This document shows, piece after piece, positions 1 through 64,000 of a stretch of 64,000 nucleotides of DNA. Source of the stretch: an uncultured Anaerolineales bacterium. Its GTDB lineage: Bacteria > Planctomycetota > Phycisphaerae > FEN-1346. The notes under the pieces were generated by a model. It was not told where the DNA came from. It saw only the letters and a program-made list of their open reading frames with translations, and did not search any database. The stretch covers positions 5,136 through 69,135 of the forward strand of contig CAZGKW010000007.1 in NCBI GenBank assembly GCA_964526295.1. Direction: 5' to 3'. Made by a program: the position numbers and the translations under genes. Within the stretch, counting starts at the first letter, position 1. Every line of letters begins with the position of its first letter.

Positions 1-1192
1 CGGCCTCGGCGCCCTCGCGGAGGAGGACCCGAACGGCCCGGATGCGGGCGACGGTGGGCCGCTTCGCATCGGCGACGGCCGCGTACAGGAGGTCCTTGGC
101 GGCCTCGCGGTCGTCGAGGGCGTCCCGGACGGCCTCGGCCACGTCGGCGTCGTCGGCGGCCAGGAGGTCCAGGACCGCCTCGTCGGCCTTCGGCCCGCCG
201 ATCTGGAGGATCGCCGCCAAGGCGCTCGACCGGACGAGCCGGGCGGCGTCGCGACGCCGGCGGTCGATCAGGCGGCGCAGCATCGGCTTGGCGGCGTCCG
301 GCGAACGGGTCAGCCACGAGTGGCTCCCCTTTCCGGGCCGCTCGCCGCGGCGGACCAGCTCGGCGTCGAGCATCTGGCGGATGGCGTCGAGGTCGGCCTC
401 CGTAACAGGCCGGCTGGACCGCTCCTCGAAGCCCGCGAGGCGGGCCTTGCTGAGCGGCTCGCGGACCAGCTCGACCAGCGGCCCGACGGCCTGCTCGTCG
501 CCGAGGCGGCCCAGGGCGTCGGCGGCCGAGCGGCGGAGGGCGTCCTCGTCGGCCTTCAGGGCCTCGAGGAGCTTCTCGACGCGGCCGGGGTCGCCGCTTC
601 GGCCGAAGGCGTCCGCGATGGCGGCCCGTTCCTCGGTCGAGCCCTCCGCGAACATCCGGTCCAGCCGCGAGAGGCCGGCCGGACCCAGCCGGCTGAGGGC
701 CTCGATGGCCGCCAGCCGCACGAACGTCACGTCGTCGGTGACGCACTCGGCCAGGGGATCGACCGCCTCGGGCCGGCCGAGCCGCCCCAGGACCTCGCAG
801 GTGGCGAGGCGGACCTCGTCCTCGGGGCTCGAGAGCAGCCTCACGAGCGGCCCGACGTCCTCGACGAGGTCGGGCCGGGCCAGGGCACGGATCGCGCGGA
901 TCCTCAGGTGCACCTGGATGTCGTTGCAGGCGGCGTTAAGGAGGGGCTCGACGACGACCGGGTGGTCGATGCGCGAGAGCGCATCGATGGCGGCGGCCCG
1001 TTCGGGGGGCTCGCCGGCGGCCAACTGGTCGATCCAGGGCCGGGCCGCCAGGACCTGGGGGTCGGCGGGGACCTCGGGCTCCTCGGCGCAGCCCGCGAGG
1101 GCCGCGGTCGCCGCCAGCACGACGGCCGCCACGAGCGGGCGGGTCCCGCATCCCGGCCCCGCCGGCCTATTCCCTCTCGTCGGCGAAGCCAT
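1..1192 (-). CDS. HEAT/PBS-lyase-like repeat lipoprotein (partial; 3' end lies beyond window start)
   Basis: Manual minus-strand translation from ATG at 1192-1190 gives MASPTRGNRPAGPGCGTRPLVAAVVLAATAALAGC (signal peptide + lipobox Cys). This is followed by repeated ~30-aa units of the form ...VRxxAxxALGRLGxPEAVxPL..., which are HEAT/PBS-lyase-like. The frame is open to nt 1 with G/C-rich third positions. It is not in the ORF track because it has no in-window stop. The plus-strand ORFs 42..1859 and 320..1255 are its antisense. It overlaps the exbD stop by about 26 nt. Confidence 0.6.
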   Translation of the reverse strand, partial: MASPTRGNRPAGPGCGTRPLVAAVVLAATAALAGCAEEPEVPADPQVLAARPWIDQLAAGEPPERAAAIDALSRIDHPVVVEPLLNAACNDIQVHLRIRAIRALARPDLVEDVGPLVRLLSSPEDEVRLATCEVLGRLGRPEAVDPLAECVTDDVTFVRLAAIEALSRLGPAGLSRLDRMFAEGSTEERAAIADAFGRSGDPGRVEKLLEALKADEDALRRSAADALGRLGDEQAVGPLVELVREPLSKARLAGFEERSSRPVTEADLDAIRQMLDAELVRRGERPGKGSHSWLTRSPDAAKPMLRRLIDRRRRDAARLVRSSALAAILQIGGPKADEAVLDLLAADDADVAEAVRDALDDREAAKDLLYAAVADAKRPTVARIRAVRVLLREGAEA

Positions 1193-1616
1193 GGCTGCTC
1201 CGCATGTAGACCCGGCGAAGTCCGAACAGCTCCAGGTTGTCCACGACGTCCATGAGGTGATAGTACGGGGTCCGTCGGTCGATGTCGAGGCGGATGGGCA
1301 TGTCGCGGTCCTGTTCGGCGACCGACCGAAGGAACTCCATCATCTCGGCCCGGCCCACCGGGGCCTGGTTGTAGAACTGGTTGTCGTCGTGGATGTAGCG
1401 GTCGCCCTCGTGCGTGACGGTGATGACGATCTCCTTCTGGAGGCGGGTGTCGCGGGCGTGGGCGGCCCGGGGCATCTCGATGGGCAGCACCTTCTGGGGC
1501 TTCTTCAGGCTGGCGGTCACGATGAAGAAGATCAGCAGGATGAACGCCAGGTCCAGGAGGCTGGTCATCTGGACCGCCCCTTCTTCGGAATCATCGTCGC
1601 GGTGGATCAGGGCCAT
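1167..1616 (-). CDS. exbD: ExbD/TolR biopolymer transport protein
   Basis: This is the C-terminal 149 aa of track ORF 1167..3134(-): MALIHRDDDSEEGAVQMTSLLDLAFILLIFFIVTASLKK...VVDNLELFGLRRVYM. It has a single N-terminal TM plus a periplasmic domain, which is the typical ExbD/TolR layout. ATG at 1616-1614. Confidence 0.85.
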   Translation of the reverse strand: MALIHRDDDSEEGAVQMTSLLDLAFILLIFFIVTASLKKPQKVLPIEMPRAAHARDTRLQKEIVITVTHEGDRYIHDDNQFYNQAPVGRAEMMEFLRSVAEQDRDMPIRLDIDRRTPYYHLMDVVDNLELFGLRRVYMRSSHGFADERE

Positions 1617-1666
1617 CTGGGTCCTCCCGGCGGCCCGTCGATTCAGGGCCGTGTTCTGTCCGCCGT

Positions 1667-3256
1667 CTATTCCAGCTCCTTGACCGCCTCGATCAGCTCG
1701 CGGTCCTCGTGGGTCATCAGAATGACGCTGAACCCCGTCGTGCCGGTGGCGTTCTCCAGCTTGAAGAGGAACCGGTTGAAACCTGCCCTCAGGGGCACCG
1801 CCCGGAACCCGTATCGCGTGAACGGGACCCACGGCTGGGTGTCGGGCGGGCTCTGGTAGAGGCGCTGGCCGTTGACCCAGCAGACGCCGTAATCGTCGCT
1901 GGCGAACGAGGCCAGCACGGTCCGGTCCTTGTCCGACCACACCTCGGTGTAGAAGTACCAGATGGCGTAGGCCTCGTTGTCGACCGTGTAGGGCTCGAAC
2001 CGGACGCCCCCTTCGATGAAGTCCGAGCCGATGTGGCGGTACTTCCACCGGAGCTTCCGTCCGCCCTTGCCCTCGTAGACGGCGTCGAGGTCGGGGGTGC
2101 TGTTGGGGGTCTCCGGGGGGTACTTCCGCTCCAGTTCCGAGAGGCGCCGGGTGGCCCCGGGGTGGTGGAAGGGCCCCACCGAGTACCACCGGTCGATGCT
2201 GACCCACTGGGCCCCGAGGGTCACCTCGCCCTCGCCGATGCGGTTGCCCAGGGCGACCTCCGGGTCGATCAACTGCTGGAGGTCCACTTGGCGGAGGAGC
2301 TTCGGGTTCAGGTAGTGGCCGAAGTAGGGCACCGGCGGGGGGACGATGTCGTACTGCTGGCCGAACATGGTCGAGAGGAGGAAGCCGCGGTCCTTCGCCT
2401 GGGCCAGCTCCAGCCACCGCCGGGCCGTGTTCAGCATGTCCTGGGTCTCGAGCCAGGCGTCGACCAGCTCCTGCTTGTACTGCTTGAACGGCTCCCCGAG
2501 CCAGGAGGTGATGCGGGTCGTATCGAGCAGCTCGGCCCGGACGTCGCGCCGCTGGGGCAGGTCCAGGCGGGTGTTCTCCAGGGCCTGGCCCAAGGGGATG
2601 GGGTCCTCGAGCGATTCGGCCAGTTCCAGGGCGTGGAACCGCTGATAGATGGCCCCGATCTCCCGCTCCAACGGCGGGTGCAGCCGGTACAGCTCGACCA
2701 GGCCCATCCCGGAGGTATCCGCGAGGGGCTCGAAGTGAAACCGCGTGGGCTCGACGTCCACGCGGGGGAAGTACTCCGCCTGCGGGTCGGGGTCCTCGGC
2801 GGTGGGCCAGACGCCCAGGCGGACCTTCTCCCGCCGGTCCTCGTCCTCGGCCTTCATCCGGCGGAGCTTGGCCAGCTGGAGGGCGTCGAGCTGGGCCCGG
2901 ATCTCGGTCAGCTCGAACAGCGACTCCTCGAACCGCCGGGTGTAGAGCTTCTTCAGCGTCTGGATGGCCTGGCGGACCTCCCACGGCGCGACCTGGACCT
3001 CGCGTCCCTCCTCGGTCTTGATGAGGAAGTCGTAGACGTAGCGGTTCGACAGGGCGATCGCCACGATCACGTGGACGATGACCGAGACGATGAAGAAGGC
3101 CCGTACGTGCTTCGACTGGACCATCCACCGCCACAGGCGGGGCCGAGGCGACTCGGGAGGCCCTCCGGGGGGTTCGTCCTGCGGCCTGACGCCGGAGGAA
3201 CTCGGCCCCGGCCTTTTGTCGGCCGCGTCGCCCGATTGTCTGGGTTCGTCGCTCAC
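1667..3256 (-). CDS. bitopic membrane protein of unknown function, inserted between exbB and exbD
   Basis: Track ORF 1667..3256(-) of 529 aa. It has a Pro-rich cytoplasmic N-terminus, one TM (AFFIVSVIVHVIVAIAL) and a ~430-aa periplasmic domain. G/C third positions are high. There is an alternative start at the MVQSK codon (~3130). Confidence 0.7.
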   Translation of the reverse strand: MSDEPRQSGDAADKRPGPSSSGVRPQDEPPGGPPESPRPRLWRWMVQSKHVRAFFIVSVIVHVIVAIALSNRYVYDFLIKTEEGREVQVAPWEVRQAIQTLKKLYTRRFEESLFELTEIRAQLDALQLAKLRRMKAEDEDRREKVRLGVWPTAEDPDPQAEYFPRVDVEPTRFHFEPLADTSGMGLVELYRLHPPLEREIGAIYQRFHALELAESLEDPIPLGQALENTRLDLPQRRDVRAELLDTTRITSWLGEPFKQYKQELVDAWLETQDMLNTARRWLELAQAKDRGFLLSTMFGQQYDIVPPPVPYFGHYLNPKLLRQVDLQQLIDPEVALGNRIGEGEVTLGAQWVSIDRWYSVGPFHHPGATRRLSELERKYPPETPNSTPDLDAVYEGKGGRKLRWKYRHIGSDFIEGGVRFEPYTVDNEAYAIWYFYTEVWSDKDRTVLASFASDDYGVCWVNGQRLYQSPPDTQPWVPFTRYGFRAVPLRAGFNRFLFKLENATGTTGFSVILMTHEDRELIEAVKELE

Positions 3257-3302
3257 CGTCGGTCCTGCCCTTCCGGGGGCATCGAGGGGGCTTGCCGGGG
3301 GT

Positions 3303-4061
3303 TCACTCGGTCGCCTGGTCCACGGTCTCGGCCTCTTCGTCTTCCTCCCGCTCGACGAACCAGTCGCGCAGGAGTTCCTGGACCGCCACGTCCAGCTCGT
3401 CGGCGTAGGTGTTCGTGCGGTTGCGGAAGTAGTTCCACAGGGCCAGCGTCACGATGGCCACCAGGAGGCCGAACTGGGTCGTCACGAGGGCCAGCGAGAT
3501 GTTGCCCGCGAAGACCGAGGGGTCGCCCGTCTCGCCGAGGAGTCGGAAGTCCTTGAACGCCCCCAGGACGCCCGTGACCGTCCCGAACAGTCCCAGCAGC
3601 GGCGCGATGGTGGCGGAGGCGAACATGGGCTGGAGCCGCCGCGAATGGACGCTGATGGCCGAGCTCATCATGTCGCCGACCACGGTCCGCATCTGCTCCA
3701 GGTCGACCCGGCGGTTCTCGACCATCAGGAGGATGCCCTGCGCCAGGACGCTGCCGTCCCGCTCGCACCGGGCCACCAGCTCGTCCAGCCGGCCTTGCTG
3801 CCACAGCCGCCGGGCCTCGGAGACGAGCCACATCGGGGCGATGCGCCTCCGCCGCAGCCTCACCAGCCGCTCGATCGTGAACGCGATCGTCACGATGCTG
3901 CAGATGAGGATGAGCCACATCGTCGTGCCGCCGGCCATGAACCAGTTCTTCAACTCGGTCCAGTAGTAGCCGGGGCTGAGTTCCACGGCCAGGGCCTGCG
4001 AGGCCCAGACCGTCATGACCAGGCCGCCGATGAGGACGATCCAGAGCCGCCTTCTTCGCAT
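3303..4061 (-). CDS. exbB: MotA/TolQ/ExbB proton-channel protein
   Basis: 252 aa with 3 TM helices and the conserved ...APLLGLFGTVTGVLGAF...TTQFGLLVAIVTL... core of the MotA/TolQ/ExbB family. Confidence 0.9.
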   Translation of the reverse strand: MRRRRLWIVLIGGLVMTVWASQALAVELSPGYYWTELKNWFMAGGTTMWLILICSIVTIAFTIERLVRLRRRRIAPMWLVSEARRLWQQGRLDELVARCERDGSVLAQGILLMVENRRVDLEQMRTVVGDMMSSAISVHSRRLQPMFASATIAPLLGLFGTVTGVLGAFKDFRLLGETGDPSVFAGNISLALVTTQFGLLVAIVTLALWNYFRNRTNTYADELDVAVQELLRDWFVEREEDEEAETVDQATE

Positions 4062-4332
4062 GCCGTCTCCTTTGCCATGTGGGCCCCGGGCCGGGGCTGC
4101 ATGCAGTTCTAACGACAGGGGGGAGGGGAGGTTCCGCCGGAAAAGGGCCGGACGCCGGCCGCCCCGCGGCGGGTGACAGCACTGCCGTGACTGCCCGCTG
4201 GTCCATCGCGGCCGGCCGGGGACGTCGCCACGCAGGAGTGCGGGTGCCGCGGGACTTGCCCGAAGCGCTTCCCCCTTCTATCTCTGCGGCCGTTGCGGTA
4301 TCCTCCGCCGGGCTCGGGGCGGGGAGGCCCCG

Positions 4333-5235
4333 ATGGCTGACACCTGGGTCGACAAGTTCGGCTACCTCAATGCGAGCCGGCCCCTCCACCCCAACGACGA
4401 CTACTGGCGTTTCCTCGTTCGCGAGGTCTGGCGATTGGACGAGGGCCCCCGCCGCGTGATCGACTTCGGCTGTGGGTTTGGGCGAACCGGCCTGCACCTG
4501 ATGCCGCTGCTTCCGGCCGGGAGCACGTACACCGGTTTCGACCGGTCGCGGCCCCTGCTGGCCAAGGGCAACGAGGTGTCTGCGTCGCTGCCATGCCCGG
4601 CCCGGTTCGTGCAGGGGGACGTGCATGCCGCCCCGTTCGGAGACAGCCGCTTCGACGTGGCCGTTGCCCACACGGTGCTGATGCACGTCGTGTCGCCGGA
4701 GCGCGTCATGGCGGAGATGGTTCGCGTGACCCGGCATGGGGGGACGGTCATCACGTGCGATGCCAGCCGCAACGCCCACAACGCGCTCTTCCACATCCAT
4801 GAGACCCAGGAACAGGACCAGACGCCTCTGTCCCTGTTCCAGGCAATGAACGCCGCCATCAGGAAGCGGACAGGCGTGGACTACAACATCATCGGGATGA
4901 AGACGCCGATCCTGATGCACCTGGCAGGGCTGCGGGACGTGCAGGCCCGGACCAGCGATGCCGTCCGCCTTCTCTTCCCTCCGGTCGACACGCCGGAGAA
5001 GGAGCGGCTTTTCCGGGCAATCTGCGACGATGGTTTCGGGTACTGCCCCACGGACGAGGACGGCATCCGCAAGTGGCAGGCCCGGCTCGTCGAGCAGGGG
5101 GTGAGCGAGTCCGATGCGGCGGCCGAGATCCAGAGAGAGATCGACCGCGACTTCCCGCGAAAGGGGCGGCAGTATCACACCGTTTACGCCGGCGTCCTGA
5201 CGTTCAGCTTCGGGACCGTCCACAAGGACGGGTGA
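4333..5235 (+). CDS. class I SAM-dependent methyltransferase
   Basis: 300 aa. It carries motif I VIDFGCGFGRTG and a later acidic motif, matching the Rossmann-fold methyltransferase signature. Confidence 0.85.
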   Translation: MADTWVDKFGYLNASRPLHPNDDYWRFLVREVWRLDEGPRRVIDFGCGFGRTGLHLMPLLPAGSTYTGFDRSRPLLAKGNEVSASLPCPARFVQGDVHAAPFGDSRFDVAVAHTVLMHVVSPERVMAEMVRVTRHGGTVITCDASRNAHNALFHIHETQEQDQTPLSLFQAMNAAIRKRTGVDYNIIGMKTPILMHLAGLRDVQARTSDAVRLLFPPVDTPEKERLFRAICDDGFGYCPTDEDGIRKWQARLVEQGVSESDAAAEIQREIDRDFPRKGRQYHTVYAGVLTFSFGTVHKDG

Positions 5236-5452
5236 TCCGGCCCATGCCGTAGGGCTTCTCGGCGTTGCGAACGAGGCCGGGGGCCGGCCTCAGGTCTGGA
5301 CGGCGGTTCGCCGAAGGACTCAAGCCACCCACGGGTCGGCGGCCCTCCGGGGCCCGCCGGCTTGTCCCCGATTCCTCCTTGACTGCGGTTAGGGCTTGGT
5401 TACGATTGAATTAGCAGTGCCGTTCTTCGGTATCTGCGTCCTTTCGTTGTGG

Positions 5453-5488
5453 GCGCACCGGACCAGCAGCCGGTGCGTCCTTTTTTCT
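5453..5488 (+). terminator. candidate rho-independent terminator
   Basis: GCGCACCGG-ACCAGCAG-CCGGTGCGTC stem-loop followed by TTTTTTCT on the plus strand. It lies downstream of the methyltransferase gene. Confidence 0.45.
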
Positions 5489-5839
5489 GTGCGGTCCCCG
5501 GGGGCCGCACGTCTTCGCATCCGGGGCGATTACGACTGGAAGGGGACCGGCGGCTTTGTGTTCGACCTGGACCTCACCGACGAGTTCCTGAAGCCCGGAC
5601 GTCACCACACGCCGATGGGGACCGCCGGGGCCCTGCTGGAGCACTACTTCGGGGCCTTGGACGACAAGACCTTCCTGCGGCGCCTCGGCACCCCGGCCGG
5701 CGGAGGAGACGATGTGTTCCAGTGGGCGTCGAACCGCTGGTTGGATGCAAGCGATCACCGCGTTGTCGTGTGGGGATTCGTGGTGGTCAATCCCCCCGCG
5801 CGGCGTGCCAAGGTCGTGTGCCACGGGGTTGCCGAGTGA
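5489..5839 (+). CDS. hypothetical protein (start uncertain)
   Basis: This is the 3' part of track ORF 5396..5839. G/C-rich third positions begin around ...GDYDWKGTGGFVFDLDLTDEF.... An in-frame GTG at 5489 is the first plausible start after the terminator. No family was recognised. Confidence 0.35.
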   Translation: MRSPGAARLRIRGDYDWKGTGGFVFDLDLTDEFLKPGRHHTPMGTAGALLEHYFGALDDKTFLRRLGTPAGGGDDVFQWASNRWLDASDHRVVVWGFVVVNPPARRAKVVCHGVAE

Positions 5840-5935
5840 CGCCGCAATCCGATGGTTCGGAAACCCGTGGCGCCGCCAACGGTGTGCTCGCTGACGCTGC
5901 GGTTTCGCCTCCAGGCACGCCCGGGGGCGCGCCGC

Positions 5936-6907
5936 TCAAGCTGCCTCCTTGAGGATCGCGTCGATCTCGGCCATCTGCTCGGCGCTCAGGGGGCCGTACT
6001 CGGCCGCACCGACGTTCTCCTCCACCTGCTCGACCGTCTTGAAGCCCGGGATGGGGATCGTGACCTCGCTCCGGGCCCAGATCCACCCCAGGGCCGCCTG
6101 GGCCAGGCTCCGGCCGTCCCGCGTCAATACGCCGCGCAGCTTCTCCAGCCGGTCCAGCCACTCGGCCTCGCGGCCCGCCTTGAGGTCCCACCCCGGGGCC
6201 CGGACGTCGTCGTCGGGGAACGTCGTCTCGTGGGTGAACTTGCCCGTCAGGAGTCCCTTCGCCAGGGGCCCCCGGTTGATGCTCGCCAGGTCCTCCTGCT
6301 CACAGAGGGCCAGCGTCTCGGGGTCCCCCTCGAAGAGGCTCAGCCGCTGCTGGATGGCCGTGCAGTGCGGCCCCTGGGCGAACAGGCGGGCCCGGTCCGG
6401 ATCGTCCGTGCTCCAGCCGTACCAGCGGACCTTGCCTTCGGCGACCAGCTCCTCGAGCGTGTCGCGGACCGGGGCGGCCTGCTCGGCGGGGTAGTTGCCC
6501 TGGTGGAACTGGTACAGGTCGATGCGGTCGGTGCCGAGCCGCCGGAGGCTCGCCTCCAGGGCGGGCTTGATCTCCGCCGGACCCTTGTAGGGGCCGGTGA
6601 CGCGCTTCGCCTCCGGGTCGAAGTGGTGCCAGAACTTCGTGGCGATGAGGACCTCGTCGCGGCGGCCGGCGAGGGCCTTGCCCAGGACCTCCTCGCTGTG
6701 GCCGCAGCCGTAGCAGGCGGCCGTGTCGAAGAGCGTGACGCCGAGGTCGAGTGCCCGGTGGAAGGCCCGGACGGACTCCTCGTCGTCGACCCGGCTCCAT
6801 CCGACGGGGCGGCCCTGTTCGTCATTGTAGGGTCCGCCGATGGCCCAGCACCCGAGGCCGAGGGCGGAGGTTTCGATGCCGCTACGCCCGAGAACGCGTG
6901 TCATCAT
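5936..6907 (-). CDS. aldo/keto reductase
   Basis: MMTRVLGRSGIETSALGLGCWAIGG...LIATKF...IDLYQFH..., which are AKR family signatures. The track ORF extends 10 codons further upstream, to 6937. Confidence 0.85.
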   Translation of the reverse strand: MMTRVLGRSGIETSALGLGCWAIGGPYNDEQGRPVGWSRVDDEESVRAFHRALDLGVTLFDTAACYGCGHSEEVLGKALAGRRDEVLIATKFWHHFDPEAKRVTGPYKGPAEIKPALEASLRRLGTDRIDLYQFHQGNYPAEQAAPVRDTLEELVAEGKVRWYGWSTDDPDRARLFAQGPHCTAIQQRLSLFEGDPETLALCEQEDLASINRGPLAKGLLTGKFTHETTFPDDDVRAPGWDLKAGREAEWLDRLEKLRGVLTRDGRSLAQAALGWIWARSEVTIPIPGFKTVEQVEENVGAAEYGPLSAEQMAEIDAILKEAA

Positions 6908-7297
6908 GGTGCGCCGCTCCTTTCGTGTGCGGGTCATTAAGGCTGATGCCGGGGATCCAGCCTAGCGGGTCGGGCGGGCCGTCGCAAGCGGAGCGGCGAA
7001 TCGGGCCGGGCCCGCGTTCGCTGGAGCCCCTCTCCGAGCCGCCCTCCGTGTCATTCCGAACGGGGTCCCGATGTACGCCCGGACGGAGTCGAGGATTCTC
7101 GCCGTGGTCGTTCTTGGTGACGGACGGGGAGATTTCTCCACTCGCCCCGGCTGCGTCGGGACTCGGTCGAAATGACAGGCGCGGGGCGGGCAACGGTTCC
7201 CTCGACGGGCCATGCCTGCTTTTCCCTGTCGCGGCGCCCGCGGCGGAGGCATAATGGCCCGGCACAACCGGCACCACCAGCGAAAGGGAGAGCACAC

Positions 7298-7879
7298 ATG
7301 GCCTTCACGCTCCAGATCGGCGAGCGAGCACCCGACTTCAGCCTGCCCGGCATCGACGGCAAGACGTGGTCGCTGGAGGACTTCGACGACGCCGACGTCC
7401 TCGTCGTCGTGTTCCGATGCAACCACTGCCCCTACGTGATCGGCTCGGAGGAGCGGATCAGTGCGGTCTACGAGGACTACCGGCCCAAGGGCGTCGCCTT
7501 GGTCGGCATCAACTCGAACGAGACCGAGAACCATCCCACGGACGACTTCGACCACATGGTCTCGCACGCCGAGGAGCACGGCATCGCGTACCCCTATCTG
7601 TGGGACGAGTCGCAGGACGTCGCCCGGGCCTACGGGGCCCTCCGGACGCCCCACTTCTACGTCTTCGACCGCGACCGGAAGCTTCGCTACACGGGCCGCC
7701 TGGACGACCAGCCGCGGGACGCCTCGCAGGCGACCACGCAGGAGCTCCGCGGCGCCCTCGACGCCGTGCTCGAGGGGCGCGATCCGCCGGTGCCGCTCAC
7801 GAATCCCATCGGGTGCAACGTGAAGTGGCAGGGCCAGGACGCGCACTGGATGCCGCCCGAGGCCTGCGACCTGGTCTGA
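7298..7879 (+). CDS. thioredoxin-fold thiol-disulfide oxidoreductase (redoxin/TlpA-like)
   Basis: ATG at 7298 is preceded by AAAGGGAGAG. The protein [29 protein letters not shown]...FRCNHCPY contains a CxxC motif, and ...[16 protein letters not shown]... is redoxin-like. The upstream part of track ORF 7172..7879 is 5' leader. Confidence 0.8.
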
Positions 7880-7899
7880 GCGGCGCCGCGAGCGATCGG

Positions 7900-8900
7900 C
7901 GCGGTCGGTCTCCGTGCCGACCGCGCTCGGCGGGCGAGGCAGGTCGTGCCGCCCGGCGCGCTTTCTTTCACGTTTTGCCGCGCGGCGGCCAGGACTTTCC
8001 ATCATTTTGGGGCGCGGCGGCCAGTCTTGGCCGCCGCGTGATTCGCGTTTGGAAGTCCCCTCGCGGCGGGCAGGACTGCGCGGCGCGCTTTCTTTCACAT
8101 TTTGTCGCGCGGCGGGCAGGACTTTCCATCATTTTGCCGCGCGGCGGCCAGTCTTGGCCGCCGCGTGATTCGCGTTTGGAAGCCCCCTCGCGGCGGGCAG
8201 GACTGCCCGCCGCGCCTTCGGTTGGGCTGCCCGCCGCGCTTTCGCTTGGACTGCGCGGCGCGCTTTCTTTCACATTTTGCTGCGCGGCGGCCAGTCTTGG
8301 CCGCCGCGTGATTCGCGTTTGGAAGCCCCCTCGCGGCGGGCAGGACAGCCCGCCGCGCCTTCGGTTGGGCTGCCCGCCGCGCTTTCGGTTGGACTGCCCG
8401 CCGCGCTTTCTTTCACATTTTGCTGCGCGGCGGCCAGTCTTGGCCGCCGCGTGACCCGCGTTTCGAAGTCCCTTCGCGGCGGGCAGGACTGCCCGCCGCG
8501 CTTTCGGTTGGACTGCGCGGCGCGCTTTCGGTTGGACTGCCCGCCGCGTGATTCGCGTTTCGAAGCCCCCTCGCGGCGGGCAGGACTGCCCGCCGCGCCT
8601 TCGGTTGGGCTGCCCGCCGCGCTTTCTTTCACGTTTTGCTGCGCGGCGGCCAGTCTTGGCCGCCGCGTGACCCGCGTTTCGAAGTCCCTTCGCGGCGGGC
8701 AGGACAGCCCGCCGCGCCTTCGGTTGGACTGCCCGCCGCGCTTTCTTTCACGTTTTGCCGCCCGGCGGGCTTTCCTTCACATTTTGCCTCGCGGCGGGCA
8801 GGACAGCCCGCCGCGCTTTCGGTTGGGCTGCCCGCCGCGTGATTCGCGTTTCGAAGTCCCTTCGCGGCGGGCAGGACTGCCCGCCGCGCCGACTCTTGAC
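7900..8900. repeat. complex tandem array of palindrome-containing repeat modules (~1 kb)
   Basis: At least six copies of a ~118-nt module GCGCTTTCTTTCACRTTTTGCYGCGCGGCGGCCAGTCTTGGCCGCCGCGTGAYYCGCGTTTSGAAGYCCCYTCGCGGCGGGCAGGACWGCCCGCCGCG, interleaved with ~26-nt submodules CYTTCGGTTGGRCTGCCCGCCGCG. Two internal hairpins recur: GCGGCGGCCAG/TTGGCCGCCGC and CGCGGCGGGCAG-GA-CTGCCCGCCGCG. Overlapping multi-frame ORFs encode the same MKESAPRSP... peptides, which is an artefact of the repetition. Confidence 0.85.
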
Positions 8901-9202
8901 GGAACCTGCCAGACCTCGCCGCACGCAGGAACCCCCTAAGGACCCCCTGTTTCGAGGTTCGTTGGACCCCCGGTGACCCCCCGGCAGCGCCCCGGTTGCC
9001 TCGCGGTTCTCCCCCTGGCGTCGAAGGCGTCTTGCGCCGGCTGGCGGTCACGGACTCGGCGGCCCCTACCGACGAAGCGGGGCCGTCCCACGGGCAACTC
9101 CTCGGAGAAGTTGAATCCGCTCGCCAAGCCTCGGCGAACCCTACCTGAACGCAAGCACGGGGTAAGACAAGGATAACCGAGGGGTAATCAGGGAGCACGA
9201 CC

Positions 9203-10429
9203 ATGGACGCCTACAGGACAACGAGGACGTTTGGGAGGTTGATCGGGGCGGGTTCGGTGGTTCTGGCGGCCGCCGCGGTGGCCCTTGGGAGCGGTGGATG
9301 CACGCCTGAGTCGCACCAGGCGGGACAGGCAGGATCGAAGGACATCGTCGAGCTGGCGGTGGCGGCCGGCGACTTCGAGACGCTGACGGCTGCGGCCAAG
9401 GCGGCCGGCCTCGTCGACGCGCTCAAGGGGCCCGGGCCGTTCACCGTGTTCGCCCCCACCGACGCCGCTTTCGCGAAGCTGCCCGAGGGCACCGTCGAGT
9501 CGCTCCTGGGGCCCGAGAACCGGGGCAAGCTGGCGGCCATCCTCAAGTACCACGTCGTCCCCGGCCGCGTAACGGCCGCCGACGTGGTGAAGCTCTCCGG
9601 CGCGGCGACCCTGAACGGTCAGCGCATCGAGATCAAGGCCGCCGGCGGCAAGGTCATGGTCGACGGGGCGACCGTCACCAAGACCGACATCTTCGCCTCC
9701 AACGGCGTGATCCACGTGATCGACGCGGTCCTCCTCCCCGCGAGCGACGACATCGTCACGACCGCCGTCAAGGCCGGCAGCTTCAGCACCCTGGCCGCGG
9801 CCCTCAAGGCGGCCGGGCTGATCGACACCCTGAAGGGCGAAGGCCCGTTCACCGTGTTCGCCCCGACCGATACGGCCTTCGCCAGGCTGCCGGCCGGGAC
9901 GGTCGAGTCGCTGCTCGAGCCCGAGAACCGGGAGAAGCTGGCCGCGATCCTCACCTATCACGTGGTGCCGGGCCGGGTCTACGCCGAGGACGCCCTCGCC
10001 GCCAAGAAAGCCGGCACGGTCGGCGGGCCGCCCCTGCGGTTCGCCAGCAAGGGCGGCGCCGTCCGCGTCAACGGGGCGACCGTCGTCCTGGCCGACCTCG
10101 ACGCCTCCAACGGCGTCATCCACGTGATCGACTCGGTCCTGCTGCCGCCCGAAAGGCAGGCCCGGGGCCCGTCGGCCCGCGATGAGATCGTCACGGCCAT
10201 CGGGCACGGCTCCAGGATGTACAACGCCGGCCACCACGCCGCGTGTGCCGATCTGTACGAGAAGACGGCCCTGGAACTGGCCCACGCCCGGCCGTCGGAG
10301 CTGACCGCCGGCATGCGTCAGCACCTGATGGCGAGCGTGGAGCGGAGCCGCGGGATGGATTCCGCCAGCGCCAGGGCCTGGCAGATGAGGCATGCATTGG
10401 ATGCCGCCCTGGCGTCGCTGGGCCGCTAG
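9203..10429 (+). CDS. fasciclin (FAS1) domain lipoprotein, two FAS1 repeats plus C-terminal helical domain
   Basis: Signal peptide plus GSGGC lipobox. Two ~130-aa units contain [21 protein letters not shown]...L..IL.YHVVPG and [14 protein letters not shown], the canonical FAS1 H1/H2 motifs. Confidence 0.85.
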
Positions 10430-10566
10430 GCCCGTTCCCATCGAGCGGCGCCAGGGTCCAGCCGGGCAATGCCCAGGCGACGTCCAGACCGGGACGCTCC
10501 CCGCGTCCCGGTCTCTGCTTCGCTCGCGTTCGCCCCGGATCCCGGCCCGTTCGGCCGGACGAGAAA

Positions 10567-10595
10567 TTGACACACCGTACGCGAAGCTCGACAAT
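10567..10595 (+). promoter_or_regulatory. candidate sigma70-type promoter upstream of ECF sigma gene
   Basis: TTGACA (10567-10572), then a 17-nt spacer, then GACAAT. This sits 24 nt upstream of the GTG start at 10619. Confidence 0.3.
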
Positions 10596-10618
10596 GGCAA
10601 GCGGCACGCACGGGGGCC

Positions 10619-11200
10619 GTGTGCTACGGAGGGGCAGTCATCGTCGCCCAGCCGGCTACCTCGACGCTCCAGCGGATCGCCGACGGCGACGCCGCCGCCG
10701 TCCGCGAGGGCATGGAGCGGTTTGGCGGCCTCGTCTGGTCGCTGGCCCGGCGGCTCCTTGCGAACCCCGTCGACGCCGAGGACGCCGTTCAGGAGATCTT
10801 CATCGACCTCTGGCGAAGTGCCGACCGGTTCGACCCGTCGGCCGGGTCGGAGACGGCGTTCGTGGCGACGATCGCCAGGCGCCGCCTCATCGACCGGCAC
10901 CGCCGCCGCGGGCGGCGCATCGAGACCGTCCCCCTGGACGAGCGGCTGCCTCACCCGGCGAGCGAGACGGCCAATCCCGTCGACGCCCGCGACGAGGCCG
11001 ACCGGGCCCGGGAGCACCTCTCGCGCCTCCGGCTGGACGAGCGGCGGGTCATCGAGCTGTCGGTCTACGAGGGCCTGTCGCAGAGTGAGATCGCCGCCGC
11101 CACCGACCTGCCCCTCGGCACCGTCAAGACCCACGCCCGGCGGGGCCTGGCGAGGCTGCGGCGCCTCGTCGGCGAGGACCCCCCCGACACAGGCGACTGA
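10619..11200 (+). CDS. RNA polymerase ECF-type sigma-70 factor
   Basis: GTG start. Region 2 reads VWSLARRLLANPVDAEDAVQEIFIDLWRSADRFDP, and region 4 reads LSQSEIAAATDLPLGTVKTHARRGLARLR. Confidence 0.85.
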   Translation: MCYGGAVIVAQPATSTLQRIADGDAAAVREGMERFGGLVWSLARRLLANPVDAEDAVQEIFIDLWRSADRFDPSAGSETAFVATIARRRLIDRHRRRGRRIETVPLDERLPHPASETANPVDARDEADRAREHLSRLRLDERRVIELSVYEGLSQSEIAAATDLPLGTVKTHARRGLARLRRLVGEDPPDTGD

Positions 11201-11243
11201 CTCCGGCGGCGGCGCGTCGCCTCGGAGAAAGCGGAGACGACCC

Positions 11244-12326
11244 ATGAGCGAGCCGCGCGTGCTCCTGGCCACGGTCCTTGGCGAGGCGAGCGGGGCCTTG
11301 GCCGCCTATGCCGCCGGCGATCTGCTTGAGCGCCGGCCCGAGGCGGCCGAGGCGTTCGAGGCCGATCCCGCGGCGGGATGGCGAGGGTTTTTGGCCAAGC
11401 GGCTGCGGGACCTGGCGGCCTCGGCGGCCCACGGCGAGGCGGCGCTTTTCGTCTCGCAGGTCCAGTGGGCGGGTGCGGCGTTCGCCGCCCGCGGCGTGGA
11501 CCTGGAGCACCTCCGGGTCGCCCTGGAGGCGGTCGGCGGGGTGCTGGCGGCGGAGCTGCCCGTCCCGGCCCGGCCGCCGGCGGCCGAGTACGTCTCGGCG
11601 GCGCTGGAGGCCCTGGAGGCGGGTCCGCCGGACCTGCCGACGGAACTCTCGCCCGAGACGCCGGACGGCCGGCTCGCCCTGGCGTATATCCTGGCCCTGC
11701 TGGAGGGCGACGCCCGGCGGGCGACGGCCCTCATCTTGGAGGTCGCCGAGGACGGCCGCTCGCCGCCGGACCTGTACCTGAACGTCCTGGCGCCGGCGCT
11801 GCGGGATGTGGGACGGATGTGGCTGGCCGGCGAGGTCAGCATCGGCGAGGAGCACTTCGTCACGGCGACGACGAAGACGGTCATCTGCCGGCTGCTCGCA
11901 CTGGCCGAGTTCGGCCCGCCCAACGGCAAGACCGTGGTGGCGGCCTGCGTCCAGGGAAACCGGCACGACGTCGCCGTCCAGCTCCTGGCGGCCCTGTTCG
12001 AGATGGACGGCTGGCGGGTCGTGGCGCTGGGCGCCGACGCGCCGGTGCCGGACGTCGTCGCGGCGTCGGCCGACTTCGAGGCCGACCTGGTGGTCCTCTC
12101 GGCCGCCCTGACGTCGCAGCTCGGCGTCCTGGAGCGGACCGTCCGGACGGTGAAACGGAACGCCCCGGCGGCCGGGGTGAAGGTCCTGGTGGGCGGGGCC
12201 GTCTTTCGGAAGGTGCCGACGCTGACGGGGCGGCTCGGGGCGGACGCGTGCAGCGACGACGTCGCCGAGGCGGTCCATCTCGGCCGCCGCCTGGTCGGCC
12301 TGCCGACGCACTACGAGGAGGCTTGA
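11244..12326 (+). CDS. cobalamin (B12)-binding domain protein, possible light/B12-responsive partner of the ECF sigma
   Basis: ATG at 11244 after GCGGAGA. The C-terminal half reads ...LAPALRDVGRMWLAGEVSIGEEHFVTATTKTVI... (B12-binding_2 helical bundle), then KTVVAACVQGNRHDVAVQLLAALFEMDGWRVVALGADAPVPDVV (Rossmann B12-binding module). The N-terminal long part of track ORF 10392..12326 is a spurious extension. Confidence 0.7.
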   Translation: MSEPRVLLATVLGEASGALAAYAAGDLLERRPEAAEAFEADPAAGWRGFLAKRLRDLAASAAHGEAALFVSQVQWAGAAFAARGVDLEHLRVALEAVGGVLAAELPVPARPPAAEYVSAALEALEAGPPDLPTELSPETPDGRLALAYILALLEGDARRATALILEVAEDGRSPPDLYLNVLAPALRDVGRMWLAGEVSIGEEHFVTATTKTVICRLLALAEFGPPNGKTVVAACVQGNRHDVAVQLLAALFEMDGWRVVALGADAPVPDVVAASADFEADLVVLSAALTSQLGVLERTVRTVKRNAPAAGVKVLVGGAVFRKVPTLTGRLGADACSDDVAEAVHLGRRLVGLPTHYEEA

Positions 12327-12327
12327 G

Positions 12328-14256
12328 ATGAGAGGACACCCCCCGATGCGGTCGAGATGGCAGAAAAGGCGAGCAGGACGGTGGATCGGGGCAGCGCTTG
12401 TCGCAGCGGCGCTGGCCGCCGGCGGCGATGACGTTCGGGCCGCATCCCCCTGGGACGCCGCCAACGAGGACACCTGGCGGTTCCCGCCCTCGATGAAGGT
12501 CGTCGACGTCAAGGAAGCGTTCGGCGCCGTCGGCGACGGCCGGCACGACGACACGGACGCCCTCAAGCGGGCCTTCGACCAGCGAAACGCATTCGTCTAC
12601 CTCCCGAACGGCACCTACCTGGTGCGGGACCGCATCCAGTACACCCAGGGCCCGAGCATCGGCCCGACCATCCAGGGGGAGAGCCGCGACGGCGTCGTCA
12701 TCAAGCTGGCCGACGATGCTCCCGGCTTCGACGATCCGAAGGACCCCCGGGCGGTCGTCCGGCTGATCCGCGACGGCAAAGTCTCGGCCGACTACTTCAA
12801 GATCAAGCTGCGGAACCTGACCATCGACGCGGGTCGGCACCGCGGGGCGATCGGCCTGATGTTCTACGCCAACAACAACGGGCAGTGCCGCAGCGTCCGC
12901 ATCGTCGGCCGGGGGGCGATCGGCCTGGACCTCTCCTATCAGCTCAACGGGCCGCTCCTGGTGAGCAACGTCGAGATCGACGGGTTCGACGTCGGCATCA
13001 AGGGCGGCTCGGGACCGTACAACTCGCAGACCCTCGAACACGTCGTCCTGAGGAACCAGCGCGAGTGGGGCGTCTACAACGACGGCGAGTGCCTCTCGAT
13101 CCGCGGCTTACGCAGCACGAACACGTGCCCGGCCGTCTTCACCCGCGGCGGCAGCATGGTGCTCATCGATTCGGAGCTGGTCGGCGGGGCGGCCAACAGC
13201 GCGGCCGTTACCTGCGCCGGGCAGCTCTTCGTCCGGGACCTGAAGACGGCCGGGTACGGCCGGGCCATCCAGAGGCACGCCTACGACCGCCGCCGGGGCC
13301 TCGGCCCGGCCGAAGGGTCGCCCGTCCCCGGCGGGACCGTCGCCGAGTGGACCAGCCACCCGCCGGCGAGCGCGTGGAGGGAGCCCGGAATTAAGTCCCT
13401 GAATCTGCCTGTCGAAGAGGCCCCCTACGTCCCGCTGGAGAAGGACTTCGACCGGTGGGTCTGCGTCGACGACTTCGGGGCCGACGGCTCGGACAAACAG
13501 GACGATACGGCCGCCGTCCGGAAGGCGTTCGATCACGCGGTCGTGACCGGCAAGTCGGTGGTCTCGTTCGCCGCGAACGGCCGCTACATCGTGAACGGCG
13601 AGCTGGTCGTCCGCGGGCCGATCGCCCGCCTCCAGGGGGCGAACTCGTACCTGACGACCGGCCGGGGCGAGGCGCTGAGAATCCGCGTCGAGGACGGCCC
13701 GCCGCCGGTGGTCGTCTTCGACCTTCTCGACCGGCCGCTGGGGCGCATCGCGATCACGATCGAGAACGCCTCGTCCCGGACGCTGGTCGTCAACAACTTC
13801 CGCGGCGAGCTGGTCGGGTCCGGCCCGGGCAAGACCTTCCTCGAGGACGCCTGCTCGAACGTCTGGATCACCCATCCGAAGCACCGGTGCTGGGTCCGCC
13901 AGCTCAACTCCGAGCGCCGCGGCGCCCGCGACGGGGTGAACAACCACAACCAGGGCGGCACGTTGTGGGTCCTGAGCCTCAAGACCGAGGGGCAGAACCT
14001 GCTGGTCAAGACGACCGGCGGCGGACGGACCGAGGTCCTCGGCGGATGGGTCTACGTCCTGGGAAAAGAGGTCCCGACGAATCCCATGTTCCAGATCGTC
14101 GATGCGAAGGCCTCGTTCGCCGGCATCGCCCAGTGGCACTACAGGGGCATGACGTACCCCGTCCTCCTGGACGAGACGCAGGGCGGCCAGCACCGGCAGG
14201 TCACGAAGGAGTCGAACGGCGGCCGGGCCTCGTTTACACTCGTGACCTCGAAGTGA
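12328..14256 (+). CDS. secreted right-handed beta-helix protein, pectate-lyase superfamily / GH55-like (two tandem beta-helix modules)
   Basis: Signal peptide. There are two copies of the N-terminal motif ...FGA.GDG..DDT.A...AFD (DGRHDDTDALKRAF and DGSDKQDDTAAVRKAF), which is typical of Pectate_lyase_3/GH55 exo-glycanases. Confidence 0.7.
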   Translation: MRGHPPMRSRWQKRRAGRWIGAALVAAALAAGGDDVRAASPWDAANEDTWRFPPSMKVVDVKEAFGAVGDGRHDDTDALKRAFDQRNAFVYLPNGTYLVRDRIQYTQGPSIGPTIQGESRDGVVIKLADDAPGFDDPKDPRAVVRLIRDGKVSADYFKIKLRNLTIDAGRHRGAIGLMFYANNNGQCRSVRIVGRGAIGLDLSYQLNGPLLVSNVEIDGFDVGIKGGSGPYNSQTLEHVVLRNQREWGVYNDGECLSIRGLRSTNTCPAVFTRGGSMVLIDSELVGGAANSAAVTCAGQLFVRDLKTAGYGRAIQRHAYDRRRGLGPAEGSPVPGGTVAEWTSHPPASAWREPGIKSLNLPVEEAPYVPLEKDFDRWVCVDDFGADGSDKQDDTAAVRKAFDHAVVTGKSVVSFAANGRYIVNGELVVRGPIARLQGANSYLTTGRGEALRIRVEDGPPPVVVFDLLDRPLGRIAITIENASSRTLVVNNFRGELVGSGPGKTFLEDACSNVWITHPKHRCWVRQLNSERRGARDGVNNHNQGGTLWVLSLKTEGQNLLVKTTGGGRTEVLGGWVYVLGKEVPTNPMFQIVDAKASFAGIAQWHYRGMTYPVLLDETQGGQHRQVTKESNGGRASFTLVTSK

Positions 14257-14314
14257 GGGCGACCCGGCGGCGGGGGGCGGCCGGCACGGGACCGATGGGC
14301 GGAAAGGGACACCC

Positions 14315-15259
14315 GTGACGAACTTTCTGGGCCTCGAACCCCCAGATGAGGGCGGCCCGGCGGCGGCGCGGTTCGCCGTCCTGCCCGTCCCATACGAGGC
14401 GACGGTCACGTACGAGCGCGGCACGGCCGACGGGCCCGCCGCCATCCTGCGGGCGTCCGAGCAGGTCGAGTTGTACGACGAAGAGCTGGGCGTCGAGTTT
14501 CCCCGGGGGGGCGTCGCCACGCTGCCGCCGGTGAGCTTCGCCGAGCCCGGCCCCGCCCCCGAAAAAGACACTAAGTGTCTTTTCCTCCGAAGGAGCCCGG
14601 CGGGTGCTCCGCAGAAAAGACACTTAGTGTCTTTTTCGGGGGGTTTGCGGCGGGTCCGGGAGGCGGCGCTGCCCCTGATGGAGGCGGGGCAATTCGTCCT
14701 GGCCCTCGGCGGCGAGCACAGCATCACCGTCCCGCTCGTCGAGGCGGCTGCCGAGGCCTTCGGCCCCTTGAGCGTCCTCCAGATCGACGCCCACGCCGAC
14801 CTCCGCGACACGTACGACGACACGCCGCACTCGCACGCCTGCGTTATGCGGCGGGTCCTGGAGGTGACGGACCGCATGTGCCAGGTGGGCGTCCGGAGCT
14901 ACTCGAAGGAGGAGGCGGACGCGTGCCCCGAGGCGATCGGGCGGCTCATCACGCCGGCCATGATTCGCCGGGACCCGGACTGGATCGACCGGGCCCTCGA
15001 CCTGCTCACCGGGCGGGTCTACGTGACGGTGGACATGGACGGGCTGGACCCGTCTCTCGCCCCGGGCGTCGGGACGCCCGAGCCGGGGGGCCTTTCGTGG
15101 GAGGAGGTGACGGGGCTGCTCAGGCGCGTCGCGAGCGACCGGGAGGTCGTGGCGGCCGACGTGGTGGAGGTCCGGCCCATCCCGCCGCACCACGTGACGG
15201 AGTTCGTCGCGGCTCGCCTGGCGGCGAAGCTGATCGCCTACACCGAAGCGAGGCGGTAA
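14315..15259 (+). CDS. speB: agmatinase/arginase-family ureohydrolase carrying an in-frame 73-nt palindromic insertion
   Basis: GGEHSIT, IDAHADLRDTY, SHA and VDMDGLDPS metal-binding motifs identify the ureohydrolase family. The frame stays open across the inserted element at 14563-14635, which adds ...EKDTKCLFLRRSPAGAPQKRHLVSFSG... Confidence 0.8.
   Translation: MTNFLGLEPPDEGGPAAARFAVLPVPYEATVTYERGTADGPAAILRASEQVELYDEELGVEFPRGGVATLPPVSFAEPGPAPEKDTKCLFLRRSPAGAPQKRHLVSFSGGLRRVREAALPLMEAGQFVLALGGEHSITVPLVEAAAEAFGPLSVLQIDAHADLRDTYDDTPHSHACVMRRVLEVTDRMCQVGVRSYSKEEADACPEAIGRLITPAMIRRDPDWIDRALDLLTGRVYVTVDMDGLDPSLAPGVGTPEPGGLSWEEVTGLLRRVASDREVVAADVVEVRPIPPHHVTEFVAARLAAKLIAYTEARR
14563..14635. repeat. 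MITE-like element: two inverted copies of a 21-bp perfect palindrome flanking a 31-nt structured core
   Basis: AAAAGACACTaAGTGTCTTTT (14563-14583) and AAAAGACACTtAGTGTCTTTT (14615-14635). The spacer CCTCCGAAGGAGCCCGGCGGGTGCTCCGCAG has its own inverted repeats. The element is AT-rich in a GC-rich CDS. A third copy lies at 61335-61362. Confidence 0.7.
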
Positions 15260-15383
15260 CATGGCATAGGCGAGGTGCGGGGACCCGCCCCGCAGAACTC
15301 CTGGGCGCTGCCAAAGCCCACGGGTGGCGCCCCGTGGGCTGCCGTGCCGAATGCGGTCGGTGAGGATGTCCCCCTCGCCCCGC

Positions 15384-15406
15384 CCCTCTCCCGCCAAGTG
15401 AGAGGG
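15384..15406. repeat. GC-rich palindromic element between convergent genes (CCCTCTC-loop-GAGAGGG)
   Basis: CCCTCTCCCGCCAAGTGAGAGGG followed by AGGTGATGG. A near-identical element (CCCTCTCC-CACCA-GGGGAGAGGG then AGGTCATGG) lies at 51251-51273, and a related one at ~21308-21345. Confidence 0.5.
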
Positions 15407-15424
15407 AGGTGATGGGACAGCTTT

Positions 15425-16563
15425 TCAGCGGCTTCTCTTCGGCCCCTCCTTCGCCGCCTTCATGCTCACCAGCATGTCCCCGTCCCACTCGAACCGGAGC
15501 CGCGGCCGGGCCGGGGCCGGGTACCGGTCGAAGGCGTAGCCGGCCAGCAGCGGCAGCGAGACGCTGGGCTCGACCCAGGCCATGGCGAAACGGGCCTGGC
15601 GGTCGATCTTGCCCCACGACTGGGCCTCCCCCAGCGTCGAGCTCGACAGCCCCCCGTCCTGCGTCACCGCCGTCGTCACCTGGATGGCGTAGTCGTGGCC
15701 CCGCTCCTGGTTGAAGATGTAGGCCATGACGATCGAATCGTTGATGTAGTTCTTCGGGACGCCCCCGGCGACGTAGATGGCGGCGGTCTTCCTGCTCGCC
15801 AGGACGATCTGGACCAGCTCGTAGTTGTCGCGGATGGCGTCGATGGCGATCCCTGGGCGGCCCTCCTCCCGGCAGCGGTGGTAGTGGTGCGTCAGGCCGA
15901 TGCCGATCGACGAATCGTTCAGGGCCGGCGAGAACATCGGCACGCCGAGCCGGTGGCACTGGCCGACGATCGAGTCCGGGTCGTCCAGGTGCGAGCCGAG
16001 GAAGTCGAGGTAGGCCCGGCTGGAGGTGTTGCCCGGCTCCAGCTCGTCGGCCACCCGGCCGCACCACGTGTCGGTCTCCCAGAACTTCTCCTCGTCGACA
16101 TAGGTGTCGTAGATGCGGTCGATCCGAAGGTCGCGCAGCTCGACGTCGTCGGCCTCGGGCGTCCCGCGCCAGTGGCGGAAGCCCCGGGCCTGGTAGACGT
16201 CCTGGTAGAAGATGGCGCCGGTCGAGACGACGACGTCGACGTAGCCGCCGACCACGAGGTCTCGGATGACGCGCCTCAGGCCCGCAGCGATCAGCGGCCC
16301 GGCGAGGCCCAGGAAGACCGTCGGGCGGTCGGCGTCCTCGTACATCGCCGAGAGGACCCGGGCGCACGTCCCGACGTTGCGGGCCTGGATCGACATGCCG
16401 GCCATCCCGTCGACGAGGTCGGCGACCGTCATGCCGGGCCGGACGTGGGCGGCCTCGACGGGCCGGGACAGGATGCGGCGCTTCCGCCGCCGCTGGGCCG
16501 GGGGAAGGGGGCCGTAGGGGCCGGCCTCGGCGCCGGATTTCTTGCCGCTGCGCTTGCGTGCCA
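15425..16563 (-). CDS. deoxyhypusine synthase-family protein (homospermidine/deoxyhypusine synthase-like)
   Basis: ATG at 16563-16561 gives MARKRSGKKSG.... The body reads ...AGLRRVIRDLVVGGYVDVVVSTGAIFYQDV... and ...IYVAGGVPKNYINDS..., which is a DHS-like NAD-binding fold. The track ORF 15425..17026 runs on into the next gene's frame. Confidence 0.8.
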
Positions 16564-16581
16564 TGGGGCGGCCTCCCTCGA

Positions 16582-17139
16582 TCAGAGCAAGAACACGGCG
16601 GCGGCGATGGCGGTGGTCCATCGGCCGGTCGGATCGCCCTTGGCCGTCTGGACGCACGCCCGGGTCCGTACGATCTTGCCCGACATGCGATAGACTTCCT
16701 TGCGTTCGTCGTAGGCCTTCTCGGGGTCGAACTCGATGCCGAGGGTCGTGGCGAGCATGGTGGCGGCCATGTCCTCGACGAGGTCGGCGATCCGCCGCCG
16801 CTGCATGCCGAAACCGTGGTGCTCGCTGATGTAACCGTACTGGCTCCCCTCGGCGGGCTGGGCCAGGCCGAGGCCGGCCCCGATGAGCCGCGAGGGCTCG
16901 TCCGTGGCCGCCTCCGCCAGGACGAGGAACGTGATCTGCCCCGGCTGGAGCTGCATCAGGCCGCGGCCCTTGGGGATGACGCGGCAGCCGGGGGGGAGGA
17001 TGCTCGAGACGCGGACCAGGTTGCACTTCTCGATGCCGGCCTTTCGGAGGGCGAGCTCGAAGCTCTGGAGCCGGTTGCGGTGCCGGCCCACGCCTTGGGT
17101 GAAGAAGACCCGTCGAGGAACGAGAGGCTGTCGCTGCAT
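16582..17139 (-). CDS. pdaD: pyruvoyl-dependent arginine decarboxylase
   Basis: MQRQPLVPRRVFFTQGVGRHRNRLQSFELALRKAGIEKCNLVRVSSILPPGC... is the PdaD family signature, including the self-cleaving serine region. ATG at 17139-17137. Confidence 0.8.
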   Translation of the reverse strand: MQRQPLVPRRVFFTQGVGRHRNRLQSFELALRKAGIEKCNLVRVSSILPPGCRVIPKGRGLMQLQPGQITFLVLAEAATDEPSRLIGAGLGLAQPAEGSQYGYISEHHGFGMQRRRIADLVEDMAATMLATTLGIEFDPEKAYDERKEVYRMSGKIVRTRACVQTAKGDPTGRWTTAIAAAVFLL

Positions 17140-17518
17140 CGTTTCGCCCTCCGAATCATCTGAGAGGAAGGGGTTCGGCGCCGCCCCCGGCCGGGCTGGC
17201 GGTCCCCTGGAGATCGGCTGGGATGGCCGATGAGCGGGCCTTTGTAGCATCCGGGCGGGCCGGGAGCAAGCGCCGACTTGCCGCGGCCCGAGGGACAGCC
17301 CGGCCGGTCTCCCGCGAGGCGGCCCGCCGGTCTCGCCGGCCGGCCTTAGAAGACGCCCCCACCGCCGGGCAGGAGAAACTTCCACCGCGACGCGGGCCGC
17401 CACCCGATTCACGCCGTCCCGGCGCGGCCCTATCATGAATGAACGGATGGGGCCCCGCGGCCGGCAGCGTGTGTCGATCCGCTGCCGACCCGGCCCAAGA
17501 CAGGCGGGAGGCCGATCG

Positions 17519-17845
17519 ATGAAGACCATCACGAGAGACGAGCTGAAGCGGAAGATCGAGGAGAACGGCGACTTCGCCCTGGTCGAGGTGCTGGACAAGA
17601 AATATTTCGACAAATACCACCTTCCGGGCGCCATCAACGTGCCCGCCGACGAGCACTTCGAGGAGGCCATCCAGGAGGCCGTGCCGGACAAGGACACCCC
17701 GGTGGTCGTCTACTGCCTGAACACGCAGTGCTCGGCCTCGCCGCGGGCCGCCCGGCAGCTCGACCACCTCGGCTACGCAGAGGTCTACGACTACGAGGCC
17801 GGCAAGGAGGACTGGAAGGAGGCCGGCCTGCCGACCGAGTCCTGA
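17519..17845 (+). CDS. rhodanese-like sulfurtransferase domain protein
   Basis: ATG at 17519 after GGGAGG gives MKTITRDELKRKIEENGDFALVEVLD...VVVYCLNTQCSAS (active-site Cys loop). Confidence 0.8.
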   Translation: MKTITRDELKRKIEENGDFALVEVLDKKYFDKYHLPGAINVPADEHFEEAIQEAVPDKDTPVVVYCLNTQCSASPRAARQLDHLGYAEVYDYEAGKEDWKEAGLPTES

Positions 17846-18022
17846 GCACAGGCATCGCACCATCGTCACCCTGACGCCGACGCCCGGCGCTATTGGTATG
17901 CCGGTGGTTGGCCCGAGGCGCTTGGCACCGACGCCGGGCCTGCCTATACTTGCTTCGTAGTCCGTCCCGCGCGTCGTGTCGGGGCCGGACGCAAGGGGGA
18001 ACGCTCCGGGAAAGGAACGGCG

Positions 18023-19282
18023 ATGGTGCACGTGCGCGGTATGCGGAACTGGGTGAGCGGCATCGGCCTGGCCGGGGCGGCCTTGGCGGCGCTGGCGGCG
18101 ACCGCGGCGGCCGACTGGCCGAAGTACCTCGGCCCGAACGGAAGCGGCGTCGTCACCGATGCCAAGGTCGCCAAGGCGTGGCCCGACGGCGGGCCGCCCG
18201 TCTTCTGGGAGACGGACGTCGGGCCGGGTTTCGGCGGCGCGGCCGTCGTCGACGGTAAGGTCTATCTGCTCGACCGGGTGGGTGAGGAGGGCGACAAGCT
18301 CCGCGTCCTCGACCTCGCCTCCGGGCGCGAGCTGTGGGCGTCCTTTTACGAGGCCCCCGGCAAGGTCGGCCACCACGGTTCCCGCTCGACGCCGACCGTC
18401 GACGCCGGCCGCGTCTACACCGTCGGCCCGTTCGGCCACCTCTACTGCTTCGACACGCGGACTCGCCGGCCCGCCTGGCACGTGGACTTGGCGAAGGACC
18501 TCGGCGCGAAGCGGGGGGGGTGGGCGTTCGCCCAGTCGCCGCTTGTCCACGGCGGCCGCGTCATCGTCTCGATCAAGAGCGCCTCGTGCGGCGCCGCGGC
18601 GTTCGACAAGGCGACCGGCCGGCTCCTGTGGAAGTCCGACCGGATCGGCGGGGCCGACTGCTACACGTCGCCCGCCATCGCCACCGTCGCGGGCGTCGAG
18701 CAGGTCCTCGTCCTCCAGAAAGGGGCGCTCGCCGGGCTCGATCCGGCCGACGGGCGAATCCTCTGGAAGTACGAGGGCTACGCGGGCAAGCGGCCCATCC
18801 CGAACCCGGTCGTCGTCGGCGAGGACCGCATCTTCATCACCTCGGGCTACGGGGCGGGCTGCGCGATGGTCCGCCTCGAGCGCGCGGCGGCGGGCTTCGC
18901 CGTCAAGGAACTCTTCAACGACAAACGCAGCGGCTCGAAGACCTCGCCCGCCCTCTACGCCGACGGGCACATCTACTCGAACACCGAGACCGGCGACGGG
19001 CTCCAGTGCATGACGGCCGACGGCGAGGTCAAGTGGCGGACCGGCCGAAGCCCGAGCTTCCACCTCGGCAGCCTCATCCTGGCCGACGGGGTCCTGTTCG
19101 TCATGGACGGCAAGGGCGGTGTGCTGCACATGGTCGAGGCATCGCCCGAGGGCTACAAGGAGTTCGGCAGGGCCGACGTCCTCGACGGCAAGACGACGTG
19201 GGGGCCGCTCGCCCTTGCCGACGGCAAGCTCCTCGTCCGCGACACATCGACGATGAAGTGCCTCGACGTCGCCGCGAAGTAA
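18023..19282 (+). CDS. PQQ-like beta-propeller repeat protein (BamB-like), secreted
   Basis: Signal peptide. Repeated ...G.VY.....G.L.C.D..TG...W... blades: GRVYTVGPFGHLYCFDTRTRRPAW, ATGRLLWK, ADGRILWKY. Confidence 0.8.
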   Translation: MVHVRGMRNWVSGIGLAGAALAALAATAAADWPKYLGPNGSGVVTDAKVAKAWPDGGPPVFWETDVGPGFGGAAVVDGKVYLLDRVGEEGDKLRVLDLASGRELWASFYEAPGKVGHHGSRSTPTVDAGRVYTVGPFGHLYCFDTRTRRPAWHVDLAKDLGAKRGGWAFAQSPLVHGGRVIVSIKSASCGAAAFDKATGRLLWKSDRIGGADCYTSPAIATVAGVEQVLVLQKGALAGLDPADGRILWKYEGYAGKRPIPNPVVVGEDRIFITSGYGAGCAMVRLERAAAGFAVKELFNDKRSGSKTSPALYADGHIYSNTETGDGLQCMTADGEVKWRTGRSPSFHLGSLILADGVLFVMDGKGGVLHMVEASPEGYKEFGRADVLDGKTTWGPLALADGKLLVRDTSTMKCLDVAAK

Positions 19283-19372
19283 GCCCGCGTACCCGATGCG
19301 GCGGCCCGCGGCGTGGTCATGGCCGGGCCGTGCCGCCGGCCGCAAGCCCACAAGACCCGGAAGGAGGTCGGC

Positions 19373-20518
19373 GTGGAGTATACGCAGCTTGGCAGGACCG
19401 GTGTTCGCGTCTCGCGGCTCGGGTTCGGGGCCATGCGGCTGCCGATGGTCCAGGTCGGAGACGAGCAGTACGTCGACATGGACCGGGCGGTCGAGGCGTT
19501 CCATCGGGCGTTCGAGCTGGGCGTCACCTACGTCGACACGGCGTTCCTCTATTGCTCGCAGCAGAGCGAGTTCGCCGTCGGCCGGGCCCTCCGGGGGCGG
19601 CGCGACCAAGTGGTCCTGACGACCAAGGCGACGAAGCAGCGGATGGCCCGCCAGGGCGACCTCCGACGGATGCTCGACCACCAGCTCCAGCGGCTCGAGG
19701 TCGACTACCTCGACTTCTACCTGTTCCACGGGATCGGCCTGGAGAACTTCCACGAGTTCGACCGCAAAGGCGGGTGGCTCGCCGACATGATGCGGGCCCG
19801 AGACGAGGGCCTCGTCCGCCACGTGGGCTTTTCGTTCCACGACAAGCCTGAGGGCCTCGTGAGGCTCGTCGACCTCGGACACTTCGAGATGCTGACCTGC
19901 CAGTACAACTATCTCGACCGTAAGAACGCCGAGGCGATGGCCTACGCCAGGGAGAGGGGCCTCGGCGTCGTCGTGATGGGCCCGGTGGGCGGGGGACGCC
20001 TGGCCGGCCTGCCGGGGTTCCTCTCCGGCGCCGCCGGGCTCGACACCTCCCATGCCGCCCAGCTCGCCCTGCGGTTCGTCCTGGCGAACCCGAACGTCGA
20101 CGTGGCCCTCTCGGGGATGGGCAGCCGCGAGATGGTCGAGGAGAACGTGGCGGCGGTGGAGGCCGGGCCGCTCTCGGAGGATGAGCACGAGGCCCTCGCC
20201 CGGCTCCTCGAGGAGACGCGCCAGCTCGCCGACCTCTACTGTACCGGCTGCGGCTACTGCATGCCGTGTCCCCAGGGGGTGGACATCCCCGGCCGATTCG
20301 CGGCGATGAACGCCTTCAAGGTCTACCGGATGGAGGACCACGCCCGCCGGAGCTACGCGAACGTCCGCCGCCGGGAGGCGAAGAGCGAAGGGCAGGGCAC
20401 GTGCATCGAGTGCCGCGAGTGCGAGGCCAAGTGCACCCAGGAGATCGCGATCGTCGACCAGCTCCGCGAGACCGATGCCGCCCTGGCCGAGCCGGCCGCC
20501 GCCGCCGCGGCGACGTAG
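19373..20518 (+). CDS. aldo/keto reductase fused to C-terminal 4Fe-4S ferredoxin-like domain
   Basis: GTG at 19373 after AAGGAGG gives VEYTQLGRTGVRVSRLGFGAMRL.... The AKR core is followed by CTGCGYCMPCPQG...CIECRECEAKC Cys clusters. Confidence 0.8.
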   Translation: MEYTQLGRTGVRVSRLGFGAMRLPMVQVGDEQYVDMDRAVEAFHRAFELGVTYVDTAFLYCSQQSEFAVGRALRGRRDQVVLTTKATKQRMARQGDLRRMLDHQLQRLEVDYLDFYLFHGIGLENFHEFDRKGGWLADMMRARDEGLVRHVGFSFHDKPEGLVRLVDLGHFEMLTCQYNYLDRKNAEAMAYARERGLGVVVMGPVGGGRLAGLPGFLSGAAGLDTSHAAQLALRFVLANPNVDVALSGMGSREMVEENVAAVEAGPLSEDEHEALARLLEETRQLADLYCTGCGYCMPCPQGVDIPGRFAAMNAFKVYRMEDHARRSYANVRRREAKSEGQGTCIECRECEAKCTQEIAIVDQLRETDAALAEPAAAAAAT

Positions 20519-20552
20519 GCCGACTTGATACCGTGCGAGGGCCTGCCGGGCG

Positions 20553-21302
20553 TCACCACATGGCCTCCGACAGCTCCCCGTGGCGGTCGATCCAGAGGGA
20601 CGTCTTGTCGGCATCGAGGGCCTTGATCGTCCGGGCGATCGCGCTGCCCGATTCCTCCGGCGCGAGTGTCGCGTTCGGACCGCCCATGTCCGTCCGCACC
20701 CATCCCGGCGAGAGGGCCACCACCGTGATCCCGTCGTCCTTCAGGGCAAAGGCGAGCTGGCGGGTGATCATGTTCAGGGCCGCCTTGCTCGTCCGGTAAT
20801 GGACCATGTCGGGGCCCTTGATGCCCTTCAGGGACCCGGCCCCGGACGAGACGTTGACGATGCGCGGACGGTCGGATTTCCGAAGGAGCGGCAGCATCGC
20901 CCGGGCGACGCGAAGCGGTCCCAGGGCGTTCGTCTCGAACGTCCGCCGCATCTGGTCGAAGTTGATCTCCAGCGGCGAGGCCGGCTCGACCTTCGGGTTG
21001 ATCCCGGCGTTGTTGAGGAGGGCGTCCAGCCGGTCCACCTTGGCGGCTACTTCCTTCGCGGCGGCCGAGGCCGACTCGTCCGAATCGACGTCCAGTTCGA
21101 CGACGTGGACCGTCTCGGGGTGGTCATCGCGGAGGGCCTTGAGATCGCCGGCGTCGTCCGGCCACCGGCACGCCGCCACGACCGTGTCGCCGGCGGCCAC
21201 CAGGGCCCGGGCGACCTCCAGGCCGATGCCGCGGTTTGCTCCCGTCACGAGGACAATCTCCGGCACGGATGGCCCCTTTCGTCGGTTAAGAGGCTGTTTC
21301 AT
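20553..21302 (-). CDS. SDR-family short-chain dehydrogenase/reductase
   Basis: MKQPLNRRKGPSVPEIVLVTGANRGIGLEVAR is a TGxxxGIG cofactor-binding motif. It also has NNAG and Y..SKAA catalytic motifs. The track ORF extends 23 codons further upstream, to 21371. Confidence 0.85.
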   Translation of the reverse strand: MKQPLNRRKGPSVPEIVLVTGANRGIGLEVARALVAAGDTVVAACRWPDDAGDLKALRDDHPETVHVVELDVDSDESASAAAKEVAAKVDRLDALLNNAGINPKVEPASPLEINFDQMRRTFETNALGPLRVARAMLPLLRKSDRPRIVNVSSGAGSLKGIKGPDMVHYRTSKAALNMITRQLAFALKDDGITVVALSPGWVRTDMGGPNATLAPEESGSAIARTIKALDADKTSLWIDRHGELSEAMW

Positions 21303-21489
21303 CGCTTCCCTCTCCCCCTCGCGGGAAAGGGGCGGGGGGAGGGGGCTGAGAGCGACTGAGACAGCCTTCATGCATCTGCGGGACAGGGTTATCCTAGACC
21401 CGTCCGACAGGCGGGGTCAAGCGCGGCCGAATGTGCCAGAGGGCCGGACGAGATCGGCGGCCCGCGAGGCCGGCCGCGGCGGTCTGTGA

Positions 21490-23223
21490 ATGACAGGAGC
21501 GGGCCAGATGATGGCGCGAATGCGTCGGATGGCATCGGGCCTTGCGGCGATCGCCCTGCTGGCGGCCGCATGCGGACCACGCGCCTTGGCGGCGGAGGAG
21601 ACGGTCGTCGGCTATCGCGGCGACGGGACGTGCGTCTTCCCCGGCTCGGACCCGCCCATCGACTGGGACGAGCAGACCGGCCGCAACATCCTGTGGAAGA
21701 CGCCCCTGCCGCACTTCGGCCACAGCAGCCCCATCGTCGTCCGACCGGCCTCCGGCGGCCCGGGCCGGGTGTTCCTCACGTGCGAGCCGGGCTGGAAGCA
21801 CGACTTCCCGCTGCTTCTCTGCCTCGACGCCGACACCGGCCGCATCCTCTGGCAGCGCGAGGTCAACCACCTGCCCGTCGCGCCGGTCTCGGACGCGGAG
21901 CGGGCCGAGATCGCCCGGACTTGGCACGACCTGATGGCCCGGTACCGGCAGGCGTACGGGACCTTTTACGAGTGGCTGCACGGCGACCGTGACGCGGCCC
22001 AGAAGCAGTTTGAGGCCGCCGGCTTCCAGTTCCGCGGCTACAAGGGCGGCGGGTACGGCCAGCTCCGCTCCATGCGGTTCGCCGACGCCGACGCCCACAA
22101 GCACCGGATGAAGACCCTCAAGGCCGCCGGCCTCGAGCTGAACACGTGGCAGCACAACTGCGGCATGGGCACCCACTGCGTCGGCCAGACGTTCGCCACC
22201 CCGGTGAGCGACGGCCGGTTCGTCTACCTCGCCACGTCGTTCCACAGTTTCTCCTGCTGGGACCTGGACGGGGACCTCCGGTGGATGCGGCTGGACCACG
22301 GCGAGTTCAGCCTCCGGGGCAACGACTACTGCAAGAACGCCCGCTCGCCGCTCCTCTATAAGGACCTTTTTATCAGCGACGTCGGCAACATCGTCCGGGC
22401 GTTCGACCGTCGAACCGGCGAGCTGCGGTGGTCGCACAGCTACTTCGGCAGCCACACGATCTTCACACCGGTCGTGATCACGGTCGGCGGGACGGACGTC
22501 CTGCTGTGCGTCGACGCCCACGCCTTTCGCCTGCCCGGCGGCGAACCGCTCGACGTGACCGGCTACCGCCAGTTCGGCGCGAGCGGCGTCGTCAACACCG
22601 ACGAGCCCGACGTCGTCTTCTTCAGCGGCGGCGGGGAGCACGGCGGATGGGAGGGCAAGGGCCAGTGCCCGACGCCCCCGCCCGCCGCCGTCCGGTTCCG
22701 GCTCGAAGGCGACCGCCTCGTCGGGACGCCCCTCTGGTGCGGCATCGACGGCGAGATCGTCCGCGAGCACGTCGGCCTGACGTACTACCGCGGCGAGCTG
22801 TTCCATCCGCAGGGGTTCGTCGTGGACGCCGCGACGGGGAAGCTCCTCCGCGGCAGCCGCGAGAAGCGGGGGCCCCGGGCCGTCCCGCAGACGAGGCACC
22901 TCCTCCTGGTCGCCGGCGACCGGACCTACGGCCTTCGCGAGGGTCGCCGCGGGCGCCACGAGTGGGAGGAGTCGCAGATCGGCATCGCCGAGGTCTACTC
23001 CCTCGACGGCCGAAAGCTGGCCGAGAGCACCCTCACGAACCTGCCCGTCGAGGGCGAGAAACGCGACCAGGTCCGCCAGACCGTCGGCTACGAGAAGTGG
23101 CAGTTCAGCTACGCCTGTCCGTTCACGATCGCCGGCGACCGGCTCTACGTCCGGTGCAACGACTACATCGTCTGCATCGCGGATACGTCCAAGGCCCGGC
23201 GCACTGAGGCGGCGGCGCGGTGA
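21490..23223 (+). CDS. secreted PQQ-like beta-propeller repeat protein
   Basis: Signal peptide (MMARMRRMASGLAAIALLAAAC). Blades such as LLCLDADTGRILWQREV, RAFDRRTGELRWSH and VVDAATGKLLRG are visible. Confidence 0.6.
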   Translation: MTGAGQMMARMRRMASGLAAIALLAAACGPRALAAEETVVGYRGDGTCVFPGSDPPIDWDEQTGRNILWKTPLPHFGHSSPIVVRPASGGPGRVFLTCEPGWKHDFPLLLCLDADTGRILWQREVNHLPVAPVSDAERAEIARTWHDLMARYRQAYGTFYEWLHGDRDAAQKQFEAAGFQFRGYKGGGYGQLRSMRFADADAHKHRMKTLKAAGLELNTWQHNCGMGTHCVGQTFATPVSDGRFVYLATSFHSFSCWDLDGDLRWMRLDHGEFSLRGNDYCKNARSPLLYKDLFISDVGNIVRAFDRRTGELRWSHSYFGSHTIFTPVVITVGGTDVLLCVDAHAFRLPGGEPLDVTGYRQFGASGVVNTDEPDVVFFSGGGEHGGWEGKGQCPTPPPAAVRFRLEGDRLVGTPLWCGIDGEIVREHVGLTYYRGELFHPQGFVVDAATGKLLRGSREKRGPRAVPQTRHLLLVAGDRTYGLREGRRGRHEWEESQIGIAEVYSLDGRKLAESTLTNLPVEGEKRDQVRQTVGYEKWQFSYACPFTIAGDRLYVRCNDYIVCIADTSKARRTEAAAR

Positions 23224-23261
23224 CCGCGCTGCCTGTCAATGACCGAGGAAGGCTTGGCGCT

Positions 23262-24788
23262 ATGACGTCGATGCTTTTCATGGCATGCGTTGCCGCGGTG
23301 CTCCTTGGTGTTGGTGCACGCGCGTCGGCCGCCCCTGCCGCTGTGCCCGCAGCGACAGTCGCGCCCGGGTTTCGCCCCGCCCGGCCGCTCGGCGGCGCCG
23401 CCGAGGACCATCTCGACGTCGCCTACCTCCCCGACCGCGTCGTCGACGCGTGGGAGGACCGGTGGGTCCGCATGAACGTTCACGTGCCGGCCGGCGGCGG
23501 GCCGTTTCCGTGCATCCTGTTCGTCCACGGCGGCGGATACGGCGGGGGCGACAAGGACGGCGGGTACGGGGGCGCCGGGCCCCCGCCGCGGGAGGTCATG
23601 GAGCGGGCCGTCCGCGAGGGCTACGTCGTCGCCAACCTGAACTACATCCTCAACCACGGCGGCCGGGGCTTGCCGCAAATCTGGTGGGACTTTCGCAGCG
23701 CCGTCCGGTTTCTCCGCGGCCGCGCGGCGGCGTACCGGATCGATCCGGGCCGCATCGCCGCGTGGGGCATCTCGGCGGGCGGATGGCTCGCCTCGTCGGC
23801 CTCCTTCTCCACCGCCGACGACCTCCAGCCGACCGAGCTGACGGCCATCGACCTGGACCGTGGGGCCCGGCGGCGGATGCGGATCGGCGTCCCGATGGAC
23901 GCCCCGCGGCCGGTGTATCCGGCCGAGAGCTCGCGCCTGTCGGCCATCGTGGCCGACTTTTGGCAACATGCGGAGCTGCTGGCGCCCGACGATCCGGCCC
24001 TCCTGACGTTCGTCGGCGAAGGCGCGAGGCACAAGAAGGCCGACCTGGTGGCGCAGGGCGGCATCGACTTCACGGCCCTCGTCCTGACGGGCGAGAAGTA
24101 TCGCGCCGCGACCTCCGTTCACGTCCCGAAGTCGACAGCGCCCGCGGTGCCGCTGGACGGGGGAGAGGGTCCGAGCACGCTGGCCGACGAGGCCATGAAG
24201 TGGCTCGCGAAGCGGCTGAAGACGGACCGGCGGAGCGTGCCGCCGGAGTTTCGCCCGAACCGCCGCTTCTTCGCCGACCGCGTCCGGGTGACGCTCGTCC
24301 CGCCCGCGCCCGATGCAGCCATCCACTTCACCATCGACGACACCGCCCCGACGCCCCGCTCACCTCGCAGCGAGGGGCCGATCGGTCTGGCCGAGACGAC
24401 CACGGTCAAGGCCGTCACGGTGCGAAGGGGCGAGCGTCCGTCGGCCGTGGCGTCGGCGACGTTCGTGCGCGGCGGCGGGCCGCCGGCCATCGTCCGGCCC
24501 GAGGGCCTCCGCCTGCCGGACGCCAAGGTGGGCACGCCCTACGAAGTGCAGTTCGCCGCCGAGGAGGCCGACGAGGTCGTGTGGAACCTGACGGGGCACC
24601 TCCAGCCGACCAAGCCGCGGCACGGCCGCGAGGTCGTCAGCCCCGTCGGCCTGGCCCTCGATCGCGGGACGGGCGTCCTGGCCGGTACGCCGACCCGCGC
24701 CGGGGCGTTCACGTTCCAGGTGCAGGCGGCCCGAGGGATTGGCGAGCCCGCCGACGCCCGGACGTACCTGCTCGTCGTCGAACCCTGA
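23262..24788 (+). CDS. secreted alpha/beta-hydrolase (esterase) with C-terminal chitobiase/Ig-like domains
   Basis: Signal peptide MTSMLFMACVAAVLLGVGARASA. The protein has PCILFVHGGGY and the nucleophile elbow GISAGG. The C-terminal ...AIHFTIDDTAPTPRS... is CHB_HEX_C-like. The track ORF starts at an upstream GTG at 23220. Confidence 0.75.
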   Translation: MTSMLFMACVAAVLLGVGARASAAPAAVPAATVAPGFRPARPLGGAAEDHLDVAYLPDRVVDAWEDRWVRMNVHVPAGGGPFPCILFVHGGGYGGGDKDGGYGGAGPPPREVMERAVREGYVVANLNYILNHGGRGLPQIWWDFRSAVRFLRGRAAAYRIDPGRIAAWGISAGGWLASSASFSTADDLQPTELTAIDLDRGARRRMRIGVPMDAPRPVYPAESSRLSAIVADFWQHAELLAPDDPALLTFVGEGARHKKADLVAQGGIDFTALVLTGEKYRAATSVHVPKSTAPAVPLDGGEGPSTLADEAMKWLAKRLKTDRRSVPPEFRPNRRFFADRVRVTLVPPAPDAAIHFTIDDTAPTPRSPRSEGPIGLAETTTVKAVTVRRGERPSAVASATFVRGGGPPAIVRPEGLRLPDAKVGTPYEVQFAAEEADEVVWNLTGHLQPTKPRHGREVVSPVGLALDRGTGVLAGTPTRAGAFTFQVQAARGIGEPADARTYLLVVEP

Positions 24789-24932
24789 CCGGCCCGCCCG
24801 CCGACCCGGCCGCGTTGCGTCCTGACGAGGCGCCGCGAAGCGGGAACACCGTTGCTTTCTCCGCCCCGCGGGGTTAGACGAAGAGGCCGAATCGCGAGCA
24901 GCGGAGTCCATGCAGCCACAGGAGGCGTACCG

Positions 24933-26027
24933 ATGAGGATGAGCGGCAAGGCAATGAGCTGGGTCGTGGCGACCGTCATGGCGGCGACGGTCGCGCTGGC
25001 CTGGACGAGTGCCGAGTGTGCCCCGAAAGGGCCGGCGTACGCCTCGGTCGAGGAGGCCCGCAAGACCGGGCCCGGCTACGACCTCCAGGGCGAGTACGAG
25101 GGCACCGTCGGCGGAGAGAAGATCGGCGTTCAGGTCATCGCCCTCGGCAGCGACCAGTTCCAGGCCGTCTTCCTGCCGGGGGGTCTGCCGGGCGCCGGCT
25201 GGGACGAAAAGACCAAGGTCCTGTGCCAGGGCAAGCTCGACGGCGACACCGTCGCCTTCGGGCCCGCGGCGGGGGATCGCAAGTACATGGCCGGCAAGCC
25301 CGAGGAGTTCAGCGCCACCAAGCAGTTCCCGCCCGAGGGGCAGAAGCCCTACACCGCCACGCTCAAAGACGGCAAACTGAGCGGCAAGACCGACGCCGGG
25401 GAGCCCATCGAGGCGAAGCGCGTCGAGCGGAAGGGCCCTACGCTCGAGATGAAGCCGCCCGCCGGCGCGATCGTCCTGCTCCCTTACGAGGCGGGCCAGC
25501 CCACCTCGCTCGAGGAGTGGACGAACCAGGATTGGGACGTCAAGGGGCACGGCGGTGTCACCGTGACGAAGGGCAGCAACAAGACGAAGAAGACGTTCAG
25601 CGGCCCGTGGCGGATGCACCTGGAGTTCAAGACGCCTTTCCAGCCGACGGCCCGCAGCCAGGGGCGGGGCAACAGCGGCGTCTTTCCGCCGGGGGGACGC
25701 GAGATCCAGGTCCTCGACTCGTTCGGCCTGGAAGGGCTGCCTAACGAGTGCGGAGGCATCTACAAGAGCCATGCCCCCCGAGTGAACATGTGCCTCCCGC
25801 CCCTCCAGTGGCAGACCTACGACGTCTGGTACTACCCGGCGAAGCGGGGCGACGACGGCAAGATCGCCCAGCCCGCCTGGTACAAGGTGGTCCACAACGG
25901 CGTCACCATCCACGAGAAGGTGGACCTGGGCGAGGGCAAGGAAGGCGCCCTGAGCCTCCAGGACCACCGCAACCCGGTTTCGTATCGCAACATCTGGATC
26001 GAGCCGGAGCGGCCCGGCGCGGAATGA
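24933..26027 (+). CDS. DUF1080 / 3-keto-disaccharide hydrolase-family (LamG-like jelly roll) protein
   Basis: ATG at 24933 after AGGAGG, then a signal peptide. The C-terminal region WRMHLEFK...GNSGVF...EIQVLDS...GGIYK...LSLQDHRNPVSYRNIWIE matches DUF1080. Confidence 0.8.
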   Translation: MRMSGKAMSWVVATVMAATVALAWTSAECAPKGPAYASVEEARKTGPGYDLQGEYEGTVGGEKIGVQVIALGSDQFQAVFLPGGLPGAGWDEKTKVLCQGKLDGDTVAFGPAAGDRKYMAGKPEEFSATKQFPPEGQKPYTATLKDGKLSGKTDAGEPIEAKRVERKGPTLEMKPPAGAIVLLPYEAGQPTSLEEWTNQDWDVKGHGGVTVTKGSNKTKKTFSGPWRMHLEFKTPFQPTARSQGRGNSGVFPPGGREIQVLDSFGLEGLPNECGGIYKSHAPRVNMCLPPLQWQTYDVWYYPAKRGDDGKIAQPAWYKVVHNGVTIHEKVDLGEGKEGALSLQDHRNPVSYRNIWIEPERPGAE

Positions 26028-26063
26028 GTGCGGCGGGGTACTGCGCGTGACCAGCGCGGACCG

Positions 26064-26984
26064 CTACGCTTCGCGGAACAGCTCCACGGCGCCGTAGAGG
26101 ACCGCCTCGTCCCACAGGGCCGCCCGGCGGATGGGCACGTCCGCCAAGCCTTCCACATCGATCAGGCGGCGGAACCGTTCCCGGACAGGCTCGACCATCC
26201 ACGCCGGGTCCCGGCACAGGCCTCCGGCGAGGGTCACGACGTCCGGCGCCAGGAGCTCGACGACGAACGCGAGCGCCGCCGCCAGCACGTCCCGGGCCCG
26301 CTCGACCACCCGGACCGCCACCGGGTCGCCCGCCTCCATGGCCGCTACGACGGCCTCCGCGGTCAGGCCCTCGCGGGGCAGACCGGTTTCCTCGCCGCGG
26401 GCCATCCGCTCCAGGGCCCGCTTCACCAGTCCTGTGCCGGAGGCCGTGTCGTTGAGGTTCGGCAGGTCGGGCTCCCCCTGGAAGGCCCCCGGCCGGAAGC
26501 ACCAGATGTCGCCGGCCAGGCCCCGGTGCCCCTGCCATATTCGCCCGTCGACGACGGTCCCCGTCCCGAGGCCCGTGCTGATCGTCATGTAAAAGAGGCC
26601 CCGGCAGCCCCGGCCGCTGCCGTGGAGCGCTTCGCCCAGGGCCCCGGCGTTGGCATCGTTCTCCAGGCGAACCGGGACGCCGAGCCGCTCGCTCAATCGG
26701 GCCGCGAGGGGGAAGTCCCGCCACTCGGGCAGGTTCGGCGGCGCGAGCACGACGCCGTCCGCCTGGCTCAGCGGTCCGGGGCACCCGACACCCACGCCGC
26801 CGAGAGGCGCGGGCAGATTTGCCTCCGCGATGGCGTTGCCGATCAGCCGGGCGGCGGCGTCCGGGTCCCGAGGCGTGGCGGCGCGGAGGAGCGTCTCGAT
26901 CCGCTCGCCGCGGAAGTGCCCGATTTGCGTCTTCGTGCCGCCGATGTCGACGCCGACGATGGTCCCTGGCTGGGCCACGGTCAT
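26064..26984 (-). CDS. ROK-family sugar kinase (glucokinase/N-acetylglucosamine kinase-like)
   Basis: MTVAQPGTIVGVDIGGTKTQ is the N-terminal ATPase motif. ...LENDANAGALGE... and GLGTGTVVDG are ROK signatures. Confidence 0.85.
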   Translation of the reverse strand: MTVAQPGTIVGVDIGGTKTQIGHFRGERIETLLRAATPRDPDAAARLIGNAIAEANLPAPLGGVGVGCPGPLSQADGVVLAPPNLPEWRDFPLAARLSERLGVPVRLENDANAGALGEALHGSGRGCRGLFYMTISTGLGTGTVVDGRIWQGHRGLAGDIWCFRPGAFQGEPDLPNLNDTASGTGLVKRALERMARGEETGLPREGLTAEAVVAAMEAGDPVAVRVVERARDVLAAALAFVVELLAPDVVTLAGGLCRDPAWMVEPVRERFRRLIDVEGLADVPIRRAALWDEAVLYGAVELFREA

Positions 26985-26988
26985 GACC

Positions 26989-27903
26989 TTACTCGCTCAG
27001 GCAGCGGACGCCTTCGGCCGCGGCGGCCGCCGCGAGCCGCTCGACCTCCTCGTCCGGCAGCGGCGCCTCGTATGCTCCGTACGCATACGCTCGTCCGAGG
27101 CGCCGATATTTCGACCGGGCGAGCGGATTGAAGTTGATCAGCTCGACCGGCACCCGCTCGTCGACTTCGCGGACGTACCGGGCGACGGCCCGGACGTTCT
27201 CCTCGGTGGCCGTCACGGCGGGGATGAGCGGCACGCGGACGCGGACGTTCGTCCCGCGCCGGCAAAGCGCCTCGAAGTTCGCCCGGATCGGGTCGCTTGG
27301 GCGGCCGGTCAGCTCCTCGTGCCGCGCCGAGTCGGTCAGCTTCAGGTCGACCAGGAACAGGTCCACCAGGTCGACCAGTGGCTCGACCGTCTCGGGCGCG
27401 GCGAAGAGGCACGTCTCGATGGCCGTGTGCAACCCCTCCTCGCGGCAGAGGCCCAGCACCTCGCGGCTGAAGGCCGCCTGAAACAGCGGGTCGCCGCCCG
27501 AGAGCGTCACGCCCCCGCCGGAGGTCTCGTAGAACACGCGGTCCTTGAGGACCTCCTCGACGACCTCGGCGGCGCCCATCTCGCGGGCGTCGAACTCGAG
27601 CGCCGCCGAGGGGCATTCCCGGACGCACGCGCCGCAGACGGTGCACCGCTCGCGGTGGATGCGGACGGCCGGCTCCCCCTCGGCCTCGCCCGCCGAGAGG
27701 GCGTCCTCGGGGCAGACCTCGATACATCGATGGCACCGGATGCATCGGCCCTCGGTGTACCAGATGCCGATCTCCGGCGCGATGCCCTCCGGGTTCTGGC
27801 ACCACGGGCACGCCAGGGGGCACCCCTTGAGGAACACCGTCGTCCGGATGCCCGGCCCGTCGTGGACCGCGAATCGCTTGATGTCGAACACCGTGCCGCG
27901 CAA
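26989..27903 (-). CDS. glycyl-radical enzyme activating protein (radical SAM, PFL-AE family)
   Basis: CPLACPWC is a CX3CX2C radical SAM motif. An internal ferredoxin-like C-rich insert (CIRCHRCIEVCP...CTVCGACVRECP) is present. It sits immediately downstream of GRE-1. Confidence 0.9.
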   Translation of the reverse strand: MRGTVFDIKRFAVHDGPGIRTTVFLKGCPLACPWCQNPEGIAPEIGIWYTEGRCIRCHRCIEVCPEDALSAGEAEGEPAVRIHRERCTVCGACVRECPSAALEFDAREMGAAEVVEEVLKDRVFYETSGGGVTLSGGDPLFQAAFSREVLGLCREEGLHTAIETCLFAAPETVEPLVDLVDLFLVDLKLTDSARHEELTGRPSDPIRANFEALCRRGTNVRVRVPLIPAVTATEENVRAVARYVREVDERVPVELINFNPLARSKYRRLGRAYAYGAYEAPLPDEEVERLAAAAAAEGVRCLSE

Positions 27904-27906
27904 CGC

Positions 27907-30303
27907 CTACCTCCCGAACGTCGTCCGCGCGATGATCTCGTCCTGGAGCTCCTCGGCCAGCTCCGTGAAGTAGGCCGTGTAGCCCGCGACGCGGACCGTC
28001 AGGTGGCGGTACGCCTCGGGGTCGGCCTTGGCCCGGAGGAGGTCCTCGCGTCGGACGACGTTGAACTGGGCGTGATGGATGCCGAGCCGGACCAGCCCTT
28101 CCAGCAGGGCCGCGAACTTCTCCCGGTCGGCCTCCCGCCGGAAGAACGCCGGCAGGAACTTCATGTTCAGAAGCGTCCCGTTGCTGCCCCAGATCGAGCC
28201 GACCCGGGCGACGCTCTTCAGGACCGCCGTCGGTCCCCGGACGTCCCGCCCGGACATCGGCGAGAGACCTCCGTCCGCCAGGGGCGCCCCGGCCCGGCGG
28301 CCGTCGGGTGTCGCGCCGACGTTGCGGCCCATCGGCACGTGGGCCGAGACCGTGTAGAAGCCGGCGTGGTACGGCCCGCCGCGGGCGTTCTCGTGCGTGG
28401 CGAGCTTCCGGGCGAACGCCTCCGCCCACTTCGCCGCGAGACGGTCGACCCACTCGACGTCGTTGCCGTACTTCGGCACGTGCGCGAGGAGATGCTGCCT
28501 GAGCGGCTCGTCGCCCTCGAAGTCGCGCCGCAGGGCGTCCAGCAAGCGGCCGGGCTCCACGGATCGCTCCTCGAAGACGCACTGCCGGATGGCCGCCAGG
28601 CTGTCGGCCAGGTTCGCCGGCTGGATGCCCTGGACGCCGGAGAGGTTGTACCGGGCGCCGCCGGCGGTCACGTCGACGCCGCGCGCCAGACAATCGTCGA
28701 CCACGCTCGAGAGGAGCGGCGACGGGACGACCTCGGCGTGGGTCCGGTCCACGGCGTCGCAGGCCCGGACCATGATGGGCAGGAAGTAATCGAGCTGGGC
28801 TTCGAGGGCCCGCTCGACGTCCTCGAACGAGCGGTGGTCGGCCAGCGTGCCCGTCCGCGGCCCCAGAGGCTCGCCCGTCAGCAGACATCGACCGTCGTTG
28901 ATGGCCAGCTCCAGGGCCTTGACGAGGTTGAGCATGGCGGCGTCGCTCCAGCCCAGGAAGTTGCCCTGGGCCGACAGCTCGACGCACCCGACCACGCCGT
29001 AGTCCCGGGCGGCGCGCTCCTCGACGCCGCGGGCCATGAGGGCGGGAACCACGCTCTCGTCGTTGAAGACCTGGGGCATGCCGCTCCCGAGGCCGATCAC
29101 GCGGACGACCTCCAGGAGGAACCGCCGCGGCGAGCCCCGATGGAGACGGGCCGAGAGGTTCGGCTGCGGCAGGCCGAGGTGCTCCTGGGCCTTGAGGCAG
29201 AGGTACGAGAGGGCGTTCGTCGCGTCGGTGCCGTCCGGCGTCCGGCCGCCGATCGCGCCGTTGAAACCGATCGGGAAGCCGGCGAAGTAGCGGGCCCCCT
29301 CGGTGCTTCGCATGTAGACGATCGAATTGAACTTCAGGAAGAGGGCTTCGAGGACCTCCAGGGCGCCGGGCAGGTCGAGCCGGCCGCTCGCCAGGTCGGC
29401 CGACAGGCAGGGCTCGAGTGTCTGGTCGATGCGGCCCGGCGAGAAGCTCGACGCGTTCGATTCCATCTGGAGCAGGACGAACAGGAACCAGAGCGACTGG
29501 ACCGCCTCGCGGAAGGTTGCCGGCGGATGGTCGGCCAGCCGGTCGGCGATGCGACCGATCGCCCCGAGGTCCGACCGCTCGGCCTCCGGCCGGTCGGCGC
29601 GGGCCATTTCGTCGGCGAGGCGGGCGTAGCGCCGCATGAAGTCCCGCGACGCCGACAGGGCCGTCACCACCGCGCGGTAGAAGTCGGCCCGCTCGCCGTC
29701 GGCCCCGGCCAGGCGCTGCTCGGCCTCGGCTTGGAGGCCCGCCGGGCCGAGCCGCAGCCACGTCCGGACGTTCGGGATGATGTGTCCCTGGGCGTGGTCC
29801 TTCTGGTTGATCTTGACGACGCGGTCGGCCCGCCGCACGTCCGCATCCAGCCGCTCGGCGACGCGGTCCTCCAGCGTCCGGCCCCGCCAGTAGGGCAGGA
29901 CCTCGGCGCGGAAGCGGCGGACGTCCTCGGCGGAGACGTCGAAGGTGTCCTGGGGCCGGGTCGGGAGCGACTCGATCTCGCGGTCGATCCACTCGACGGC
30001 CGCCTCGGGAAAGACGACGCCCGCCCGGCTCGTCGGCGTCCGGTTGCCGACGATCAGCTCGTCCGGGTCGATGCGGATGGTGATGTGGCGGAGCGTGTGG
30101 GCGAGGGCCTCGGCCCGCTGGACGATCCGCGGGGCCGACTCGTGGCGGCGATAGCTTTCCGTCACGAGCAGGGCCTGCTCGAGGCTGACGACCCGCCGCT
30201 CGGCCAGGAGCTTCTCCCTCAGGCGGCGGATGCGCGGCGTCGGCTCCAGGCCCGCCAGGGCCGCCGGGTCGGCCGCATCCAGTTGGCTCGGTGCGTCGGG
30301 CAT
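27907..30303 (-). CDS. glycyl radical enzyme (PFL-like fold), GRE-1
   Basis: 798 aa. The Cys loop is ...YGVVGCVELSAQG..., and the C-terminal glycyl radical motif is TVRVAGYTAYFTEL. Confidence 0.9.
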   Translation of the reverse strand: MPDAPSQLDAADPAALAGLEPTPRIRRLREKLLAERRVVSLEQALLVTESYRRHESAPRIVQRAEALAHTLRHITIRIDPDELIVGNRTPTSRAGVVFPEAAVEWIDREIESLPTRPQDTFDVSAEDVRRFRAEVLPYWRGRTLEDRVAERLDADVRRADRVVKINQKDHAQGHIIPNVRTWLRLGPAGLQAEAEQRLAGADGERADFYRAVVTALSASRDFMRRYARLADEMARADRPEAERSDLGAIGRIADRLADHPPATFREAVQSLWFLFVLLQMESNASSFSPGRIDQTLEPCLSADLASGRLDLPGALEVLEALFLKFNSIVYMRSTEGARYFAGFPIGFNGAIGGRTPDGTDATNALSYLCLKAQEHLGLPQPNLSARLHRGSPRRFLLEVVRVIGLGSGMPQVFNDESVVPALMARGVEERAARDYGVVGCVELSAQGNFLGWSDAAMLNLVKALELAINDGRCLLTGEPLGPRTGTLADHRSFEDVERALEAQLDYFLPIMVRACDAVDRTHAEVVPSPLLSSVVDDCLARGVDVTAGGARYNLSGVQGIQPANLADSLAAIRQCVFEERSVEPGRLLDALRRDFEGDEPLRQHLLAHVPKYGNDVEWVDRLAAKWAEAFARKLATHENARGGPYHAGFYTVSAHVPMGRNVGATPDGRRAGAPLADGGLSPMSGRDVRGPTAVLKSVARVGSIWGSNGTLLNMKFLPAFFRREADREKFAALLEGLVRLGIHHAQFNVVRREDLLRAKADPEAYRHLTVRVAGYTAYFTELAEELQDEIIARTTFGR

Positions 30304-30368
30304 CGCTCTATCTTACACGGGCGTCGGCCGGGGGAAAGGCCGCCGGGTCGTCGCGAAGCGTCCGCGCG

Positions 30369-31562
30369 TCAGCGGTAACGGTCGACGAAGCCGATCGTCC
30401 GGCCCCGGTCGAAGAACGGGTCCGGGTGCCGCGGGGCCCCGAGGTAGGACGGCTCCTTCTGGCTGACGTTGTTGGCGCAGGTCGTCCCCTCGCCCTCGGC
30501 CAGGACGTCGCCCTCGGTGAAGAAGTTGACGTTGTTTCCGAGGATGACGTTGTTGCGGCACGAGGCGTGCTCGCGGATGCCGTATTCCATCCAGAGCTGG
30601 CCGCCCCAGTTGAAGACGGAGTTGCCGACGACCTGGACGCCCGCGGTCTCGCCCTCCAGGAGGATCCCGATGAGGCGGGCGTCGCGGCGCCCCGAGCCCG
30701 AGTCGATGACGTTGTTGGCGTTGATCGAGCCCCACTTGACGTCCCGCACGACGATGCCGTGCCCCAGGTGCCAGCAAAATATATTACTTGAGATATTGAT
30801 CTCGTGGGCGGTGTCGACGACGACCGCCGCATCGGAGACCTGGAAGCTCCGGCAGCCCGATACGAGGACGCTGTTGCTCGTCGTGTGGATGTGGTAGGCG
30901 GGCCCGGCGCTCTGGTACACCGCGCAGCCGAGGATGTTCAGGACGATGGCGCGTCGGCACTCGATCCCGGCACCGCCCGCGTAGACGACGCAGCCGGAGA
31001 CCAGGTTCGGCACGTAGTTGCCGATGCGTCCCCCGTCGGCCAGGTGGTCGGCGAAAACGCCCGCCTTGCCGTTCTCGGCCAGGCGGCAGCCCCGGACCTC
31101 GCACAGAAACGAGTTATTGCGCATCCACACGCCGTACCCCGCGAAGCCGACGCAGAAGAGGTCCCGCACCTGGCAGTCGCCGCAGTCGTCGAGGACGACG
31201 CCGGCCTCGGCGTCGGCGTTCTCGCCCGCCTTGAGGGCGAGGTCCGAGACGAGCGCCCCCCCGAGCCCCCGGCACAGGATTCCGACGCCGGTGTCGTGCT
31301 CCCGCGCGAGGACCAGCTCGGTGGCCCGTCCGCTGCCGCGGAGCCACACGTTGTCCGCCAGGTGCAGCTCCTTCCGAAGGACGTACCGCCCCTCGTGGAG
31401 GAGGACGGAGCCGCCGGTCTCGGGCAGGCGGTCGACGGCCGCCTGGATGGCCTCCGAGGCGTCCGCCGTCGCGAGGACCTCCCGGCCGCTCGCCCGGTGA
31501 CGGGCCCGGACGGTCCCGTCGTCGAGGTAGACTTCGCAGCCCTGCGAGCTTCCTCCGGTCAT
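30369..31562 (-). CDS. right-handed parallel beta-helix repeat protein
   Basis: Repetitive ...G..I.....N.V..N.. turns with many Gly/Asn/Cys, which is a pectin-lyase-fold signature. The start is taken as the MTGGSSQGCEVYLDDG ATG at 31562; the track ORF extends to 31790. Confidence 0.6.
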   Translation of the reverse strand: MTGGSSQGCEVYLDDGTVRARHRASGREVLATADASEAIQAAVDRLPETGGSVLLHEGRYVLRKELHLADNVWLRGSGRATELVLAREHDTGVGILCRGLGGALVSDLALKAGENADAEAGVVLDDCGDCQVRDLFCVGFAGYGVWMRNNSFLCEVRGCRLAENGKAGVFADHLADGGRIGNYVPNLVSGCVVYAGGAGIECRRAIVLNILGCAVYQSAGPAYHIHTTSNSVLVSGCRSFQVSDAAVVVDTAHEINISSNIFCWHLGHGIVVRDVKWGSINANNVIDSGSGRRDARLIGILLEGETAGVQVVGNSVFNWGGQLWMEYGIREHASCRNNVILGNNVNFFTEGDVLAEGEGTTCANNVSQKEPSYLGAPRHPDPFFDRGRTIGFVDRYR

Positions 31563-31779
31563 GGTCGGTCTCCGGTCTTGCGTCGCGTCGTCTTGCGCCT
31601 CTTGTACTGAGACAGCGCCGGCGTGCAAGCCGAAACCGTCGCGCCGCACGCCCCGTTCCGGGAAAGCACTACCCATGCGGCCGCGGGTCGTATAGTCTGG
31701 GACAGCGTTGCCAGCCCGGCGCGTGTGTACAGGCACCGGCTCATGGCCACGAAGCGCACCAAGCGAAGGAGGTCCCGGC

Positions 31780-32760
31780 ATGGCCGACAAGGTCCGTTAC
31801 GGCGTCATCAGCACGGCCCGCATCGCCCGGAAGTCGCACATCCCCGCCGCCGCCAAGACGACGAACTGCGAGATCGTCGCCATCGCCAGCCGCGACCAGA
31901 GTCGGGCGGAGCACTGGGCGGGCGAGCTGGACATCCCCCGGGCCTATGGTTCCTACGCCGAGCTGCTCGACGATCCGGACGTCGACGCCGTCATCAACGC
32001 CACGCCGAACAGCCTCCATGCCGAGTGGACCGTCCGGGCGGCCGAGGCCGGCAAGCACATCCTGTGCGAGAAGCCGTTCGCGATGACCGTGGAGGAGGCC
32101 GACGGGATGATCGCCGCCGCCCGCGACGGGGGCGTGCTGCTGATGGAGGCGTTCCGCTACCGGTTCCACCCGCAGGTGCCGTTCGTCCGCGAGACGATCG
32201 ATTCGGGCGAGGTCGGCGAGCTGCGCCTGACGCGCGTCGAGCTTCTCTACACGATCCAGGACTGGGCGGGCGACTCGCGCGTCAAGCCGGGGCTCGGCGG
32301 CGGGTGCCTCATGGACGCCGGCTGCTACACCGTCAACCTGACGCGGTTCCTCATGGGGGCCGAGCCGGTCCGCGTGCAGGCGTTCGAGCGGCGCCGGGCC
32401 GAGCCGGCCGTCGACACGACCTTCGCGGGCCTCATGGAGTTCCCCGGCGACCGGCTCGCGTACGTCGCGACGGGCATGGAGGAGCCGTTCCGGTTTACGT
32501 GCGAGGTGATCGGTTCGGAGGGCACGATCCGCGTGGCACACTGTTTCGCGGGCGGGGCGGTGACCGTGGAGTCCGGCGGCCAGGAGAAGGTCCGCGAGTT
32601 CGACGGCATTGACCAGTTCCAGGCCCAACTCGAACACTTCTCCGACTGCATCCTGAGCGGCACGCCGCCGATGTTGCCGGTGGAAGACGCCCGGGGCAAC
32701 ACGGCGGCGCTGGTGGCCCTCCGCCGCGCCGCCGCGGAAGGACGGGCGATTGACGTGTAG
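31780..32760 (+). CDS. Gfo/Idh/MocA-family NAD(P)-dependent oxidoreductase
   Basis: ATG at 31780 after AAGGAGG gives MADKVRYGVISTARIARKSHIPA.... ...EKPFAMTVEEADGM... is the classic EKP motif. Confidence 0.85.
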   Translation: MADKVRYGVISTARIARKSHIPAAAKTTNCEIVAIASRDQSRAEHWAGELDIPRAYGSYAELLDDPDVDAVINATPNSLHAEWTVRAAEAGKHILCEKPFAMTVEEADGMIAAARDGGVLLMEAFRYRFHPQVPFVRETIDSGEVGELRLTRVELLYTIQDWAGDSRVKPGLGGGCLMDAGCYTVNLTRFLMGAEPVRVQAFERRRAEPAVDTTFAGLMEFPGDRLAYVATGMEEPFRFTCEVIGSEGTIRVAHCFAGGAVTVESGGQEKVREFDGIDQFQAQLEHFSDCILSGTPPMLPVEDARGNTAALVALRRAAAEGRAIDV

Positions 32761-32810
32761 CGACGGCGGGGGCGAGCGGCGTTACGTCGAGGCGTGAGGA
32801 AGGGCAGGGG

Positions 32811-35114
32811 ATGGCTAGGACGGTCGAAGTTGCGGAGTTGGTGGGCCGGCCGGACACGCCGCGCGTCGCCGACCTGAGGCTGCGGGTCTGGGAGGCGATG
32901 GAGCGGCCGCCCGTCGCGTGGGATTGCCCCGAGCGGATCGCCGAGGCGCCCATGGCCGAGCCGCTCGCGGTCCGCAAGGCCCGCGCGATCGCCCTGAAGC
33001 TCGCCCACATGCCCACGGACCTGTGGCGGGGGCAGCTCCTGGCCGGGTCGATGACGCTCGAGGAGCCCCGCGTCCACGCCGAGCGGGGCTTCCCGGATTA
33101 CACGACCGAGGCCGAACGGGCCGCGGCGGCCGAGAAGGGCCTCTCGGTCCACTCCGTCTTCGGCCACATCGTGCCGGACTACCCGCGGTTGCTGGCGAAG
33201 GGGCTTCGGGGCATCCTGGCCGACGTCGACGCCCAGCGCCCCTCAGCCGAGTCTCCCGAGGAGACGGCGTTCCTCGATTCGGTCGCCATCGCGCTGAAGG
33301 CGGTGATGGCGTTCGCTTCGCGCCTGGCCGACCGGTGCGATGCCGAGGCCGAGGCGTGCGCCGACGCATCGCGGGCCGCCGAGCTGTCGCAGATGGCCGC
33401 CGACCTGCGGCAGGTGCCCGCCGGGCCCGCCCGGACCTTCGCCCAGGCCCTCCAGTCGGTCTGGCTGCTGCACATGATCTTCCATTCGACGATGAACGGC
33501 AACGCCCTCGGGCGGCTCGACCAGTACGCCTGGCCCTACCTGGAGGCGGACCTGGCGGCGGGCCGCACGTCGTGGACCGAGGCGGCCGAGCGGGTCGACT
33601 GCTTTTGCCTCAAGTTCAACGAGCGGGCCAAGACCACCGAGGAGCAGCGGCCCGATGGCCGCGAGGACGAGCCGATCGACCTCCGGCAGCGGACGCGGCA
33701 CACGACCTCGTCGCAGCTCGGACGCCGCCGCGACCGGCTCGACGCGACGAACCACTGGCTCCAGAACATCGTCGTCGGCGGTCGGACGCCCGGCGGGGGG
33801 GACGGCACGAACTCGCTCTCGCTGCTCCTCCTGGAGAGCTATCGCCGGAACCGGATGACCAACCCGCTGGTGACGGTGCGGCTCCATCGCGGCTCGCCCG
33901 AGGGGCTCGTGCGGCGGGCCGCCGAGGTGCTCAAAGAAGGCGGCGGGATGCCCGCCCTCTTCAACGACGAGGCGCTCGTCCCGGCCCTGGAGCGGATCGG
34001 CATCCCGACGCCCGACGCCCGCGACTATACGAACGACGGCTGCTGGGAGGTGATCGTCCCCGGGCGGACGGACTTCCGGTTCCAGCGCTTAAGCGCGATG
34101 CTGTGCCTGGAGCGGGCCCTCGGCCGCGGGCAGGCCCGGCTGGACGGCTGGCCGATGGGCCCGGACACGGGCGACCCGCGGGCGTTCGAGGCGTTCGAGG
34201 ACATCTGGCGGGCGTTCGAGGCGCAGCTCGATGCGATGATCGCTCGGACCGTCCGGCGGGTCGTCAAGCGGCTGGACGAGCGGTCGACGATCGCCCCGGT
34301 GCCGCTCCTCTCGGCCCTCGTTGATGGGGCGATCGAGTCGCGGCGCGACATGACGGCCGGCGGGGCCCGGTTCCGCATGTTCGGGATGCTCTGCGAAGGG
34401 GCGGCCCACGCCATCGACTCGCTCGTGGCGATCCGGACGGTGGTCTTCGAGGACGAGGCCGCGACGATGGCCGAGCTTTGCGATGCGCTCGAGGCGGACT
34501 TCGAGGGCCGCGAGCCGCTCCGGCGCCGGCTGCGCGCCGCCCCGAAGTACGGCAACGACGACGACCGGGCGGATGCCCTCGGGCGGCGGATGATCGAGGC
34601 GTTCACCGCGTCGGTGGCGCGGCACGCCGAGGCCCACCGCTGGCGGGTGCGGTTCCCGTGCGGCGTGGGGACGTTCTCGTGGTACGTCGGCATCGGCGAG
34701 GGGCTGGGGGCGTCGGCCGACGGTCGCGGCGCGGGCGAGCCGGTCTCGTCGAACTTCTCGCCCGCCCTGGGGCGCGACGTCGAGGGGATCCCCGGGGCGA
34801 TCCTCTCCTACGCGAAGATGCACCAGGCCCATCTGCCGGCCGGCGGACCGCTCGACGTGCGCCTGGCGCGGCGGCTGGTCGAGGGGGAGGCCGGCACGGA
34901 GCGTCTGGCCGCCCTCCTCCGGGGCTTCGTCGACACCGGCGGGGCCATGCTCACCCTCACCGTCGCCGACACCGAGGAGCTTCGGGCCGCCCAGCGGGAA
35001 CCCGAGCGGCACCGGTCGCTCCGCGTCCGGATGGGCGGCTGGAGCGCCTACTTTACGATGCTGAGCCGCGAGCAGCAGGACCATCACATCCGCCGCCAGG
35101 AAGGGCGGGCATGA
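32811..35114 (+). CDS. glycyl radical enzyme (PFL-like fold), GRE-2, with atypical radical-Gly motif
   Basis: 767 aa. The Cys loop is ...YTNDGCWEVIVPG.... The C-terminal RVRMGGWSAYFTML replaces the canonical RVSGYSAxF. It is immediately followed by, and overlaps with, its activase. Confidence 0.85.
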   Translation: MARTVEVAELVGRPDTPRVADLRLRVWEAMERPPVAWDCPERIAEAPMAEPLAVRKARAIALKLAHMPTDLWRGQLLAGSMTLEEPRVHAERGFPDYTTEAERAAAAEKGLSVHSVFGHIVPDYPRLLAKGLRGILADVDAQRPSAESPEETAFLDSVAIALKAVMAFASRLADRCDAEAEACADASRAAELSQMAADLRQVPAGPARTFAQALQSVWLLHMIFHSTMNGNALGRLDQYAWPYLEADLAAGRTSWTEAAERVDCFCLKFNERAKTTEEQRPDGREDEPIDLRQRTRHTTSSQLGRRRDRLDATNHWLQNIVVGGRTPGGGDGTNSLSLLLLESYRRNRMTNPLVTVRLHRGSPEGLVRRAAEVLKEGGGMPALFNDEALVPALERIGIPTPDARDYTNDGCWEVIVPGRTDFRFQRLSAMLCLERALGRGQARLDGWPMGPDTGDPRAFEAFEDIWRAFEAQLDAMIARTVRRVVKRLDERSTIAPVPLLSALVDGAIESRRDMTAGGARFRMFGMLCEGAAHAIDSLVAIRTVVFEDEAATMAELCDALEADFEGREPLRRRLRAAPKYGNDDDRADALGRRMIEAFTASVARHAEAHRWRVRFPCGVGTFSWYVGIGEGLGASADGRGAGEPVSSNFSPALGRDVEGIPGAILSYAKMHQAHLPAGGPLDVRLARRLVEGEAGTERLAALLRGFVDTGGAMLTLTVADTEELRAAQREPERHRSLRVRMGGWSAYFTMLSREQQDHHIRRQEGRA

Positions 35115-36025
35115 CGGCACCGGCGGACCCGCTCGCGCCCCGTGGCCTGGTGTTCGACGTCGACACGTTCGCCGTCCACGACGGGCCGGGCATCCGCCTG
35201 GCGGTCTACCTGAAGGGCTGCCCGCTGGCGTGCCGGTGGTGTCACAGCCCGGAGTCGATCTCGCCACGTCCCGAGGTGCTGTTCCACCGCGACCGGTGCG
35301 TCCTGTGCGGACGGTGCGCCCGTGTCTGTCCGGCGGGCGTCCACACGGTGAGCGAGGCCGGGCACGCGGTGGACCGCGAACAGTGCGAGGTCTGCGGACG
35401 GTGCGTCGAGGCGTGCCCGGCGGGGGCGCTGCGGATCGCGGGACGCGAGGTGACGGCCCGAGAGATCGTCGAGCGGGCCGGGCGGATGCGGCCGTTCTTC
35501 GACCACTCCGGCGGCGGCGTGACGCTGACCGGCGGCGAGGTGACCGCCCAGCCGGAGTTCGCCGAGGCGGTGCTCGACGGGTGCCGCGGGCTCGGCGTGC
35601 ACACGGCGATCGAGACGTGCGGGGCCGCCTCGTGGCCGACGCTGGAGCGGCTGGCCGACCGGGCCGACCTCGTGCTCTATGACCTGAAGCTGATCGACGA
35701 GGCCGACCACCGGGTCTGGACGGGCGGGAGCAACCGGGCCATCCGGGCGAACGCCCGACGGCTGGCCGGTCGCAGCGTCGAGGTCCGCGTGCCGCTCATC
35801 CCCGGCGTCACGGACACCGAGGCGAACCTGCGGGGCCTGTTTGGCTTCTGCCGCGAGGCGGACCTTGAGCGCGTGACGCTGCTGCCGTTCAATCCGTCGG
35901 CGGGGGCGAAGTACGAGTGGCTCGGCCGGCCGTTCGAGGTCGACGCCGAGCCACAGACGGACGAGCAGCTTGGGGGAATCTGCGAGATGGGACGGGCGGC
36001 CGGGCTGGACGTGTCGGTCGGCTGA
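35111..36025 (+). CDS. glycyl-radical enzyme activating protein (radical SAM)
   Basis: ATG at 35111 overlaps the GRE-2 stop as ATGA. It has CPLACRWC (CX3CX2C) and a ferredoxin-like insert CVLCGRCARVCP...CEVCGRCVEACP. The upstream part of track ORF 34478..36025 is spurious. Confidence 0.9.
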   Translation: MTAPADPLAPRGLVFDVDTFAVHDGPGIRLAVYLKGCPLACRWCHSPESISPRPEVLFHRDRCVLCGRCARVCPAGVHTVSEAGHAVDREQCEVCGRCVEACPAGALRIAGREVTAREIVERAGRMRPFFDHSGGGVTLTGGEVTAQPEFAEAVLDGCRGLGVHTAIETCGAASWPTLERLADRADLVLYDLKLIDEADHRVWTGGSNRAIRANARRLAGRSVEVRVPLIPGVTDTEANLRGLFGFCREADLERVTLLPFNPSAGAKYEWLGRPFEVDAEPQTDEQLGGICEMGRAAGLDVSVG

Positions 36026-36095
36026 GAAGTAGCCATGCTGATGGCAGGGGCCCGGACCCGCCCCGCCAATTGCTCAAGACCGGCCCTGGTAGCGG

Positions 36096-37052
36096 TCACA
36101 TCTCGGCCAGCTCGTTTCGCCAGAGCTCCCTCGCCTGCTCGACCACCTCCACGGGCGGATACTTGCCGTCGGCCGCCTCCAGGAGGCCGTCGGCCTGCTG
36201 CGGCGTGTTGATGCCGACGATGACGCTCGCCACCACCGGGTGGGCCAGGGCGAAGCGGATGGCGAACGAGACGAGCGAGTCGCCGATCTGGTCGCGGAAC
36301 GCCTCGACCACCTTGGCCCGCTTGGAGAACTCGGCCGCATGCCTGGGGTCGCTCAGGCGGTGCCCGTCCGGGGCGTCCTCCGGCGAGACGAACCGGTCGG
36401 TCAGGATGCCCTGGTAGAGTGGCCGAATGCACAGGAACCCCATCCCCCGCCGCTGGAGGTCGTCGAACAGGTCGGCCATCTCCATCTCGCACGGGTTGTA
36501 GTAGGCGATGAGGCCGTCGAAGCGTCCCGTCTCGATGGCCGCCCGGCCGCACGGGACCGTGTAGGGGAAGGTGAAGAGGTGGCCGACCTTCCCCTCGTCG
36601 CGCATCGTCTCGAACGTCTGGACGACCTCGGGCAGGACCTGCGCCAGGAGCGGCAGGCGCCGCTCGTCGGTGTTCGGGTCGGACCGCCACATATACTGAA
36701 GGATGGCGATGCGTTCGGCGTGCAGGTCCCTGAGGGCCTCCTCGACCCGGAGGCGGAACTCCGCCGGGTCGAACCGGTCGCCGTCCTGGAAGTCCGGGAC
36801 GGGCACCTTGATGACGTGGTGCAGCTCGCCCCGGCGGGGATGGTCCTTCAGGACCCGCTCGAGCATCCACCGGGTGCCGTACTCGTAGCTGGAGTGGATG
36901 AAGTTGACGCCGCCGTCGAGGACCCGCCGGAGGGCGGCCTCGCCGAGGCGGGACTTCTCGTCGTCGCCGGGGCTCCGAGCGGCGGCCCGCATGGGGCCGA
37001 GACAGATGACGCTCGCTACGATGTCCGTGCCGCCGATCGTGCGGTATTTCAT
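36096..37052 (-). CDS. aldo/keto reductase
   Basis: MKYRTIGGTDIVASVICLGPM... with an AKR-like (alpha/beta)8 pattern. The track ORF adds 6 upstream codons, to 37070. Confidence 0.8.
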   Translation of the reverse strand: MKYRTIGGTDIVASVICLGPMRAAARSPGDDEKSRLGEAALRRVLDGGVNFIHSSYEYGTRWMLERVLKDHPRRGELHHVIKVPVPDFQDGDRFDPAEFRLRVEEALRDLHAERIAILQYMWRSDPNTDERRLPLLAQVLPEVVQTFETMRDEGKVGHLFTFPYTVPCGRAAIETGRFDGLIAYYNPCEMEMADLFDDLQRRGMGFLCIRPLYQGILTDRFVSPEDAPDGHRLSDPRHAAEFSKRAKVVEAFRDQIGDSLVSFAIRFALAHPVVASVIVGINTPQQADGLLEAADGKYPPVEVVEQARELWRNELAEM

Positions 37053-37155
37053 GGGCAGTCCTTTCGTCAACGGTGAGCGGAGCCGGGGCCCCGGCCTGGC
37101 CCTACGGCGTGCTCTTGCACGCCGCGCGAAACTGACACCTTCCGAGCCTGTACCC

Positions 37156-38115
37156 TCAGGCGGTCGCTTCGTCGAGGCGCTGCATCTGGTCGGCCGTCAG
37201 ATCCAGGTCCGCCGCCCCGAGGTCCTCCTCGATCTGGTCCACGCTGCTGCACGAAAAGAGCGGCACGACGGCCGGGTCGCTCTGCATCATCCACGCCAGG
37301 ACGACCTGGTTGGGCGTGGCGCCGGTTTCCTCGGCGACGGCCCGGAGGGCCTCGAGGCGGGCCTCGTTCTCGGCCGTCCGGTAGGGCTCGCCGATCTCCT
37401 TGTCGTCACGGGTGTAGGCCCCCTTCATGAGCGGCGAGTAGGCGACGATTCGGACGTCGCGGCTGCGGCAGGCGTCCATCAGGTCGTCGTTCGCGGGCGG
37501 CCACAGCCTGTAGTCCACGCCCCGCTCGGGCCGCAGGTAGGTGTGCTTCTGCTGGACGGCGACGAAGGCGGCCGAGCCGTTCGCTTCGCTCACTTTGAGG
37601 GCCTCGGCCAGCCGCCACGCCTTGTGGTTGCTGGCGGCGACGAAGCGGACCTTGCCCGCCTTGACGAGCCGGTCGAACGCCTCCAGGGACTCCTCCAGGG
37701 GCGTGGAGCGGTCGTCGTTGTGGGTGTAGTAGAGGTCGATCGTGTCGATGTCGAGCCGCTTCAGGCTTTTCTCGCACTCGGCCTGGATGATGGCGGCCTT
37801 GAGGCCCCGCTCCGGGCCGGGCTCGTCGCCGGTCCCGGTGTAGTCGAAGCCGACCTTCGTGGCGAGGAACAACTGGTCGCGGTTGCCTCGGTCGGCCATC
37901 CATCGGCCGAGAAGCGACTCGCTTTCGCCGCCCACCCCGCCGGGCATCCAGTGGGCGTAGGCGTTGGCCGTATCGAGGAACGTCCCGCCGGCCTCGACGT
38001 AGCGGTCGAGCAGGCGGCGGGAGGTCTCCTCGTCGGTTCGCGTGCCGAACATCATCGTGCCCAGGCAAAGGGCGCTCACGTCGGCTCCCGAACGTCCAAG
38101 CGACAGCGTCTTCAT
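37156..38115 (-). CDS. aldo/keto reductase
   Basis: MKTLSLGRSGADVSALCLGTMMFG...FLDTANAY...LATKVG...IDLYYTHN. Confidence 0.85.
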   Translation of the reverse strand: MKTLSLGRSGADVSALCLGTMMFGTRTDEETSRRLLDRYVEAGGTFLDTANAYAHWMPGGVGGESESLLGRWMADRGNRDQLFLATKVGFDYTGTGDEPGPERGLKAAIIQAECEKSLKRLDIDTIDLYYTHNDDRSTPLEESLEAFDRLVKAGKVRFVAASNHKAWRLAEALKVSEANGSAAFVAVQQKHTYLRPERGVDYRLWPPANDDLMDACRSRDVRIVAYSPLMKGAYTRDDKEIGEPYRTAENEARLEALRAVAEETGATPNQVVLAWMMQSDPAVVPLFSCSSVDQIEEDLGAADLDLTADQMQRLDEATA

Positions 38116-38251
38116 GCGTCTCCTCCTGTAGGTCGAACGATCACACGCATTGGCGCGTCAGCCCGGCGTGTATTCACACCGGGCGAAACAGGCCGTGCGA
38201 GATGGGCCGGGCGAAATGCGCCCGGCGCCGGCATCCCGCTCCTCTTTTCGC

Positions 38252-39244
38252 TCATAAGGCGCCGAGCGCCTCCTGGTCGGCGGCGATCCGGTCGAGCAGG
38301 GCGTGGCGGGCCTCGTCCGGCTCGTAGGCCCCCGCCCGCCGTTCGTAGAACTCGGCCGTCCGGGCCATGGCCTCGCCCAGGCTGAGTCGGCACTCGAACT
38401 CCCCCGCCACGTCCATCACCTTGGTGTTGTCGAACAGGACCGGCCAGGCCTTGTCCCCGAGGAGCGGCCCCTCCCACTTCGGATCGTACCGGATCAGCGT
38501 GTCGGTCGGGACGTGGACGAGCCGGGCCTCTGCCCCGAGGGCCCGGCCCACCTCCTCGTAGATGCGGTTCCAGGTGTAGCTTTCCATGTGGCGGGTGATG
38601 TGGAACGCCTCGCCGAGGGCCCGGTCGTTGCCCAGGAGGCCGACGAAGGGCCGGGCGAAGTCCTCGCTGGGCGTCAGCGTCCAGAGGGCCGTTCCGTCGC
38701 CGTGGACGATGACGGGGCGGCCGTTTCGGATCCGCCAGGCCCAGTCGTCGCCGCCCGCGATCCCGCCGGGGAACCGACGACGGTGCGTGTGGCTGGGCCG
38801 GACGACCGTGACGGGCATCCGCCCGGCGGCATGGGCCTCCATCAGCAGCCTCTCCATCGCCGCCTTCTCCCGGCTGTAGGCCCAGTAGGGGTTTTCGAGG
38901 GGCACCTCCTCGGTGACGACGAGCCGCTCGGGGGGCTTCCGGTAGGCCGAGGCCGTCGAGATGAAGACGTACTGCTCGACGCGACCGCCGAAGACCTCCA
39001 GGTCGCGCTCGACCGTCGCCCGCTTGTAGGCGAGGAACTGGCAGACGACGTCGAAGCCGCCGTCGCCGAGGCGGGCGCAGGCCGCGTCGTCGGCGAGGTC
39101 GCCGGTGATGCGGCGGGCGGCCGCGGGCAGGGGCTCCTCGGTCCGGCCGCGGTTGAAGACGGTCACGTCGTGGCCGGCCCGGAGGGTCTCGACGACGCAA
39201 GGGTGGCTGATCTCGCCCGTCCCGCCGACGTAAAGGACCTTCAT
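38252..39244 (-). CDS. NAD-dependent epimerase/dehydratase (extended SDR)
   Basis: ATG at 39244-39242 gives MKVLYVGGTGEIS, a GxxGxxG motif. ...YSREK... is a YxxxK catalytic motif. The upstream part of track ORF 38252..39826 is spurious. Confidence 0.8.
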   Translation of the reverse strand: MKVLYVGGTGEISHPCVVETLRAGHDVTVFNRGRTEEPLPAAARRITGDLADDAACARLGDGGFDVVCQFLAYKRATVERDLEVFGGRVEQYVFISTASAYRKPPERLVVTEEVPLENPYWAYSREKAAMERLLMEAHAAGRMPVTVVRPSHTHRRRFPGGIAGGDDWAWRIRNGRPVIVHGDGTALWTLTPSEDFARPFVGLLGNDRALGEAFHITRHMESYTWNRIYEEVGRALGAEARLVHVPTDTLIRYDPKWEGPLLGDKAWPVLFDNTKVMDVAGEFECRLSLGEAMARTAEFYERRAGAYEPDEARHALLDRIAADQEALGAL

Positions 39245-39354
39245 GGGGCCTCCTGGCGTTGGTCGCTTCTTCGCGTCCTTGTGCTCCTCGCGCGTCAGCC
39301 CCCGGTGTGTTCGCCGGGGGCCAAATGGGCCTGCCTGAGTGCTCGGGCGCGGCC

Positions 39355-40119
39355 TCAACGGCCCACGTGGCCTTCTTCGATGTCGAGGTCCTCGCGCCGC
39401 TCGATGCGTTCGACGGCCCCGTCGCGCATCCACAGGACCCGGTCGGAGTTGGCCAGCATCTTGTGGTCGTGGGTGGCGGCGATGATCGTCACGCCCTCCT
39501 CGACCGAGAGGCGTTTCAGCAGATCGATGATGTCGGCCCCGGTCTTCAGGTCGAGGTTCCCGGTCGGCTCGTCGGCCAGGATGATGACCGGGTCGTTGAC
39601 AAGGGCCCGGGCGATGGCAACCCGCTGCTGCTGGCCGCCGGAGAGCTCGTCCGGGCGGTGGTCGAGGCGGTCGCCCAGGCCGACCCGCTCGAGGACCCGG
39701 GCGGCGGCCACGGTGGCCGTCCGCGTGTCGGTCCCGGAGAGGACCCGCGGCAGCGCGACGTTCCGCGACGCCGTCAGCGACGGCAGCAGGTTGTAGGACT
39801 GGAAGACGTAGCCGATGTACTGGCACCGGACGTAGGCGAGCTGGCGGCTCGAGAGCTTCGTCAGGTCCATCGGGCCGATGGTCACCGAGCCTGAGCTGGG
39901 CACGTCGAGGGCCCCGATCATGTTGAACAGGGTCGTCTTGCCCGAGCCCGAGGGGCCCATGACCGAGAGGTACTCGCCGCAGAGGATGTCGGCGGAGACG
40001 TCCTTGAGGGCGTGGACGGTCTCGCCGCGGAGGCGATAGACCTTCGAGACGTTGCGGGCGCGGATGAGGACCTCGCCCAGGGCGATGCCGTCGCTTGCGG
40101 TTTCGAGCCCGGCCGTCAT
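39355..40119 (-). CDS. ABC transporter ATP-binding protein (MacB/FtsE/LolD-type)
   Basis: Walker A GPSGSGKTT, signature LSGGQQQRVAIARAL, Walker B ILADEPTGNLD, H-loop ATHD. Confidence 0.9.
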   Translation of the reverse strand: MTAGLETASDGIALGEVLIRARNVSKVYRLRGETVHALKDVSADILCGEYLSVMGPSGSGKTTLFNMIGALDVPSSGSVTIGPMDLTKLSSRQLAYVRCQYIGYVFQSYNLLPSLTASRNVALPRVLSGTDTRTATVAAARVLERVGLGDRLDHRPDELSGGQQQRVAIARALVNDPVIILADEPTGNLDLKTGADIIDLLKRLSVEEGVTIIAATHDHKMLANSDRVLWMRDGAVERIERREDLDIEEGHVGR

Positions 40120-40260
40120 TTGCTTCTTCGGTCTCCTCTGAGCGTGTTCAGGGGAGTCTCGTCAGTTTTTGGCGCGGCGGGTCACCGTGCCCGCCGCGTT
40201 CCGGTGGGCCAGGCGCGGCCGGCACGGAGACCGACCGCGCAGGACCATCCTGGACCCGCC

Positions 40261-42303
40261 TTAGAACGGCAGTTGGAACACGCTTTTCATCAGGAACGTC
40301 ACGCCGATGCTGAACGTTCCGACCAGCCCGACGCCGCACATGAACCCCGCCGCCACGACGGGGATATACTGCCGCCAATTGAGGCCCAGCCGCCGCTGGA
40401 AGTAATACCGGCCGAGCAGGGCCCCGATGAAGTTGGGGATGACCGCGTGGGGCATGGTCTGCCCCAGACCGCGGACGACGCCGTAGACGAGGAACGTCGG
40501 GGCCCCCAGCCGCGTCAGCAGCGTGAACATGAAGGTCCCCAGGACCAGCCCCGCCGCCAGGTAGTCCAGGTTGAACGCCCGCTCGAACAGGGAGTACCCG
40601 CCGAGGGTGGCGCTGTGCATGATGGCCTCGTTCTCGGCGTAGAGGTCCCACATTTTCTGGGCGAACGGGTACTGCGGCCCCGGCACCGGCGCCAGGCCCC
40701 AGATGAAGTTCGCGAACAGCAGGCTCGACAGGATGATGATCGGCGCGAGGATGAGGTCCGACTTCCAGATGCTCGTCACCTTCGTTCCCGTCAGCTCGGC
40801 CTGCCGGAACGACACGGTCTTGACGCCGTAGTTGTGGAGGGGGATGGGCAGGAACCAGACGGCCACCCCCTGGTAGCCCGACAGGATGAACGAGGCCTCC
40901 CGGACGAACGGAATGTTGACCACCTGGCCCGCGATGCCCTCCAGGCGGGCCGTGGCATAGCTGATGAACGGCGTGTAGAGGAAGCCGTAGAAGACCAGGA
41001 CCAAGAGCACGCCCGTGTGGACCCGGCCGTCGGTCAGATAGAGGAGGTAACACGATACGAGGATGTATAGGGCCGTCGAGATGATGTAGGTGATGATGAT
41101 GAAGCGGGTGCGGATGTCGCCCCGGCCGGGCGGCGGGGCGAAGCCCTCCTCCTGGAGCGTGTCCCGCTCCCGGTGCCACCGCCGCAGCTTCACGATGGCC
41201 TGGCAGATGGCCCCGATGCCCACCAGCGCGATCGCCAGCATCAGCCCGATCTGGAAGCTGAAGTAGAAGTCCACCTGGTTCTTGAACAGTGTCGAGATGG
41301 TGTTGTCGGCCCCGGCCTGCCACGCCTCCAGGACGTCCAGCCGATACAGGGCGGGGTTCGCGACCACCGTTACGAGCAGCCCGATGAAGCTGCCCACCAT
41401 CGCCCAGAACGGCAGGACCATGCCGGTGATGAGGTGTCCCAGGTCGAACGAGAGGCCCGTGGCGACGGCGGGCAGGTACTTGCCCGTCTGGGGGGTCCAG
41501 TCGACGAACGGGATGGGCAGCAGGACGATCGGCTTGTCGAGCAGGGCCCCCGTCACGGTCGGAATGCCGATATAGACGGCCCCGAAGACGATGCCGATAA
41601 TCGAGCCGATGGAGAAGACGCGGTATCGCCATCGGGTGGCGGGGCCGGAGGAGGTCTCGTCGGGCGCGCGGTTGGGGTTCTCCTCCTCCTGCTCCTCGCT
41701 GAGCGCCAGCACGCCCTGGGCCTGCAAGGGCGCCAGCGGGAACGGGAGCTTCTCCACGTCGCTTGCCAGGCGGAACAGGCCGTAGCCGAGGATCGTGTTG
41801 TTGAGGCGGCTCATGATCGTCGTGAAGACGATCAGGCCGATCGCCGGGAGCCACTCCCACGTGAAAATCGACCGGTGCGCCAGCACCTCCTGGCTCGGGA
41901 CGAACCAGAACGGGATGTGCTCGGCGATGCCGTGGGCCTCGGCCGCCGTCGACTGGGCGTAGAACTGCTTCCACAGGAGCGAGCCCTTGGGGATGACGGC
42001 GGCCGTGCCGGCCATCGCCGCCGCCGCCAGGTAGAACAGCGTGAAGATCTCGGCCCGTTTGAGGGTCTTGTTCGCCCGCCGGGCCACCTCGATGAACAGG
42101 ATCACCGTGACCCACTGGGCGGCCGGGCCGATCGCCTTGCCCGCCACCAGCGTCATGTAGAGCGCCCCGGGCACCATCACCAGGGCGACGAAGCAGACGC
42201 CGATGAACGACGACCATGTGAAGCCCTCCTCAAACGTGGAGGGGACCTCCAGGAGGCTTCGAAACTCCTGGACTTCCCGGTCGTCGGCGAGTTTTCTGGC
42301 CAT
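40261..42303 (-). CDS. 680-aa polytopic inner-membrane protein of unknown function
   Basis: About 14 predicted hydrophobic helices throughout, G/C-rich third positions, and no recognisable motif. Confidence 0.7.
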   Translation of the reverse strand: MARKLADDREVQEFRSLLEVPSTFEEGFTWSSFIGVCFVALVMVPGALYMTLVAGKAIGPAAQWVTVILFIEVARRANKTLKRAEIFTLFYLAAAAMAGTAAVIPKGSLLWKQFYAQSTAAEAHGIAEHIPFWFVPSQEVLAHRSIFTWEWLPAIGLIVFTTIMSRLNNTILGYGLFRLASDVEKLPFPLAPLQAQGVLALSEEQEEENPNRAPDETSSGPATRWRYRVFSIGSIIGIVFGAVYIGIPTVTGALLDKPIVLLPIPFVDWTPQTGKYLPAVATGLSFDLGHLITGMVLPFWAMVGSFIGLLVTVVANPALYRLDVLEAWQAGADNTISTLFKNQVDFYFSFQIGLMLAIALVGIGAICQAIVKLRRWHRERDTLQEEGFAPPPGRGDIRTRFIIITYIISTALYILVSCYLLYLTDGRVHTGVLLVLVFYGFLYTPFISYATARLEGIAGQVVNIPFVREASFILSGYQGVAVWFLPIPLHNYGVKTVSFRQAELTGTKVTSIWKSDLILAPIIILSSLLFANFIWGLAPVPGPQYPFAQKMWDLYAENEAIMHSATLGGYSLFERAFNLDYLAAGLVLGTFMFTLLTRLGAPTFLVYGVVRGLGQTMPHAVIPNFIGALLGRYYFQRRLGLNWRQYIPVVAAGFMCGVGLVGTFSIGVTFLMKSVFQLPF

Positions 42304-42364
42304 CGGCCGATCCTCAGGCCCGTTCGGGCTTCCCTCGTTCCGCCATCTCCGCGGCGGGGCCCGG

Positions 42365-45300
42365 CTACTCCGCCGTCGCCTCCGCTTCCTCCTCGCCCAA
42401 GGCCGTCAGCGTCGCCATCCGGTACGACTCGACCGTCTCGGGCGTCAGCGTCCGCCACAGGAGGAACTGCCGCCTCAGGTCGTGCAGAAAGACCCGGTTG
42501 GCCCGTTTCCAGTCGGCGGCGGCGCCGCTGAGGCGGTCGGCCTCGACGGTCACCTCCTCGACGCCGGGGACCTCCGACGGGGCGCTCGAGAGCTCGAAGT
42601 GCTGCGTCACCCCCAGGTCGAACGGCGCCAGGGCCAGCTCGGCCTCCAGCGCCAGGCCGTCCGTCTCGCCGACCCGCCGGATGCGGACGTCGCGCGAGGC
42701 GAACACCCCGAGCCCGGCATCGTCGTGCTGGCGAAAATGCTCCGCCAGGTAGCCCACCACCCCGGTAATGTCGTAGGCCGAGACGGTGAAGGGGAACGTC
42801 ATCCGGAGGGTGTCGCCCTCGGGTGGGGGCATCTTCCAGGACCGCTTCAGGCCCGGGTTCGCACTCCGGGAGGCCCGGTAGGCGGGGAAGATCGCCGACG
42901 CCAGGACCGTCGCCATCACGATGCCGATGGCGAACAGGGCGTTGGTGGAGGAGAAGTTGATGTTCGTGGGCTGGATGAGGCCCCGCTCGGCCAGCATCAG
43001 CGTCCCCTGGGCCACGCCCTGGGCGAGGACTTGGCCGGCCATCCCGCCGACGACCGCGTAGACGGCCGCCTCGGCGAAAAACAGGAACCCCACGTCCAGC
43101 GGCGCCAGGCCCAGGGCGCTGAACGAGTAGATCTCCCGCTCCCGGTCGGCGATGCTCCCGAGCATCGTCCCGAAGATGATCAGCCCGCCCAGCAGGACCG
43201 GCACCGCCAGGGCCGCCGCCCCCGTCACCTCCGTCAGCTCCGAGAAGACCAGCCGTACGACGCCTTCCGTGCCGTTGGCCCAGACGGGCAGGGCGGTCTG
43301 CTCGGCCGCCGCCGCGCCGGCCTCCACCCGGTCGGTCTCCTCGGGTGGGTAGACCGTGACGACGTGCAGCCGTCCACCGAGCCGGCGGACGAGGTCGGCC
43401 GAGGCGATGGCCACCTGGTTCGGGCTCAACCGGACGAACTCGCGGGCCAGGACGTCCTCGGACGCCCCCTCTTTCTCCTCCGCCTTGACGGCCGAGGAGG
43501 GGTCGCGGAAGTCGACCGGCAGGGCGCTGCGGCCGTCCAGGTGGTTGAGCCGCTGGAGAAGGCGGTCGTCCAGGACGCCGGCGAACCGGCACCGCTCGCC
43601 CGCCACGAGGATCGGGTCCCCGGCATGGAGGTCCATCTGGTCGCGGAGGATCCGGGGCAGATAGACCCCCCCGCCGGCCAAGGCCGCGCACTTCTCCTCC
43701 AAGGTCTCGCCCTGGAGCAGCTCGGCCATCTGGGGCCACCGCCGCACCTCCTCCGGCGTCACGCCGATGACGCCGTCGACCCACAGGCTGGCCCCCGACG
43801 CCGGTCGGACCACGCCGAAAGCCGGGTCGCCTTCCAGCTTCGGGGCCAGCCACCACTGGCCGGTGACGAGCCCGCCGCCCGGGGCCCGGCGGGAGGCCGG
43901 GGCCGGGTCCTGGCCGGGCAGGTCCGCACCGGGGCGGGGGGCCGCCCCGCCCAGCGCCGCCTCGGGCGAGGCCGGGCCCTCCGAGCCGCCCAGCATCACC
44001 AGGGCGTCGCTGGAGAGGGCCTTGTAGTCGAGCTTCCGCAGGAAGAGGCCGGCGGCGTCGTCGCCGGGCGGCCGCTCGTAGACCTCCCGCACGCCCACCA
44101 GGTTCGCGAGCGAAGCGAAGCACATCACCGTGAAGGTCAGCATGACCACCGTGACGGCCGTCAGGACGGTCCGCAGCGGCCGACGCCGCATCGTCGAGAT
44201 GCCCATGTTGACGGCTGCGATCAGCGTCGAGAGCCGCGACTGCTGCACCCGGTGACGGGCGCTCGACTGGCCCTGCATTGCCCTCAGCTCGGTCTGGAAC
44301 TTGCGGGTCACGATGAAAATGACCACCGACGAGAGGAGGATGATGAGGAACGCCAGGAGAATGACGATCGGCGTGGCGGCGATCTTGAACCCCGGATGCG
44401 TCAGGAACAAGAGGACGAACGTCACCAGGAACAGGGCGGCGAACCCCACCAGCCGCGTGTAGATGCTCGTTGCGCAGACGATGAGACGTTCCATGACGAA
44501 GGCGAACGGGATGGCCAGCAGTAGCAGCAGGACAATCGCCCGGATCAGGTCGTTCATCACGTTCTTGAGCGGCAGGTAGACGTCGCGCGACAGGGCGGCG
44601 CTGCGGCCGAAGCGGGTCGTCCGCAGGGCCGTCGAATCCGCCCGGTGGGCCTCGGTCCTGATGCGCTGGGCCCGCCCGTGGAGCCGTTCCAGGTCGGCCG
44701 CGACGATGCCCCGCGTCCGGAGGATGCTCAGGCGGCCCTCGTTCAGCCGCCACAGGTCCTCGGCGCTCGTGGGGTCGGTCGGCGGCGGCGTCTGGAACGC
44801 CTCGAACGGGAACCCGTCGCCGGTTGCGCGTCGCGTCGGCTCGCCCAGGAACACCGGGCCCTTCGGATGGAAGACCTTGACCGTGCCGGGGAGACCCTCG
44901 AACATGTAGAAGAACGCGAAGTCGTCGCCGTGGCCGAGCAGGCGCCGCTGGATCCTGAACGGGGTGTCCGACCCGCCCGCCAGGACGTGGATTTCCTCGT
45001 CCGTGCCCCACTCGGCCATCAGGGGCCGGCCCACCACCTGGCCCTGGCATCGGAACAGGTTCAGGCGGACCCATTCGGCGCTCTTGCGGGTGTCCTCCTC
45101 GCGGTTCGTGATGGCGGTCGGCCGTCCCCGCGAGTCGAACATCGCCCCCACCACCTGGTACGTCGAGAAGAAGATCTTCTGGATGCCGACCAGTTCAAAG
45201 CGGCCGTCGGCGTTGGCGGCGGCGATGAACGTCGGGTCGAAGAAGGTGAACGAGTCGTCAAGGACGAGCGGGTTGACCCACTTGCGAGGTTCGCCGTTCT

Positions 45301-47512
45301 TCTTGGGCCAGACGGCGATCAGGGCGCCCGCGGCGGGCCGGTTCTCCTCCAGGCTTCCGGTCACCTGGAGACCAGCGAAGTTGCCCGTCGCGGTCTTCTT
45401 GGCATCGTCCCACTGGGAGAACCGCTTCAGCGAGAGGTCCTCGAACGTTCGCCGAAGCGACAGGGCCCGGAGGTCGGCCGCCCGCGCCAGGAGACGGGTC
45501 CCGGCCGCCGCGTGCCGGCGAAGCTCGCGCCACGCCAGCCGGTCCACTGTGTCGGCGGGGTGCCCGTCGCGGGGCCGGCGGTCGTGGCCCGTCATCAGCG
45601 ACACGTTGTAGATGCCGTGCACCCCGGCGACGCGCCCGTCGGAGACGAACCGGCCGGGGGCGTAGCGTCGGCTCTCGGTCGGCTCGCTGAGCGTTTTCGT
45701 GTCGAGGCTCGCGAGCCCGGTCGCGGCCGCATCGGTGGTCTCGGGGGCGCCGAACGACTCGGCCGCCTCGCGAAAGGCCGCCAGGACCTGGGCGTAGTGG
45801 CCGGCCGAGTCGGCGTTCGGGTTGGTGGCGATGTCGTGCAGGGCATCCCGCACGACCACGCCCCAGGTCGGCCCCTCGCCCGAGAGGTTGTAGCCGGTGT
45901 GCAGGACGATCGTCCGGTCCGCCAGCCGGGTCCGCAGCCGGCGGCCCTGCTCGTCGATTCGGACCCGCACGGCCAGCTCGTCGCGTCGGCGGGCGAAACC
46001 CGCGGCCGTCGCCTCGACCAGCTCCGCGTACAGCGCCGGATGGTCCCGGTGTACGAGGACGGTGCCCCCCAGGGCGGCCTCCGGGTCCGCCGCGCCGAAC
46101 AGCCAGCGGAAGGACCGGACCAGGTGGCTCTGTCGCCGCGTCCCGTGCAGGGCCCGGCGGACGGCGTCCCATCGACTCACCATCGCCCTGAGGTCATCGA
46201 CCTCTTGCATCTCAGGCGTCTCGCCCGCGGCCGCTTCCTCCTCGGCCCGGCGGCGAAGCTGCATGAGGCGGACGTTCAAGTCGGCCCGGAGATGGTCGGC
46301 CTGTCGGCTGAGCGCATCCTTGGCCGCGTCGACGTCCCCCGTCTCGACGTTCCACTGGCCCGGCGCCTGGCGGAGCAGCGCCAGGATGCCCTCGACGAAG
46401 GCCTTCTCCTGGCGATGCGCCTCGGCGAGCTTCTCGGCCTGTCCGCTCTCGAGGGTCAGGGCCGTGTAGAACGCCCGGGCCCCCGCGAAGGACCGGGCTT
46501 GGCCGTCCAGGAACGCCACCAGCACGTCCCGCCGGGGCCGGTTCTCCTTCAGCCAGGCCGTTGCTTCCAGCAGGGCCGCCACGTTGGCCGCTCCCCGGGC
46601 CCCCGGCGACAGGCGAGGCACTACGCCGAACGAATCGTAGTTGGCCGACAGGACGACCAGCTCCGGTCCGGGGCTGTCGAAAATGGGGTTGGTGCCCGGC
46701 AGGAAGGCGAACACGTTTCGCCCGGACGTCCGTTTCCACTCGACGTGGCTGACGACGGTCACCTCGGGGTGGTCCCGCCGAAGGTCGACGCCGGCCCGGC
46801 GGGCCTCCTCGGCCGGGGCGTAGAGGCGGACCAGGTTGGCCGGCACGTAGGCGTGCTTGCGGGCCAGGGGGGTGGCTCGATGATCGGCACCGGCGGCGGG
46901 GCCGGGCTGCGCCGCCGGACCGCCCAGGAAGATCACCGCCTTGGCCCCCATCCGGAACGCCCGCTCCCACTGGTCGTCGCAGTCGTACTCCAGTCCGACG
47001 ATGGCCCCTGCGCAGGGGCGGTCTCCGTACTCGGCCAGCGTGCCGCGGCCGGCGTAGAGGTACGGCCCCCTCAGGCCCTCGTCCGGCGTGACGGGCGGCA
47101 TGAGGATGTTCGGGCGGACGGGGAGCAGCTCGACCTTCGCCGCGCCGCCCGGGGCATCCGTGCCCAGGAGCAACTCGCACCGCGCGGGCTGGGTCTGCCA
47201 CAGCGGCACGTCGAGGATGAAGACGTCCTGGGCGGCCGTCAGCGGGGCCTCGGCCGGGGTCGTCTCGCCCGCCGGGGGGGGCACCGCTAGGCCCATAGCT
47301 GCGAGACGCCCCAGGACATAGTCGGCGGCCCGCCGTCCTTCGGACGTGCCCGCCAGACGGTGCGGGTCCCGCGTCAGGGCCTCGAGGTCGGCCCGGAAGG
47401 CCTCCTCCCCGGGCTCGCGGGCGGGGGCCCCGGCCGCGCAGTCGGGGCCCGCGGCGGCCGCGGCCAGCGCCGCCCACCCCGCCAGCGACAACGCGATGAC
47501 CCGAGCACCCAT
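42365..47512 (-). CDS. 1716-aa secreted/membrane fusion protein: PA-domain-containing M28-like (apparently inactive) peptidase domain + large extracytoplasmic region + 4-TM bundle + MacB-type FtsX permease
   Basis: The real start is ATG at 47512 (MGARVIALSLAGWAALAAAAAGPDCAAG, a signal peptide), and it overlaps the stop of the upstream ABC ATPase as ATGA. The upstream 159 codons of track ORF 42365..47989 are antisense of that ATPase. An M28-like block reads VVLSANYDSFG...GARGAANVAALLE...VAFLDGQARSFAGARAFY with the Zn ligands replaced. The C-terminus ...LLGGLIIFGTMLGSIADREREIYSF...IFPAYRASR is an FtsX domain. Confidence 0.75.
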   Translation of the reverse strand: MGARVIALSLAGWAALAAAAAGPDCAAGAPAREPGEEAFRADLEALTRDPHRLAGTSEGRRAADYVLGRLAAMGLAVPPPAGETTPAEAPLTAAQDVFILDVPLWQTQPARCELLLGTDAPGGAAKVELLPVRPNILMPPVTPDEGLRGPYLYAGRGTLAEYGDRPCAGAIVGLEYDCDDQWERAFRMGAKAVIFLGGPAAQPGPAAGADHRATPLARKHAYVPANLVRLYAPAEEARRAGVDLRRDHPEVTVVSHVEWKRTSGRNVFAFLPGTNPIFDSPGPELVVLSANYDSFGVVPRLSPGARGAANVAALLEATAWLKENRPRRDVLVAFLDGQARSFAGARAFYTALTLESGQAEKLAEAHRQEKAFVEGILALLRQAPGQWNVETGDVDAAKDALSRQADHLRADLNVRLMQLRRRAEEEAAAGETPEMQEVDDLRAMVSRWDAVRRALHGTRRQSHLVRSFRWLFGAADPEAALGGTVLVHRDHPALYAELVEATAAGFARRRDELAVRVRIDEQGRRLRTRLADRTIVLHTGYNLSGEGPTWGVVVRDALHDIATNPNADSAGHYAQVLAAFREAAESFGAPETTDAAATGLASLDTKTLSEPTESRRYAPGRFVSDGRVAGVHGIYNVSLMTGHDRRPRDGHPADTVDRLAWRELRRHAAAGTRLLARAADLRALSLRRTFEDLSLKRFSQWDDAKKTATGNFAGLQVTGSLEENRPAAGALIAVWPKKNGEPRKWVNPLVLDDSFTFFDPTFIAAANADGRFELVGIQKIFFSTYQVVGAMFDSRGRPTAITNREEDTRKSAEWVRLNLFRCQGQVVGRPLMAEWGTDEEIHVLAGGSDTPFRIQRRLLGHGDDFAFFYMFEGLPGTVKVFHPKGPVFLGEPTRRATGDGFPFEAFQTPPPTDPTSAEDLWRLNEGRLSILRTRGIVAADLERLHGRAQRIRTEAHRADSTALRTTRFGRSAALSRDVYLPLKNVMNDLIRAIVLLLLLAIPFAFVMERLIVCATSIYTRLVGFAALFLVTFVLLFLTHPGFKIAATPIVILLAFLIILLSSVVIFIVTRKFQTELRAMQGQSSARHRVQQSRLSTLIAAVNMGISTMRRRPLRTVLTAVTVVMLTFTVMCFASLANLVGVREVYERPPGDDAAGLFLRKLDYKALSSDALVMLGGSEGPASPEAALGGAAPRPGADLPGQDPAPASRRAPGGGLVTGQWWLAPKLEGDPAFGVVRPASGASLWVDGVIGVTPEEVRRWPQMAELLQGETLEEKCAALAGGGVYLPRILRDQMDLHAGDPILVAGERCRFAGVLDDRLLQRLNHLDGRSALPVDFRDPSSAVKAEEKEGASEDVLAREFVRLSPNQVAIASADLVRRLGGRLHVVTVYPPEETDRVEAGAAAAEQTALPVWANGTEGVVRLVFSELTEVTGAAALAVPVLLGGLIIFGTMLGSIADREREIYSFSALGLAPLDVGFLFFAEAAVYAVVGGMAGQVLAQGVAQGTLMLAERGLIQPTNINFSSTNALFAIGIVMATVLASAIFPAYRASRSANPGLKRSWKMPPPEGDTLRMTFPFTVSAYDITGVVGYLAEHFRQHDDAGLGVFASRDVRIRRVGETDGLALEAELALAPFDLGVTQHFELSSAPSEVPGVEEVTVEADRLSGAAADWKRANRVFLHDLRRQFLLWRTLTPETVESYRMATLTALGEEEAEATAE

Positions 47513-48375
47513 CACGCCTGCCCCCCGATCCGGCCCACCCGGACCTCGACGTCCTCGCGTCGGTCGACCCGCTCGATCTGGCCGTCGCGGATCCACATCA
47601 TCCGGTCGCAGACGTCGAGCAGGCGATGGTCGTGCGTCGCACAGACGACCGTCACGCCCTGGCTCTCGTTGAGGCGCTGGAGGACCTGGAGGATCTCGGC
47701 CCCGGTTGCCAGGTCCAGGTTGGCGGTCGGCTCGTCCGCCAGGAGGACCTTGGGCTGGTTGCACATGGCCCGGGCGATGGCGACCCGCTGCTGCTGGCCT
47801 CCCGACATCTCCTTCGGCCGATGGGTCCACCGGTCCGCCAGACCCACCAGGTCCAGCAGCTCCATCCCCCGCCGGCGGGCGGCCTCGGGCGCCACCCCGG
47901 CGAAGGCCATTGGCACCGTCACGTTCTCCAGGGCCGTCATGTACCGGATCAGGTTGTAGCCCTGAAAGATGTAGCCGATCTTGCGGCACCGGAGGAAGGC
48001 CAGCTCCTCGGCGCTGAGTTGGGCGACGTCGGTTTCGTCAATGAGGACCCGCCCCTCGGTGGGCGAGTCGAGCGCCCCGATCATGTTGAAGAACGTCGTC
48101 TTGCCCGAGCCCGAGGGGCCGAGGATGGCGATAAACTCGCCCCGGTGGATGACCGCGTTGACCCCGTTCAGGGCGTAGGTGGTCTTCTCGCCCATCTGGT
48201 AGCACTTGACGAGCCGGAGGGTCCGGATGATGACCGGCTCGTCGGTGGATTGCGGTGTCTCGGTCATCTCAGCTTGCGTGAATCCTTGCGCGTCCACAGG
48301 CCCCGGCGAGCTTCCGCTCGCCGCTCGAAAACTTTCGACTCGGGTTCCCGCCTTCGCCAAGGCGACGGCGGGCAA
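47512..48375 (-). CDS. ABC transporter ATP-binding protein (MacB/FtsE/LolD-type)
   Basis: Walker A GPSGSGKTT, signature MSGGQQQRVAIARAM, Walker B LLADEPTANLD, H-loop ATHD. Confidence 0.9.
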   Translation of the reverse strand: MPAVALAKAGTRVESFRAASGSSPGPVDAQGFTQAEMTETPQSTDEPVIIRTLRLVKCYQMGEKTTYALNGVNAVIHRGEFIAILGPSGSGKTTFFNMIGALDSPTEGRVLIDETDVAQLSAEELAFLRCRKIGYIFQGYNLIRYMTALENVTVPMAFAGVAPEAARRRGMELLDLVGLADRWTHRPKEMSGGQQQRVAIARAMCNQPKVLLADEPTANLDLATGAEILQVLQRLNESQGVTVVCATHDHRLLDVCDRMMWIRDGQIERVDRREDVEVRVGRIGGQA

Positions 48376-48420
48376 GCCCGCTTGCCGCTCGAAGACTTCC
48401 GCGGCAGGCTCGAACCGTTT

Positions 48421-49887
48421 TCATTCGATTCGCATCGCTTCCATCGGCGCGAGGCGGGCCGCCGCCCACGCCGGGCCCACCGCTGCCAGCACCGCCAGCA
48501 CCAGGCCCGAGGCGAGGCACGCCGCCGCCCCCACGAACGTCTCCCGCACCGGCAGCACCATCAGGCTGCCGAAGGCGACCGCGCCTCGCAGCATCGCCAG
48601 GGCGTAGCCCAGGATGATCCCCGCGATGGCCCCCACCAGGCCTTGCGTCCCCGACTCGAATAGAAACTGGAGCCGGATGAACCCGTCCATCGCCCCCAGG
48701 CACTTCATCGTGGCGATCTCGGCGAACCGCTCCGCCACCGACATGAACATGGCGTTCGCCACGCCCACCGTGCACACCAGGAACGACAGGCCGATCAGCC
48801 ACTTGACCCAACCGGGGACGGTCAGCAGACCGCCGCCCTCGACCGGGGGCGGCCCTTCGCCCACGGCCGCCGAGAGCCGCGACTGCTCCCGCAGCGACTC
48901 GGCCAGCGCCAGCAGCCGTTGCGGCTCCACACGCGGCCCGGCCGCGTACCGGTTGATCAGCGTCCCCAGAAACGCCGCCTTCTTCCGCGAGTCCAGCCAC
49001 GCGAGCACCCGGCCGTGGGTCACCTCGGTGGCCTTGAGGTCCAGCTCCTTGGCCAGGGCCCGGGCCACGTCGGGCAGCTTGACGGCTTCGGTCAGGCGGA
49101 TCTGCTCCTCGGCCTGCCGCGCCAGGGCCGCCAGCTTCGGCAGGGCCTCCTGGGGCAACTCGAACCCCGCGGCCGCCAGCGTCTCGGCGAAGTCCGGCGG
49201 CGGGTAGGCGAACAGCTCCCGCGGCGACCGGCCCGGATACGCCGCTTCGATACGCCGGATGGCCGCCTCCTGGCCCCGGCGGATCCGCTCGGCCATCGCC
49301 AGGGCCTCGGGGCGGTCTCCCGTCAGCACCGCCCGGAACCGCTCGACGCTACCGAGCGGCGGCTCCAGCCGGAGCTCCTTCAGGTGGGCGAGGAACGCCT
49401 CGAACCGCTGCGCTTCGCTCAGGCGGCCCGCCGCCTCGTGCGGCTCAAGGTCCGCCACCAGGACCGTCCGCGTCGCCACCGGCAGGCCCTCCAGGTAACC
49501 GTAGAGCCGGGCCAGCGACCGGGCGGCCTCGCGGGCCGAGGCGAACTCCGCCTCGGTCGCGCCGCTCCAGGTCCGGTACGCACCCACCCGCGGCCCGTCG
49601 GCCCCCGCCAGGCGCGAGAGGATCGCCGCCGCGTCGTCCGGCACCGTCAGGCGGGTCGTCCACTCGCCCAGGAGCCGGGCATCGCGGAGCTGCCGGTACG
49701 CCGCCAGACGCGTCCGGTTCTCGATCACGCTGTACCCGAGGACGTGGGCGAGGAACGCCACCGCCAGGGCCAGGATCGAGACCGTCACCATCGACCGGAA
49801 CATCCGGTACGACATCCCGGTCAGCGTCAGACCGAAGCACCGGGCCGGCCCGATGCGAACCTGGTTCTTGACCACCAGCGGCTTCAC
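48421..49887 (-). CDS. FtsX-like ABC permease (MacB-type, with ~350-aa extracytoplasmic helical domain)
   Basis: GTG at 49887 (VKPLVVKNQVRIGPARCFGLTLTGMSYRMFRSMVTVSILALAVAF is TM1) overlaps the PqqD-like gene stop. The C-terminal FtsX TM2-4 is ...LSFLVCTVGVANAMFMSVAERFAEIATMKCLGA...AARLAPMEAMR. The upstream low-complexity part of track ORF 48421..50163 is rejected. Confidence 0.75.
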   Translation of the reverse strand: MKPLVVKNQVRIGPARCFGLTLTGMSYRMFRSMVTVSILALAVAFLAHVLGYSVIENRTRLAAYRQLRDARLLGEWTTRLTVPDDAAAILSRLAGADGPRVGAYRTWSGATEAEFASAREAARSLARLYGYLEGLPVATRTVLVADLEPHEAAGRLSEAQRFEAFLAHLKELRLEPPLGSVERFRAVLTGDRPEALAMAERIRRGQEAAIRRIEAAYPGRSPRELFAYPPPDFAETLAAAGFELPQEALPKLAALARQAEEQIRLTEAVKLPDVARALAKELDLKATEVTHGRVLAWLDSRKKAAFLGTLINRYAAGPRVEPQRLLALAESLREQSRLSAAVGEGPPPVEGGGLLTVPGWVKWLIGLSFLVCTVGVANAMFMSVAERFAEIATMKCLGAMDGFIRLQFLFESGTQGLVGAIAGIILGYALAMLRGAVAFGSLMVLPVRETFVGAAACLASGLVLAVLAAVGPAWAAARLAPMEAMRIE

Positions 49888-50324
49888 GTCTCGGCCCCCT
49901 CGGCCGCCGGACCGGCCCCGTCGGTCGGCGTGCCGATCATCACGATCAGCCCCCGCCGGGTCAGGTCGCGGAGGAACTGCATGACGCTGATCCGGGCCTC
50001 CTGGAACGTCAGGTGGTGGGCCCGTGAAAAGCGCTCGATGATCTCTTCGGCGGTCCGCCGCCCGTCGCAGGCCTCCCACACCTCCCGGCCCAGCCGGTCG
50101 AGGCCCACGGCCCGCTCGCGGCTGAACGGCATCACCCACGACAGCGGCGGCCGCATGTACCACCGGCGGACGAGCGGCACGCGAAGGACGATCCCGCCTC
50201 CTCCCGGTCCCCGGCCCGACGGTTGCGGCTCGGCGCGGACCGACTCGTTCGGCACGGGGACGGCGTCGAGCAGGTCGGTCGGCCCCAGCGTCGTCTCGGT
50301 CTCCGGTTGCGTCTTCTTCTTCAT
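49884..50324 (-). CDS. PqqD-family / RiPP-recognition-element-like small protein
   Basis: ATG at 50324 overlaps the upstream stop as ATGA. The C-terminal ~85 aa read ...LDRLGREVWEACDGRRTAEEIIERFSRAHHLTFQEARISVMQFLRDLTRRGLI, matching the PqqD fold signature. It is hidden inside track ORF 49884..51245. Confidence 0.65.
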   Translation of the reverse strand: MKKKTQPETETTLGPTDLLDAVPVPNESVRAEPQPSGRGPGGGGIVLRVPLVRRWYMRPPLSWVMPFSRERAVGLDRLGREVWEACDGRRTAEEIIERFSRAHHLTFQEARISVMQFLRDLTRRGLIVMIGTPTDGAGPAAEGAET

Positions 50325-51205
50325 GTCAGCTCGCGCTCCGCCCCGTCCGGCGCCCCGTCGCAGCAGCGGACGGCGAAGGCCTCCGGCCGCACCAGGTCCT
50401 TCCGCGGGCCCCGCGTCGTCACCAGGAACACTGCGTGGGCCGACGGGCACAGCCACGCCCGGTCGAGCCGCTCCGGCGTCCGCCGCACGAACCGGGCGAC
50501 GGCGTTCGGGGCCTCGTTGCTGCGGCCGTCGCGGGCCTCGTGGGTCCCGTACGTCGTCTCGGACACCTGGCACCGGGCGGGGCCCGTCTGGTTCCTCAGG
50601 AACGCCGCCAGGTCCCCGCCGAACCAGGCGTCGACCGCCCCCAGCCGCCGCACGACCGCCTCCCGCCGCCGGTCCTTGCGGAACGTCATCGACGCATCGG
50701 CCGGCCGGGCCGACACCTCGGCCAGCGGCCACTCGGGCGGGACGCGGATGTCGAGGCCGAAGGCCCGCCACCGACGCGGCGGATCGGCCTCGTCGTCCAC
50801 CTCGAACCCCTCCAGGAGCCGCCGCTCCAGGCCCGTATCGACCGCCTCGGGCCACGAGACCACCATCTCGACCCACCGCTTCAAGGCCGCCAGGTACCGC
50901 CCGGCCCGGGTGATGGTGCCGGCCTCGCCCCGGCGGCGGAAGCCCCGCCAGCCGGCCGTCCGCTCCAGGCGAGTCAGCTTGCAGTCGGGGTCCTCGGCCA
51001 GCTCGTCGGCCCGGTAGTCCGAGAGCGTCCGCTTGACGTCCGGCTCGGCCTCGGCCCGGATCCACGAGACCTGGAGCCGTTGCCGACGTCGGTCCGCCAG
51101 GGCCAGGCTGCCCCGCTCGGCGCCCAGGGCGTGGCGGACGATCTCCCACGCCTCCGGCACCGCCAGGTGCATGCCCAGCCACACGATGTCGCGGGTCGTC
51201 TGCAT
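50321..51205 (-). CDS. hypothetical 294-aa protein (no TM, family not recognised)
   Basis: Track ORF 50321..51205(-). G/C-rich third positions. Its stop is coupled to the PqqD-like ATG. Confidence 0.6.
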   Translation of the reverse strand: MQTTRDIVWLGMHLAVPEAWEIVRHALGAERGSLALADRRRQRLQVSWIRAEAEPDVKRTLSDYRADELAEDPDCKLTRLERTAGWRGFRRRGEAGTITRAGRYLAALKRWVEMVVSWPEAVDTGLERRLLEGFEVDDEADPPRRWRAFGLDIRVPPEWPLAEVSARPADASMTFRKDRRREAVVRRLGAVDAWFGGDLAAFLRNQTGPARCQVSETTYGTHEARDGRSNEAPNAVARFVRRTPERLDRAWLCPSAHAVFLVTTRGPRKDLVRPEAFAVRCCDGAPDGAERELT

Positions 51206-51250
51206 CCGCTTGGCTCGCCAAGGCAGGCCCGCCTGCCCCCCTCACCCCAC

Positions 51251-51273
51251 CCCTCTCCCACCAGGGGAGAGGG
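51251..51273. repeat. GC-rich palindromic intergenic element (copy 2 of CCCTCTCC...GGAGAGGG + AGGTSATGG)
   Basis: CCCTCTCCCACCAGGGGAGAGGG followed by AGGTCATGG. It lies in the 87-nt gap between the 946-aa and 294-aa genes. Confidence 0.5.
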
Positions 51274-51291
51274 AGGTCATGGCATGCCGGC

Positions 51292-54132
51292 TCAGCCCGG
51301 CAACAGGCTGTAGGTCACCGGGGCCTTCCCCGTCAGGGCGAAATAGACGGCCCCGACGATGGCCCATCCGATGGCCGCCAGCAGCTCGCCGGCGATCACG
51401 CCGACCATAAGCGGCTTGATCAACTGGTACCCCTTGGCGCCGCCGAGCTTGACGACGGCGGTCTTGATGGCCCAGCCGAGGAAGAACGAGGCGGCGAGCT
51501 CGAACCCGGGCTTCGTGCCCCAGACGAGAAACATTACCGGATGGATAAACCACCAACTGATACGCAGCCGCGCGATCGAGACCCCCACCACCAGCGCCAG
51601 GCCGAGGCCCACCCAGCCCATGACTTCCGGGTCGAACCGGGCCTCCGCCAGGGCCCCCAGCCCCGACGTGGCCGTCGCCCGGGCCAGGTCGCCTCGGGCC
51701 CGGAGCTCCACGATGTGCTTCTCGATGCTGTTGAAGACCTCCCGCGGCAGCGACACCGTCGCCCACTTGTCCCGGTGGTTGACCCCGAGGTTGTACTGGA
51801 ACCACAACGTTACCAGCAGGGCCGCGACGAAGGCGGCCACCAGCATCACAAGCAGCCAGGGGGCCAGGCGGCGCGGCCGGGCGCCGGCGCCGCTGTGGCC
51901 CATCCGCAGGCCGTTCGCCAGATACGGCATGATGGCTTCCCGCGGGTCGCCCACCAGGATCACGCTGGCCAGGGCCAGCAGGACGTACGCCTGGGGACTG
52001 ATGGCCGAATGCCCCAGCACCGCCACCAGGACGGTCGCCGGCAGCCAGTAAGCCTGGAGGAAGAACGCCCCGGTCTCGACGTTGATCCGCGTGATGATCA
52101 ACAGCGTCAGCATCACCAGCGCGATTGCCAGGATGCTGAGCGGCCAGTCGAGCCCCGCCCGACACAGAAGCAGCACCGCCAGGACCAGGCACACGATCAG
52201 GCCGCGCGCCGCCCACGTGGCATAGGGGGGCGTGTCGCGCCGCCGACTGAGGCCGAAGGCGCTGCCCAGCACGTTCAGGTAATACCGCCGTCCGATGTAA
52301 AGCAGGACGCCCGCCATCCCAAGGTAGGCCCCGAAGACCATCAGGTTCACGTTCTTGGCGTCGAAGTACGGGCTGACCATCGCCGTGCCGCGGGCCACCA
52401 GGATCGTCCCGAACGCCACGTACGCGACGCCCGAGATGCCCAGGCTGAACGAGACCCCCTTGTTCAGGAAGAAGGCGAACGCCACGACGCTGAGGTAGAT
52501 CGTCGGGTTCCAAACGCCCTGCCAGTCGTAGACCTTCTTGGCCGTGGGGAAGAGCTTCTTCAGGGGCGTAAAGTCGACCTGCGTCGGGACCTTGATGAAG
52601 AACGTTTCGTTGTCCCACTTGTTCAGGCCGTTCACGAGGTGCAGCAGGACCAGCGCCAAGAGGCCGTACCAGAAGAGCCGCGACAGAAGGACCGCCGGGG
52701 TCCGGCTTTCCGCGGCGGGGCGCGTCACCTCCTCGACGAACCGGGCGATGGGGTAGGCCAGCAGCTCCCGCTGCGACCACTGGGGGTGGACGATCAGCGT
52801 CAGGCAAAGCGCCGCCGTGCCCACCAGCAGCGCCAGGCCACCCCACAGCTTCAGCGTCGGCCACCATGTCCTCCAGGGCAGGTCCGCCAGGCCGAGGCCG
52901 AATCGCTCCCCGGTGCCGCCCCGCCACCCCTGCTGGAGCGTCTCGACGGCGAAAGGGTCGATCGTCCCGCCGGCCAGCAGGGGGCCCTCGTCCGGGTCGT
53001 ACGGCGCGAGCAGCTCCGGCCAGGCCGCCTCCAACGCGATGCGGTTGATCTCGGCCTCCAGGCGGCCCACCTGGTTCGCCGTGCCGATCCGGTGGTCGAT
53101 CGAGTCGATGCGTTCCTGGAGGAGGCGGATGGGGTTGTCGTAGGCGGCAAGCCGCCCCGTGACGTCGCGAATGCGGGCCTCCAGCGGGGCCATGCGGGCA
53201 TCCAGGGCCTCGATCTCCCGGCGGAGGGCCTCGATCCGGCTCGTCAGGTCGGAGGGGGCCTCGGCCGCCGGGGCCGGTTCGCCGCCGGGGCCCTCGGCCT
53301 TGCGGAGGCGGGCCTGGAGGTCGGCAAGCTGCCGGGCCAAGGCCTCGCGCTGGAGGCGCAGGGGCTCGCGCTCGGCGATGAGGGCCTCCCGCTCGGGCTC
53401 CAGGCGGACCCGGAGGCTCGTCCGCCGGGCTTCCAACTCCCGGAGCCGATCGCCGAGATCCTCGCGCTGCACGGCCAGCTCGGCCCGCTCCTCGAGGAGC
53501 GCCTCGGCGACCTCCGGCAGTCGGTCCCCCAGGGCGGTATAGAACGCCCGGTCCTCGATGACGTTCTCGTTGATGGCCCGCAGGAGGGCGGATTCCTCGG
53601 CGTCCGAGAGGCGGGCGTCGTCGGGCCGCTCGCCCGCGATCCGTCGGGCCCCCTCGGGCAGAAGGGTCCAGACCAGCCGGTCGGTTTCGTCCTCCGCCGC
53701 CTCGGCGGCGGCCAGCCGCTCGACCAGCGCTTCCCAGTCGCGGACGTGGCCCCGGGCGAGGTGAGGAGAGCCGCCCGGCACGTACGACATGATCTGGGCG
53801 TCCTGCCACCCGGTCCGGTTCCGGATGAGCTGGCTGGGCATGGCGAGGTTCGTGGTGAACGTCCGGAAGAACCCCGAGCCGGGCCATCCGCAGGCCGCCA
53901 GGCCGATCGCCGTGATCACGACCAGCTCGGACGACTTCAGCCGCCACCTCGTTCCGACGGCGCCGAGCGTCGGGTTCACCGCCAGCAGCAGGACCACCAG
54001 GACGCCGAAGACCGCGATGGGAAGGAAGTTCCCGATCAGTTGGGTCTGGTTGATGACGGCGTCGTTGAAGTAGGTGACGGCCGAGACGAGGAGGCCGAGC
54101 AGGAGGCCCAGGATGACCGCGCGGAGCGTCAT
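51292..54132 (-). CDS. 946-aa polytopic membrane protein with ~350-aa central coiled-coil
   Basis: ATG at 54132 after GGGAGG gives MTLRAVILGLLLGLLVSAV.... It has ~5 N-terminal TMs, then a long heptad-rich region (...LRELEARRTSLRVRLEPEREALIAEREPLRLQREALARQLADLQARLRK...), then ~12 further TMs. The track ORF is extended to 54333. Confidence 0.7.
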   Translation of the reverse strand: MTLRAVILGLLLGLLVSAVTYFNDAVINQTQLIGNFLPIAVFGVLVVLLLAVNPTLGAVGTRWRLKSSELVVITAIGLAACGWPGSGFFRTFTTNLAMPSQLIRNRTGWQDAQIMSYVPGGSPHLARGHVRDWEALVERLAAAEAAEDETDRLVWTLLPEGARRIAGERPDDARLSDAEESALLRAINENVIEDRAFYTALGDRLPEVAEALLEERAELAVQREDLGDRLRELEARRTSLRVRLEPEREALIAEREPLRLQREALARQLADLQARLRKAEGPGGEPAPAAEAPSDLTSRIEALRREIEALDARMAPLEARIRDVTGRLAAYDNPIRLLQERIDSIDHRIGTANQVGRLEAEINRIALEAAWPELLAPYDPDEGPLLAGGTIDPFAVETLQQGWRGGTGERFGLGLADLPWRTWWPTLKLWGGLALLVGTAALCLTLIVHPQWSQRELLAYPIARFVEEVTRPAAESRTPAVLLSRLFWYGLLALVLLHLVNGLNKWDNETFFIKVPTQVDFTPLKKLFPTAKKVYDWQGVWNPTIYLSVVAFAFFLNKGVSFSLGISGVAYVAFGTILVARGTAMVSPYFDAKNVNLMVFGAYLGMAGVLLYIGRRYYLNVLGSAFGLSRRRDTPPYATWAARGLIVCLVLAVLLLCRAGLDWPLSILAIALVMLTLLIITRINVETGAFFLQAYWLPATVLVAVLGHSAISPQAYVLLALASVILVGDPREAIMPYLANGLRMGHSGAGARPRRLAPWLLVMLVAAFVAALLVTLWFQYNLGVNHRDKWATVSLPREVFNSIEKHIVELRARGDLARATATSGLGALAEARFDPEVMGWVGLGLALVVGVSIARLRISWWFIHPVMFLVWGTKPGFELAASFFLGWAIKTAVVKLGGAKGYQLIKPLMVGVIAGELLAAIGWAIVGAVYFALTGKAPVTYSLLPG

Positions 54133-54329
54133 AGGCGGCTTCTCGATCCTCCCCGGCCCGCCCGGTGCGAAGACACGTGCGAGCGGGGCCGGTTCGCCCC
54201 CGTGATGCCGGCGGACCACGGCCGGGCCCGCCGGGGCGTCGGATTCTAATGGCGCGGCGGGGCGTTGCCAAGACCAAAGACGGACAAGACACAAGGGACA
54301 AGGGTGGACGCCCGTCGGCCCGGCTCGAT

Positions 54330-54722
54330 TCACGTGAACCGATCAGGCGAGAGGGGCGCCGGGTCGAGGAGCGGCCGCTCTCCGACCAGGAGCTGCGCGA
54401 CGAGCCGGCCGGTCGCCGGCGCCTGGCAGATGCCCTTCATGGCGTGCCCCGTCGCGACCAGGAGGTCCTCGCACCGGCCGGTCCGGCCGACGGCCGGCAG
54501 GCCGTCCGGCAGGCACGGCCTGAGGCCCCGCCAGATCTCGACCTTCCGCTCGTCCGGACCTTCGACGGGCGGCCTGGCCGGCTCGCCGGCGTCGCACGCG
54601 TGGTAGGTCGACACGGCCCGCCGCACGGCCGCCACGCGGCGGCGGTCGACCGACTCGTCCAGGCCCGCCAGCTCCAGCGTCCCGGCGAACCGCAAGGCCC
54701 CGCCGAGGGGCGTGACGGCCAC
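54330..54722 (-). pseudogene. C-terminal remnant of FAD-dependent (DAO/ThiO/DadA-type) oxidoreductase lacking its N-terminal two thirds
   Basis: ...LLVATGHAMKGICQAPATGRLVAQLLVGERP...APLSPDRF is the conserved C-terminal FAD-closing region of DAO-family enzymes. No GxGxxG-containing N-terminus exists upstream in any frame. Confidence 0.5.
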
Positions 54723-55097
54723 CTTCGCCTCCGACAGCAGCAGCGGCCGTTCCGGCGCCGGCGCCCGTTCATTCGGACACGTCGTAGTAGAGCGGCGTGC
54801 GGGGCCCCCGGCCGAGGGTCTCCGAGAGCAGGTCGGCCTCGACCTCCGGGTGGGCGTCCATCGGTTCGGCCACCAGGACGTAGCTTCGTCCGACGGGCCG
54901 CCGGGCGATCGGCAGCACGTGCCCGTCCAGCAGCGTCCGGTGGCCCATGAAGATCGTCCTGCCGCGGTACTTGCCCGTCAGGACCTCCTCGACCTCGTAC
55001 TCGTAGATGGTGACGGCGCGGGGGTAGGGGGCGGCCTGGCGGGCGTCGGCCGGGTCCGGGCCGGCGAGACGACGGCCGTACTGGGACGGAACGGACG

Positions 55098-55150
55098 CAA
55101 AACCGGAAAGGTTTTGCGCATTCTGAGGCCGGGGGCCGGTTTTTTCTCCG
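55098..55150 (+). terminator. candidate tandem hairpin plus T-run terminator
   Basis: GCAAAACC-GGAAA-GGTTTTGC, then GGCCGGGGGCCGG, then TTTTTTCT. Confidence 0.3.
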
Positions 55151-55468
55151 TTTCGATTTGCCTCCGGGCGTTTTCTATGCTATATAAAGGGCGCTCGGCC
55201 TTACGGGTCCCCGCCCGCGGCGACCTCTGCCGCCGCCGGCCCTCTCCAACCGGACAAGCCAGATTCGCGGGAATTCCATGCTTGGCCGTCGAGAGCGTCC
55301 GCCACCGCCATCGCCTTTGTTTCGTCCACTGTATCACCCTTTCCACTGACGGCAAGACCCCATCCACGGGGCAACTCGATTCTAGGGGACCATGATCTAG
55401 GGGGCCAAGGAAATTCTGGTGAGGCTTGCGGGATGGGTTTGACAGAAGGAATGAAGATCAGGCGGGGC

Positions 55469-55813
55469 CTAGTTACTGCAGATTTCGGCCACGTTCTCGA
55501 TAAACTTCTCGGGGCTTATATCGGTGCTAATGAAGTCTCGGACAAGGGGGCTATATTGCTGATCTAGGTGCCCCTCGCGGGGCCTGCGGTGCATACATTC
55601 ATAGATCCTATTCAATGTCGAATCCCAAACCTCCCCGTAAGCGTCAATCTCTCCTTTAAGCCGTTCCTTTTCTGCTTCTGTTTCGGCATTTGTGTATTGA
55701 TTGACGAGCGCCTTGTATCGTCCCAGCCTATCGGCCAGCTCGCCCAACGTACACCCATCTGCGTTATCGAGATACCACTTTCTGGCGTTGAATTGGCGAT
55801 TGCCCTTGCCCAT
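55469..55813 (-). CDS. hypothetical 114-aa soluble protein (island gene)
   Basis: Track ORF. No TM and no recognised motif. Low-GC codon usage matches the island. Confidence 0.5.
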   Translation of the reverse strand: MGKGNRQFNARKWYLDNADGCTLGELADRLGRYKALVNQYTNAETEAEKERLKGEIDAYGEVWDSTLNRIYECMHRRPREGHLDQQYSPLVRDFISTDISPEKFIENVAEICSN

Positions 55814-55948
55814 TTGCTCCTCCCCTTCCTCTGCGCCTACGGGTGTGATCGGTTCACTTGCTAGCTCATTCTACAGACTCCCTCACTCAGATTAGACGGC
55901 GCGGTCGGCGTTTTTCCTTGGCCCATCCCGATTCGCGCGGTACTGGCG

Positions 55949-56257
55949 TCATCGTTTCCGAAGTGACGCCAGCCCAAAGCCGACGACAGTTGGGATTGAA
56001 CCCACGACAATAATTACGAGTATGCTATCGATGGTATTTGCTAGCGCGAAGAATAGGAGCGCCGAGAGAATCAGCCCCCCTAGGACGGCAATGGCACCCC
56101 ATCCCGTTGTTGCTTCGGTCTTCTCTCCTGAGATCGGATGCCCACAGTGGGGGCATTGGCAAGCAGATGAACTAACTTGACTGGAGCAAACAGGGCATCT
56201 TATCAGTCCCATTGCAGCCACCTCTTCAGGATCCAAAGATTGTGGCCCGCAACTCAA
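55949..56257 (-). CDS. zinc-ribbon membrane protein (island gene)
   Basis: CPVC...CPHC zinc ribbon, then two TM helices (AIAVLGGLILSALLFFALA / ILVIIVVGSIPTVVGFGLA). The start may be the internal MGLIRCPVC. Confidence 0.55.
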   Translation of the reverse strand: MSCGPQSLDPEEVAAMGLIRCPVCSSQVSSSACQCPHCGHPISGEKTEATTGWGAIAVLGGLILSALLFFALANTIDSILVIIVVGSIPTVVGFGLASLRKR

Positions 56258-56286
56258 GCAGACGGTCGAGACTTAGAGTTGCACGC

Positions 56287-57090
56287 TCAGAGGAACGGGA
56301 CCAACCCGAGGAGGAACGGGATCAGCCCGAGAATGAAGACGCCGACTATGAGCCAAAGTGAACCAACGAAGCCAAGAATTAGTCCGGCCGTGGCTAATCC
56401 CTTCGGTTCGCTGAACATCCCGCAAAAGCTGAGCAGAAGGCCAATGGGTGCAAGGACGCCGCAGGAAAAGAATCCCAGGAGCGAAAAGACGAAACCCGCG
56501 ACCCCCAAAACGTTGCTTCGTGGAGCCTCTATGACAACCACTTGAGACTGGCTTTGCCTTGAAGTTCGGCTGACTTGGCGATAAGGCGCACCCCTGTTGC
56601 TTGGTTGTATATTCGCATTCGTGTGTACATGTGCCGAGGATGGTACAGGAAGCTTCTGTTCGTAAGGTTGAAGGACTTCGCCCTCTATCGCCTGTGTACG
56701 TCCTGCGGTTTCTGTCTTTGCCTTAGCGTCTAGATAAGCCTCAGACTCGCGACGTTTTTGCTCCTGTTCTCTCTTATGTTCTGCTGCGGCTTTGACCTTG
56801 CGCTGTTTTGCTGCTTTTCGTTTCTGTCGATATTCCTTCATTCGCTGTTGCATCTCGGGCCACAGAAGCTGAAACCCAGCGGCTTGGACGATGTTCTGAC
56901 ACTTTGAGCACTGGATATCGTCGCGTCGGTGCTCGTAAGAAACCGTGATCCCGTCGCCACAAACAGGGCACTTAAACCGGACTGGGTGTTTTGCAACCAT
57001 GTCGAATCGCTCTACCTTGACAATCGGAACGGAGCAAATAAGAACTTCATCACTGAGAACGCACGCTTCCCCCCTTCTTCTTCGATTCAA
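56287..57090 (-). CDS. zinc-ribbon membrane protein with Lys/Arg/Glu-rich linker (island gene)
   Basis: CPVCGDG...CSKCQN zinc ribbon, a highly charged KRK-rich linker, and a C-terminal multi-TM segment. The TTG start at 57090 abuts the PEP-CTERM gene stop; an alternative ATG is at 57000. Confidence 0.55.
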   Translation of the reverse strand: MNRRRRGEACVLSDEVLICSVPIVKVERFDMVAKHPVRFKCPVCGDGITVSYEHRRDDIQCSKCQNIVQAAGFQLLWPEMQQRMKEYRQKRKAAKQRKVKAAAEHKREQEQKRRESEAYLDAKAKTETAGRTQAIEGEVLQPYEQKLPVPSSAHVHTNANIQPSNRGAPYRQVSRTSRQSQSQVVVIEAPRSNVLGVAGFVFSLLGFFSCGVLAPIGLLLSFCGMFSEPKGLATAGLILGFVGSLWLIVGVFILGLIPFLLGLVPFL

Positions 57091-57774
57091 TCAGGACTTC
57101 AAACGCTTCCTGCTGTACGATCCCAGAAACCCGAGCCCAATAAGGCCGGAAGCCAACGTTACCGGTTCGGGAATCACGTAACCAGGTTCAAGGTCCACTT
57201 CAATCCTGAGCGTAGCGTAGTCTATGGCCGCATCGTCAGTCAAACGCATGTCGAGTACCCCGTCTTGGAGAAGCGGAAGCCTATCATCCCCCAAGACGTT
57301 CGCGAGGTCGAGCGTCCTCATGCTAGTTCCCGACTCAGGGACGGGGAGCCACCCTAGGTCGCTGAAGGTGTAGTATGGATAGTCCTCAATGGGGTTGTCC
57401 TTGTGAAACACCACCCAGTCGGTGGTCACCAGGCCATCCGTCGCTCGCAAAGCGAAAGTCAGCGTAGCTGCCGTCACTTGCTCTCCTGTCGCAAGCGAAA
57501 ACTCCAGCGTGAACGGCACCAACTGGTTGGCGTGGAGTTCGTCAAAGTCGGACGTTCGAGGAACACGAGGGACTGCAAGCCAAGCTTGCATGCCCGGACT
57601 CAGATATACGTCATCTTCGCTTCCTGCGCCTTCGTAGGTGAACCCGTCAGCGTCGCCCAGCAGGTACTCACGGGTTTCAGGATATGTTATGGCTAGGGCT
57701 GGGACCTGGGCGCAGGCGAAGAAGCCAATCCCACCGGCAACCAAAAAGGCAGCACACTTCCCAAGACATGTCAT
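57091..57774 (-). CDS. PEP-CTERM sorting-signal secreted protein
   Basis: Signal peptide. The C-terminus VIPEPVTLASGLIGLGFLGSYSRKRLKS has the PEP motif, a hydrophobic helix and a basic tail, which is the exosortase substrate signature. Confidence 0.75.
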   Translation of the reverse strand: MTCLGKCAAFLVAGGIGFFACAQVPALAITYPETREYLLGDADGFTYEGAGSEDDVYLSPGMQAWLAVPRVPRTSDFDELHANQLVPFTLEFSLATGEQVTAATLTFALRATDGLVTTDWVVFHKDNPIEDYPYYTFSDLGWLPVPESGTSMRTLDLANVLGDDRLPLLQDGVLDMRLTDDAAIDYATLRIEVDLEPGYVIPEPVTLASGLIGLGFLGSYSRKRLKS

Positions 57775-57888
57775 TCCGCTTCCCCCACTTTTACATTGTC
57801 ATAAACATTCGGCGAACTGGGCAATGTACCTCAAGAACCCGGTTGCGTCAAATAGAAAATGGCGCGCTACTTAGTTCGAGTTGTGCAC

Positions 57889-58425
57889 TTATGCCGCTCG
57901 TGAACAGAGATCCGGCAGGGACTGAAGGGATTTGCGCGAACCCTGGTCCCAGGCCGGGGTCTCCGAAAACCGCTGTCGCAGCGACTGCCGCCGGAGGGTC
58001 GTCAGCAGGTCCGCGAACGCGGCCCGACGCTTCCGGCGGTACCACGGCCGGTGCGGAAAGGACAGATGGCGATGGCCGTCCTGGACGAACCACAGGACGC
58101 TCAGACTGTACAGGAGCGGGGCCGTGGGAGCGGTCCGCTCGACGGCCCGGCGGGTCCAGCCCCGGGGCCCCTCGAAGCCCAGGTGCCCCTTGGCCACGCC
58201 GATGTCATGCTCCTCGCTCACCCACAGCAGCCGGGCCTCGCCCAGGTCGTCCACCAGGTCCGCCCCGTAGTCCCGCGGGACGAAGTTGCCGAACGGTCCG
58301 TTGAACATCGGCCAGGCGGGCGGCCGCGCGCCCTCGGCCGCTGCCGCCATGCCCACTCCCACCAGGGCGATCAGCAGCGTCGCGGCCCGCAGGATCCGAA
58401 GAACACTATTCGCGTTGCCGTGCAT
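57889..58425 (-). pseudogene. partial duplicate of the N-terminal ~100 aa of the downstream PQQ-like lipoprotein, with unrelated tail
   Basis: AWPMFNGPFGNFVPRDYGADLVDDLGEARLLWVSEEHDIGVAKG closely parallels AWPMFNGPCGNFVPLRFDVQLVDDLADARLLWVSEEEDIGIAKG of gene 58406..60067. The remainder is low-complexity. Confidence 0.55.
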
Positions 58426-60067
58426 AAGGTTTGCTCCCGTGAACCTGGTTGTTCGGTGAGTTGCGCAGGTCGTAGCAGACGATCGCCCCCAAGGACGTGC
58501 GCAAGTAGATACGGCCGTCGTAGTAGGGAACCTCGATCGGCACGCCCGAGCCCGTTGCGGCGAAGTGCGGCGCGATCCAGCCGTGCGAGAGACGCTCCAC
58601 CCGGCCGCCGGAGATGTCGAACCAGGACGCCCCGAACTGCCGGTCGTTGTGGACGACGTCGTAGAACGTCATCATGTGGTCCCCGCAGAGCAGGATCTGG
58701 TTGAAGCCGTTCTTCTCCGGCGTCTCCGGAAGCGGGCGTACCTCCTGGAGGACCTCGCCGGTCTCCTCCCCGATGACGAACAGATATCGCTTGTCACGGA
58801 GGCCCTGGCTGTTGCCGAGCCAGACGATGCCGTCCCGGATCACCACCTTCCGGTGCGTGCCGGGGCCCGGGCCGACCTTGAAGTCGTACTTCGCCTCGTC
58901 CGGCAGCTTCCAGGCGAGTTCGGCCCCGCCCAAGTCGAAGCGGTAGGCGCCCCACCGCCCGCCGTAACGCCCATCCGGCGCCGTCTCGGGGTCCGGCCGG
59001 ACGTTCACCAGCACGTGCGAGTCCGACGGGCCGAGGGGGGAGAGCATCGGCCCCAGACCCTCTACCGTCCAGAGCACCTCGCCGGAGCGGGGGTCGATCA
59101 GCCGAAGCTCGCCCCGGCCCGAGTTGGCCAGCAGGTACTCCCGCCCCTCCAAGCGGACGACGGCCGGTGTCGAGAACTTGCTCAGCACCCCGCCGATCTC
59201 CCAGAGGATCTCGCCGTTTTCCGGATCCACGCCGGCCAGGCCGCGCGGGCTGCCCGTAAACGTCGGGCAGATCAGCACGTCGGCGGCCACCACCAGCGAA
59301 CTGAGCCAGCCACTGAGCAGCTGCGCATCGCCGAAGCGCTGCTGCTCCAGCGCAGCCGCCTTGGCTTGTTCGGCCAGCTCGTGCGTGCGGCCGAGGCCCT
59401 GTTCCCAGATCTTCGCGCCGGTCTGCGCATCGTAGCAGTACAGTCGGGCCGTCGTGCCGAGATGGTAGACGCGCCCGTCGTGGTAGACTGGCGAGACGCC
59501 CCAGCCGCCGCGCTTCAGCCCCGGCGTCCGTACGCCCTTGCGCTGCTCGATGGCCTTCCACTTCGTTCGTCCGGTCTCGGCGTCGATCGCCACGACGACG
59601 TCGTGGGCGTCGATCGCCCAGATGTCCCACCACGTCTCCGGGGCCTCGGCCCGCGTGCCCACCGTCCGCAGGGACTCCGGCGAGTATGGCGGACCGACCG
59701 GGCGGAAGAAGGCGACATAGACGGTCCCTTCGGCCACGATCGGGCTGCTCCGCCCGCCGGGGTGGGGACTGGCGCCTTCGGCGACGATCCGTTGCGGGCC
59801 GTACGGCCCCTTGGCGATGCCGATGTCCTCCTCCTCGCTCACCCACAGCAGGCGGGCGTCGGCCAGGTCGTCCACGAGTTGCACGTCGAAGCGGAGCGGG
59901 ACGAAGTTGCCGCAGGGCCCGTTGAACATCGGCCAGGCTGCCCGGGCGGCGTGGGCAGATGTCTCGTCGGCGCCCGCTGCGATCCCAACTGTGCATCCGG
60001 CCACCAGGCCGAGCACGGCAAGTGAACCCGCGCCAAGTAGCCGATTCCATCCGAGATCCGTGCTCAT
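58406..60067 (-). CDS. PQQ-like beta-propeller repeat lipoprotein
   Basis: Signal peptide plus LVAGC lipobox. Propeller blades include AIDAETGRTKWKA, CYDAQTGAKIWEQ, VDPENGEILWE and IDPRSGEVLWT. Confidence 0.8.
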   Translation of the reverse strand: MSTDLGWNRLLGAGSLAVLGLVAGCTVGIAAGADETSAHAARAAWPMFNGPCGNFVPLRFDVQLVDDLADARLLWVSEEEDIGIAKGPYGPQRIVAEGASPHPGGRSSPIVAEGTVYVAFFRPVGPPYSPESLRTVGTRAEAPETWWDIWAIDAHDVVVAIDAETGRTKWKAIEQRKGVRTPGLKRGGWGVSPVYHDGRVYHLGTTARLYCYDAQTGAKIWEQGLGRTHELAEQAKAAALEQQRFGDAQLLSGWLSSLVVAADVLICPTFTGSPRGLAGVDPENGEILWEIGGVLSKFSTPAVVRLEGREYLLANSGRGELRLIDPRSGEVLWTVEGLGPMLSPLGPSDSHVLVNVRPDPETAPDGRYGGRWGAYRFDLGGAELAWKLPDEAKYDFKVGPGPGTHRKVVIRDGIVWLGNSQGLRDKRYLFVIGEETGEVLQEVRPLPETPEKNGFNQILLCGDHMMTFYDVVHNDRQFGASWFDISGGRVERLSHGWIAPHFAATGSGVPIEVPYYDGRIYLRTSLGAIVCYDLRNSPNNQVHGSKPYARQRE

Positions 60068-60284
60068 GGTCCTTCCTTTCCATTAGTGCAGGTCTGCACC
60101 TGTACTCATCGCCACTCTTGTCCAAAACAATCTTGAAACCGCGTGAACGCTTGAAGGTTTCGACGTCTCCCGGAATGGGGTAGCATGGGGATTGGTTAAA
60201 GCCCAAACACCCCATCCAGGAGACGCTTACAGGGTATCAGTGGCCAGTCTGTTGGGTCAAGTCCCAGAAACAAGTCGGCTGGGT

Positions 60285-61319
60285 TCAGGCCGCGGGGACG
60301 AGGTTCCGCACCTCGAAGCCGTCGGCCCGTCGGGCCTGGATGTAGCGATTCAGTTCCTCCCGTTCCAGCGTCGTGAACTTCACGCCGCGCCACCGCTCGC
60401 TCGCCCGCCACAGCGTGGCGAACACGAGTTTCAGGCACTCCTTCTCACCCCGGAAGCGCGGCAGGACCTTCGCCCGGCGCCGCTCCTCCACGAAACTCCG
60501 CTCGCACAGGTTCGTCGTCCGCACCGTCCGGGGGTGCCGGCCCGGCAGCTTCAGGTGGGCCAGGCTGGCCGCCAGGTCGTCCTCCAGGCACCCCGCCGCC
60601 GACGGCAGGTCCCGCGAACGCAGCTCCTCCACCAGGGCCTGGGCCCGCTCCCGCCCCAGCTCGTGGTTCGGGGCCTCCCGCACGTCCACCAGCAGCCGCT
60701 TGATCTCCTCACGCTGAGCCTCCGGCACTTTTTCCAGCACGTTCTTCATCTTGTGCACCCAGCACCGGATCCGCTCCGCCGACGGCCACGTCGCCTCGAT
60801 CGCCGCCAGGCACCCCGGCGCCCCGTCGCTCGTCACGGTCAGCGGCGTCGGCAGGCCCCGCTTGCGGGCCAGGGTGTCGTCGACGGCTAGCCAGACCCCG
60901 GCGGCGGGGTCCAGCAGACGCAGCACGAGGTCCAAGGCGGCCAGACCCAACTCGTCGAGCGACCACCGGGCGGCGGCGAAGACCCGGTGGAACGCCGAGT
61001 GGTGCTTCGTGCCGACGGCCCCGGCCGCCTGGATCATGCCGGTGACCGTCCGCCGACGGGCGAATATCCATCCCGCCAGCACGATGAGGAAACTCTGAAA
61101 GGTCGGCCGGGTCATCACGAAAGAAACCTCACGAACCAGCGTCTCGAACGTCGAGACGAATTCCACAGGCGAGCCCTCCTCCGTTCGGTGCGTTTGCCAC
61201 TCACTGAACCGGCAGGAAGGCTCGTTATTTATTGACAAAACTCCCGGCGCCCCACCACCTTGAAAAGTGCGAAACACGAACTGAGTGTCCTTTTGACAGA
61301 AGCTAAGCCCTTTATCCAC
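60285..61319 (-). mobile_element. chimeric/degenerate transposase ORF: IS256-family C-terminal half fused to an unrelated IS (IS701/IS4-like) N-terminal fragment
   Basis: The C-terminus ...SDGAPGCLAAIEATWPSAERIRCWVHKMKNVLEKVP...TTNLCERSFVEERRRAKV... matches the IS256 (Transposase_mut) catalytic half. The N-terminus ...LAGWIFARRRTVTGMIQAAG...HSAFHRVFAAARWSLDELG...LAVDDTLARKRG resembles a different DDE transposase N-terminus. No intact full-length IS256 N-terminus is present. Confidence 0.65.
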
Positions 61320-61334
61320 ACCGGGTTAGGCGCA

Positions 61335-61362
61335 GAAAAAAGACACTTAGTGTCTTTTTTTT
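61335..61362. terminator. third copy of the AAAAGACACTTAGTGTCTTTT palindrome flanked by A and T runs (bidirectional terminator-like)
   Basis: GCGCAGAAAAAAGACACTTAGTGTCTTTTTTTTCC, with the same 21-bp core as at 14563 and 14615. Confidence 0.5.
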
Positions 61363-61447
61363 CCCGCCTCCGGGCGTTTGTGGCCTGCCGCCTTGGTCTC
61401 GGCCTTCTCGCTCGGCCTCGTGACGAACCGATTACTTGGACAGGCCC

Positions 61448-61558
61448 TTAACGCTATCCTTGCGTGCTGCTAACGGTTTCGCCGCAAAACTCACCGCCAT
61501 CTAACGCGCGGCTAGTGAAACTAGCGCGCTTTTAACTTGCCCTTAACCGAACGCTAAC
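61448..61558 (+). promoter_or_regulatory. six direct YTAAC repeats upstream of the phosphate porin gene (candidate response-regulator/Pho-box-like sites)
   Basis: TTAAC/CTAAC at 61448, 61470, 61501, 61532, 61543 and 61554. The last three are spaced about one helical turn apart. The region is locally AT-richer. Confidence 0.3.
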
Positions 61559-61744
61559 CTTTCGTGGGTAGCGTCACTGCGGGGCGTGACGGATCGGGGG
61601 CCGGCCGAGAGGGGTCGGACGGGCCCGACGGGGGGCCAGGGGGGGTATCAAGGGGCCGCCCCCGGCCCTCCGACGCCGACCCTTCCGCGGCGAAGCAAGG
61701 GGCGAGGCGCCGTCGCCGGCGCCACGGGTGAGAGGAGTACTGCG

Positions 61745-63235
61745 ATGGGGCACCGGGGGTGGCCGGGGGGGTCTGTCGTCATCGTGGTCGTCGTGGTCCT
61801 GGCCGCTTCGGCGAGGGCCGAGCAGCCGGACGGATCGGTGGAGGCCAGGCTCCAGGGGCTCCGTGGCGAGATGGCCGTGCTCCAGGGCCGCATCGACGAG
61901 CTGGAGGCGGAGGCCGAGAGGTCCCGCCGGGTCGACGCCGCCCTCGAGGAGCTGGGTCCGGAGGCCCTGCCGAACGACTTCCGCCTCTACTGGGACAAGG
62001 GCATGCGGGCCAAGACGACCGACGGCCGGCTCAGCATGAAGTTCGGCGGGCGGTTGATGTACGATTGGATCTGGATCGACGACGGGGACTTCGACGAGCG
62101 GGGCGAGGACCTCCTCGACGGGGGAGAGGTCCGGCGGGCCCGGCTCTACTGGGAGGGCACGTTCTGGAAGCGGATCAAATTTAAATGGCAGTACGACTTC
62201 GCCGAGGGCGAGGCTACGGTCAAGGACCTGTACCTGGAGCTGGCGAACCTGCCCGGATCGGGCGACGGCCGGGCCTGGCACCTCCGGGGCGGGCACTTCA
62301 AGGAGCCGTTCAGCCTGAACGAGCTGACCAGCTCGAAGTACATTACCTTCATGGAGCGGGCCCTGCCGAACGCCTTCGTTGCGGGCCGCAACCCCGGCTT
62401 CATGGTCCACGGCCACGCGTTCACCGAGCGGATGACGTTCGCGGCCGGCGTTTTCAAGGACGCCTCGGCCTCCGAGGACTGCGAGGCCGAGCTGGTCGAC
62501 GTCGACGACGACGGCGACATCGACCCGGACGATGCGATCGATTGCGACATCGACCTCCAGCTCGACGACGCCCAGTTCCAGCGGGACGGCGACTACGTCG
62601 GCGCCGCCCGGATGACGTTCCTGCCGTGGTACGACCCGGGCAAGGGCCTGTTCCACGTGGGCGGGTCGTACAGCTTCCGGCCCATGGACGTCCGGTACCG
62701 GTCGCGGCCGGAGGCCCACCTGACGGAGCGGCTGATCGGCACGGCCGTCATTCCCGTCGACGAGGCCCACCTGGTCGGGGCGGAGGGGGCGTTCGCCTAC
62801 GGGCCGCTGCACTGCCAGGGCGAATACGTCTGGGCCGTGACGGACCTCTCGTCGTCGGCCCCGGGGGGCTTCGACGACCCCACCTTCGCCGGCTGGTACG
62901 CCCAGGCGGGCGTCTTCCTGACCGGCGAGAGCCGCCCTTACAAGCCGACGGCCGGCACGTGGGACCGCGTGAAGCCGAAGAAGAGCTACGGCCAGGACGG
63001 CGGCTACGGCGCGGTCGAGCTGGCGGGGCGCTACTCGGTCCTCGACCTGGACGACGCCGACTTCGAGTTCGGCGAGATGCGCAACTGGACGGTGGCACTG
63101 AATTGGTACCTGACGCCGAACGTCGTGGTCAAGTGGAACTACATCCGGACGATGCTCGAGGACCTCGCGGAGATAGACGGTGACGATTCGCCCGAGACGG
63201 ACCTGTTCATGATGCGGCTCCAGGTGGACTTCTAG
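61745..63235 (+). CDS. phosphate-selective porin O/P family outer-membrane protein
   Basis: ATG at 61745 gives MGHRGWPGGSVVIVVVVVLAASARA (signal peptide), then an N-terminal coiled-coil and an OprO/OprP-type beta-barrel (...WHLRGGHFKEPFSLNELTSSKYITFMERA..., with a C-terminal ...MMRLQVDF aromatic terminus). Confidence 0.85.
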   Translation: MGHRGWPGGSVVIVVVVVLAASARAEQPDGSVEARLQGLRGEMAVLQGRIDELEAEAERSRRVDAALEELGPEALPNDFRLYWDKGMRAKTTDGRLSMKFGGRLMYDWIWIDDGDFDERGEDLLDGGEVRRARLYWEGTFWKRIKFKWQYDFAEGEATVKDLYLELANLPGSGDGRAWHLRGGHFKEPFSLNELTSSKYITFMERALPNAFVAGRNPGFMVHGHAFTERMTFAAGVFKDASASEDCEAELVDVDDDGDIDPDDAIDCDIDLQLDDAQFQRDGDYVGAARMTFLPWYDPGKGLFHVGGSYSFRPMDVRYRSRPEAHLTERLIGTAVIPVDEAHLVGAEGAFAYGPLHCQGEYVWAVTDLSSSAPGGFDDPTFAGWYAQAGVFLTGESRPYKPTAGTWDRVKPKKSYGQDGGYGAVELAGRYSVLDLDDADFEFGEMRNWTVALNWYLTPNVVVKWNYIRTMLEDLAEIDGDDSPETDLFMMRLQVDF

Positions 63236-63339
63236 GGGGCCGCTGGGTAGACTCAGGGGCGTCGGATCGCAGGCCCCCGGGGGGGAGAAGGCCGCCGAGC
63301 CTGGGGGTCCGGGAAGCGGAGAGGAAGGGTCGACCGGCG

Positions 63340-64000
63340 ATGTCCATCCATTTCACGCGGGAGCTGTCGAAGCTGAAGCGTCTGAATCTGGCCCTCGGGG
63401 CCCGAGTCGAGGAGGCCATCGCCAAGGCCGTCACGGCCCTGTCGAGCCGCGACACGGTCATGGCCGACGAGGTCATCGAGCAGGACGCCGAGATCGACCG
63501 CCTGGAGGTTGAGGTGGAGGAGGAGTGCCTGAAGCTCCTGGCGCTGTATCAGCCGGTGGCGACGGACATGCGGTTCATCGTCGCGGTCCTGAAAATGAAC
63601 AACGACCTGGAGCGGATGGGCGACCTGGCGGTCAACATCGCCAAGGCCGCCAAACGGGTGGTGTCGAACCCGCCGATCGCCTCGCCGCAGGACTTCACGG
63701 AGATGGCGGTGAAGGTCCGCTCCATGGTCAAGCGGTGCCTGGACGCCCTCGTGAACGGCGACGCCGCCCTCGCCCAGCAGGTCTGTGCCGACGATGACGA
63801 GGTCGATGCCATGCGGCAGACGTTCCGCGAGCAGATCGAGTCGCAGCTTGCGGCCGACGGCGGCGACAACACGTCGGTCCTGGTCTCGCTCTACACGATC
63901 GTCGGGCACCTGGAGCGGCTGGCCGACATGGCGACGAACATCGCCGAGGACGTGATCTACATGGTCCAGGGCCGGATTATCCGCCACGGCGGGGCGACCC
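63340..64000 (+). CDS. phoU: phosphate transport system regulator PhoU (partial, continues beyond window end)
   Basis: ATG at 63340 after GGAGAGGAAGGG gives MSIHFTRELSKLKRLNLALGARVEEAIAKAVTALSSRDTVMADEVIEQDAEIDRLEVEVEEECLKLLALYQPVATDMRFIVAVLKMNNDLERMGD..., the canonical PhoU two-repeat helical protein. It is absent from the ORF track (no in-window stop); track ORF 63253..63987(-) is its antisense. Confidence 0.85.
   Translation, partial: MSIHFTRELSKLKRLNLALGARVEEAIAKAVTALSSRDTVMADEVIEQDAEIDRLEVEVEEECLKLLALYQPVATDMRFIVAVLKMNNDLERMGDLAVNIAKAAKRVVSNPPIASPQDFTEMAVKVRSMVKRCLDALVNGDAALAQQVCADDDEVDAMRQTFREQIESQLAADGGDNTSVLVSLYTIVGHLERLADMATNIAEDVIYMVQGRIIRHGGAT

Follow-up and report, generated by a model that had tools for sequence, protein, structure and literature searches.

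The function of Type VII ABC systems is set by the partner protein with which they work, and membrane-embedded partners such as BceS are known (PMC12646458). In one described arrangement, EnvC brings a coiled coil and a dead LytM domain to FtsX (PMC7668044, PMC12646458). The hallmark of LolC/LolE is a hetero-permease architecture (PMC5985334), and YbbAP-TesA first extracts its substrate and then presents it to a partner in the periplasm (PMC12646458). OPT proteins are described as carriers that use proton coupling to move peptides, glutathione, metal chelates, and folates (PMC12831333, PMC12687453). Within the 64,000-nucleotide stretch of DNA analyzed here (the window), eight co-directional genes on the minus strand (39355-54132) are predicted to encode a self-contained, uncharacterized inner-membrane machine built on the known MacB/FtsX-type ABC motor. 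The initial annotation could map this locus to no described system, and our searches agreed, finding neither a paper nor a curated family that describes such an ensemble. The genes and an upstream promoter candidate are as follows.

54243-54271, minus strand: sigma-70-like promoter match, TTGGCA-17-TAGAAT, 10/12 positions, ∼110 nt ahead of the start of g1
51292-54132, minus strand: g1, 946 aa
50321-51205, minus strand: g2, 294 aa
49884-50324, minus strand: g3, 146 aa
48421-49887, minus strand: g4, 488 aa, GTG start
47512-48267, minus strand: g5, 251 aa
42365-47512 (ATG start, 1,715 aa) or 42365-47515 (GTG start, 1,716 aa), minus strand: g6
40261-42303, minus strand: g7, 680 aa
39355-40119, minus strand: g8, 254 aa

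All eight open reading frames were present at these coordinates, with GC3 values of 0.88 to 0.96 versus 0.48 to 0.68 in the overlapping alternative frames. Given this contrast and the homologues found in other phyla for every product, the coding assignments are not an artifact of high GC content. The operon-like, translationally coupled layout first proposed was borne out by direct reading of the sequence: g2 and g3 share an ATGA overlap (50321-50324), and the GTG start of g4 lies on the g3 stop in a GTGA overlap (49884-49887), both as originally claimed. A further ATGA overlap, placed at 47512, needed slight correction, as the g5/g6 junction reads GCG TGA TGG (i.e., GTGATG); the overlap is GTGA if g6 starts at the GTG at 47515 and 1 nt if it starts at the ATG at 47512. 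The remaining intergenic gaps are 86, 153, 61, and 141 nt. The promoter candidate is a consensus match, of a quality seen three times in 18 kb versus 0.8 expected. Elsewhere in the window, a glycyl-radical activase (35108-36025) sits in an unrelated, oppositely oriented gene pair.

Relatives of the giant protein g6 are encoded in at least 571 species genomes from six or more phyla, and hundreds of genomes carry the operon, their hosts being planctomycetes, verrucomicrobia, lentisphaerae, myxobacteria, and fibrobacteria. Across the 35 loci with enough flanking sequence around the giant, g5 and g7 were each present in 34, g4 in 33, g8 in 32, g2 in 31, g3 in 30, and g1 in 24. The order g4-g5-g6-g7-g8 was retained in nearly all loci long enough to show it, and spacing was tight or overlapping throughout the family (g6/g7 overlap in 31 of 68 loci; g2/g3 overlap in 39 of 45). 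The initial annotation had allowed that the genes might prove not to be conserved together; the synteny check found the set kept together in at least six phyla. Our neighborhood survey detected no further conserved gene or small ORF around this set, and no substrate gene was linked to the locus by conserved neighbors. In a divergent subtype, which lacks g8 and g2-g3, one ATPase serves both the small FtsX gene and the giant. Because g2-g3 are missing there and from a few other loci, and g1 from about a third, these three genes are predicted to have accessory roles.

Most of the listed matches among the 83 homologues of the giant span 97 to 100% of the query. The protein starts with a signal peptide, followed by the dead PA-M28 ectodomain and then a stalk; three additional transmembrane (TM) segments lead into a four-TM FtsX module, and the C-terminal domain is cytoplasmic. 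Its parts map as follows.

45473-47407, minus strand: PA-M28 ectodomain including a helical insertion, g6 aa 36-680 (profile, AF2, and Foldseek)
45923-46447, minus strand: helical insertion, g6 aa 356-530, four long helices in the M28-like fold
44870-45433, minus strand: all-beta region linking the M28-like domain to the stalk, g6 aa 694-881 (AF2 secondary structure)
44312-44806, minus strand: helical stalk and three additional TM segments ahead of the FtsX module, g6 aa 903-1067
42878-44170, minus strand: MacB/FtsX-type four-TM module, g6 aa 1115-1545, with a periplasmic domain of ∼295 aa between TM1 and TM2
42368-42877, minus strand: strongly conserved cytoplasmic C-terminal domain, g6 aa 1546-1715

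Pfam recognized Peptidase_M28 at aa 266-350 and FtsX (E 2e-7), and the ectodomain profile matched PDB entry 2ek8 (E 1e-14), YwaD (8.5e-11), nicastrin (1e-3), and the transferrin receptor (TfR; 0.05). The AF2 model of the ectodomain (pLDDT 90.4, pTM 0.90) retrieved 2ek8 (3e-14), TfR (9e-12), and GCPII (1e-12) in Foldseek searches, and DSSP placed the inserted helices at 356-380, 393-428, 435-472, and 477-530. Across 60 homologues, other residues, themselves conserved, occupy the zinc-ligand columns: 55 carry Arg at the Asp site, 42 have Gly in the adjacent column, and 48 show Ala at the second Glu site, whereas just 11 keep His at the His site. The domain, of the GCPII/transferrin-receptor/nicastrin type, is thus predicted to be catalytically dead, with its zinc ligands lost family-wide, and the original description of a permease fused to such a dead M28-like domain is supported by profile, fold matches, and ligand-column loss alike. 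The sole sequence hint for the all-beta region was a weak match to a catechol dioxygenase beta-sandwich (E 0.08). Stalk helices were modeled at 903-999, with hydropathy segments at 989-1067, and this stalk/TM region of the homologues is co-linear with positions 11-598 of the PADLOC profile PDLC01991. Pfam FtsX matched all 16 family members tested and MacB_PCD 3 of 16 (best 1.2e-7), and PDB matches to the FtsX module include Spr0695, YtrF, MacB, LolC, and LolF. The cytoplasmic C-terminal domain has many invariant columns, and profile searches with it returned no PDB or Pfam match.

The smaller permease, g4, has TM1, an unrecognized extracytoplasmic domain of ∼300 aa, and then TM2-4. It matched Pfam FtsX (E 5.5e-15) and, by profile, Spr0695, MacB, LolF, and YtrF at 1e-20 to 1e-14, with FtsX itself at only 2e-4. 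None of 25 family members matched MacB_PCD, and its extracytoplasmic domain gave no Porter/MacB_PCD signal. Both g5 and g8 contain ABC_tran (E 3.6e-34 and 1.4e-31), and they are paralogues (51% identity) with intact motifs; in g5 these include Walker A, the signature, the H-switch, and a Walker B read in the sequence as LLADEP. The top NCBIfam models for the ATPases were LolD, DevA, FtsE, and MacB; for g5, each scored under its own cutoff, and we assign g5 as a predicted ABC ATPase of the LolD/MacB/FtsE/DevA subfamily. With FtsX in g4 and g6 and ABC_tran in g5 and g8, the MacB/FtsX-type ABC modules named in the initial annotation are supported.

Found after the giant in all loci long enough to include its position, g7 is the most conserved membrane subunit (median cross-phylum identity, 56%), and its orthologues in the divergent subtype remain 46 to 49% identical (E 2e-184). 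Described earlier as a 14-TM protein and left unnamed, it scored 40.9 bits against the Pfam OPT model (PF03169; cutoff, 25.8) and is predicted to be a divergent OPT-family polytopic protein.

The accessory genes encode two cytoplasmic proteins and one polytopic one. Pfam placed g3 in the PqqD family of RRE-type peptide-binding domains (E 4e-11), as first suggested, and all NCBIfam PqqD-type chaperone models scored it under cutoff. It is, however, no orphan, since g2 accompanies it in almost every case and the two are sometimes fused: all six g2-family proteins of 420 to 445 aa that we tested carry a C-terminal PqqD domain. The g2 protein (294 aa) has a tandem Mog1/PsbP/DcrB-like fold outside any Pfam family; this fold resembles protein- or peptide-binding chaperone or immunity modules and also the lipid- or lipoprotein-related DcrB and LpqN. 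Unlike those two, g2 has neither a signal peptide nor a TM segment and is therefore predicted to be cytoplasmic. The remaining gene, g1, is frequent across loci, variable in position, and sometimes duplicated. It matched DUF6785 (256 bits) and DUF6784 (61 bits), families not named in the initial annotation, and both domains occur in all 23 aligned orthologues. The coiled coil noted in it from the start is supported by SMC-like/coiled-coil matches at aa 192-351, which fall within the following feature.

52948-53760, minus strand: coiled-coil insertion, g1 ∼aa 125-395

Orthologues range from ∼670 to 1,026 aa, and the shortest lack this insert. As many orthologues of ∼670 to 690 aa do without it, the coiled coil is predicted to be a lineage-specific insertion and not a core feature; by the positive-inside rule applied to predicted TM segments, it is probably periplasmic.

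We tentatively favor, as the leading candidate though with less than even confidence, a single heteromeric Type VII (MacB/FtsX-fold) ABC mechanotransducer that works alongside OPT-like partners to handle a peptide-like ligand. In such a machine, g4 and g6 would pair as a LolC/LolE-like heterodimer driven by g5 and g8, and ATP binding and hydrolysis would move the periplasmic domains, as in other Type VII systems, with no substrate carried through the FtsX helices. The dead peptidase domain would serve as receptor for a peptide, whether conjugated or not, or for a protein terminus, although its pocket could bind a ligand other than a peptide. The ligand would cross the inner membrane via g7, together with g1 where present, and on the cytoplasmic side g2-g3 would recognize either that ligand or a conserved tail belonging to the machine. 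One such tail, at the N terminus of g7, is retained where g2-g3 are absent, which weakens the idea that it is the RRE ligand. The clues to direction conflict: the OPT proteins characterized so far import their substrates, but work directed outward is suggested by RRE domains and Type VII ABCs. We lean toward cytoplasm-to-envelope delivery, since both RRE domains and DUF1795-like chaperones function ahead of export and Type VII ABCs work outward; uptake, by analogy with characterized OPT symporters, may be the alternative. The lone ATPase of the divergent subtype and the 51% identity of the ATPase paralogues favor one heteromeric transporter, but the main subtype may instead form two separate homodimeric ones, (g4)2(g5)2 and (g6)2(g8)2.

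Unlikely, yet the strongest of the competing explanations, is a regulator of the FtsEX-EnvC type, in which the motor would flex the helical insert and dead M28 domain of g6 to toggle an unlinked periplasmic hydrolase (e.g., a cell-wall amidase or peptidase) without any transport, g7 and g1 acting as scaffolds or sensors. Like EnvC, g6 attaches a dead enzyme domain and long helices, here four inserted ones, to an FtsX-type permease, and its catalytic residues are lost while neighboring residues are conserved. Several of the host lineages also have unusual division machinery. However, the neighborhood holds no conserved gene for a hydrolase, amidase, or LytM protein, g4 and g6 fall far under the FtsX equivalog cutoffs (29.6 versus 255), and g4 is closer to MacB, LolF, and YtrF than to FtsX. 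The scheme also leaves no role for g7, the most conserved subunit, or for the PqqD/Mog1-like pair; it is this invariant OPT-like partner and cytoplasmic peptide-binding pair that lead us to prefer a peptide-like ligand, handled either across the inner membrane or at it.

We consider it improbable that the locus is a Lol- or YbbAP-like extractor, whose hetero-FtsX would pull a lipid-anchored or hydrophobic molecule (candidates being a lipoprotein, lipopeptide, or lipid-linked precursor) from the outer leaflet of the inner membrane and pass it to the dead-peptidase domain or onward, with g7 and g1 as substrate-supplying flippases. The g4/g6 hetero-permease, LolD as the best ATPase model, permease matches to LolC, LolE, and LolF, the YbbAP-TesA precedent, and the DcrB/LpqN-like fold of g2 are all consistent with it. 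Nevertheless, the lolCE, LolD, and LolE models scored far under their cutoffs (35.7 versus 362; 221 versus 308), no LolA-like gene is conserved nearby, and g2 is predicted to be cytoplasmic, as DcrB and LpqN are not. To our knowledge, there is also no precedent for OPT or DUF6785 proteins as flippases.

The PqqD-family protein, weakly similar to lasso, GeoRSP, and SCM peptide chaperones, and the adjoining ABC transporter would fit a RiPP biosynthesis and export cluster, in which PqqD would recognize the leader peptide and the ABC module would carry out export. We regard this as very unlikely: across 80 loci there was no conserved precursor-like small ORF or modifying enzyme (radical SAM, cyclase, or protease), the g2 fold is a binding, nonenzymatic one, the PqqD equivalog models all scored under cutoff (e.g., 26.7 versus 100), g2-g3 are wholly missing from the divergent subtype, and the glycyl-radical activase belongs to its own separate gene pair. 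Least credible of all is an anti-phage or other signaling effector, with the giant as a membrane effector controlled by its cytoplasmic C-terminal domain, for although the giant and its homologues match PDLC01991 ("CARF_m8--CARF_LolE_TM"; E 1e-43 to 1e-55) and the similarly giant PDLC01990, the former match covers just the stalk and seven-TM FtsX module (through position 598 of 810), the g6 tail leaves the CARF_m8 C-terminal part unmatched, other PADLOC proteins found no counterpart except one coiled-coil artifact, no defense genes are conserved nearby, and a fixed operon with moderate to high cross-phylum identity seems to fit housekeeping envelope systems better than defense islands.

The window has a G+C content of ~70%, so that long spurious open reading frames (ORFs) are common. 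Eight minus-strand ORFs at 39355-54132 are clearly the coding frames of the operon, with third-position GC of 0.88 to 0.96 versus 0.48 to 0.68 in overlapping alternative ORFs. They are listed here as g1 to g8.

Genes of the operon (window coordinates)
g1, 51292-54132, minus strand: membrane protein with DUF6785 and DUF6784, 946 aa
g2, 50321-51205, minus strand: tandem Mog1/PsbP-fold protein, 294 aa
g3, 49884-50324, minus strand: PqqD/RRE protein, 146 aa
g4, 48421-49887, minus strand: small FtsX permease, 488 aa, GTG start
g5, 47512-48267, minus strand: ABC ATPase, 251 aa
g6, 42365-47512 or 42365-47515, minus strand: giant PA-M28::FtsX permease fusion, 1715 or 1716 aa
g7, 40261-42303, minus strand: OPT-like polytopic protein, 680 aa
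g8, 39355-40119, minus strand: ABC ATPase, 254 aa

The initial annotation described overlaps at several junctions. The ATGA shared by g2 and g3 and the GTGA shared by g3 and g4 are present, but the ATGA claimed for g5 and g6 is not: the junction reads GCG-TGA-TGG, and the overlap is GTGA if g6 starts at GTG or a single base if it starts at ATG. The other intergenic gaps measure 86, 153 (g4-g5), 61, and 141 (g7-g8) nt. A consensus scan placed a sigma-70-like match ~110 nt upstream of g1 and detected no terminator-like hairpin in the operon's internal gaps. The flanking genes are unrelated to the operon, with an NAD-epimerase, 80 nt beyond the operon, and aldo-keto reductases downstream and a low-GC stretch and a BamB-like propeller upstream. 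Neither tRNA nor Rfam elements were found in the 64-kb window.

Relatives of the giant, g6, are encoded in at least 571 genomes, based on a scan of one genome per species. A protein collection yielded 83 homologues, most of those listed spanning 97 to 100% of g6 at identities down to 26%, with no annotation more specific than “FtsX-like permease family protein.” The best 80 loci derive from Planctomycetota (mostly Phycisphaerae), Verrucomicrobiota (including one cultured isolate, “Verrucomicrobia bacterium LW23,” at locus L017, where g1 is DB346_00745), Lentisphaerota/Victivallales, Kiritimatiellota, Myxococcota (Polyangiaceae), Fibrobacterota/Chitinivibrionales, and Omnitrophota; one of the listed g6 homologues is from Sumerlaeia. 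We compared the eight window proteins with these 80 loci by tblastn. The order g4-g5-g6-g7-g8 is kept in nearly all sufficiently long loci, g2-g3 forms an adjacent pair placed either upstream of g4 or after g8, and g1 varies in position and is duplicated in some loci. Among the 35 loci flanked on either side by 7 kb or more, g5 and g7 are each present in 34, g4 in 33, g8 in 32, g2 in 31, g3 in 30, and g1 in 24. The exact gene order of the window is the commonest arrangement (12 loci), and the same order lacking g1 occurs in 9. Tight gene spacing is a family-wide trait, with overlaps of g2-g3 in 39 of 45 loci, g3-g4 in 29 of 38, and g6-g7 in 31 of 68, counts that depend on approximate start calls.

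An all-against-all comparison of 4,751 flanking ORFs (25 to 400 aa, ~80 loci) revealed no additional family shared by more than 4 loci, so that genes for a precursor peptide, an enzyme, an adaptor, or an outer-membrane component are not linked to the operon. We conclude that the system is a self-contained unit, vertically and widely conserved; the eight genes proposed as an operon do travel together. A divergent subtype (loci L088 and L089) has the order small FtsX-ABC-giant-DUF6785/6784-g7, with a giant 26 to 28% identical to g6, a single ATPase gene, and no g2-g3. One genome encodes two giants ~300 kb apart on the same 3.9-Mb contig (loci L003 and L087): one locus is near complete (g1-PqqD-FtsX-ABC-giant-g7) and lacks g2, and the other pairs g2 with a giant paralogue, away from any further genes of the system.

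Hydropathy analysis of g6 indicated a signal-like helix (aa 3-23) followed by a ~960-aa ectodomain. Searched against the PDB, the family profile matched PA-domain M28 aminopeptidases (2ek8, E of 1e-14; YwaD, 8.5e-11) and, more weakly, nicastrin, nicalin, and the transferrin receptor (TfR). The Pfam M28 model scored 26.8 bits in g6 against a cutoff of 21.3 and was found in 13 of 16 family members, with PA in 4 and Nicastrin in 3 of the 16. AlphaFold2, given 60 homologues, produced a confident model of aa 1-1000 (pLDDT 90.4, pTM 0.90). Its M28 core holds a PA insert and is interrupted at aa 356-530 by four long helices; the fold resumes with its second half at aa 534-680 and leads into a beta-rich region (aa 694-881) and then a helical stalk entering the membrane. 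Foldseek matched this model to 2ek8 (E of 3e-14), GCPII/PSMA, BSAP, TfR, and NAALADase L at E values of 1e-11 to 3e-14, and some alignments with GCPII and TfR cover ~720 to 770 columns. A separate profile of aa 590-985 gave only a weak beta-sandwich hint in the PDB (E of 0.08).

Although g6 has the M28 fold with its PA insert, it lacks the co-catalytic zinc ligands and the catalytic Glu. Aligned to 2ek8 with HMMER, g6 has substitutions at the zinc-ligand and catalytic positions. Across 60 homologues, the His column is mostly Asn (17), Pro (12), His (11), Ala (7), or Asp (6); Arg occupies the bridging-Asp position in 55 of them, and Gly the neighboring column in 42. At the Glu-Glu pair, the first position is Gln in 36 and Glu in 8 (His also occurs), and the second is Ala in 48 and never Glu; the last two M28 ligands were judged by eye, from motif resemblance only. 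The substituted segment, R306-G-A-A-N310, hardly varies, which together with the lost catalytic residues identifies the domain as a conserved pseudo-peptidase and bears out the initial annotation of g6 as a pseudo-peptidase::permease. Based on the sequences and the model, the dead domain would most simply be a ligand- or partner-binding receptor. The PA-plus-M28 fold is shared with TfR, GCPII (PSMA), nicastrin, and nicalin, and g6 resembles TfR and nicastrin in having lost the zinc site while keeping the fold. Unlike these proteins, g6 is bacterial and fused to an ABC permease, with an added beta-rich region and stalk, and its helical element lies inside the M28 fold (aa 356-530), whereas in M28-fold receptors it is appended at the C terminus.

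Beyond the ectodomain, hydropathy placed three transmembrane (TM) helices (aa 989-1067), which a basic linker in the cytoplasm connects to an FtsX-type unit with TM1 at aa 1115-1133, a ~295-aa periplasmic domain, and TM2-4 at aa 1429-1543 (3+1+3 overall). Few parts of g6 are as well conserved as its 170-aa cytoplasmic tail. The Pfam FtsX model matched g6 above its cutoff (31.4 bits) and all 16 family members tested, and the family profile of the C-terminal module matched Spr0695, YtrF, MacB, LolC, and LolF in the PDB. MacB_PCD was detected in 3 of 16 members (best E of 1.2e-7), along with weak matches to LolC/LolE periplasmic domains. The stalk and 3+4 TM region (aa 903-1545; 42878-44806) also matches the PADLOC profile PDLC01991 (“CARF_m8--CARF_LolE_TM”), with E values of 1e-43 to 1e-55 across the giant family. 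The g6 match (E of 4e-43) covers profile positions 253-598 of 810 (11-598 in homologues), and the last ~210 positions (598-810) have no match in g6 aa 1597-1715. The 1,791-position profile PDLC01990 (“CARF_Beta-galactosidase_LolE_TM”) matches the giants colinearly. These profile matches suggest a wider clade of giant 7-TM FtsX permeases with differing ecto- and endo-domains.

The second permease, g4, matched Pfam FtsX above cutoff (55.9 bits); the model hit all 25 family members, and the hydropathy segments of g4 fit a 1+3 TM arrangement. Its TM2-4 region matched Spr0695, MacB, LolF, and YtrF in the PDB (E of 1e-20 to 1e-14), and FtsX only at 2e-4. The ~300-aa extracytoplasmic region (aa 57-355) had no PDB match, and MacB_PCD was found in none of the 25 members. 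The ATPases g5 and g8 are 51% identical, with intact Walker A, signature, Walker B, and H-switch motifs, and their best models are LolD, MacB, DevA, and FtsE (E of 1e-60 to 1e-66), all below equivalog cutoffs. Judged by these matches, the locus has the FtsX-type permease units and MacB/LolD/FtsE-clade ATPases of a Type VII (MacB/FtsX-fold) ABC transporter. In this class, ATP turnover is coupled to movements of periplasmic domains, substrates are usually not passed through the membrane, and the role is set by partners that are periplasmic (EnvC, LolA, MacA, TesA) or membrane embedded (BceS) (PMC12646458, PMC5985334). A Porter subdomain within the periplasmic domain is said to be present in all members (PMC5985334).

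In the divergent subtype, one ATPase serves two different permeases, which is the LolCDE pattern and supports one heteromeric g4-g6 transporter; two homodimeric transporters appear less likely. The g5/g8 pair of such a heteromer would have arisen by later duplication.

Of the two polytopic partners, g7 is the most conserved membrane subunit, with a median identity across phyla of 56% versus 39% for the giant; even in the divergent subtype it is 46 to 49% identical (hhalign E of 2e-184). The Pfam OPT model (PF03169) matched at 40.9 bits against a cutoff of 25.8 (E of 1.4e-10), with only profile positions 134-407 of 623 aligned, and orthologues likewise carry OPT annotation in precomputed data. 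By profile, then, g7 is a divergent member of the OPT family (TC 2.A.67), above the Pfam gathering threshold; unlike that family in general, it is very divergent and sits in an ABC operon. We know of no OPT proteins embedded in ABC operons. No NCBIfam model matched g7, and neither its profile nor that of g1 matched the PDB, so neither has a solved relative. The cytoplasmic N-terminal tail of g7 (aa 1-30; 42214-42303) has near-invariant D8, E10, R15, P21, F24, G27, and F28 across phyla and is retained even in the subtype lacking g2-g3. This tail is a candidate docking peptide for an ATPase, the g6 tail, or the RRE.

Both DUF6785 and DUF6784 are present in g1 and in 23 of 23 aligned orthologues; the literature searched mentions neither. 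The coiled coil of g1 (SMC-like matches at aa 192-351) is an insertion of variable length, missing from orthologues of ~670 to 690 aa, and probably faces the periplasm, based on its hydropathy segments and the positive-inside rule. A distant relationship between g1 and g7 is hinted at but not established. BLASTP gave an E of 0.04 and hhalign a probability of 3 to 15% (P of 0.002 versus 0.03 for reversed-sequence controls), and a greedy alignment is colinear over nearly the full length, with a common E-L-P-[FY]-P motif. We did not file g1 under OPT because none of its 23 members matched that Pfam model, even at E of ≤10.

The remaining genes, g2 and g3, encode proteins with neither TM segments nor signal peptides. 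The g3 protein is a PqqD-family domain (E of 4e-11) that falls below the cutoff of every specific PqqD-type chaperone model. For g2, profile searches of the PDB and Pfam returned nothing significant, and the fold search alone was informative: the model (pLDDT 86.8) has two tandem Mog1/PsbP/DcrB-like units, matching Mog1, PsbP, TplEi, SciW, and DcrB. The g2 family, which has no Pfam model, comprises 984 cluster representatives at E of ≤1e-3, and all six tested members of 420 to 445 aa are g2::PqqD fusions. These fusions and the near-universal overlap of the two genes argue for a physical g2-g3 complex. The pair resembles PqqD/RRE chaperones in the domain of g3 and DUF1795/Eag (SciW) and Mog1/PsbP modules in the fold of g2. 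To our knowledge, a tandem Mog1/PsbP-fold partner for an RRE has not been described.

We conclude that the locus is a new Type VII ABC system with an unprecedented partner set, including one unnamed family (g2) and two DUFs. As the initial annotation proposed, no described system matches: the ensemble appears neither in curated families nor in the literature searched. Three of the partner families, M28/GCPII, OPT, and PqqD, have characterized members that bind or carry peptides or small peptide-like molecules, and the OPT family includes carriers of peptides, glutathione, metal chelates, and folates (PMC12831333, PMC12687453). Our leading explanation, held tentatively and at somewhat less than even confidence, is a single heteromeric mechanotransducer in which a dead-peptidase receptor is combined with a membrane-crossing unit and a cytoplasmic binding or regulatory pair. 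From the observed composition, folds, lost catalysis, and co-inheritance, we infer three steps. The dead peptidase would serve as a periplasmic receptor for a peptide-like ligand; g7, with g1 where present, would carry out the membrane-crossing step, a predicted transport role; and g2-g3 would bind the ligand or regulate the machine in the cytoplasm.

An alternative that we regard as unlikely is that the system regulates an unlinked hydrolase in the manner of FtsEX-EnvC. FtsEX with EnvC, or with the PcsB, CwlO, and RipC variants, likewise combines an FtsX-fold mechanotransmitter, a dead enzyme domain, and long periplasmic helices (PMC7668044, PMC12646458). The dead domain of those systems is of the M23/LytM type and is recruited, whereas that of g6 is a covalently fused, PA-containing M28 domain of the GCPII/TfR kind. 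The locus also has additional polytopic and cytoplasmic partners and no linked amidase, and across the ~80 loci the conserved neighborhood includes no gene for EnvC, PcsB, or an amidase. Orthology to FtsEX was rejected based on NCBIfam equivalog scores (FtsX_Gneg, 29.6 versus a cutoff of 255; FtsE, 204 to 207 versus 265).

It is distinctly improbable that the machine extracts a lipid-anchored molecule, as Lol or YbbAP does. Like LolCDE, it has two different 4-TM FtsX-type permeases with separate LolD-like ATPases and no fused nucleotide-binding domain (NBD), and it would work on the periplasmic side (PMC5985334). It departs from LolCDE in that one permease is enlarged by a dead-peptidase ectodomain of ~960 aa, a cytoplasmic tail, and three additional TM helices; the ATPases of the main subtype are two different proteins; a LolA-like partner is missing; and Lol has no counterpart of the OPT-like, DUF6785, and PqqD partners. 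Scores against the NCBIfam equivalogs (lolCE, 35.7 versus a cutoff of 362; LolE, 31 versus 439; LolD, 221 to 223 versus 308) exclude LolCDE orthology. Resemblance to MacAB-TolC and YbbAP-TesA lies in permease TM2-4 regions closest to MacB, Spr0695, and YtrF and in MacB_PCD in some giants, and the rule that function is set by the partner holds here as well (PMC12646458). In contrast to those systems, the NBD is not fused, and the periplasmic partner is a pseudo-enzyme, whereas TesA is an active hydrolase. We also rejected a MacAB-TolC type pump: no HlyD/MacA adaptor or TolC-type Pfam was detected among the called neighbors at L003-L006 and L087-L089, with the sole exception of a faint OEP match 5.7 kb away in L003, and no additional conserved gene is present in the 80 loci.

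That the locus is a RiPP cluster, as its PqqD domain might suggest, is very improbable. No small ORF or enzyme is conserved in the 80 loci, the fold of g2 is nonenzymatic, all PqqD equivalog models score below cutoff, and, unlike in RiPP pathways that use PqqD/RRE chaperones, there is no precursor peptide or tailoring enzyme. A signaling or defense effector of the CARF_m8 type is less probable still: the proteins behind PDLC01991 and PDLC01990 share the stalk and 3+4 TM FtsX module, and one profile is similarly giant, but the N-terminal ectodomain and C-terminal domain of g6 are unmatched and the operon lacks a defense context. A RiPP cluster, a defense system, and orthology to Lol, FtsEX, or MacAB were accordingly set aside as primary readings.

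For the heteromeric mechanotransducer, we lean toward outward delivery, by analogy with the outward processes in which RRE domains, DUF1795-type chaperones, and Type VII ABCs act; characterized OPT proteins, however, are importers. A fuller scheme, which we consider rather unlikely in its entirety, is that diderms of the PVC group, the myxobacteria, and the fibrobacteria have an unrecognized route by which peptides or small proteins pass between the cytoplasm and the envelope. Under this scheme, the PqqD/RRE protein and the tandem Mog1/PsbP-fold chaperone would pick unlinked substrates in the cytoplasm, the OPT-fold subunit and its possible distant relative DUF6785 would form the transmembrane path, and the heteromeric Type VII motor, with its dead GCPII/TfR-like receptor, would capture the cargo and push it periplasmically. 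Such a machine, if real, would represent a transporter of a new class, with an ABC mechanotransducer coupled mechanically to a secondary-transporter fold.

MacAB-TolC, LolCDE, FtsEX-EnvC, YbbAP-TesA, and BceAB-BceS each run a distinct and important envelope process defined by their partners. None has the set found here, namely, a fused dead M28 domain, OPT, DUF6785/6784, and an RRE-type binder with a new Mog1/PsbP family (~1,000 clusters), and the dead M28 receptor is of the kind that eukaryotes use in the transferrin receptor and nicastrin. The architecture is surprising for transporter and envelope specialists, and the block is conserved in hundreds of species from phyla that are environmentally dominant yet poorly studied. 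Solving the system, which is broad and defined enough for direct testing, would give functions to two DUFs and one unnamed family, would test whether an ABC mechanotransducer can drive a secondary-transporter fold, and would probably reveal a lineage-specific envelope process.

Several features near the operon were also recorded. Just upstream, a low-GC stretch (55400-58300; GC of 0.55 versus ~0.70 in the window), whose ORFs have no Pfam match, is possibly foreign DNA. One of its ORFs (57091-57774, minus strand) has a PEP-CTERM-like terminal motif, VPEP...hydrophobic...RKRLKS, read by eye, and another (56287-57090, minus strand) has Cys-x-x-Cys pairs and a hydrophobic C-terminal region. A nearby ORF (60285-61325, minus strand) matches positions 210-377 of 379 of a Mutator-family transposase profile, and also DDE_5, which suggests a composite or degraded transposase. 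The interval from the low-GC stretch to the g1 promoter region contains an ORF of ~136 codons (54769-55179, minus strand) with coding-like third-position GC (0.83) and no Pfam match; related loci end too near g1 for comparison. The plus strand at 32811-36025 encodes a glycyl-radical enzyme (PFL-like plus Gly_radical) and, after it, the cognate radical-SAM/4Fe-4S activase; this pair is unrelated to the operon, and the activase should not be taken for a RiPP partner of the PqqD protein. Aldo-keto reductase genes (36096-38115, minus strand) lie close to the operon, and four loci (L008 and others) have an AKR-like ORF family near the cluster, a recurrence that is probably coincidental.

Follow-up and report, generated by a model that had tools for sequence, protein, structure and literature searches.

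A giant protein joining a PA-containing, M28-like ectodomain with replaced metal ligands to an FtsX-type ABC permease

The Locus and Its Conserved Neighbors

Within the window, the whole stretch of 64,000 nucleotides analyzed here, ORF analysis places one giant gene on the minus strand at 42365–47512. It encodes 1715 amino acids plus a stop when read from the ATG at 47512, or 1716 from a GTG at 47515, and the giant protein is identical to database protein P0001. The peptide blocks that a first-pass annotation had quoted from this region were all recovered on the minus strand in this single ORF: YLYAGRG...AKAVIFLGG is residues 151–198 (window 46919–47062), VVLSANYDSFG is residues 286–296 (46625–46657), PGARGAANVAALLE is residues 303–316 (46565–46606), and VLVAFLDGQARSFAGARAFY is residues 330–349 (46466–46525). 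A one-base overlap joins the ATG of the gene to the TGA of an upstream gene for an ABC ATPase of the LolD/MacB/FtsE type (ATPase 1, 251 residues, minus strand, 47512–48267), and 65 of 70 loci have this ATPase gene in the same upstream position.

The surrounding operon runs in the order DUF6785, an unknown protein, PqqD-like, second FtsX permease, LolD-like ATPase, giant gene, OPT-like, and second ATPase. Of 80 loci examined, drawn from five or more phyla, nearly all keep this eight-gene order. Cultivable carriers include, for example, Verrucomicrobia bacterium LW23. All of the genes lie on the minus strand in the window. The first encodes a DUF6785/DUF6784 polytopic membrane protein of 946 residues with a coiled-coil insert (51292–54132), which is upstream and on the same strand in 39 of 55 loci and elsewhere nearby in other loci. 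After it come a conserved 294-residue protein (50321–51205; 52 of 61 loci), for which searches that included PDB profiles found neither a family nor a structural relative, a small PqqD-like protein of 146 residues (49884–50324; 56 of 62), and a second FtsX-type permease of 488 residues (48421–49887; 59 of 64). On the other side of the giant gene are a 680-residue OPT-like polytopic membrane protein (40261–42303; 65 of 67 loci), which is the most conserved component of the operon and was without a match in a PDB profile search, and ATPase 2, again of the LolD/MacB/FtsE type (254 residues, 39355–40119; 50 of 52). A paralogous relationship of the OPT-like protein to the DUF6785 protein was rejected, as hhalign gave it a probability of 1%. 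Both ATPases score best against the LolD, MacB, DevA, and FtsE models, and in both the Walker A, Walker B, signature, and H-loop motifs are intact. Two cognate ATPase genes of this type flank the giant gene. An exception to the arrangement is the homologue P0039 (locus L002), which is adjoined by the 294-residue gene only and has no ATPase or permease neighbors. No hydrolase or amidase gene belongs to the conserved operon among the loci examined, and scanning the window for Rfam families and tRNAs gave no match.

A PA and M28 Aminopeptidase Fold in the Ectodomain

The topology of the giant protein comprises a signal peptide, an ectodomain of about 960 residues, three transmembrane (TM) helices, a cytoplasmic linker, a four-TM FtsX module, and a cytoplasmic tail. 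A hydropathy scan places the N-terminal hydrophobic signal sequence at residues 1–23 (47444–47512; this and all following features are on the minus strand). The first segment of the M28-like domain (residues 24–105; 47198–47443) aligns to residues 9–100 of 2ek8 and contains the conserved motif PHRLAGT.E; it ranks third in conservation among ectodomain windows. A PA-like (apical) domain with the core motifs GAIV.L.YD and AF..GAKAVIF is then inserted in the M28 fold at about residues 106–260 (46733–47197), followed by the first half of the M28 core with its three degenerate metal motifs (residues 261–352; 46457–46732), as supported by Pfam, the alignments, and the columns of 72 homologues. A bundle of long helices of 35–40 residues each (residues 353–530; 45923–46456; H333–507 of the AlphaFold (AF2) model) separates this half from the second (residues 531–690; 45443–45922), which was placed by the 6hc6 alignment and homologue column counts and holds the strand IVLHTGYNL, with His538, and the motif DGHPADT. 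Beyond the M28 domain, a beta-rich region (residues 691–905; 44798–45442; strands at model positions 671–858), where a Pfam search gave no match, leads into a helical stalk that enters the membrane (residues 906–985; 44558–44797; H889–961 of the model).

Several lines of evidence support the M28 assignment. Pfam PF04389 (M28) matches residues 267–351 with 26.8 bits against a cutoff of 21.3 (E = 5e-6), a match that spans only profile positions 1–78 of 193, and about 30 of 74 homologues carry a precomputed match to the same model. Searching the PDB with the single sequence of residues 1–900 returned a chance match only, and a family profile was needed. With that profile the Aneurinibacillus AM-1 aminopeptidase (2ek8) was matched at E = 1e-14 and Bacillus subtilis BSAP/YwaD (6hc6) at 1.3e-12, each time in a single continuous alignment that runs through the PA domain and spans about 290 columns. 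The AF2 model of the ectodomain has a pLDDT of 91.2, and Foldseek matched it to 2ek8 (5e-15), GCPII (9e-14), BSAP (3e-13), the transferrin receptor, TfR (1e-12), and 3iib (2e-12). For 2ek8, 6hc6, and 3iib the probability was 1.0, which identifies an aminopeptidase alpha/beta fold, and the alignments cover 340–400 columns, which supports a PA fold at the canonical M28 insertion site. The M28 similarity is not due to chance, and profile alignment and structure prediction agree with the central proposal of the first-pass annotation, an M28-like, PA-containing module that has replaced metal ligands, is hence non-catalytic, and shares its polypeptide chain with an FtsX-type permease. As for the PA-like insert itself, the alignment to 2ek8 and 6hc6 and the fold bear it out, but the Pfam PA model PF02225 does not: it gave no match to the query at E ≤ 10, and none at threshold among the query and nine relatives, two of the ten reaching sub-threshold scores (19.0 and 12.3 bits; cutoff 23.9). 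The PA assignment therefore depends on the profile-to-structure alignment and the fold.

These bacterial PA-M28 aminopeptidases are the best matches by both sequence profile and fold, and they have in common with the giant protein the order of N-terminal segment, PA insert, and HxD, GAxDD, and EE strands. They are secreted, active di-zinc enzymes of about 400–450 residues, whereas the protein described here is a 1715-residue membrane protein with Asn, Arg, Ala, and Gly in place of ligands and a helical bundle of about 180 residues after the EE strand. It had also been suggested that the module has the M28B architecture of the transferrin receptor. TfR1 and GCPII (MEROPS M28B) are likewise membrane-tethered and have an apical (PA) domain within the protease-like domain, and the classic non-catalytic example is TfR, an M28 homologue that is known not to be a peptidase (PMC4000134). 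They have type II topology, however, being anchored at the N-terminus and carrying a helical dimerization domain at the C-terminus, whereas the giant protein has an N-terminal signal peptide, is anchored C-terminally by an ABC permease, and carries its helices as an internal insertion that follows the EE strand and precedes the next core strand. Foldseek E-values are alike for M28B and the bacterial enzymes, but with the family profile the match to TfR is weak (1e-3) and confined to the N-terminal part, versus 1e-14 for the bacterial aminopeptidases. An M28B assignment is thus not established, and the closest sequence relatives are 2ek8 and BSAP.

Replacement of the Zinc Ligands

M28 peptidases coordinate two co-catalytic zinc ions through five ligands (His, Asp, Glu, Asp, His), and four of these positions are replaced in the giant protein. 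The HMMER alignments reproduce the substitutions read by eye in the first pass: the His of HxD is Asn291 in the SANYDS motif, where Asp293 is retained, the bridging Asp is Arg306 in GARGAAN, and the Glu-Glu pair is Gln338-Ala339 in FLDGQAR. The last ligand His corresponds to Gly650, with HTPED of 6hc6 aligned to G-H/T-P-x-D. The replacements extend through the family. Among 72 homologues, the first His position has a His in only 10, the bridging Asp is Arg in 67, the ligand Glu is Ala in 56 and Glu in none, and the last His is Gly in 69. At the position of the catalytic general base, the first Glu of the pair and Gln338 in the query, Gln occurs in 43 homologues, Glu in 12, and His in 9. The fourth ligand (the equivalent of Asp179) has candidate positions at Asn542, Ser544, or Gly545 that are not confidently alignable, and alignments from a profile aimed at this ligand, built without the PA domain and the helical insert, ended after the EE strand. 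With its zinc ligands replaced family-wide, the giant protein is a non-peptidase homologue rather than an M28 peptidase, and the activity implied by the label "M28 family peptidase" on database relatives is probably wrong. A comparable degeneration is seen in nicastrin, of gamma-secretase, and nicalin, non-catalytic M28-like ectodomains that serve multi-pass membrane complexes as an extramembrane lid or receptor and whose PGA(x)xA and EE motifs are degenerate in like manner. They provide a precedent for a non-catalytic M28-like ectodomain within a membrane complex. A profile of the M28 core only found these two as its best PDB matches (9e-4 and 8e-3, respectively), a similarity that may in part reflect the common loss of ligand columns. 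Unlike the giant protein, they are eukaryotic and single-pass, are not fused to a transporter, and are not ATP-driven.

The remodeled site is strongly conserved. The top-ranked 9-mer of the 962-residue ectodomain is GARGAANVA, with a mean identity of 0.89 versus an ectodomain mean of 0.42, the PA core AF..GAKAV is second at 0.80, and the helical insert is weakly conserved at a mean column identity of 0.30. This distribution is unexpected for a spacer and speaks against reading the M28/PA fold as a passive structural element or oligomerization platform with no specific ligand site. TfR-like ectodomains do dimerize, and the additional beta-rich and helical parts of the ectodomain would suit a scaffold, but such a role seems decidedly unlikely given where conservation peaks. 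The same peak could be taken as a sign of cryptic catalysis, either through the non-canonical Asp293, His538, Asp654, Asn310, and His651 or with one differently coordinated metal, since ectodomain conservation is highest in the old active-site region and His538, Asp293, and Asp654, all near the old metal site, are invariant or nearly so in the 72 homologues. Asp293 and Asp654, however, are conserved structural residues in ordinary M28 enzymes too, His651 is His in just 36 of the 72, and the position of the catalytic Glu is variable. It is also the case that the M28 fold has evolved other chemistries, such as that of glutaminyl cyclase (PMC4000134). Glutaminyl cyclase retains its metal ligands, whereas here the bridging Asp has become Arg and Glu and His have become Ala and Gly, and we regard a cryptic enzyme as highly improbable. 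Since conservation across the ectodomain surface is strongest at the remodeled cleft, we infer a non-catalytic binding or docking site rather than a decayed relic.

The Permease Half

The membrane part begins with three extra TM helices and an Arg/Lys-rich cytoplasmic linker, a highly conserved stretch (residues 986–1114; 44171–44557), and continues into a permease module of the FtsX/LolCE/MacB type (residues 1115–1550; 42863–44170), which consists of TM1, a periplasmic domain, and TM2–4 and carries the coupling-helix motif DREREIYSFSALGLAP. A conserved cytoplasmic alpha+beta domain with weak START/Bet v1-like fold matches forms the C-terminus (residues 1551–1715; 42368–42862). Pfam FtsX (PF02687) matches residues 1436–1550 with 31.4 bits (cutoff 25.5), and PDB profile matches of the permease are 5xu1, YtrF, MacB, and LolF. 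Using an AF2 model of this part (pLDDT 86.8), Foldseek matched LolE/LolC at 7e-9, MacB at 6e-7, and the MacB periplasmic domain 5c59, with HrtB and FtsX as further fold matches. Together, the FtsX profile and a four-TM fold whose extracytoplasmic domain follows TM1 and precedes TM2 identify the C-terminal half as an ABC permease of type VII (the LolC/E and MacB type) that also has three additional TM helices and a tail domain. The proposed fusion of the peptidase-like module upstream of FtsX holds in that both are in one polypeptide, but the two are not directly joined, as about 300 ectodomain residues and three TM helices lie between them.

LolCDE, MacB, YbbAP, and YtrEF have the same four-TM fold, periplasmic domain between TM1 and TM2, coupling helix, and LolD-type ATPases, and the two different permease genes of the operon are reminiscent of LolC and LolE. 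To our knowledge, none of these systems has an N-terminal ectodomain of about 960 residues, three extra TM helices, a cytoplasmic C-terminal domain, or two distinct ATPase genes. Every NCBIfam equivalog score falls far short of its cutoff, with 35 bits versus 362 for lolCE and 221–223 bits versus 308 for LolD. Judged by these sequence scores, the permeases and ATPases of the operon are members of the same superfamily as LolCDE and not its orthologues. A further relationship was seen in PADLOC, where residues 986–1114 align to positions 77–220 of PDLC01991. The CARF_m8 models ('CARF_LolE_TM' and 'CARF_Beta-galactosidase_LolE_TM'; 4.3e-43 for the whole protein) strongly match the seven-TM core of three TM helices plus FtsX, and a model of 1791 positions matches this core at nearly identical positions, which suggests that the giant protein and the CARF/LolE proteins may use a common chassis with swappable end domains. 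The PADLOC CARF models do not match the ectodomain or the C-terminal domain, and no CARF domain is present in the giant protein. A role in a defense system was rejected because only the generic seven-TM core matches, CARF is absent, and the operon is chromosomal and stable across phyla.

FtsEX-EnvC, along with FtsEX-PcsB/CwlO/RipC, resembles the giant protein in that a type VII ABC module is coupled to long helices and to a metallopeptidase fold defective in catalysis, and its ATP-driven conformational signaling to the periplasm has an established mechanism (PMC10214136). An analogous regulator would use the dead head to activate or sequester a separate periplasmic hydrolase, with the helical insert as an ATP-driven lever, and the inactive metallopeptidase fold, long helices, FtsX-type permease, and FtsE/LolD-type ATPases are all in place for it. 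On the other hand, the operon is without a conserved hydrolase gene, and the permease is nearer to LolC/E and MacB than to FtsX, which lacks the extra TM helices and cytoplasmic tail of the giant protein. NCBIfam FtsX models are absent from the matches of the giant protein, and the neighboring permease reaches 28.9 bits against a cutoff of 255. EnvC itself is a separate amidase activator with an M23/LytM fold, whereas the head here has an M28 fold and is fused, and the PqqD-like and OPT-like partners favor peptide-like cargo over cell-wall control. We take the parallel to FtsEX-EnvC as a reasonable analogy of function that does not extend to common family membership, and we consider an EnvC-like regulator unlikely.

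Proposed Function

Type VII ABC systems such as MacB, LolCDE, and FtsEX are the model for ATP-driven work outside the cytoplasmic membrane, and in the known systems this work is done by small periplasmic domains or by partners that are separate proteins. In the family described here, a full-size pseudo-enzyme head is fused to the permease within a tightly conserved operon, making this a concrete example, open to testing, of a mechanotransducer whose working end was recruited from a dead peptidase fold. Our preferred reading, to which we give a probability of roughly 0.6, is that the ectodomain of the giant protein is a non-catalytic binding or lever head on an ATP-driven, mechanotransducing type VII ABC machine of the MacB/LolCDE/FtsEX class. 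The head is a complete PA and M28 aminopeptidase fold that faces outward on the giant permease subunit, and being unable to bind the two catalytic zinc ions, it would be a pseudo-peptidase. Its former active-site cleft is remodeled, with Arg for the bridging Asp in the almost invariant GARGAAN, and the putative ligand of this cleft is a peptide or protein. The helical stalk, the three extra TM helices, and the LolC/E-like four-TM module carry the head, and ATP binding and hydrolysis by the two LolD-type ATPases would be transmitted across the membrane to move the periplasmic parts. The second FtsX-type permease is the probable partner of the giant subunit, and the PqqD-like, 294-residue, DUF6785, and OPT-like proteins would be parts of the same machine. 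The analysis itself shows the fold, the loss of ligands, the conservation of the remodeled site, the topology, the permease fold, and the operon. What we infer is that the head binds a ligand, that the subunits assemble into a heteromer, and that ATP drives movement, and it is synteny that suggests a complex of the giant protein with the second permease and the two ATPases.

A more specific version can be put forward only tentatively. The operon might encode a new envelope machine with a heteromeric type VII motor of two permeases and two ATPases, in which the giant subunit captures peptide- or lipopeptide-like cargo in its zinc-free cleft and the motor works with a cytoplasmic PqqD-type peptide chaperone and the polytopic OPT-like and DUF6785 proteins. 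We think this possible but doubtful. If true, the operon would define a new class of systems for peptide handling or envelope biogenesis, rather than a version of Lol, Mac, or FtsEX.

No literature was found that describes this M28/PA-FtsX fusion or its operon. The giant protein itself is present in about 200 species representatives, most of them uncultured, from at least five phyla, and the host groups include Planctomycetota, Verrucomicrobiota (with Kiritimatiellia and Lentisphaeria), Fibrobacterota, Myxococcota, and Sumerlaeia.

Anatomy of the Giant Protein

All four peptide blocks quoted in the first-pass annotation are found (aa 151-198, 286-296, 303-316, and 330-349; window 46466-47062), and only one open reading frame of the ~70% G+C window contains them (42365-47989, minus strand). 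The first 159 codons of this frame are shared, in a different frame, with the gene for the upstream ABC ATPase. The actual start codon is either ATG (47512) or GTG (47515), so that the product, which matches database entry P0001 exactly, is 1715 or 1716 aa long. Its N-terminus is a hydrophobic signal sequence (aa 1-23), after which an M28 N-terminal segment (aa 24-105) and a PA insert (aa ~106-260) are placed by profile-to-structure alignment, the latter also by Foldseek. The first half of the M28 core (aa 261-352, from Pfam and the profile alignment) is separated from the second half (aa 531-690, from alignment and model) by a bundle of 35-40-residue helices that the AlphaFold2 model inserts within the core (aa 353-530). 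The ectodomain is completed by a β-rich region with no family match (aa 691-905, Pfam and model) and a modeled helical stalk (aa 906-985). Three extra transmembrane (TM) helices (aa 989-1067) and an Arg/Lys-rich cytoplasmic linker (aa 1068-1114) then lead into an FtsX-type module consisting of TM1, a periplasmic domain of ~295 aa, and TM2-4 (aa 1115-1550, Pfam and model), and the chain ends in a strongly conserved cytoplasmic α+β domain (aa 1551-1715; 42368-42862, minus strand).

An Aminopeptidase Fold without Its Zinc Ligands

The head of the protein had been read as an M28-like module, and this is borne out. Pfam Peptidase_M28 scores 26.8 bits (cut-off 21.3) at aa 267-351, covering profile positions 1-78 of 193 only. 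A PDB search with the single sequence gave no match; a family profile built from 67 members retrieved two PA-containing M28 aminopeptidases, 2ek8 from Aneurinibacillus (E = 1e-14) and BSAP/YwaD from B. subtilis (6hc6, E = 1.3e-12), each in one ~290-column alignment that starts in the N-terminal segment, spans the PA domain, and reaches the EE strand, with weaker matches to keratinase KP1, transferrin receptor (TfR), and nicastrin. The ectodomain as modeled by AlphaFold2 (aa 24-985; mean pLDDT 91.2, pTM 0.92) matched 2ek8 (5e-15), GCPII (9e-14), BSAP (3e-13), TfR (1e-12), and 3iib in Foldseek against the PDB, all with probability 1.0. The Pfam PA model has no match in the giant protein and sub-threshold matches in two of ten relatives, so the PA insert that had also been proposed is assigned from the profile-to-structure alignment and the fold. 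The M28B label is not established: the sequence relatives are bacterial, the helices are inserted internally, and the protein has the opposite topology to TfR/GCPII. With a profile stripped of the PA domain and the helical insert, nicastrin (9e-4) and nicalin (8e-3) came out as the best PDB matches; both are noncatalytic M28-like ectodomains of membrane complexes.

Metal-ligand positions were placed by HMMER alignments to 2ek8 and 6hc6 and counted over 72 full-length homologues. The first ligand His of the HxD motif is Asn291 (His in only 10 of the 72), and the Asp of the same motif is Asp293, which is invariant. At the bridging Asp stands Arg306 (Arg in 67/72), at the catalytic Glu Gln338 (Gln in 43, Glu in 12, and His in 9), and at the ligand Glu Ala339 (Ala in 56, Glu in none). 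Gly650 replaces the last ligand His (Gly in 69/72) when HTPxD is aligned to G-(H/T/Q)-P-x-D; moved by one residue, the alignment would bring in His651 instead, where His occurs in only 36/72, and the fourth ligand (Asp) has no confident placement. The canonical set is kept by no family member, so ligand loss is ancestral to the family and the replacement of the zinc ligands noticed in the first pass is a family-wide trait. The head is a zinc-free, strongly constrained aminopeptidase fold, a nonpeptidase homologue with a PA insert that lacks the defining catalytic features of the M28 family. Many nonpeptidase M28 homologues are listed in MEROPS, few of them characterized (PMC4000134). The public records of two homologues, P0042 and P0066, carry the name "M28 family peptidase", which probably misstates their activity because the metal ligands are lost family-wide.

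The most conserved nine-residue window of the 962-aa ectodomain is GARGAANVA (0.89 versus an ectodomain mean of 0.42), the PA core AF..GAKAV ranks second (0.80) and PHRLAGT.E, in the N-terminal segment, third (0.77), with the helical insert lowest (0.30). Judged from the alignment, the remodeled motif has the conservation pattern of a site that was taken over for another role and did not decay. That the head is instead a cryptic enzyme, for all the invariance of Asp293, appears very unlikely for a family with no canonical ligand set.

Permease Half and Cytoplasmic Tail

The head is carried by a permease with the type VII ABC transporter fold and its coupling elements, and the FtsX-type permease previously recognized in the same polypeptide is confirmed by Pfam FtsX (31.4 bits, cut-off 25.5, aa 1436-1550) and by structure. 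The model of the C-terminal half (pLDDT 86.8) matched LolE/LolC (7e-9), the pneumococcal MacB-like 5xu1, MacB, HrtB, YtrF, YbbP, and FtsX in Foldseek, as well as the isolated MacB periplasmic domain. The coupling-helix motif DREREIYSFSALGLAP, one of two patterns used to retrieve relatives, is among the top-conserved stretches of the protein. Equivalog scores are all far below their cut-offs, and the protein belongs to the FtsX/MacB/LolCE superfamily yet is an orthologue of no named system. The parallel drawn earlier to FtsEX-EnvC (PMC10214136) stands as a functional analogy and nothing beyond. Taken literally, it would make the head an EnvC-like activator of a separate enzyme, which we consider unlikely.

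The tail domain (aa 1551-1715) is among the best-conserved parts of the protein (~0.63 mean identity) and has no sequence match in Pfam, NCBIfam, or PDB. Its model gave only weak START/Bet v1/PYL-like Foldseek matches (E ~0.05-0.1), and a role in sensing small molecules or lipids is possible. The 7-TM core formed by the three extra helices and the FtsX module (aa 986-1550; 42863-44557, minus strand) matches the PADLOC model CARF_LolE_TM (4.3e-43) and, at nearly the same positions, the 1791-position CARF_Beta-galactosidase_LolE_TM; neither model matches the head or tail domains. At the sequence level these matches suggest a family of giant permeases that share one chassis and differ in the ectodomains and cytoplasmic sensor domains attached to its ends; they are not evidence for a defence role.

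A Conserved Multi-Phylum Operon

Eight genes lie on the same strand. In transcription order they encode a DUF6785/DUF6784 polytopic protein (51292-54132), a 294-aa protein, a PqqD-like protein, a 488-aa FtsX-type permease (48421-49887), a LolD/MacB/FtsE-type ATPase (ATPase 1, 47512-48267), the giant protein (42365-47512), a 680-aa OPT-like protein (40261-42303), and a second LolD-type ATPase (ATPase 2, 39355-40119), all on the minus strand. The giant protein is encoded alongside a second permease and two competent ATPases, both with canonical Walker A, signature, Walker B-Glu, and H-loop motifs. The stop codon of the ATPase 1 gene (TGA) and the giant-gene ATG have one base in common. This TGATG overlap (47512-47514, minus strand) and an ATGA overlap between the 294-aa and PqqD-like genes (50321-50324, minus strand) suggest translational coupling in the window's genome; among homologue loci the former is present in L003 and absent in L004 and L005.

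The homologue search returned 74 relatives, mostly of 1600-1750 aa, and an exhaustive search of 50%-identity representatives returned 149 proteins at E ≤ 1e-30 and 849 at E ≤ 1e-10. A relative is encoded by 202 GTDB species representatives, almost all metagenome-assembled genomes, from Phycisphaerae and other Planctomycetota (including Brocadiia), Verrucomicrobiota, Kiritimatiellia, Lentisphaeria/Victivallales, Chitinivibrionales/Fibrobacterota, Polyangiaceae/Myxococcota, and Sumerlaeia. When the window's eight proteins were compared by tblastn with 80 loci, gene order and strand were the same almost everywhere among loci with enough flank: ATPase 1 was found in 65/70, the 488-aa permease in 59/64, the PqqD-like protein in 56/62, the 294-aa protein in 52/61, DUF6785 (upstream, same strand) in 39/55, the OPT-like protein in 65/67, and ATPase 2 in 50/52. 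The two ATPases form separate orthologous groups. One exception is P0039 (locus L002, 8970-14926 of a 3.9-Mb contig), whose sole kept neighbor is the 294-aa protein; permease, ATPase, OPT-like, and PqqD-like genes are absent within 10 kb.

The OPT-like protein is the best-conserved operon member (mean column identity across phyla 63%, with >150 residues invariant), with no PDB relative and a weak Pfam OPT match. In the DUF6785/DUF6784 protein, a coiled coil of ~160 aa, with weak SMC-like and LmuB-like matches, separates the N-terminal TM helices from the DUF6785 core. This protein has a short D/E-x-L-P/A-F/Y-P motif in common with the OPT-like protein; homology between the two is unsupported (hhalign probability 1%). 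The 294-aa protein has no relatives in Pfam, NCBIfam, or PDB. By its sequence, the ~330-aa TM1-TM2 loop of the 488-aa permease looks rich in charged helix-forming residues and unlike a MacB-type Porter/Sabre domain.

Proposed Function

Neither pseudo-M28 domains nor type VII ABC mechanotransducers are new in themselves. The novelty lies in the joining of the two, in the additional parts, and in an operon conserved across several phyla; no publication on an M28-FtsX fusion, DUF6785, or the operon was found in a literature search, and automated annotations of relatives read "FtsX-like permease", "hypothetical", or "M28 family peptidase". The complex is probably heteromeric, like LolC/LolE; ATP binding and hydrolysis would move its periplasmic parts, and a ligand would be bound, not cleaved, in the former substrate cleft, where the PA and M28 domains face each other. 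PqqD-like proteins form a family of chaperones that bind peptides and OPT proteins a family of peptide transporters, and because both kinds of protein are present, a peptide-like cargo is the most economical guess. A head acting only as a passive scaffold seems quite unlikely. We tentatively propose, with a probability of roughly 0.3, that the operon encodes a distinct, undescribed envelope or peptide-handling machine.

Elsewhere in the window (56000-58000 and 60285-61319), a low-G+C island (0.55 versus ~0.70) holds two ORFs without a family match and adjoins an ORF for a Mutator-family/DDE transposase; the island may have been inserted recently. Near it lie a BamB-like PQQ β-propeller (58406-60067) and a phosphate-selective porin O/P (61586-63235).

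Follow-up and report, generated by a model that had tools for sequence, protein, structure and literature searches.

What does a PqqD/RRE-like protein do in the middle of a transporter operon, and does it belong to a RiPP pathway at all? RREs bind peptides by beta-strand addition in the beta3/alpha3 groove, and RRE/PqqD domains are a class-independent handle in RiPP genome mining. We analysed a window of 64 kb (the whole stretch of DNA presented here), in which the gene for such a protein is the third of eight genes arranged in the following order, with the evidence for each in brackets:

51292-54132, minus strand: DUF6785 + DUF6784 polytopic membrane protein (permease), 946 aa (Pfam, gene call, synteny, TM scan)
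50321-51205, minus strand: 294-aa cytoplasmic partner, predicted tandem PsbP/Mog1/DcrB-like fold (AF2, Foldseek, synteny)
49884-50324, minus strand: PqqD/RRE-like protein, 146 aa (translation, PF05402, AF2 model, Foldseek, alignments)
48421-49887, minus strand: FtsX/MacB-type permease, 488 aa (PF02687 55.9 bits, TM scan, synteny)
47512-48267, minus strand: ABC ATPase 1, LolD/MacB/FtsE-like (PF00005 118 bits, synteny)
42365-47512, minus strand: 1715-aa envelope protein with M28-like and FtsX-type TM modules (Pfam, PDB match, TM scan)
40261-42303, minus strand: OPT-family (oligopeptide transporter) permease, 680 aa from the first in-frame ATG (PF03169)
39355-40119, minus strand: ABC ATPase 2, 254 aa, which closes the conserved cluster (PF00005 110 bits, synteny)

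The PqqD-like protein and its subfamily

The 49884-50324 frame was translated into 146 residues without internal stops, and the same gene was called in independent metagenome assemblies. The Pfam search gave a PF05402 match of 43.5 bits (gathering cutoff 23.4, E=4.1e-11), a score far beyond chance, in which residues 65-127 (window positions 49944-50132) were aligned with profile positions 5-67 of 67. The AF2 model (pLDDT 85.6) consists of strands at residues 22-25 (extra), 30-33, 45-50 and 70-75, followed by helices at residues 77-85, 92-102 and 107-123 in a winged helix-turn-helix. The top Foldseek matches of this model were leader-bound TbiB1, PqqD and lasso B1, with target-normalised TM scores of 0.75-0.78, 0.70 and 0.81, respectively. 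All of the solved relatives found in a sequence-profile search with the protein were RREs. The ORF is a genuine RRE-fold (PqqD-family) domain, and the original prediction of a PqqD-type product was borne out by both the Pfam score and the RRE-type model. That prediction had named two profiles for its verification: PF05402 passed its gathering cutoff, while TIGR03859, the model for PqqD of PQQ biosynthesis, scored 23.9 bits and stayed under its cutoff of 46.

Identity with PqqD of PQQ biosynthesis was rejected on that score and on the absence of pqq biosynthesis genes from the window. The "PQQ_2" matches in the window are BamB-like beta-propellers. The scores of the 146-aa protein were also under the NCBIfam equivalog cutoffs of TIGR04302 (GeoRSP PqqD, 26.7 bits against 100), TIGR04248 (SynChlorMet PqqD, 24.2 bits against 100) and TIGR04353 (HPr-rel-A PqqD, 14.5 bits against 35), and these three identities were rejected as well. 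The same was true of a lasso B1 chaperone, given a score of 23.7 bits with NF033536 (cutoff 80) and a cluster with no transglutaminase-like or asparagine-synthetase-like gene.

The subfamily comprises at least 806 representatives (50% identity) at E<=1e-10, and the gene contexts of about 20 of these were looked at; we found no description of it in the literature. The protein resembles the discrete RREs of the PqqD/TbiB1 type in its PF05402 domain, in its sheet and three-helix winged helix, and in being small, soluble and stand-alone; the TM scan detected no hydrophobic segment or signal peptide in either the 146-aa or the 294-aa protein. It differs from them in falling under every curated PqqD subfamily cutoff and in the lack of a maturase or precursor nearby. 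The alignments showed that its subfamily is also longer (120-150 aa) and carries signatures of its own, namely LLDAVPxxN in the N-terminal strand region, WEACDG, FHEAR at the start of helix 3, and a conserved 19-residue insert (RRWYMRPPxSWxLPF, residues 51-69). The insert interrupts the sheet before the last strand and could fill or remodel the canonical peptide groove.

A conserved transporter cluster with no RiPP enzyme

The stop codon of the 294-aa gene overlaps the start of the PqqD-like gene (ctgacATGAag, ATGA), and the PqqD-like stop in turn shares bases with the GTG that starts the FtsX gene (gagacGTGAagc, GTGA), in agreement with the stop-start coupling that had been described on both sides. 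These overlaps are conserved across loci, and the 294-aa and PqqD-like genes are probably translationally coupled. The same cluster arrangement was seen in about 15 distinct loci, which come from Phycisphaerae/Planctomycetota, Polyangiaceae and one Fibrobacterota-labelled MAG (three phylum-level labels), and the flanking genes are different in every locus. The eight-gene order is identical in L001, L003, L006, L009, L010, L013, L015, L017, L018 and L023, and partial versions are found in L005, L007, L012, L014, L016 and L022. With about 15 loci, a PqqD-like orphan in an ABC-transporter operon is not peculiar to one genome. What is new here is the membership of the PqqD-like gene in a conserved eight-gene cluster.

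The transport parts of the cluster are two FtsX/MacB-type (type VII) ABC systems, an OPT-family permease and a DUF6785 permease. The DUF6785 protein matched PF20581 (255.8 bits) and PF20580 (60.8 bits), and a variable coiled coil is inserted at about residues 190-360; the reading frame of the gene has no stop as far as a GTG at 54333, and the gene calls begin at Met68. In the 488-aa FtsX permease, TM1 (about residues 33-51) is separated from TM2 by a loop of about 300 aa, and three further TMs follow this loop. ABC ATPase 1, which is 68-87% identical across loci, scored 220.9 bits with TIGR02211, under the cutoff of that model, and its reading frame continues to a TTG at 48375, with gene calls that begin at Met37. 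The 1715-aa protein starts with an N-terminal signal/anchor, followed by the M28-like domain (PF04389, 26.8 bits, partial match) and FtsX-type TM modules (PF02687, 31.4 bits; MacB-like permease match, PDB 5xu1_M). Comparison across 12 homologues showed that the canonical metal-ligand motifs of the M28-like domain are replaced; judged from its sequence, this domain looks catalytically dead, and an apparently dead domain gives no support to a peptide-processing story. The OPT permease (PF03169, 40 bits against a cutoff of 25.8) is 57-77% identical across loci and has a conserved cytoplasmic tail, DREVxEFRxLxEVPSTFEEGFTW, at its N-terminus; the presence of an oligopeptide transporter family as a conserved cluster member fits the peptide theme.

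FtsX C-terminal permease domains and LolD/MacB/FtsE-like ATPases, which together define a type VII ABC system, were both found in the cluster, with all of its type VII ABC genes under the specific NCBIfam equivalog cutoffs. The cluster is like MacB, LolCDE and FtsEX-EnvC in combining FtsX permeases that have a large TM1-TM2 loop with such ATPases. FtsEX-EnvC includes an enzyme-like domain outside the cytoplasm whose catalytic motifs are degenerate, and the M28-like domain, with its own degenerate motifs, is attached to the cluster in a similar way. We know of no characterised type VII ABC system with a cytoplasmic RRE/PsbP-like pair, an OPT permease or a DUF6785 partner. Comparison with the known anti-phage defence models of PADLOC gave no match for the PqqD-like or the 294-aa protein; the neighbours of this pair matched nothing beyond generic LolE-TM and coiled-coil models.

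Essentially every sizeable gene of the 64-kb window was compared with Pfam and NCBIfam, and no RiPP maturase (YcaO, lanthipeptide, lasso, SPASM or other) was found, which extends to the whole window what the original prediction had claimed for the operon. Nine related loci (L001, L003, L005-L008 and L021-L023), covered with flanks of up to 10 kb, likewise had no RiPP enzyme among their Pfam-annotated genes. The only radical-SAM genes of the window are two glycyl-radical-enzyme activases, which had correctly been placed more than 13 kb away; the nearer one is 13.9 kb from the PqqD-like gene, and each adjoins a PFL-like glycyl radical enzyme:

26989-27906, minus strand: radical-SAM glycyl-radical-enzyme activase (TIGR02494, 331 bits)
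35111-36025, plus strand: radical-SAM glycyl-radical-enzyme activase (TIGR02494, 297 bits)

The suggestion that a small precursor ORF had been missed was not supported: within the cluster no intergenic gap exceeds about 240 bp, the gaps vary from locus to locus, and the loci compared share no conserved small or precursor ORF in or beside the cluster.

The 294-aa partner

The 294-aa protein had no match to a curated Pfam or NCBIfam family (PsbP, DUF1795, DcrB etc.) at E<=0.1. Its AF2 model (pLDDT 86.7) contains two PsbP/Mog1/DcrB/Eag/TplEi-like domains, and its Foldseek matches were PsbP, Mog1, TplEi, Tsi3, EagT6, DcrB and LpqN. Probability was 1.00 and E was 3e-4 to 1e-2 against PsbP, Mog1, Apa and BT_1490, with a target-normalised TM of up to 0.62 (2vu4). 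Each match covers about half of the model, while TplEi (296 aa) aligns over both halves; the fold of the T6SS Eag chaperones, of the TplEi/Tsi3 immunity proteins and of LpqN is carried twice in tandem in the model. Proteins of the PsbP/Mog1/DcrB fold bind other proteins or segments and are not known to catalyse reactions, and we know of no enzyme with a fold of this type. The model accordingly points to a non-catalytic binding fold for the 294-aa protein. It differs from the known proteins of this fold in having no sequence-family membership, in being cytoplasmic and in being coupled or fused to an RRE, a coupling or fusion for which we know of no description. A DRRRQRLQLSW motif is conserved in the 294-aa family and nine polar residues are invariant (R24, H25, D38, R39, Q42, R43, R110, E113 and R186), while a Cys triad (WxCP...RCC) is optional.

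In the loci compared, the 294-aa gene is always immediately upstream of the PqqD-like gene. Of the best 150 subfamily representatives, 23 carry both as a single polypeptide, and in all of these 23 long proteins the 294-aa-type module is N-terminal to the PqqD domain. In most genomes the pair is hard-wired into the envelope transporter cluster. Phycisphaera mikurensis, however, has the pair alone, with no transporter gene within 10 kb, and L008 has DUF6785 and the 294-aa gene without a PqqD gene; the link to the transporter is therefore frequent and not obligatory. The main partner of the PqqD-like protein is the 294-aa protein rather than the transporter as such, and this obligate partner is a PsbP-like binding fold, unlike the enzymes served by RREs of the PqqD/TbiB1 type. 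The original prediction of an adaptor for the transporter fits the conserved synteny and overlaps, and has to be amended as to the partner; the adaptor function itself is an inference.

Possible roles of the RRE domain

We favour, with moderate confidence, a role for the protein as the RRE of a two-part, soluble, cytoplasmic and non-catalytic module, a peptide- or segment-binding adaptor for the type VII ABC/OPT system and not a part of a RiPP pathway. An adaptor is a likelier role than natural-product synthesis because of the fixed place in the transporter cluster and the non-enzymatic binding partner. The RRE would take up a short, linear stretch of peptide in its beta3/alpha3 groove through beta-strand addition, and the PsbP-like scaffold would dock the RRE-peptide complex on a membrane component. 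This docking would couple the bound segment, perhaps a peptide cargo or signal from the cytosol, perhaps the disordered cytoplasmic tail of a cluster subunit, to the ABC machinery. More tentatively, the RRE may receive substrates or signals on the cytoplasmic side of a type VII ABC mechanotransduction machine, or else the PsbP-like tandem may be an unrecognised maturase of a new RiPP-like class. In the receptor case, a leader-like peptide segment would be recognised by the PsbP-like/RRE adaptor, which would in turn feed or gate an envelope complex of the MacB/FtsX, OPT and DUF6785 proteins, and recognition in the style of leader peptides would be used for transport or envelope signalling instead of enzymatic maturation.

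It is improbable that the protein is a classical leader-peptide chaperone whose maturase and precursor are elsewhere in the genome, with the adjacent ABC system as exporter of the mature peptide. ABC exporters are common in RiPP clusters, and the fold and the closest solved relatives are all those of RiPP RREs. About 40% of catalogued RREs have no known RiPP protein alongside (PMC12710340), and split clusters or unknown partners are therefore conceivable. However, about 15 loci with the same eight genes and differing flanks never include a maturase or a conserved small ORF, the recurrent fusion partner is a non-catalytic binding fold and not an enzyme fold, and the TIGR04302, NF033536 and TIGR03859 scores are far under the RiPP PqqD cutoffs. 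We give equally little weight to the 294-aa protein as an RRE-dependent peptide-modifying enzyme, which would found a new RiPP-like class with dedicated export and an unrecognised or distant precursor. Fusion of an RRE to a partner domain usually marks the enzyme served (PMC12710340), and the fusion is recurrent here; the invariant polar residues and the optional Cys triad also speak for catalysis. Nevertheless, the significant structural neighbours all function in binding, as chaperones or in immunity, none of the high-probability Foldseek matches is an enzyme, the triad is missing from many members, and the cluster offers no conserved precursor candidate.

Slightly less likely again, the domain would bind DNA and regulate transcription of the operon, or serve in structure or assembly without any peptide as ligand. 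In favour of this are the winged helix-turn-helix nature of the RRE fold, the arginine-rich composition of the protein and some DNA-binding domains among the weak Foldseek matches (E>1). The matches at probability >=0.9 are all RREs or RRE-like domains inside enzymes, though, with no DNA binder among them. A repressor gene would not typically lie mid-operon, overlap both of its neighbours and so often be fused to a PsbP-like scaffold, and comparison of divergent loci showed no conserved operator-like element upstream. The RRE-like domains matched at this probability include those of the GdmN/NovN carbamoyltransferases and of the Rv2067c and PKMT methyltransferases, from which it appears that the fold is used beyond leader-peptide recognition. 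Those domains are internal to enzymes, whereas the domain described here is free-standing or on a non-enzymatic scaffold in a transporter cluster.

The representatives, at least 806 in number, form one large coherent block of orphan RREs with a conserved transporter-cluster context. Experiments are feasible since the pair is carried by the cultured and completely sequenced P. mikurensis NBRC 102666, genome AP012338.1. If the protein is indeed an adaptor, its subfamily would be a systematic false positive to be filtered in RiPP mining, and the RRE fold would be at work in transport or envelope biology. The DUF6785/DUF6784 proteins and the PsbP-like tandem protein of Planctomycetota and Myxococcota would then gain a functional foothold.

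The PqqD-like protein and its fold

The ORF at 49884-50324 (-) was translated into a 146-aa protein, the same as the sequence quoted in the original prediction of an orphan PqqD/RRE-like gene. The match to PF05402 (PqqD) covered residues 65-127 and approximately the whole profile (43.5 bits, cutoff 23.4, E=4e-11), and on these scores it is real and no chance motif. The curated PqqD subfamily models all scored well under their cutoffs: 26.7 bits versus 100 for GeoRSP, 23.9 versus 46 for PQQ, 24.2 versus 100 for SynChlorMet, 23.7 versus 80 for lasso and 14.5 versus 35 for HPr-rel-A. The profile check proposed earlier (PF05402/TIGR03859) was therefore divided, with PF05402 over its cutoff and the PQQ PqqD model under it, and judged by profile scores the protein is a PqqD-family domain outside every described functional subfamily. 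The predicted stop-start coupling was also found on both sides: the ATG shares bases with the TGA that ends the 294-aa gene upstream (ATGA), and the TGA does so with the GTG that starts the FtsX gene downstream (GTGA). Gene calls in this region were identical, with equal lengths, in two independent metagenome assemblies. The G+C content of the window is about 70% and the closest homologues are labelled Phycisphaerae/Planctomycetota, which makes a Phycisphaerae genome the probable source.

The AF2 model of the protein (pLDDT 85.6) contained four strands (residues 22-25, 30-33, 45-50 and 70-75) ahead of three helices (77-85, 92-102 and 107-123). Its top PDB matches were leader-bound TbiB1 (5v1u/5v1v, target-normalised TM 0.75-0.78), PqqD (5sxy, 0.70) and lasso B1 (6jx3, 0.81), and RRE-like domains within MibB/MadB dehydratases, TglHI, GdmN/NovN carbamoyltransferases and protein methyltransferases came next. 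The only solved relatives by sequence profile were a lasso PqqD chaperone, TbiB1 and PqqD. Both profile and fold place the protein in the PqqD/RRE fold family, and its context does not place it among functional RiPP recognition elements. Alignments showed a conserved subfamily-specific N-terminal segment (LLDAVPxxN), a conserved 19-residue insert (RRWYMRPPxSWxLPF) separating the last two strands, a subfamily-specific motif in helix 1 (WEACDG) and an almost invariant FHEAR that opens helix 3, the helix that lines the peptide groove of RREs.

The transporter cluster and its surroundings

The PqqD-like gene is third in order in a type VII ABC/OPT/DUF6785 cluster.

Genes of the cluster, in order
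51292-54132 (-), DUF6785+DUF6784 polytopic membrane protein
50321-51205 (-), 294-aa protein, no family
49884-50324 (-), PqqD-like protein
48421-49887 (-), FtsX-type permease with a ~300-aa loop between TM1 and TM2
47512-48267 (-), LolD/MacB/FtsE-like ABC ATPase (ABC1)
42365-47512 (-), 1715-aa protein with signal/anchor, M28-like domain and FtsX modules
40261-42303 (-), OPT-family permease
39355-40119 (-), second ABC ATPase (ABC2)

For homologues of the PqqD-like and 294-aa proteins the source contigs were located, and these loci (L-numbers) were compared with the eight window proteins by tblastn. The eight-gene order was kept, in full or to the contig limits, in L001, L003, L006, L009, L010, L013, L015, L017, L018 and L023, while the DUF6785 gene was absent from L005, L016 and L022. 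The same core was present in two Polyangiaceae MAGs (L007 and L014) and in a MAG labelled Fibrobacterota (L012). Compared with the window proteins, the PqqD homologues were 40-66% identical, those of the 294-aa protein 31-48%, FtsX 36-64% and ABC1 68-87%. The flanking genes (PA14/CHB_HEX proteins, spermine synthase, GH10, RecG, porin-like proteins, UvrB) were different in every locus, and the cluster is therefore a self-contained unit. The overlaps from the 294-aa gene through PqqD to FtsX, of 4-11 nt, were kept across loci, which suggests translational coupling.

Inserted in the DUF6785 protein is an SMC-like coiled coil (residues ~190-360), absent or shorter in the homologues of L006, L007, L008, L014, L015, L017 and L023, as judged from split tblastn matches and homologue lengths of 675-821 aa. 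The FtsX permease loop (residues ~52-353) had no Pfam match and looks helix-rich by sequence, which would set it apart from MacB, whose periplasmic Porter/Sabre domain is alpha/beta. In the M28-like domain (~residues 255-365 of the 1715-aa protein), the canonical M28 metal-ligand motifs were replaced in the window and in 12/12 homologues (GAxDNASG by GAR[GSA]AAN, EE by G/N-Q/E-A, first His variable). This domain, joined in one protein with the FtsX modules, is probably a pseudo-peptidase, and may be likened to the catalytically dead LytM domain of EnvC, which is used by FtsEX. It does not fit the peptide theme of the cluster; the conserved OPT-family oligopeptide permease does.

Inverted repeats rich in G+C occur in the OPT-ABC2 gap (40120-40260) and the DUF6785-294-aa gap (51206-51291, -); the latter is probably not meaningful because shuffled sequence folds just as well (z=-1.46). 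Immediately before the cluster on its upstream side, 54330-54722 (-) encodes just the C-terminal end (130 aa) of a DAO-type FAD oxidoreductase (PF01266 profile positions 259-353), also found in an independent assembly (L024). It adjoins a low-G+C stretch (55200-58000, ~55% versus 70%) encoding zinc-ribbon/TM proteins, and was probably cut by a foreign-DNA insertion. A Mutator-family transposase (60285-61325, -; PF00872, DDE_5 match), a few kb past this stretch, is consistent with a mobile-DNA insertion zone.

The PsbP-like partner

The gene for the 294-aa protein always precedes the PqqD-like gene. The AF2 model of this obligate partner (pLDDT 86.7, pTM 0.75) consisted of two similar alpha-beta sandwich domains, which matched PsbP, PsbP-like NDH subunits, Mog1, Apa, LpqN and DcrB in Foldseek/PDB searches, as well as the T6SS chaperone EagT6/SciW and the immunity proteins Tsi3 and TplEi, the last being likewise a tandem of ~296 residues. 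Both proteins are cytoplasmic, because neither has a hydrophobic segment.

When the subfamily alignment was run as a profile against 1.84 billion representatives, 2228 proteins matched at E<=1e-3; 806 of them reached E<=1e-10 and 62 reached E<=1e-30. Among the 150 best representatives, 23 were long proteins (244-507 aa), and in 23/23 the PsbP-like tandem was N-terminal to the PqqD domain (HMM E 1e-124 to 3e-7). Because this fusion is so recurrent and divergent, it is strong Rosetta-stone evidence for the pair working as a single unit.

This unit can stand alone. Phycisphaera mikurensis NBRC 102666 (L021), whose genome is complete, encodes a 315-aa homologue (E=9e-47) next to a 140-aa PqqD-like protein, with no transporter gene within 10 kb.

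Pair in P. mikurensis (AP012338.1, 2002383-2022805)
8994-9941 and 10001-10423 of this stretch, PsbP-like and PqqD-like genes

Its motifs are divergent (FAEAQ for FHEAR, no Cys86, no Cys triad). L008 contained DUF6785 and the PsbP-like protein without PqqD or FtsX, and L020 an ABC2-like ATPase followed by a fusion protein. The three cysteines of the 294-aa family (WxCP...RCC) were mostly all present or all absent among loci and fusions (alignment A1, covering this family), which points to a site for a metal or a disulfide that is optional in the family; the conserved Cys86 of the RRE did not strictly covary with them.

Maturase searches and function of the pair

A Pfam or NCBIfam scan of essentially every sizeable gene in the 64-kb window found no maturase, whether of YcaO, SPASM, lanthipeptide, lasso or another type, and no PQQ biosynthesis genes, and the only radical-SAM proteins were the two glycyl-radical-enzyme (GRE) activases already named.

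Radical-SAM genes of the window
26989-27906 (-), GRE activase, TIGR02494, 331 bits
35111-36025 (+), GRE activase, TIGR02494, 297 bits

Each adjoins a PFL-like glycyl radical enzyme amid sugar-metabolism genes. These enzyme/activase pairs lie within 9 kb (26989-30312, -; 32754-36025, +), surrounded by genes for a ROK kinase, a Gfo/Idh/MocA dehydrogenase, an aldo-keto reductase and a 3-keto-disaccharide hydrolase, and the region may be an anaerobic catabolic island for sugar derivatives. No RiPP enzyme occurred among the Pfam-annotated related loci; the single rSAM of L021 (PF04055+DUF3641), 4 kb off on the opposite strand, is presumably ArsS-like. The suggestion of a missed small precursor ORF was not borne out: gaps inside the cluster were at most ~240 bp and differed from locus to locus, shared upstream sequence was at noise level except between near-identical loci, and none of the occasional small called ORFs was conserved.

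We propose that the PsbP-like/RRE pair would be a non-catalytic adaptor, a model with roughly an even chance of being right. In it, beta-strand addition would let the RRE hold a linear segment of peptide, and the PsbP-like scaffold would dock on a membrane component, coupling the segment to the ABC machinery. This segment may belong to a peptide that serves as cargo or signal, or to the disordered tail of a subunit. The earlier proposal of a transporter adaptor agrees with conservation in the transporter cluster, but the partner in fusions is the 294-aa neighbour and the pair also occurs alone in P. mikurensis. A RiPP chaperone with partners in trans would share its fold with leader-bound TbiB1, but with neither a maturase nor a conserved precursor in the window or the annotated related loci we find this unlikely. 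It is just as improbable that the PsbP-like protein is the hidden enzyme of a new RiPP-like class; it is an obligate partner of an RRE-fold domain, but its structural matches are, to our knowledge, all binding, chaperone or immunity proteins and no enzymes. A DNA-binding regulator or a ligand-less structural subunit is slightly less probable still, and the rest of the probability is assigned to no reading.

Orphan RREs as such are no surprise to specialists, and the domain itself is a familiar one; the novelty lies in finding it used in a conserved setting that is non-RiPP and transporter-associated, with a fusion partner not annotated before. Literature searches found no paper mentioning DUF6785/DUF6784 and no relevant link of PqqD with FtsX or MacB. 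The family is large and its context clean, while we infer its function and ligand; P. mikurensis, whose type strain is in culture and completely sequenced, could serve as a starting point for experiments on the pair. In the 2025 RRE-Finder update only ~60% of RREs were near a known RiPP protein, and 21% of PF05402 proteins were long without another Pfam domain (PMC12710340). The PqqD-like subfamily and its fusions would belong to this unexplained RRE fraction.
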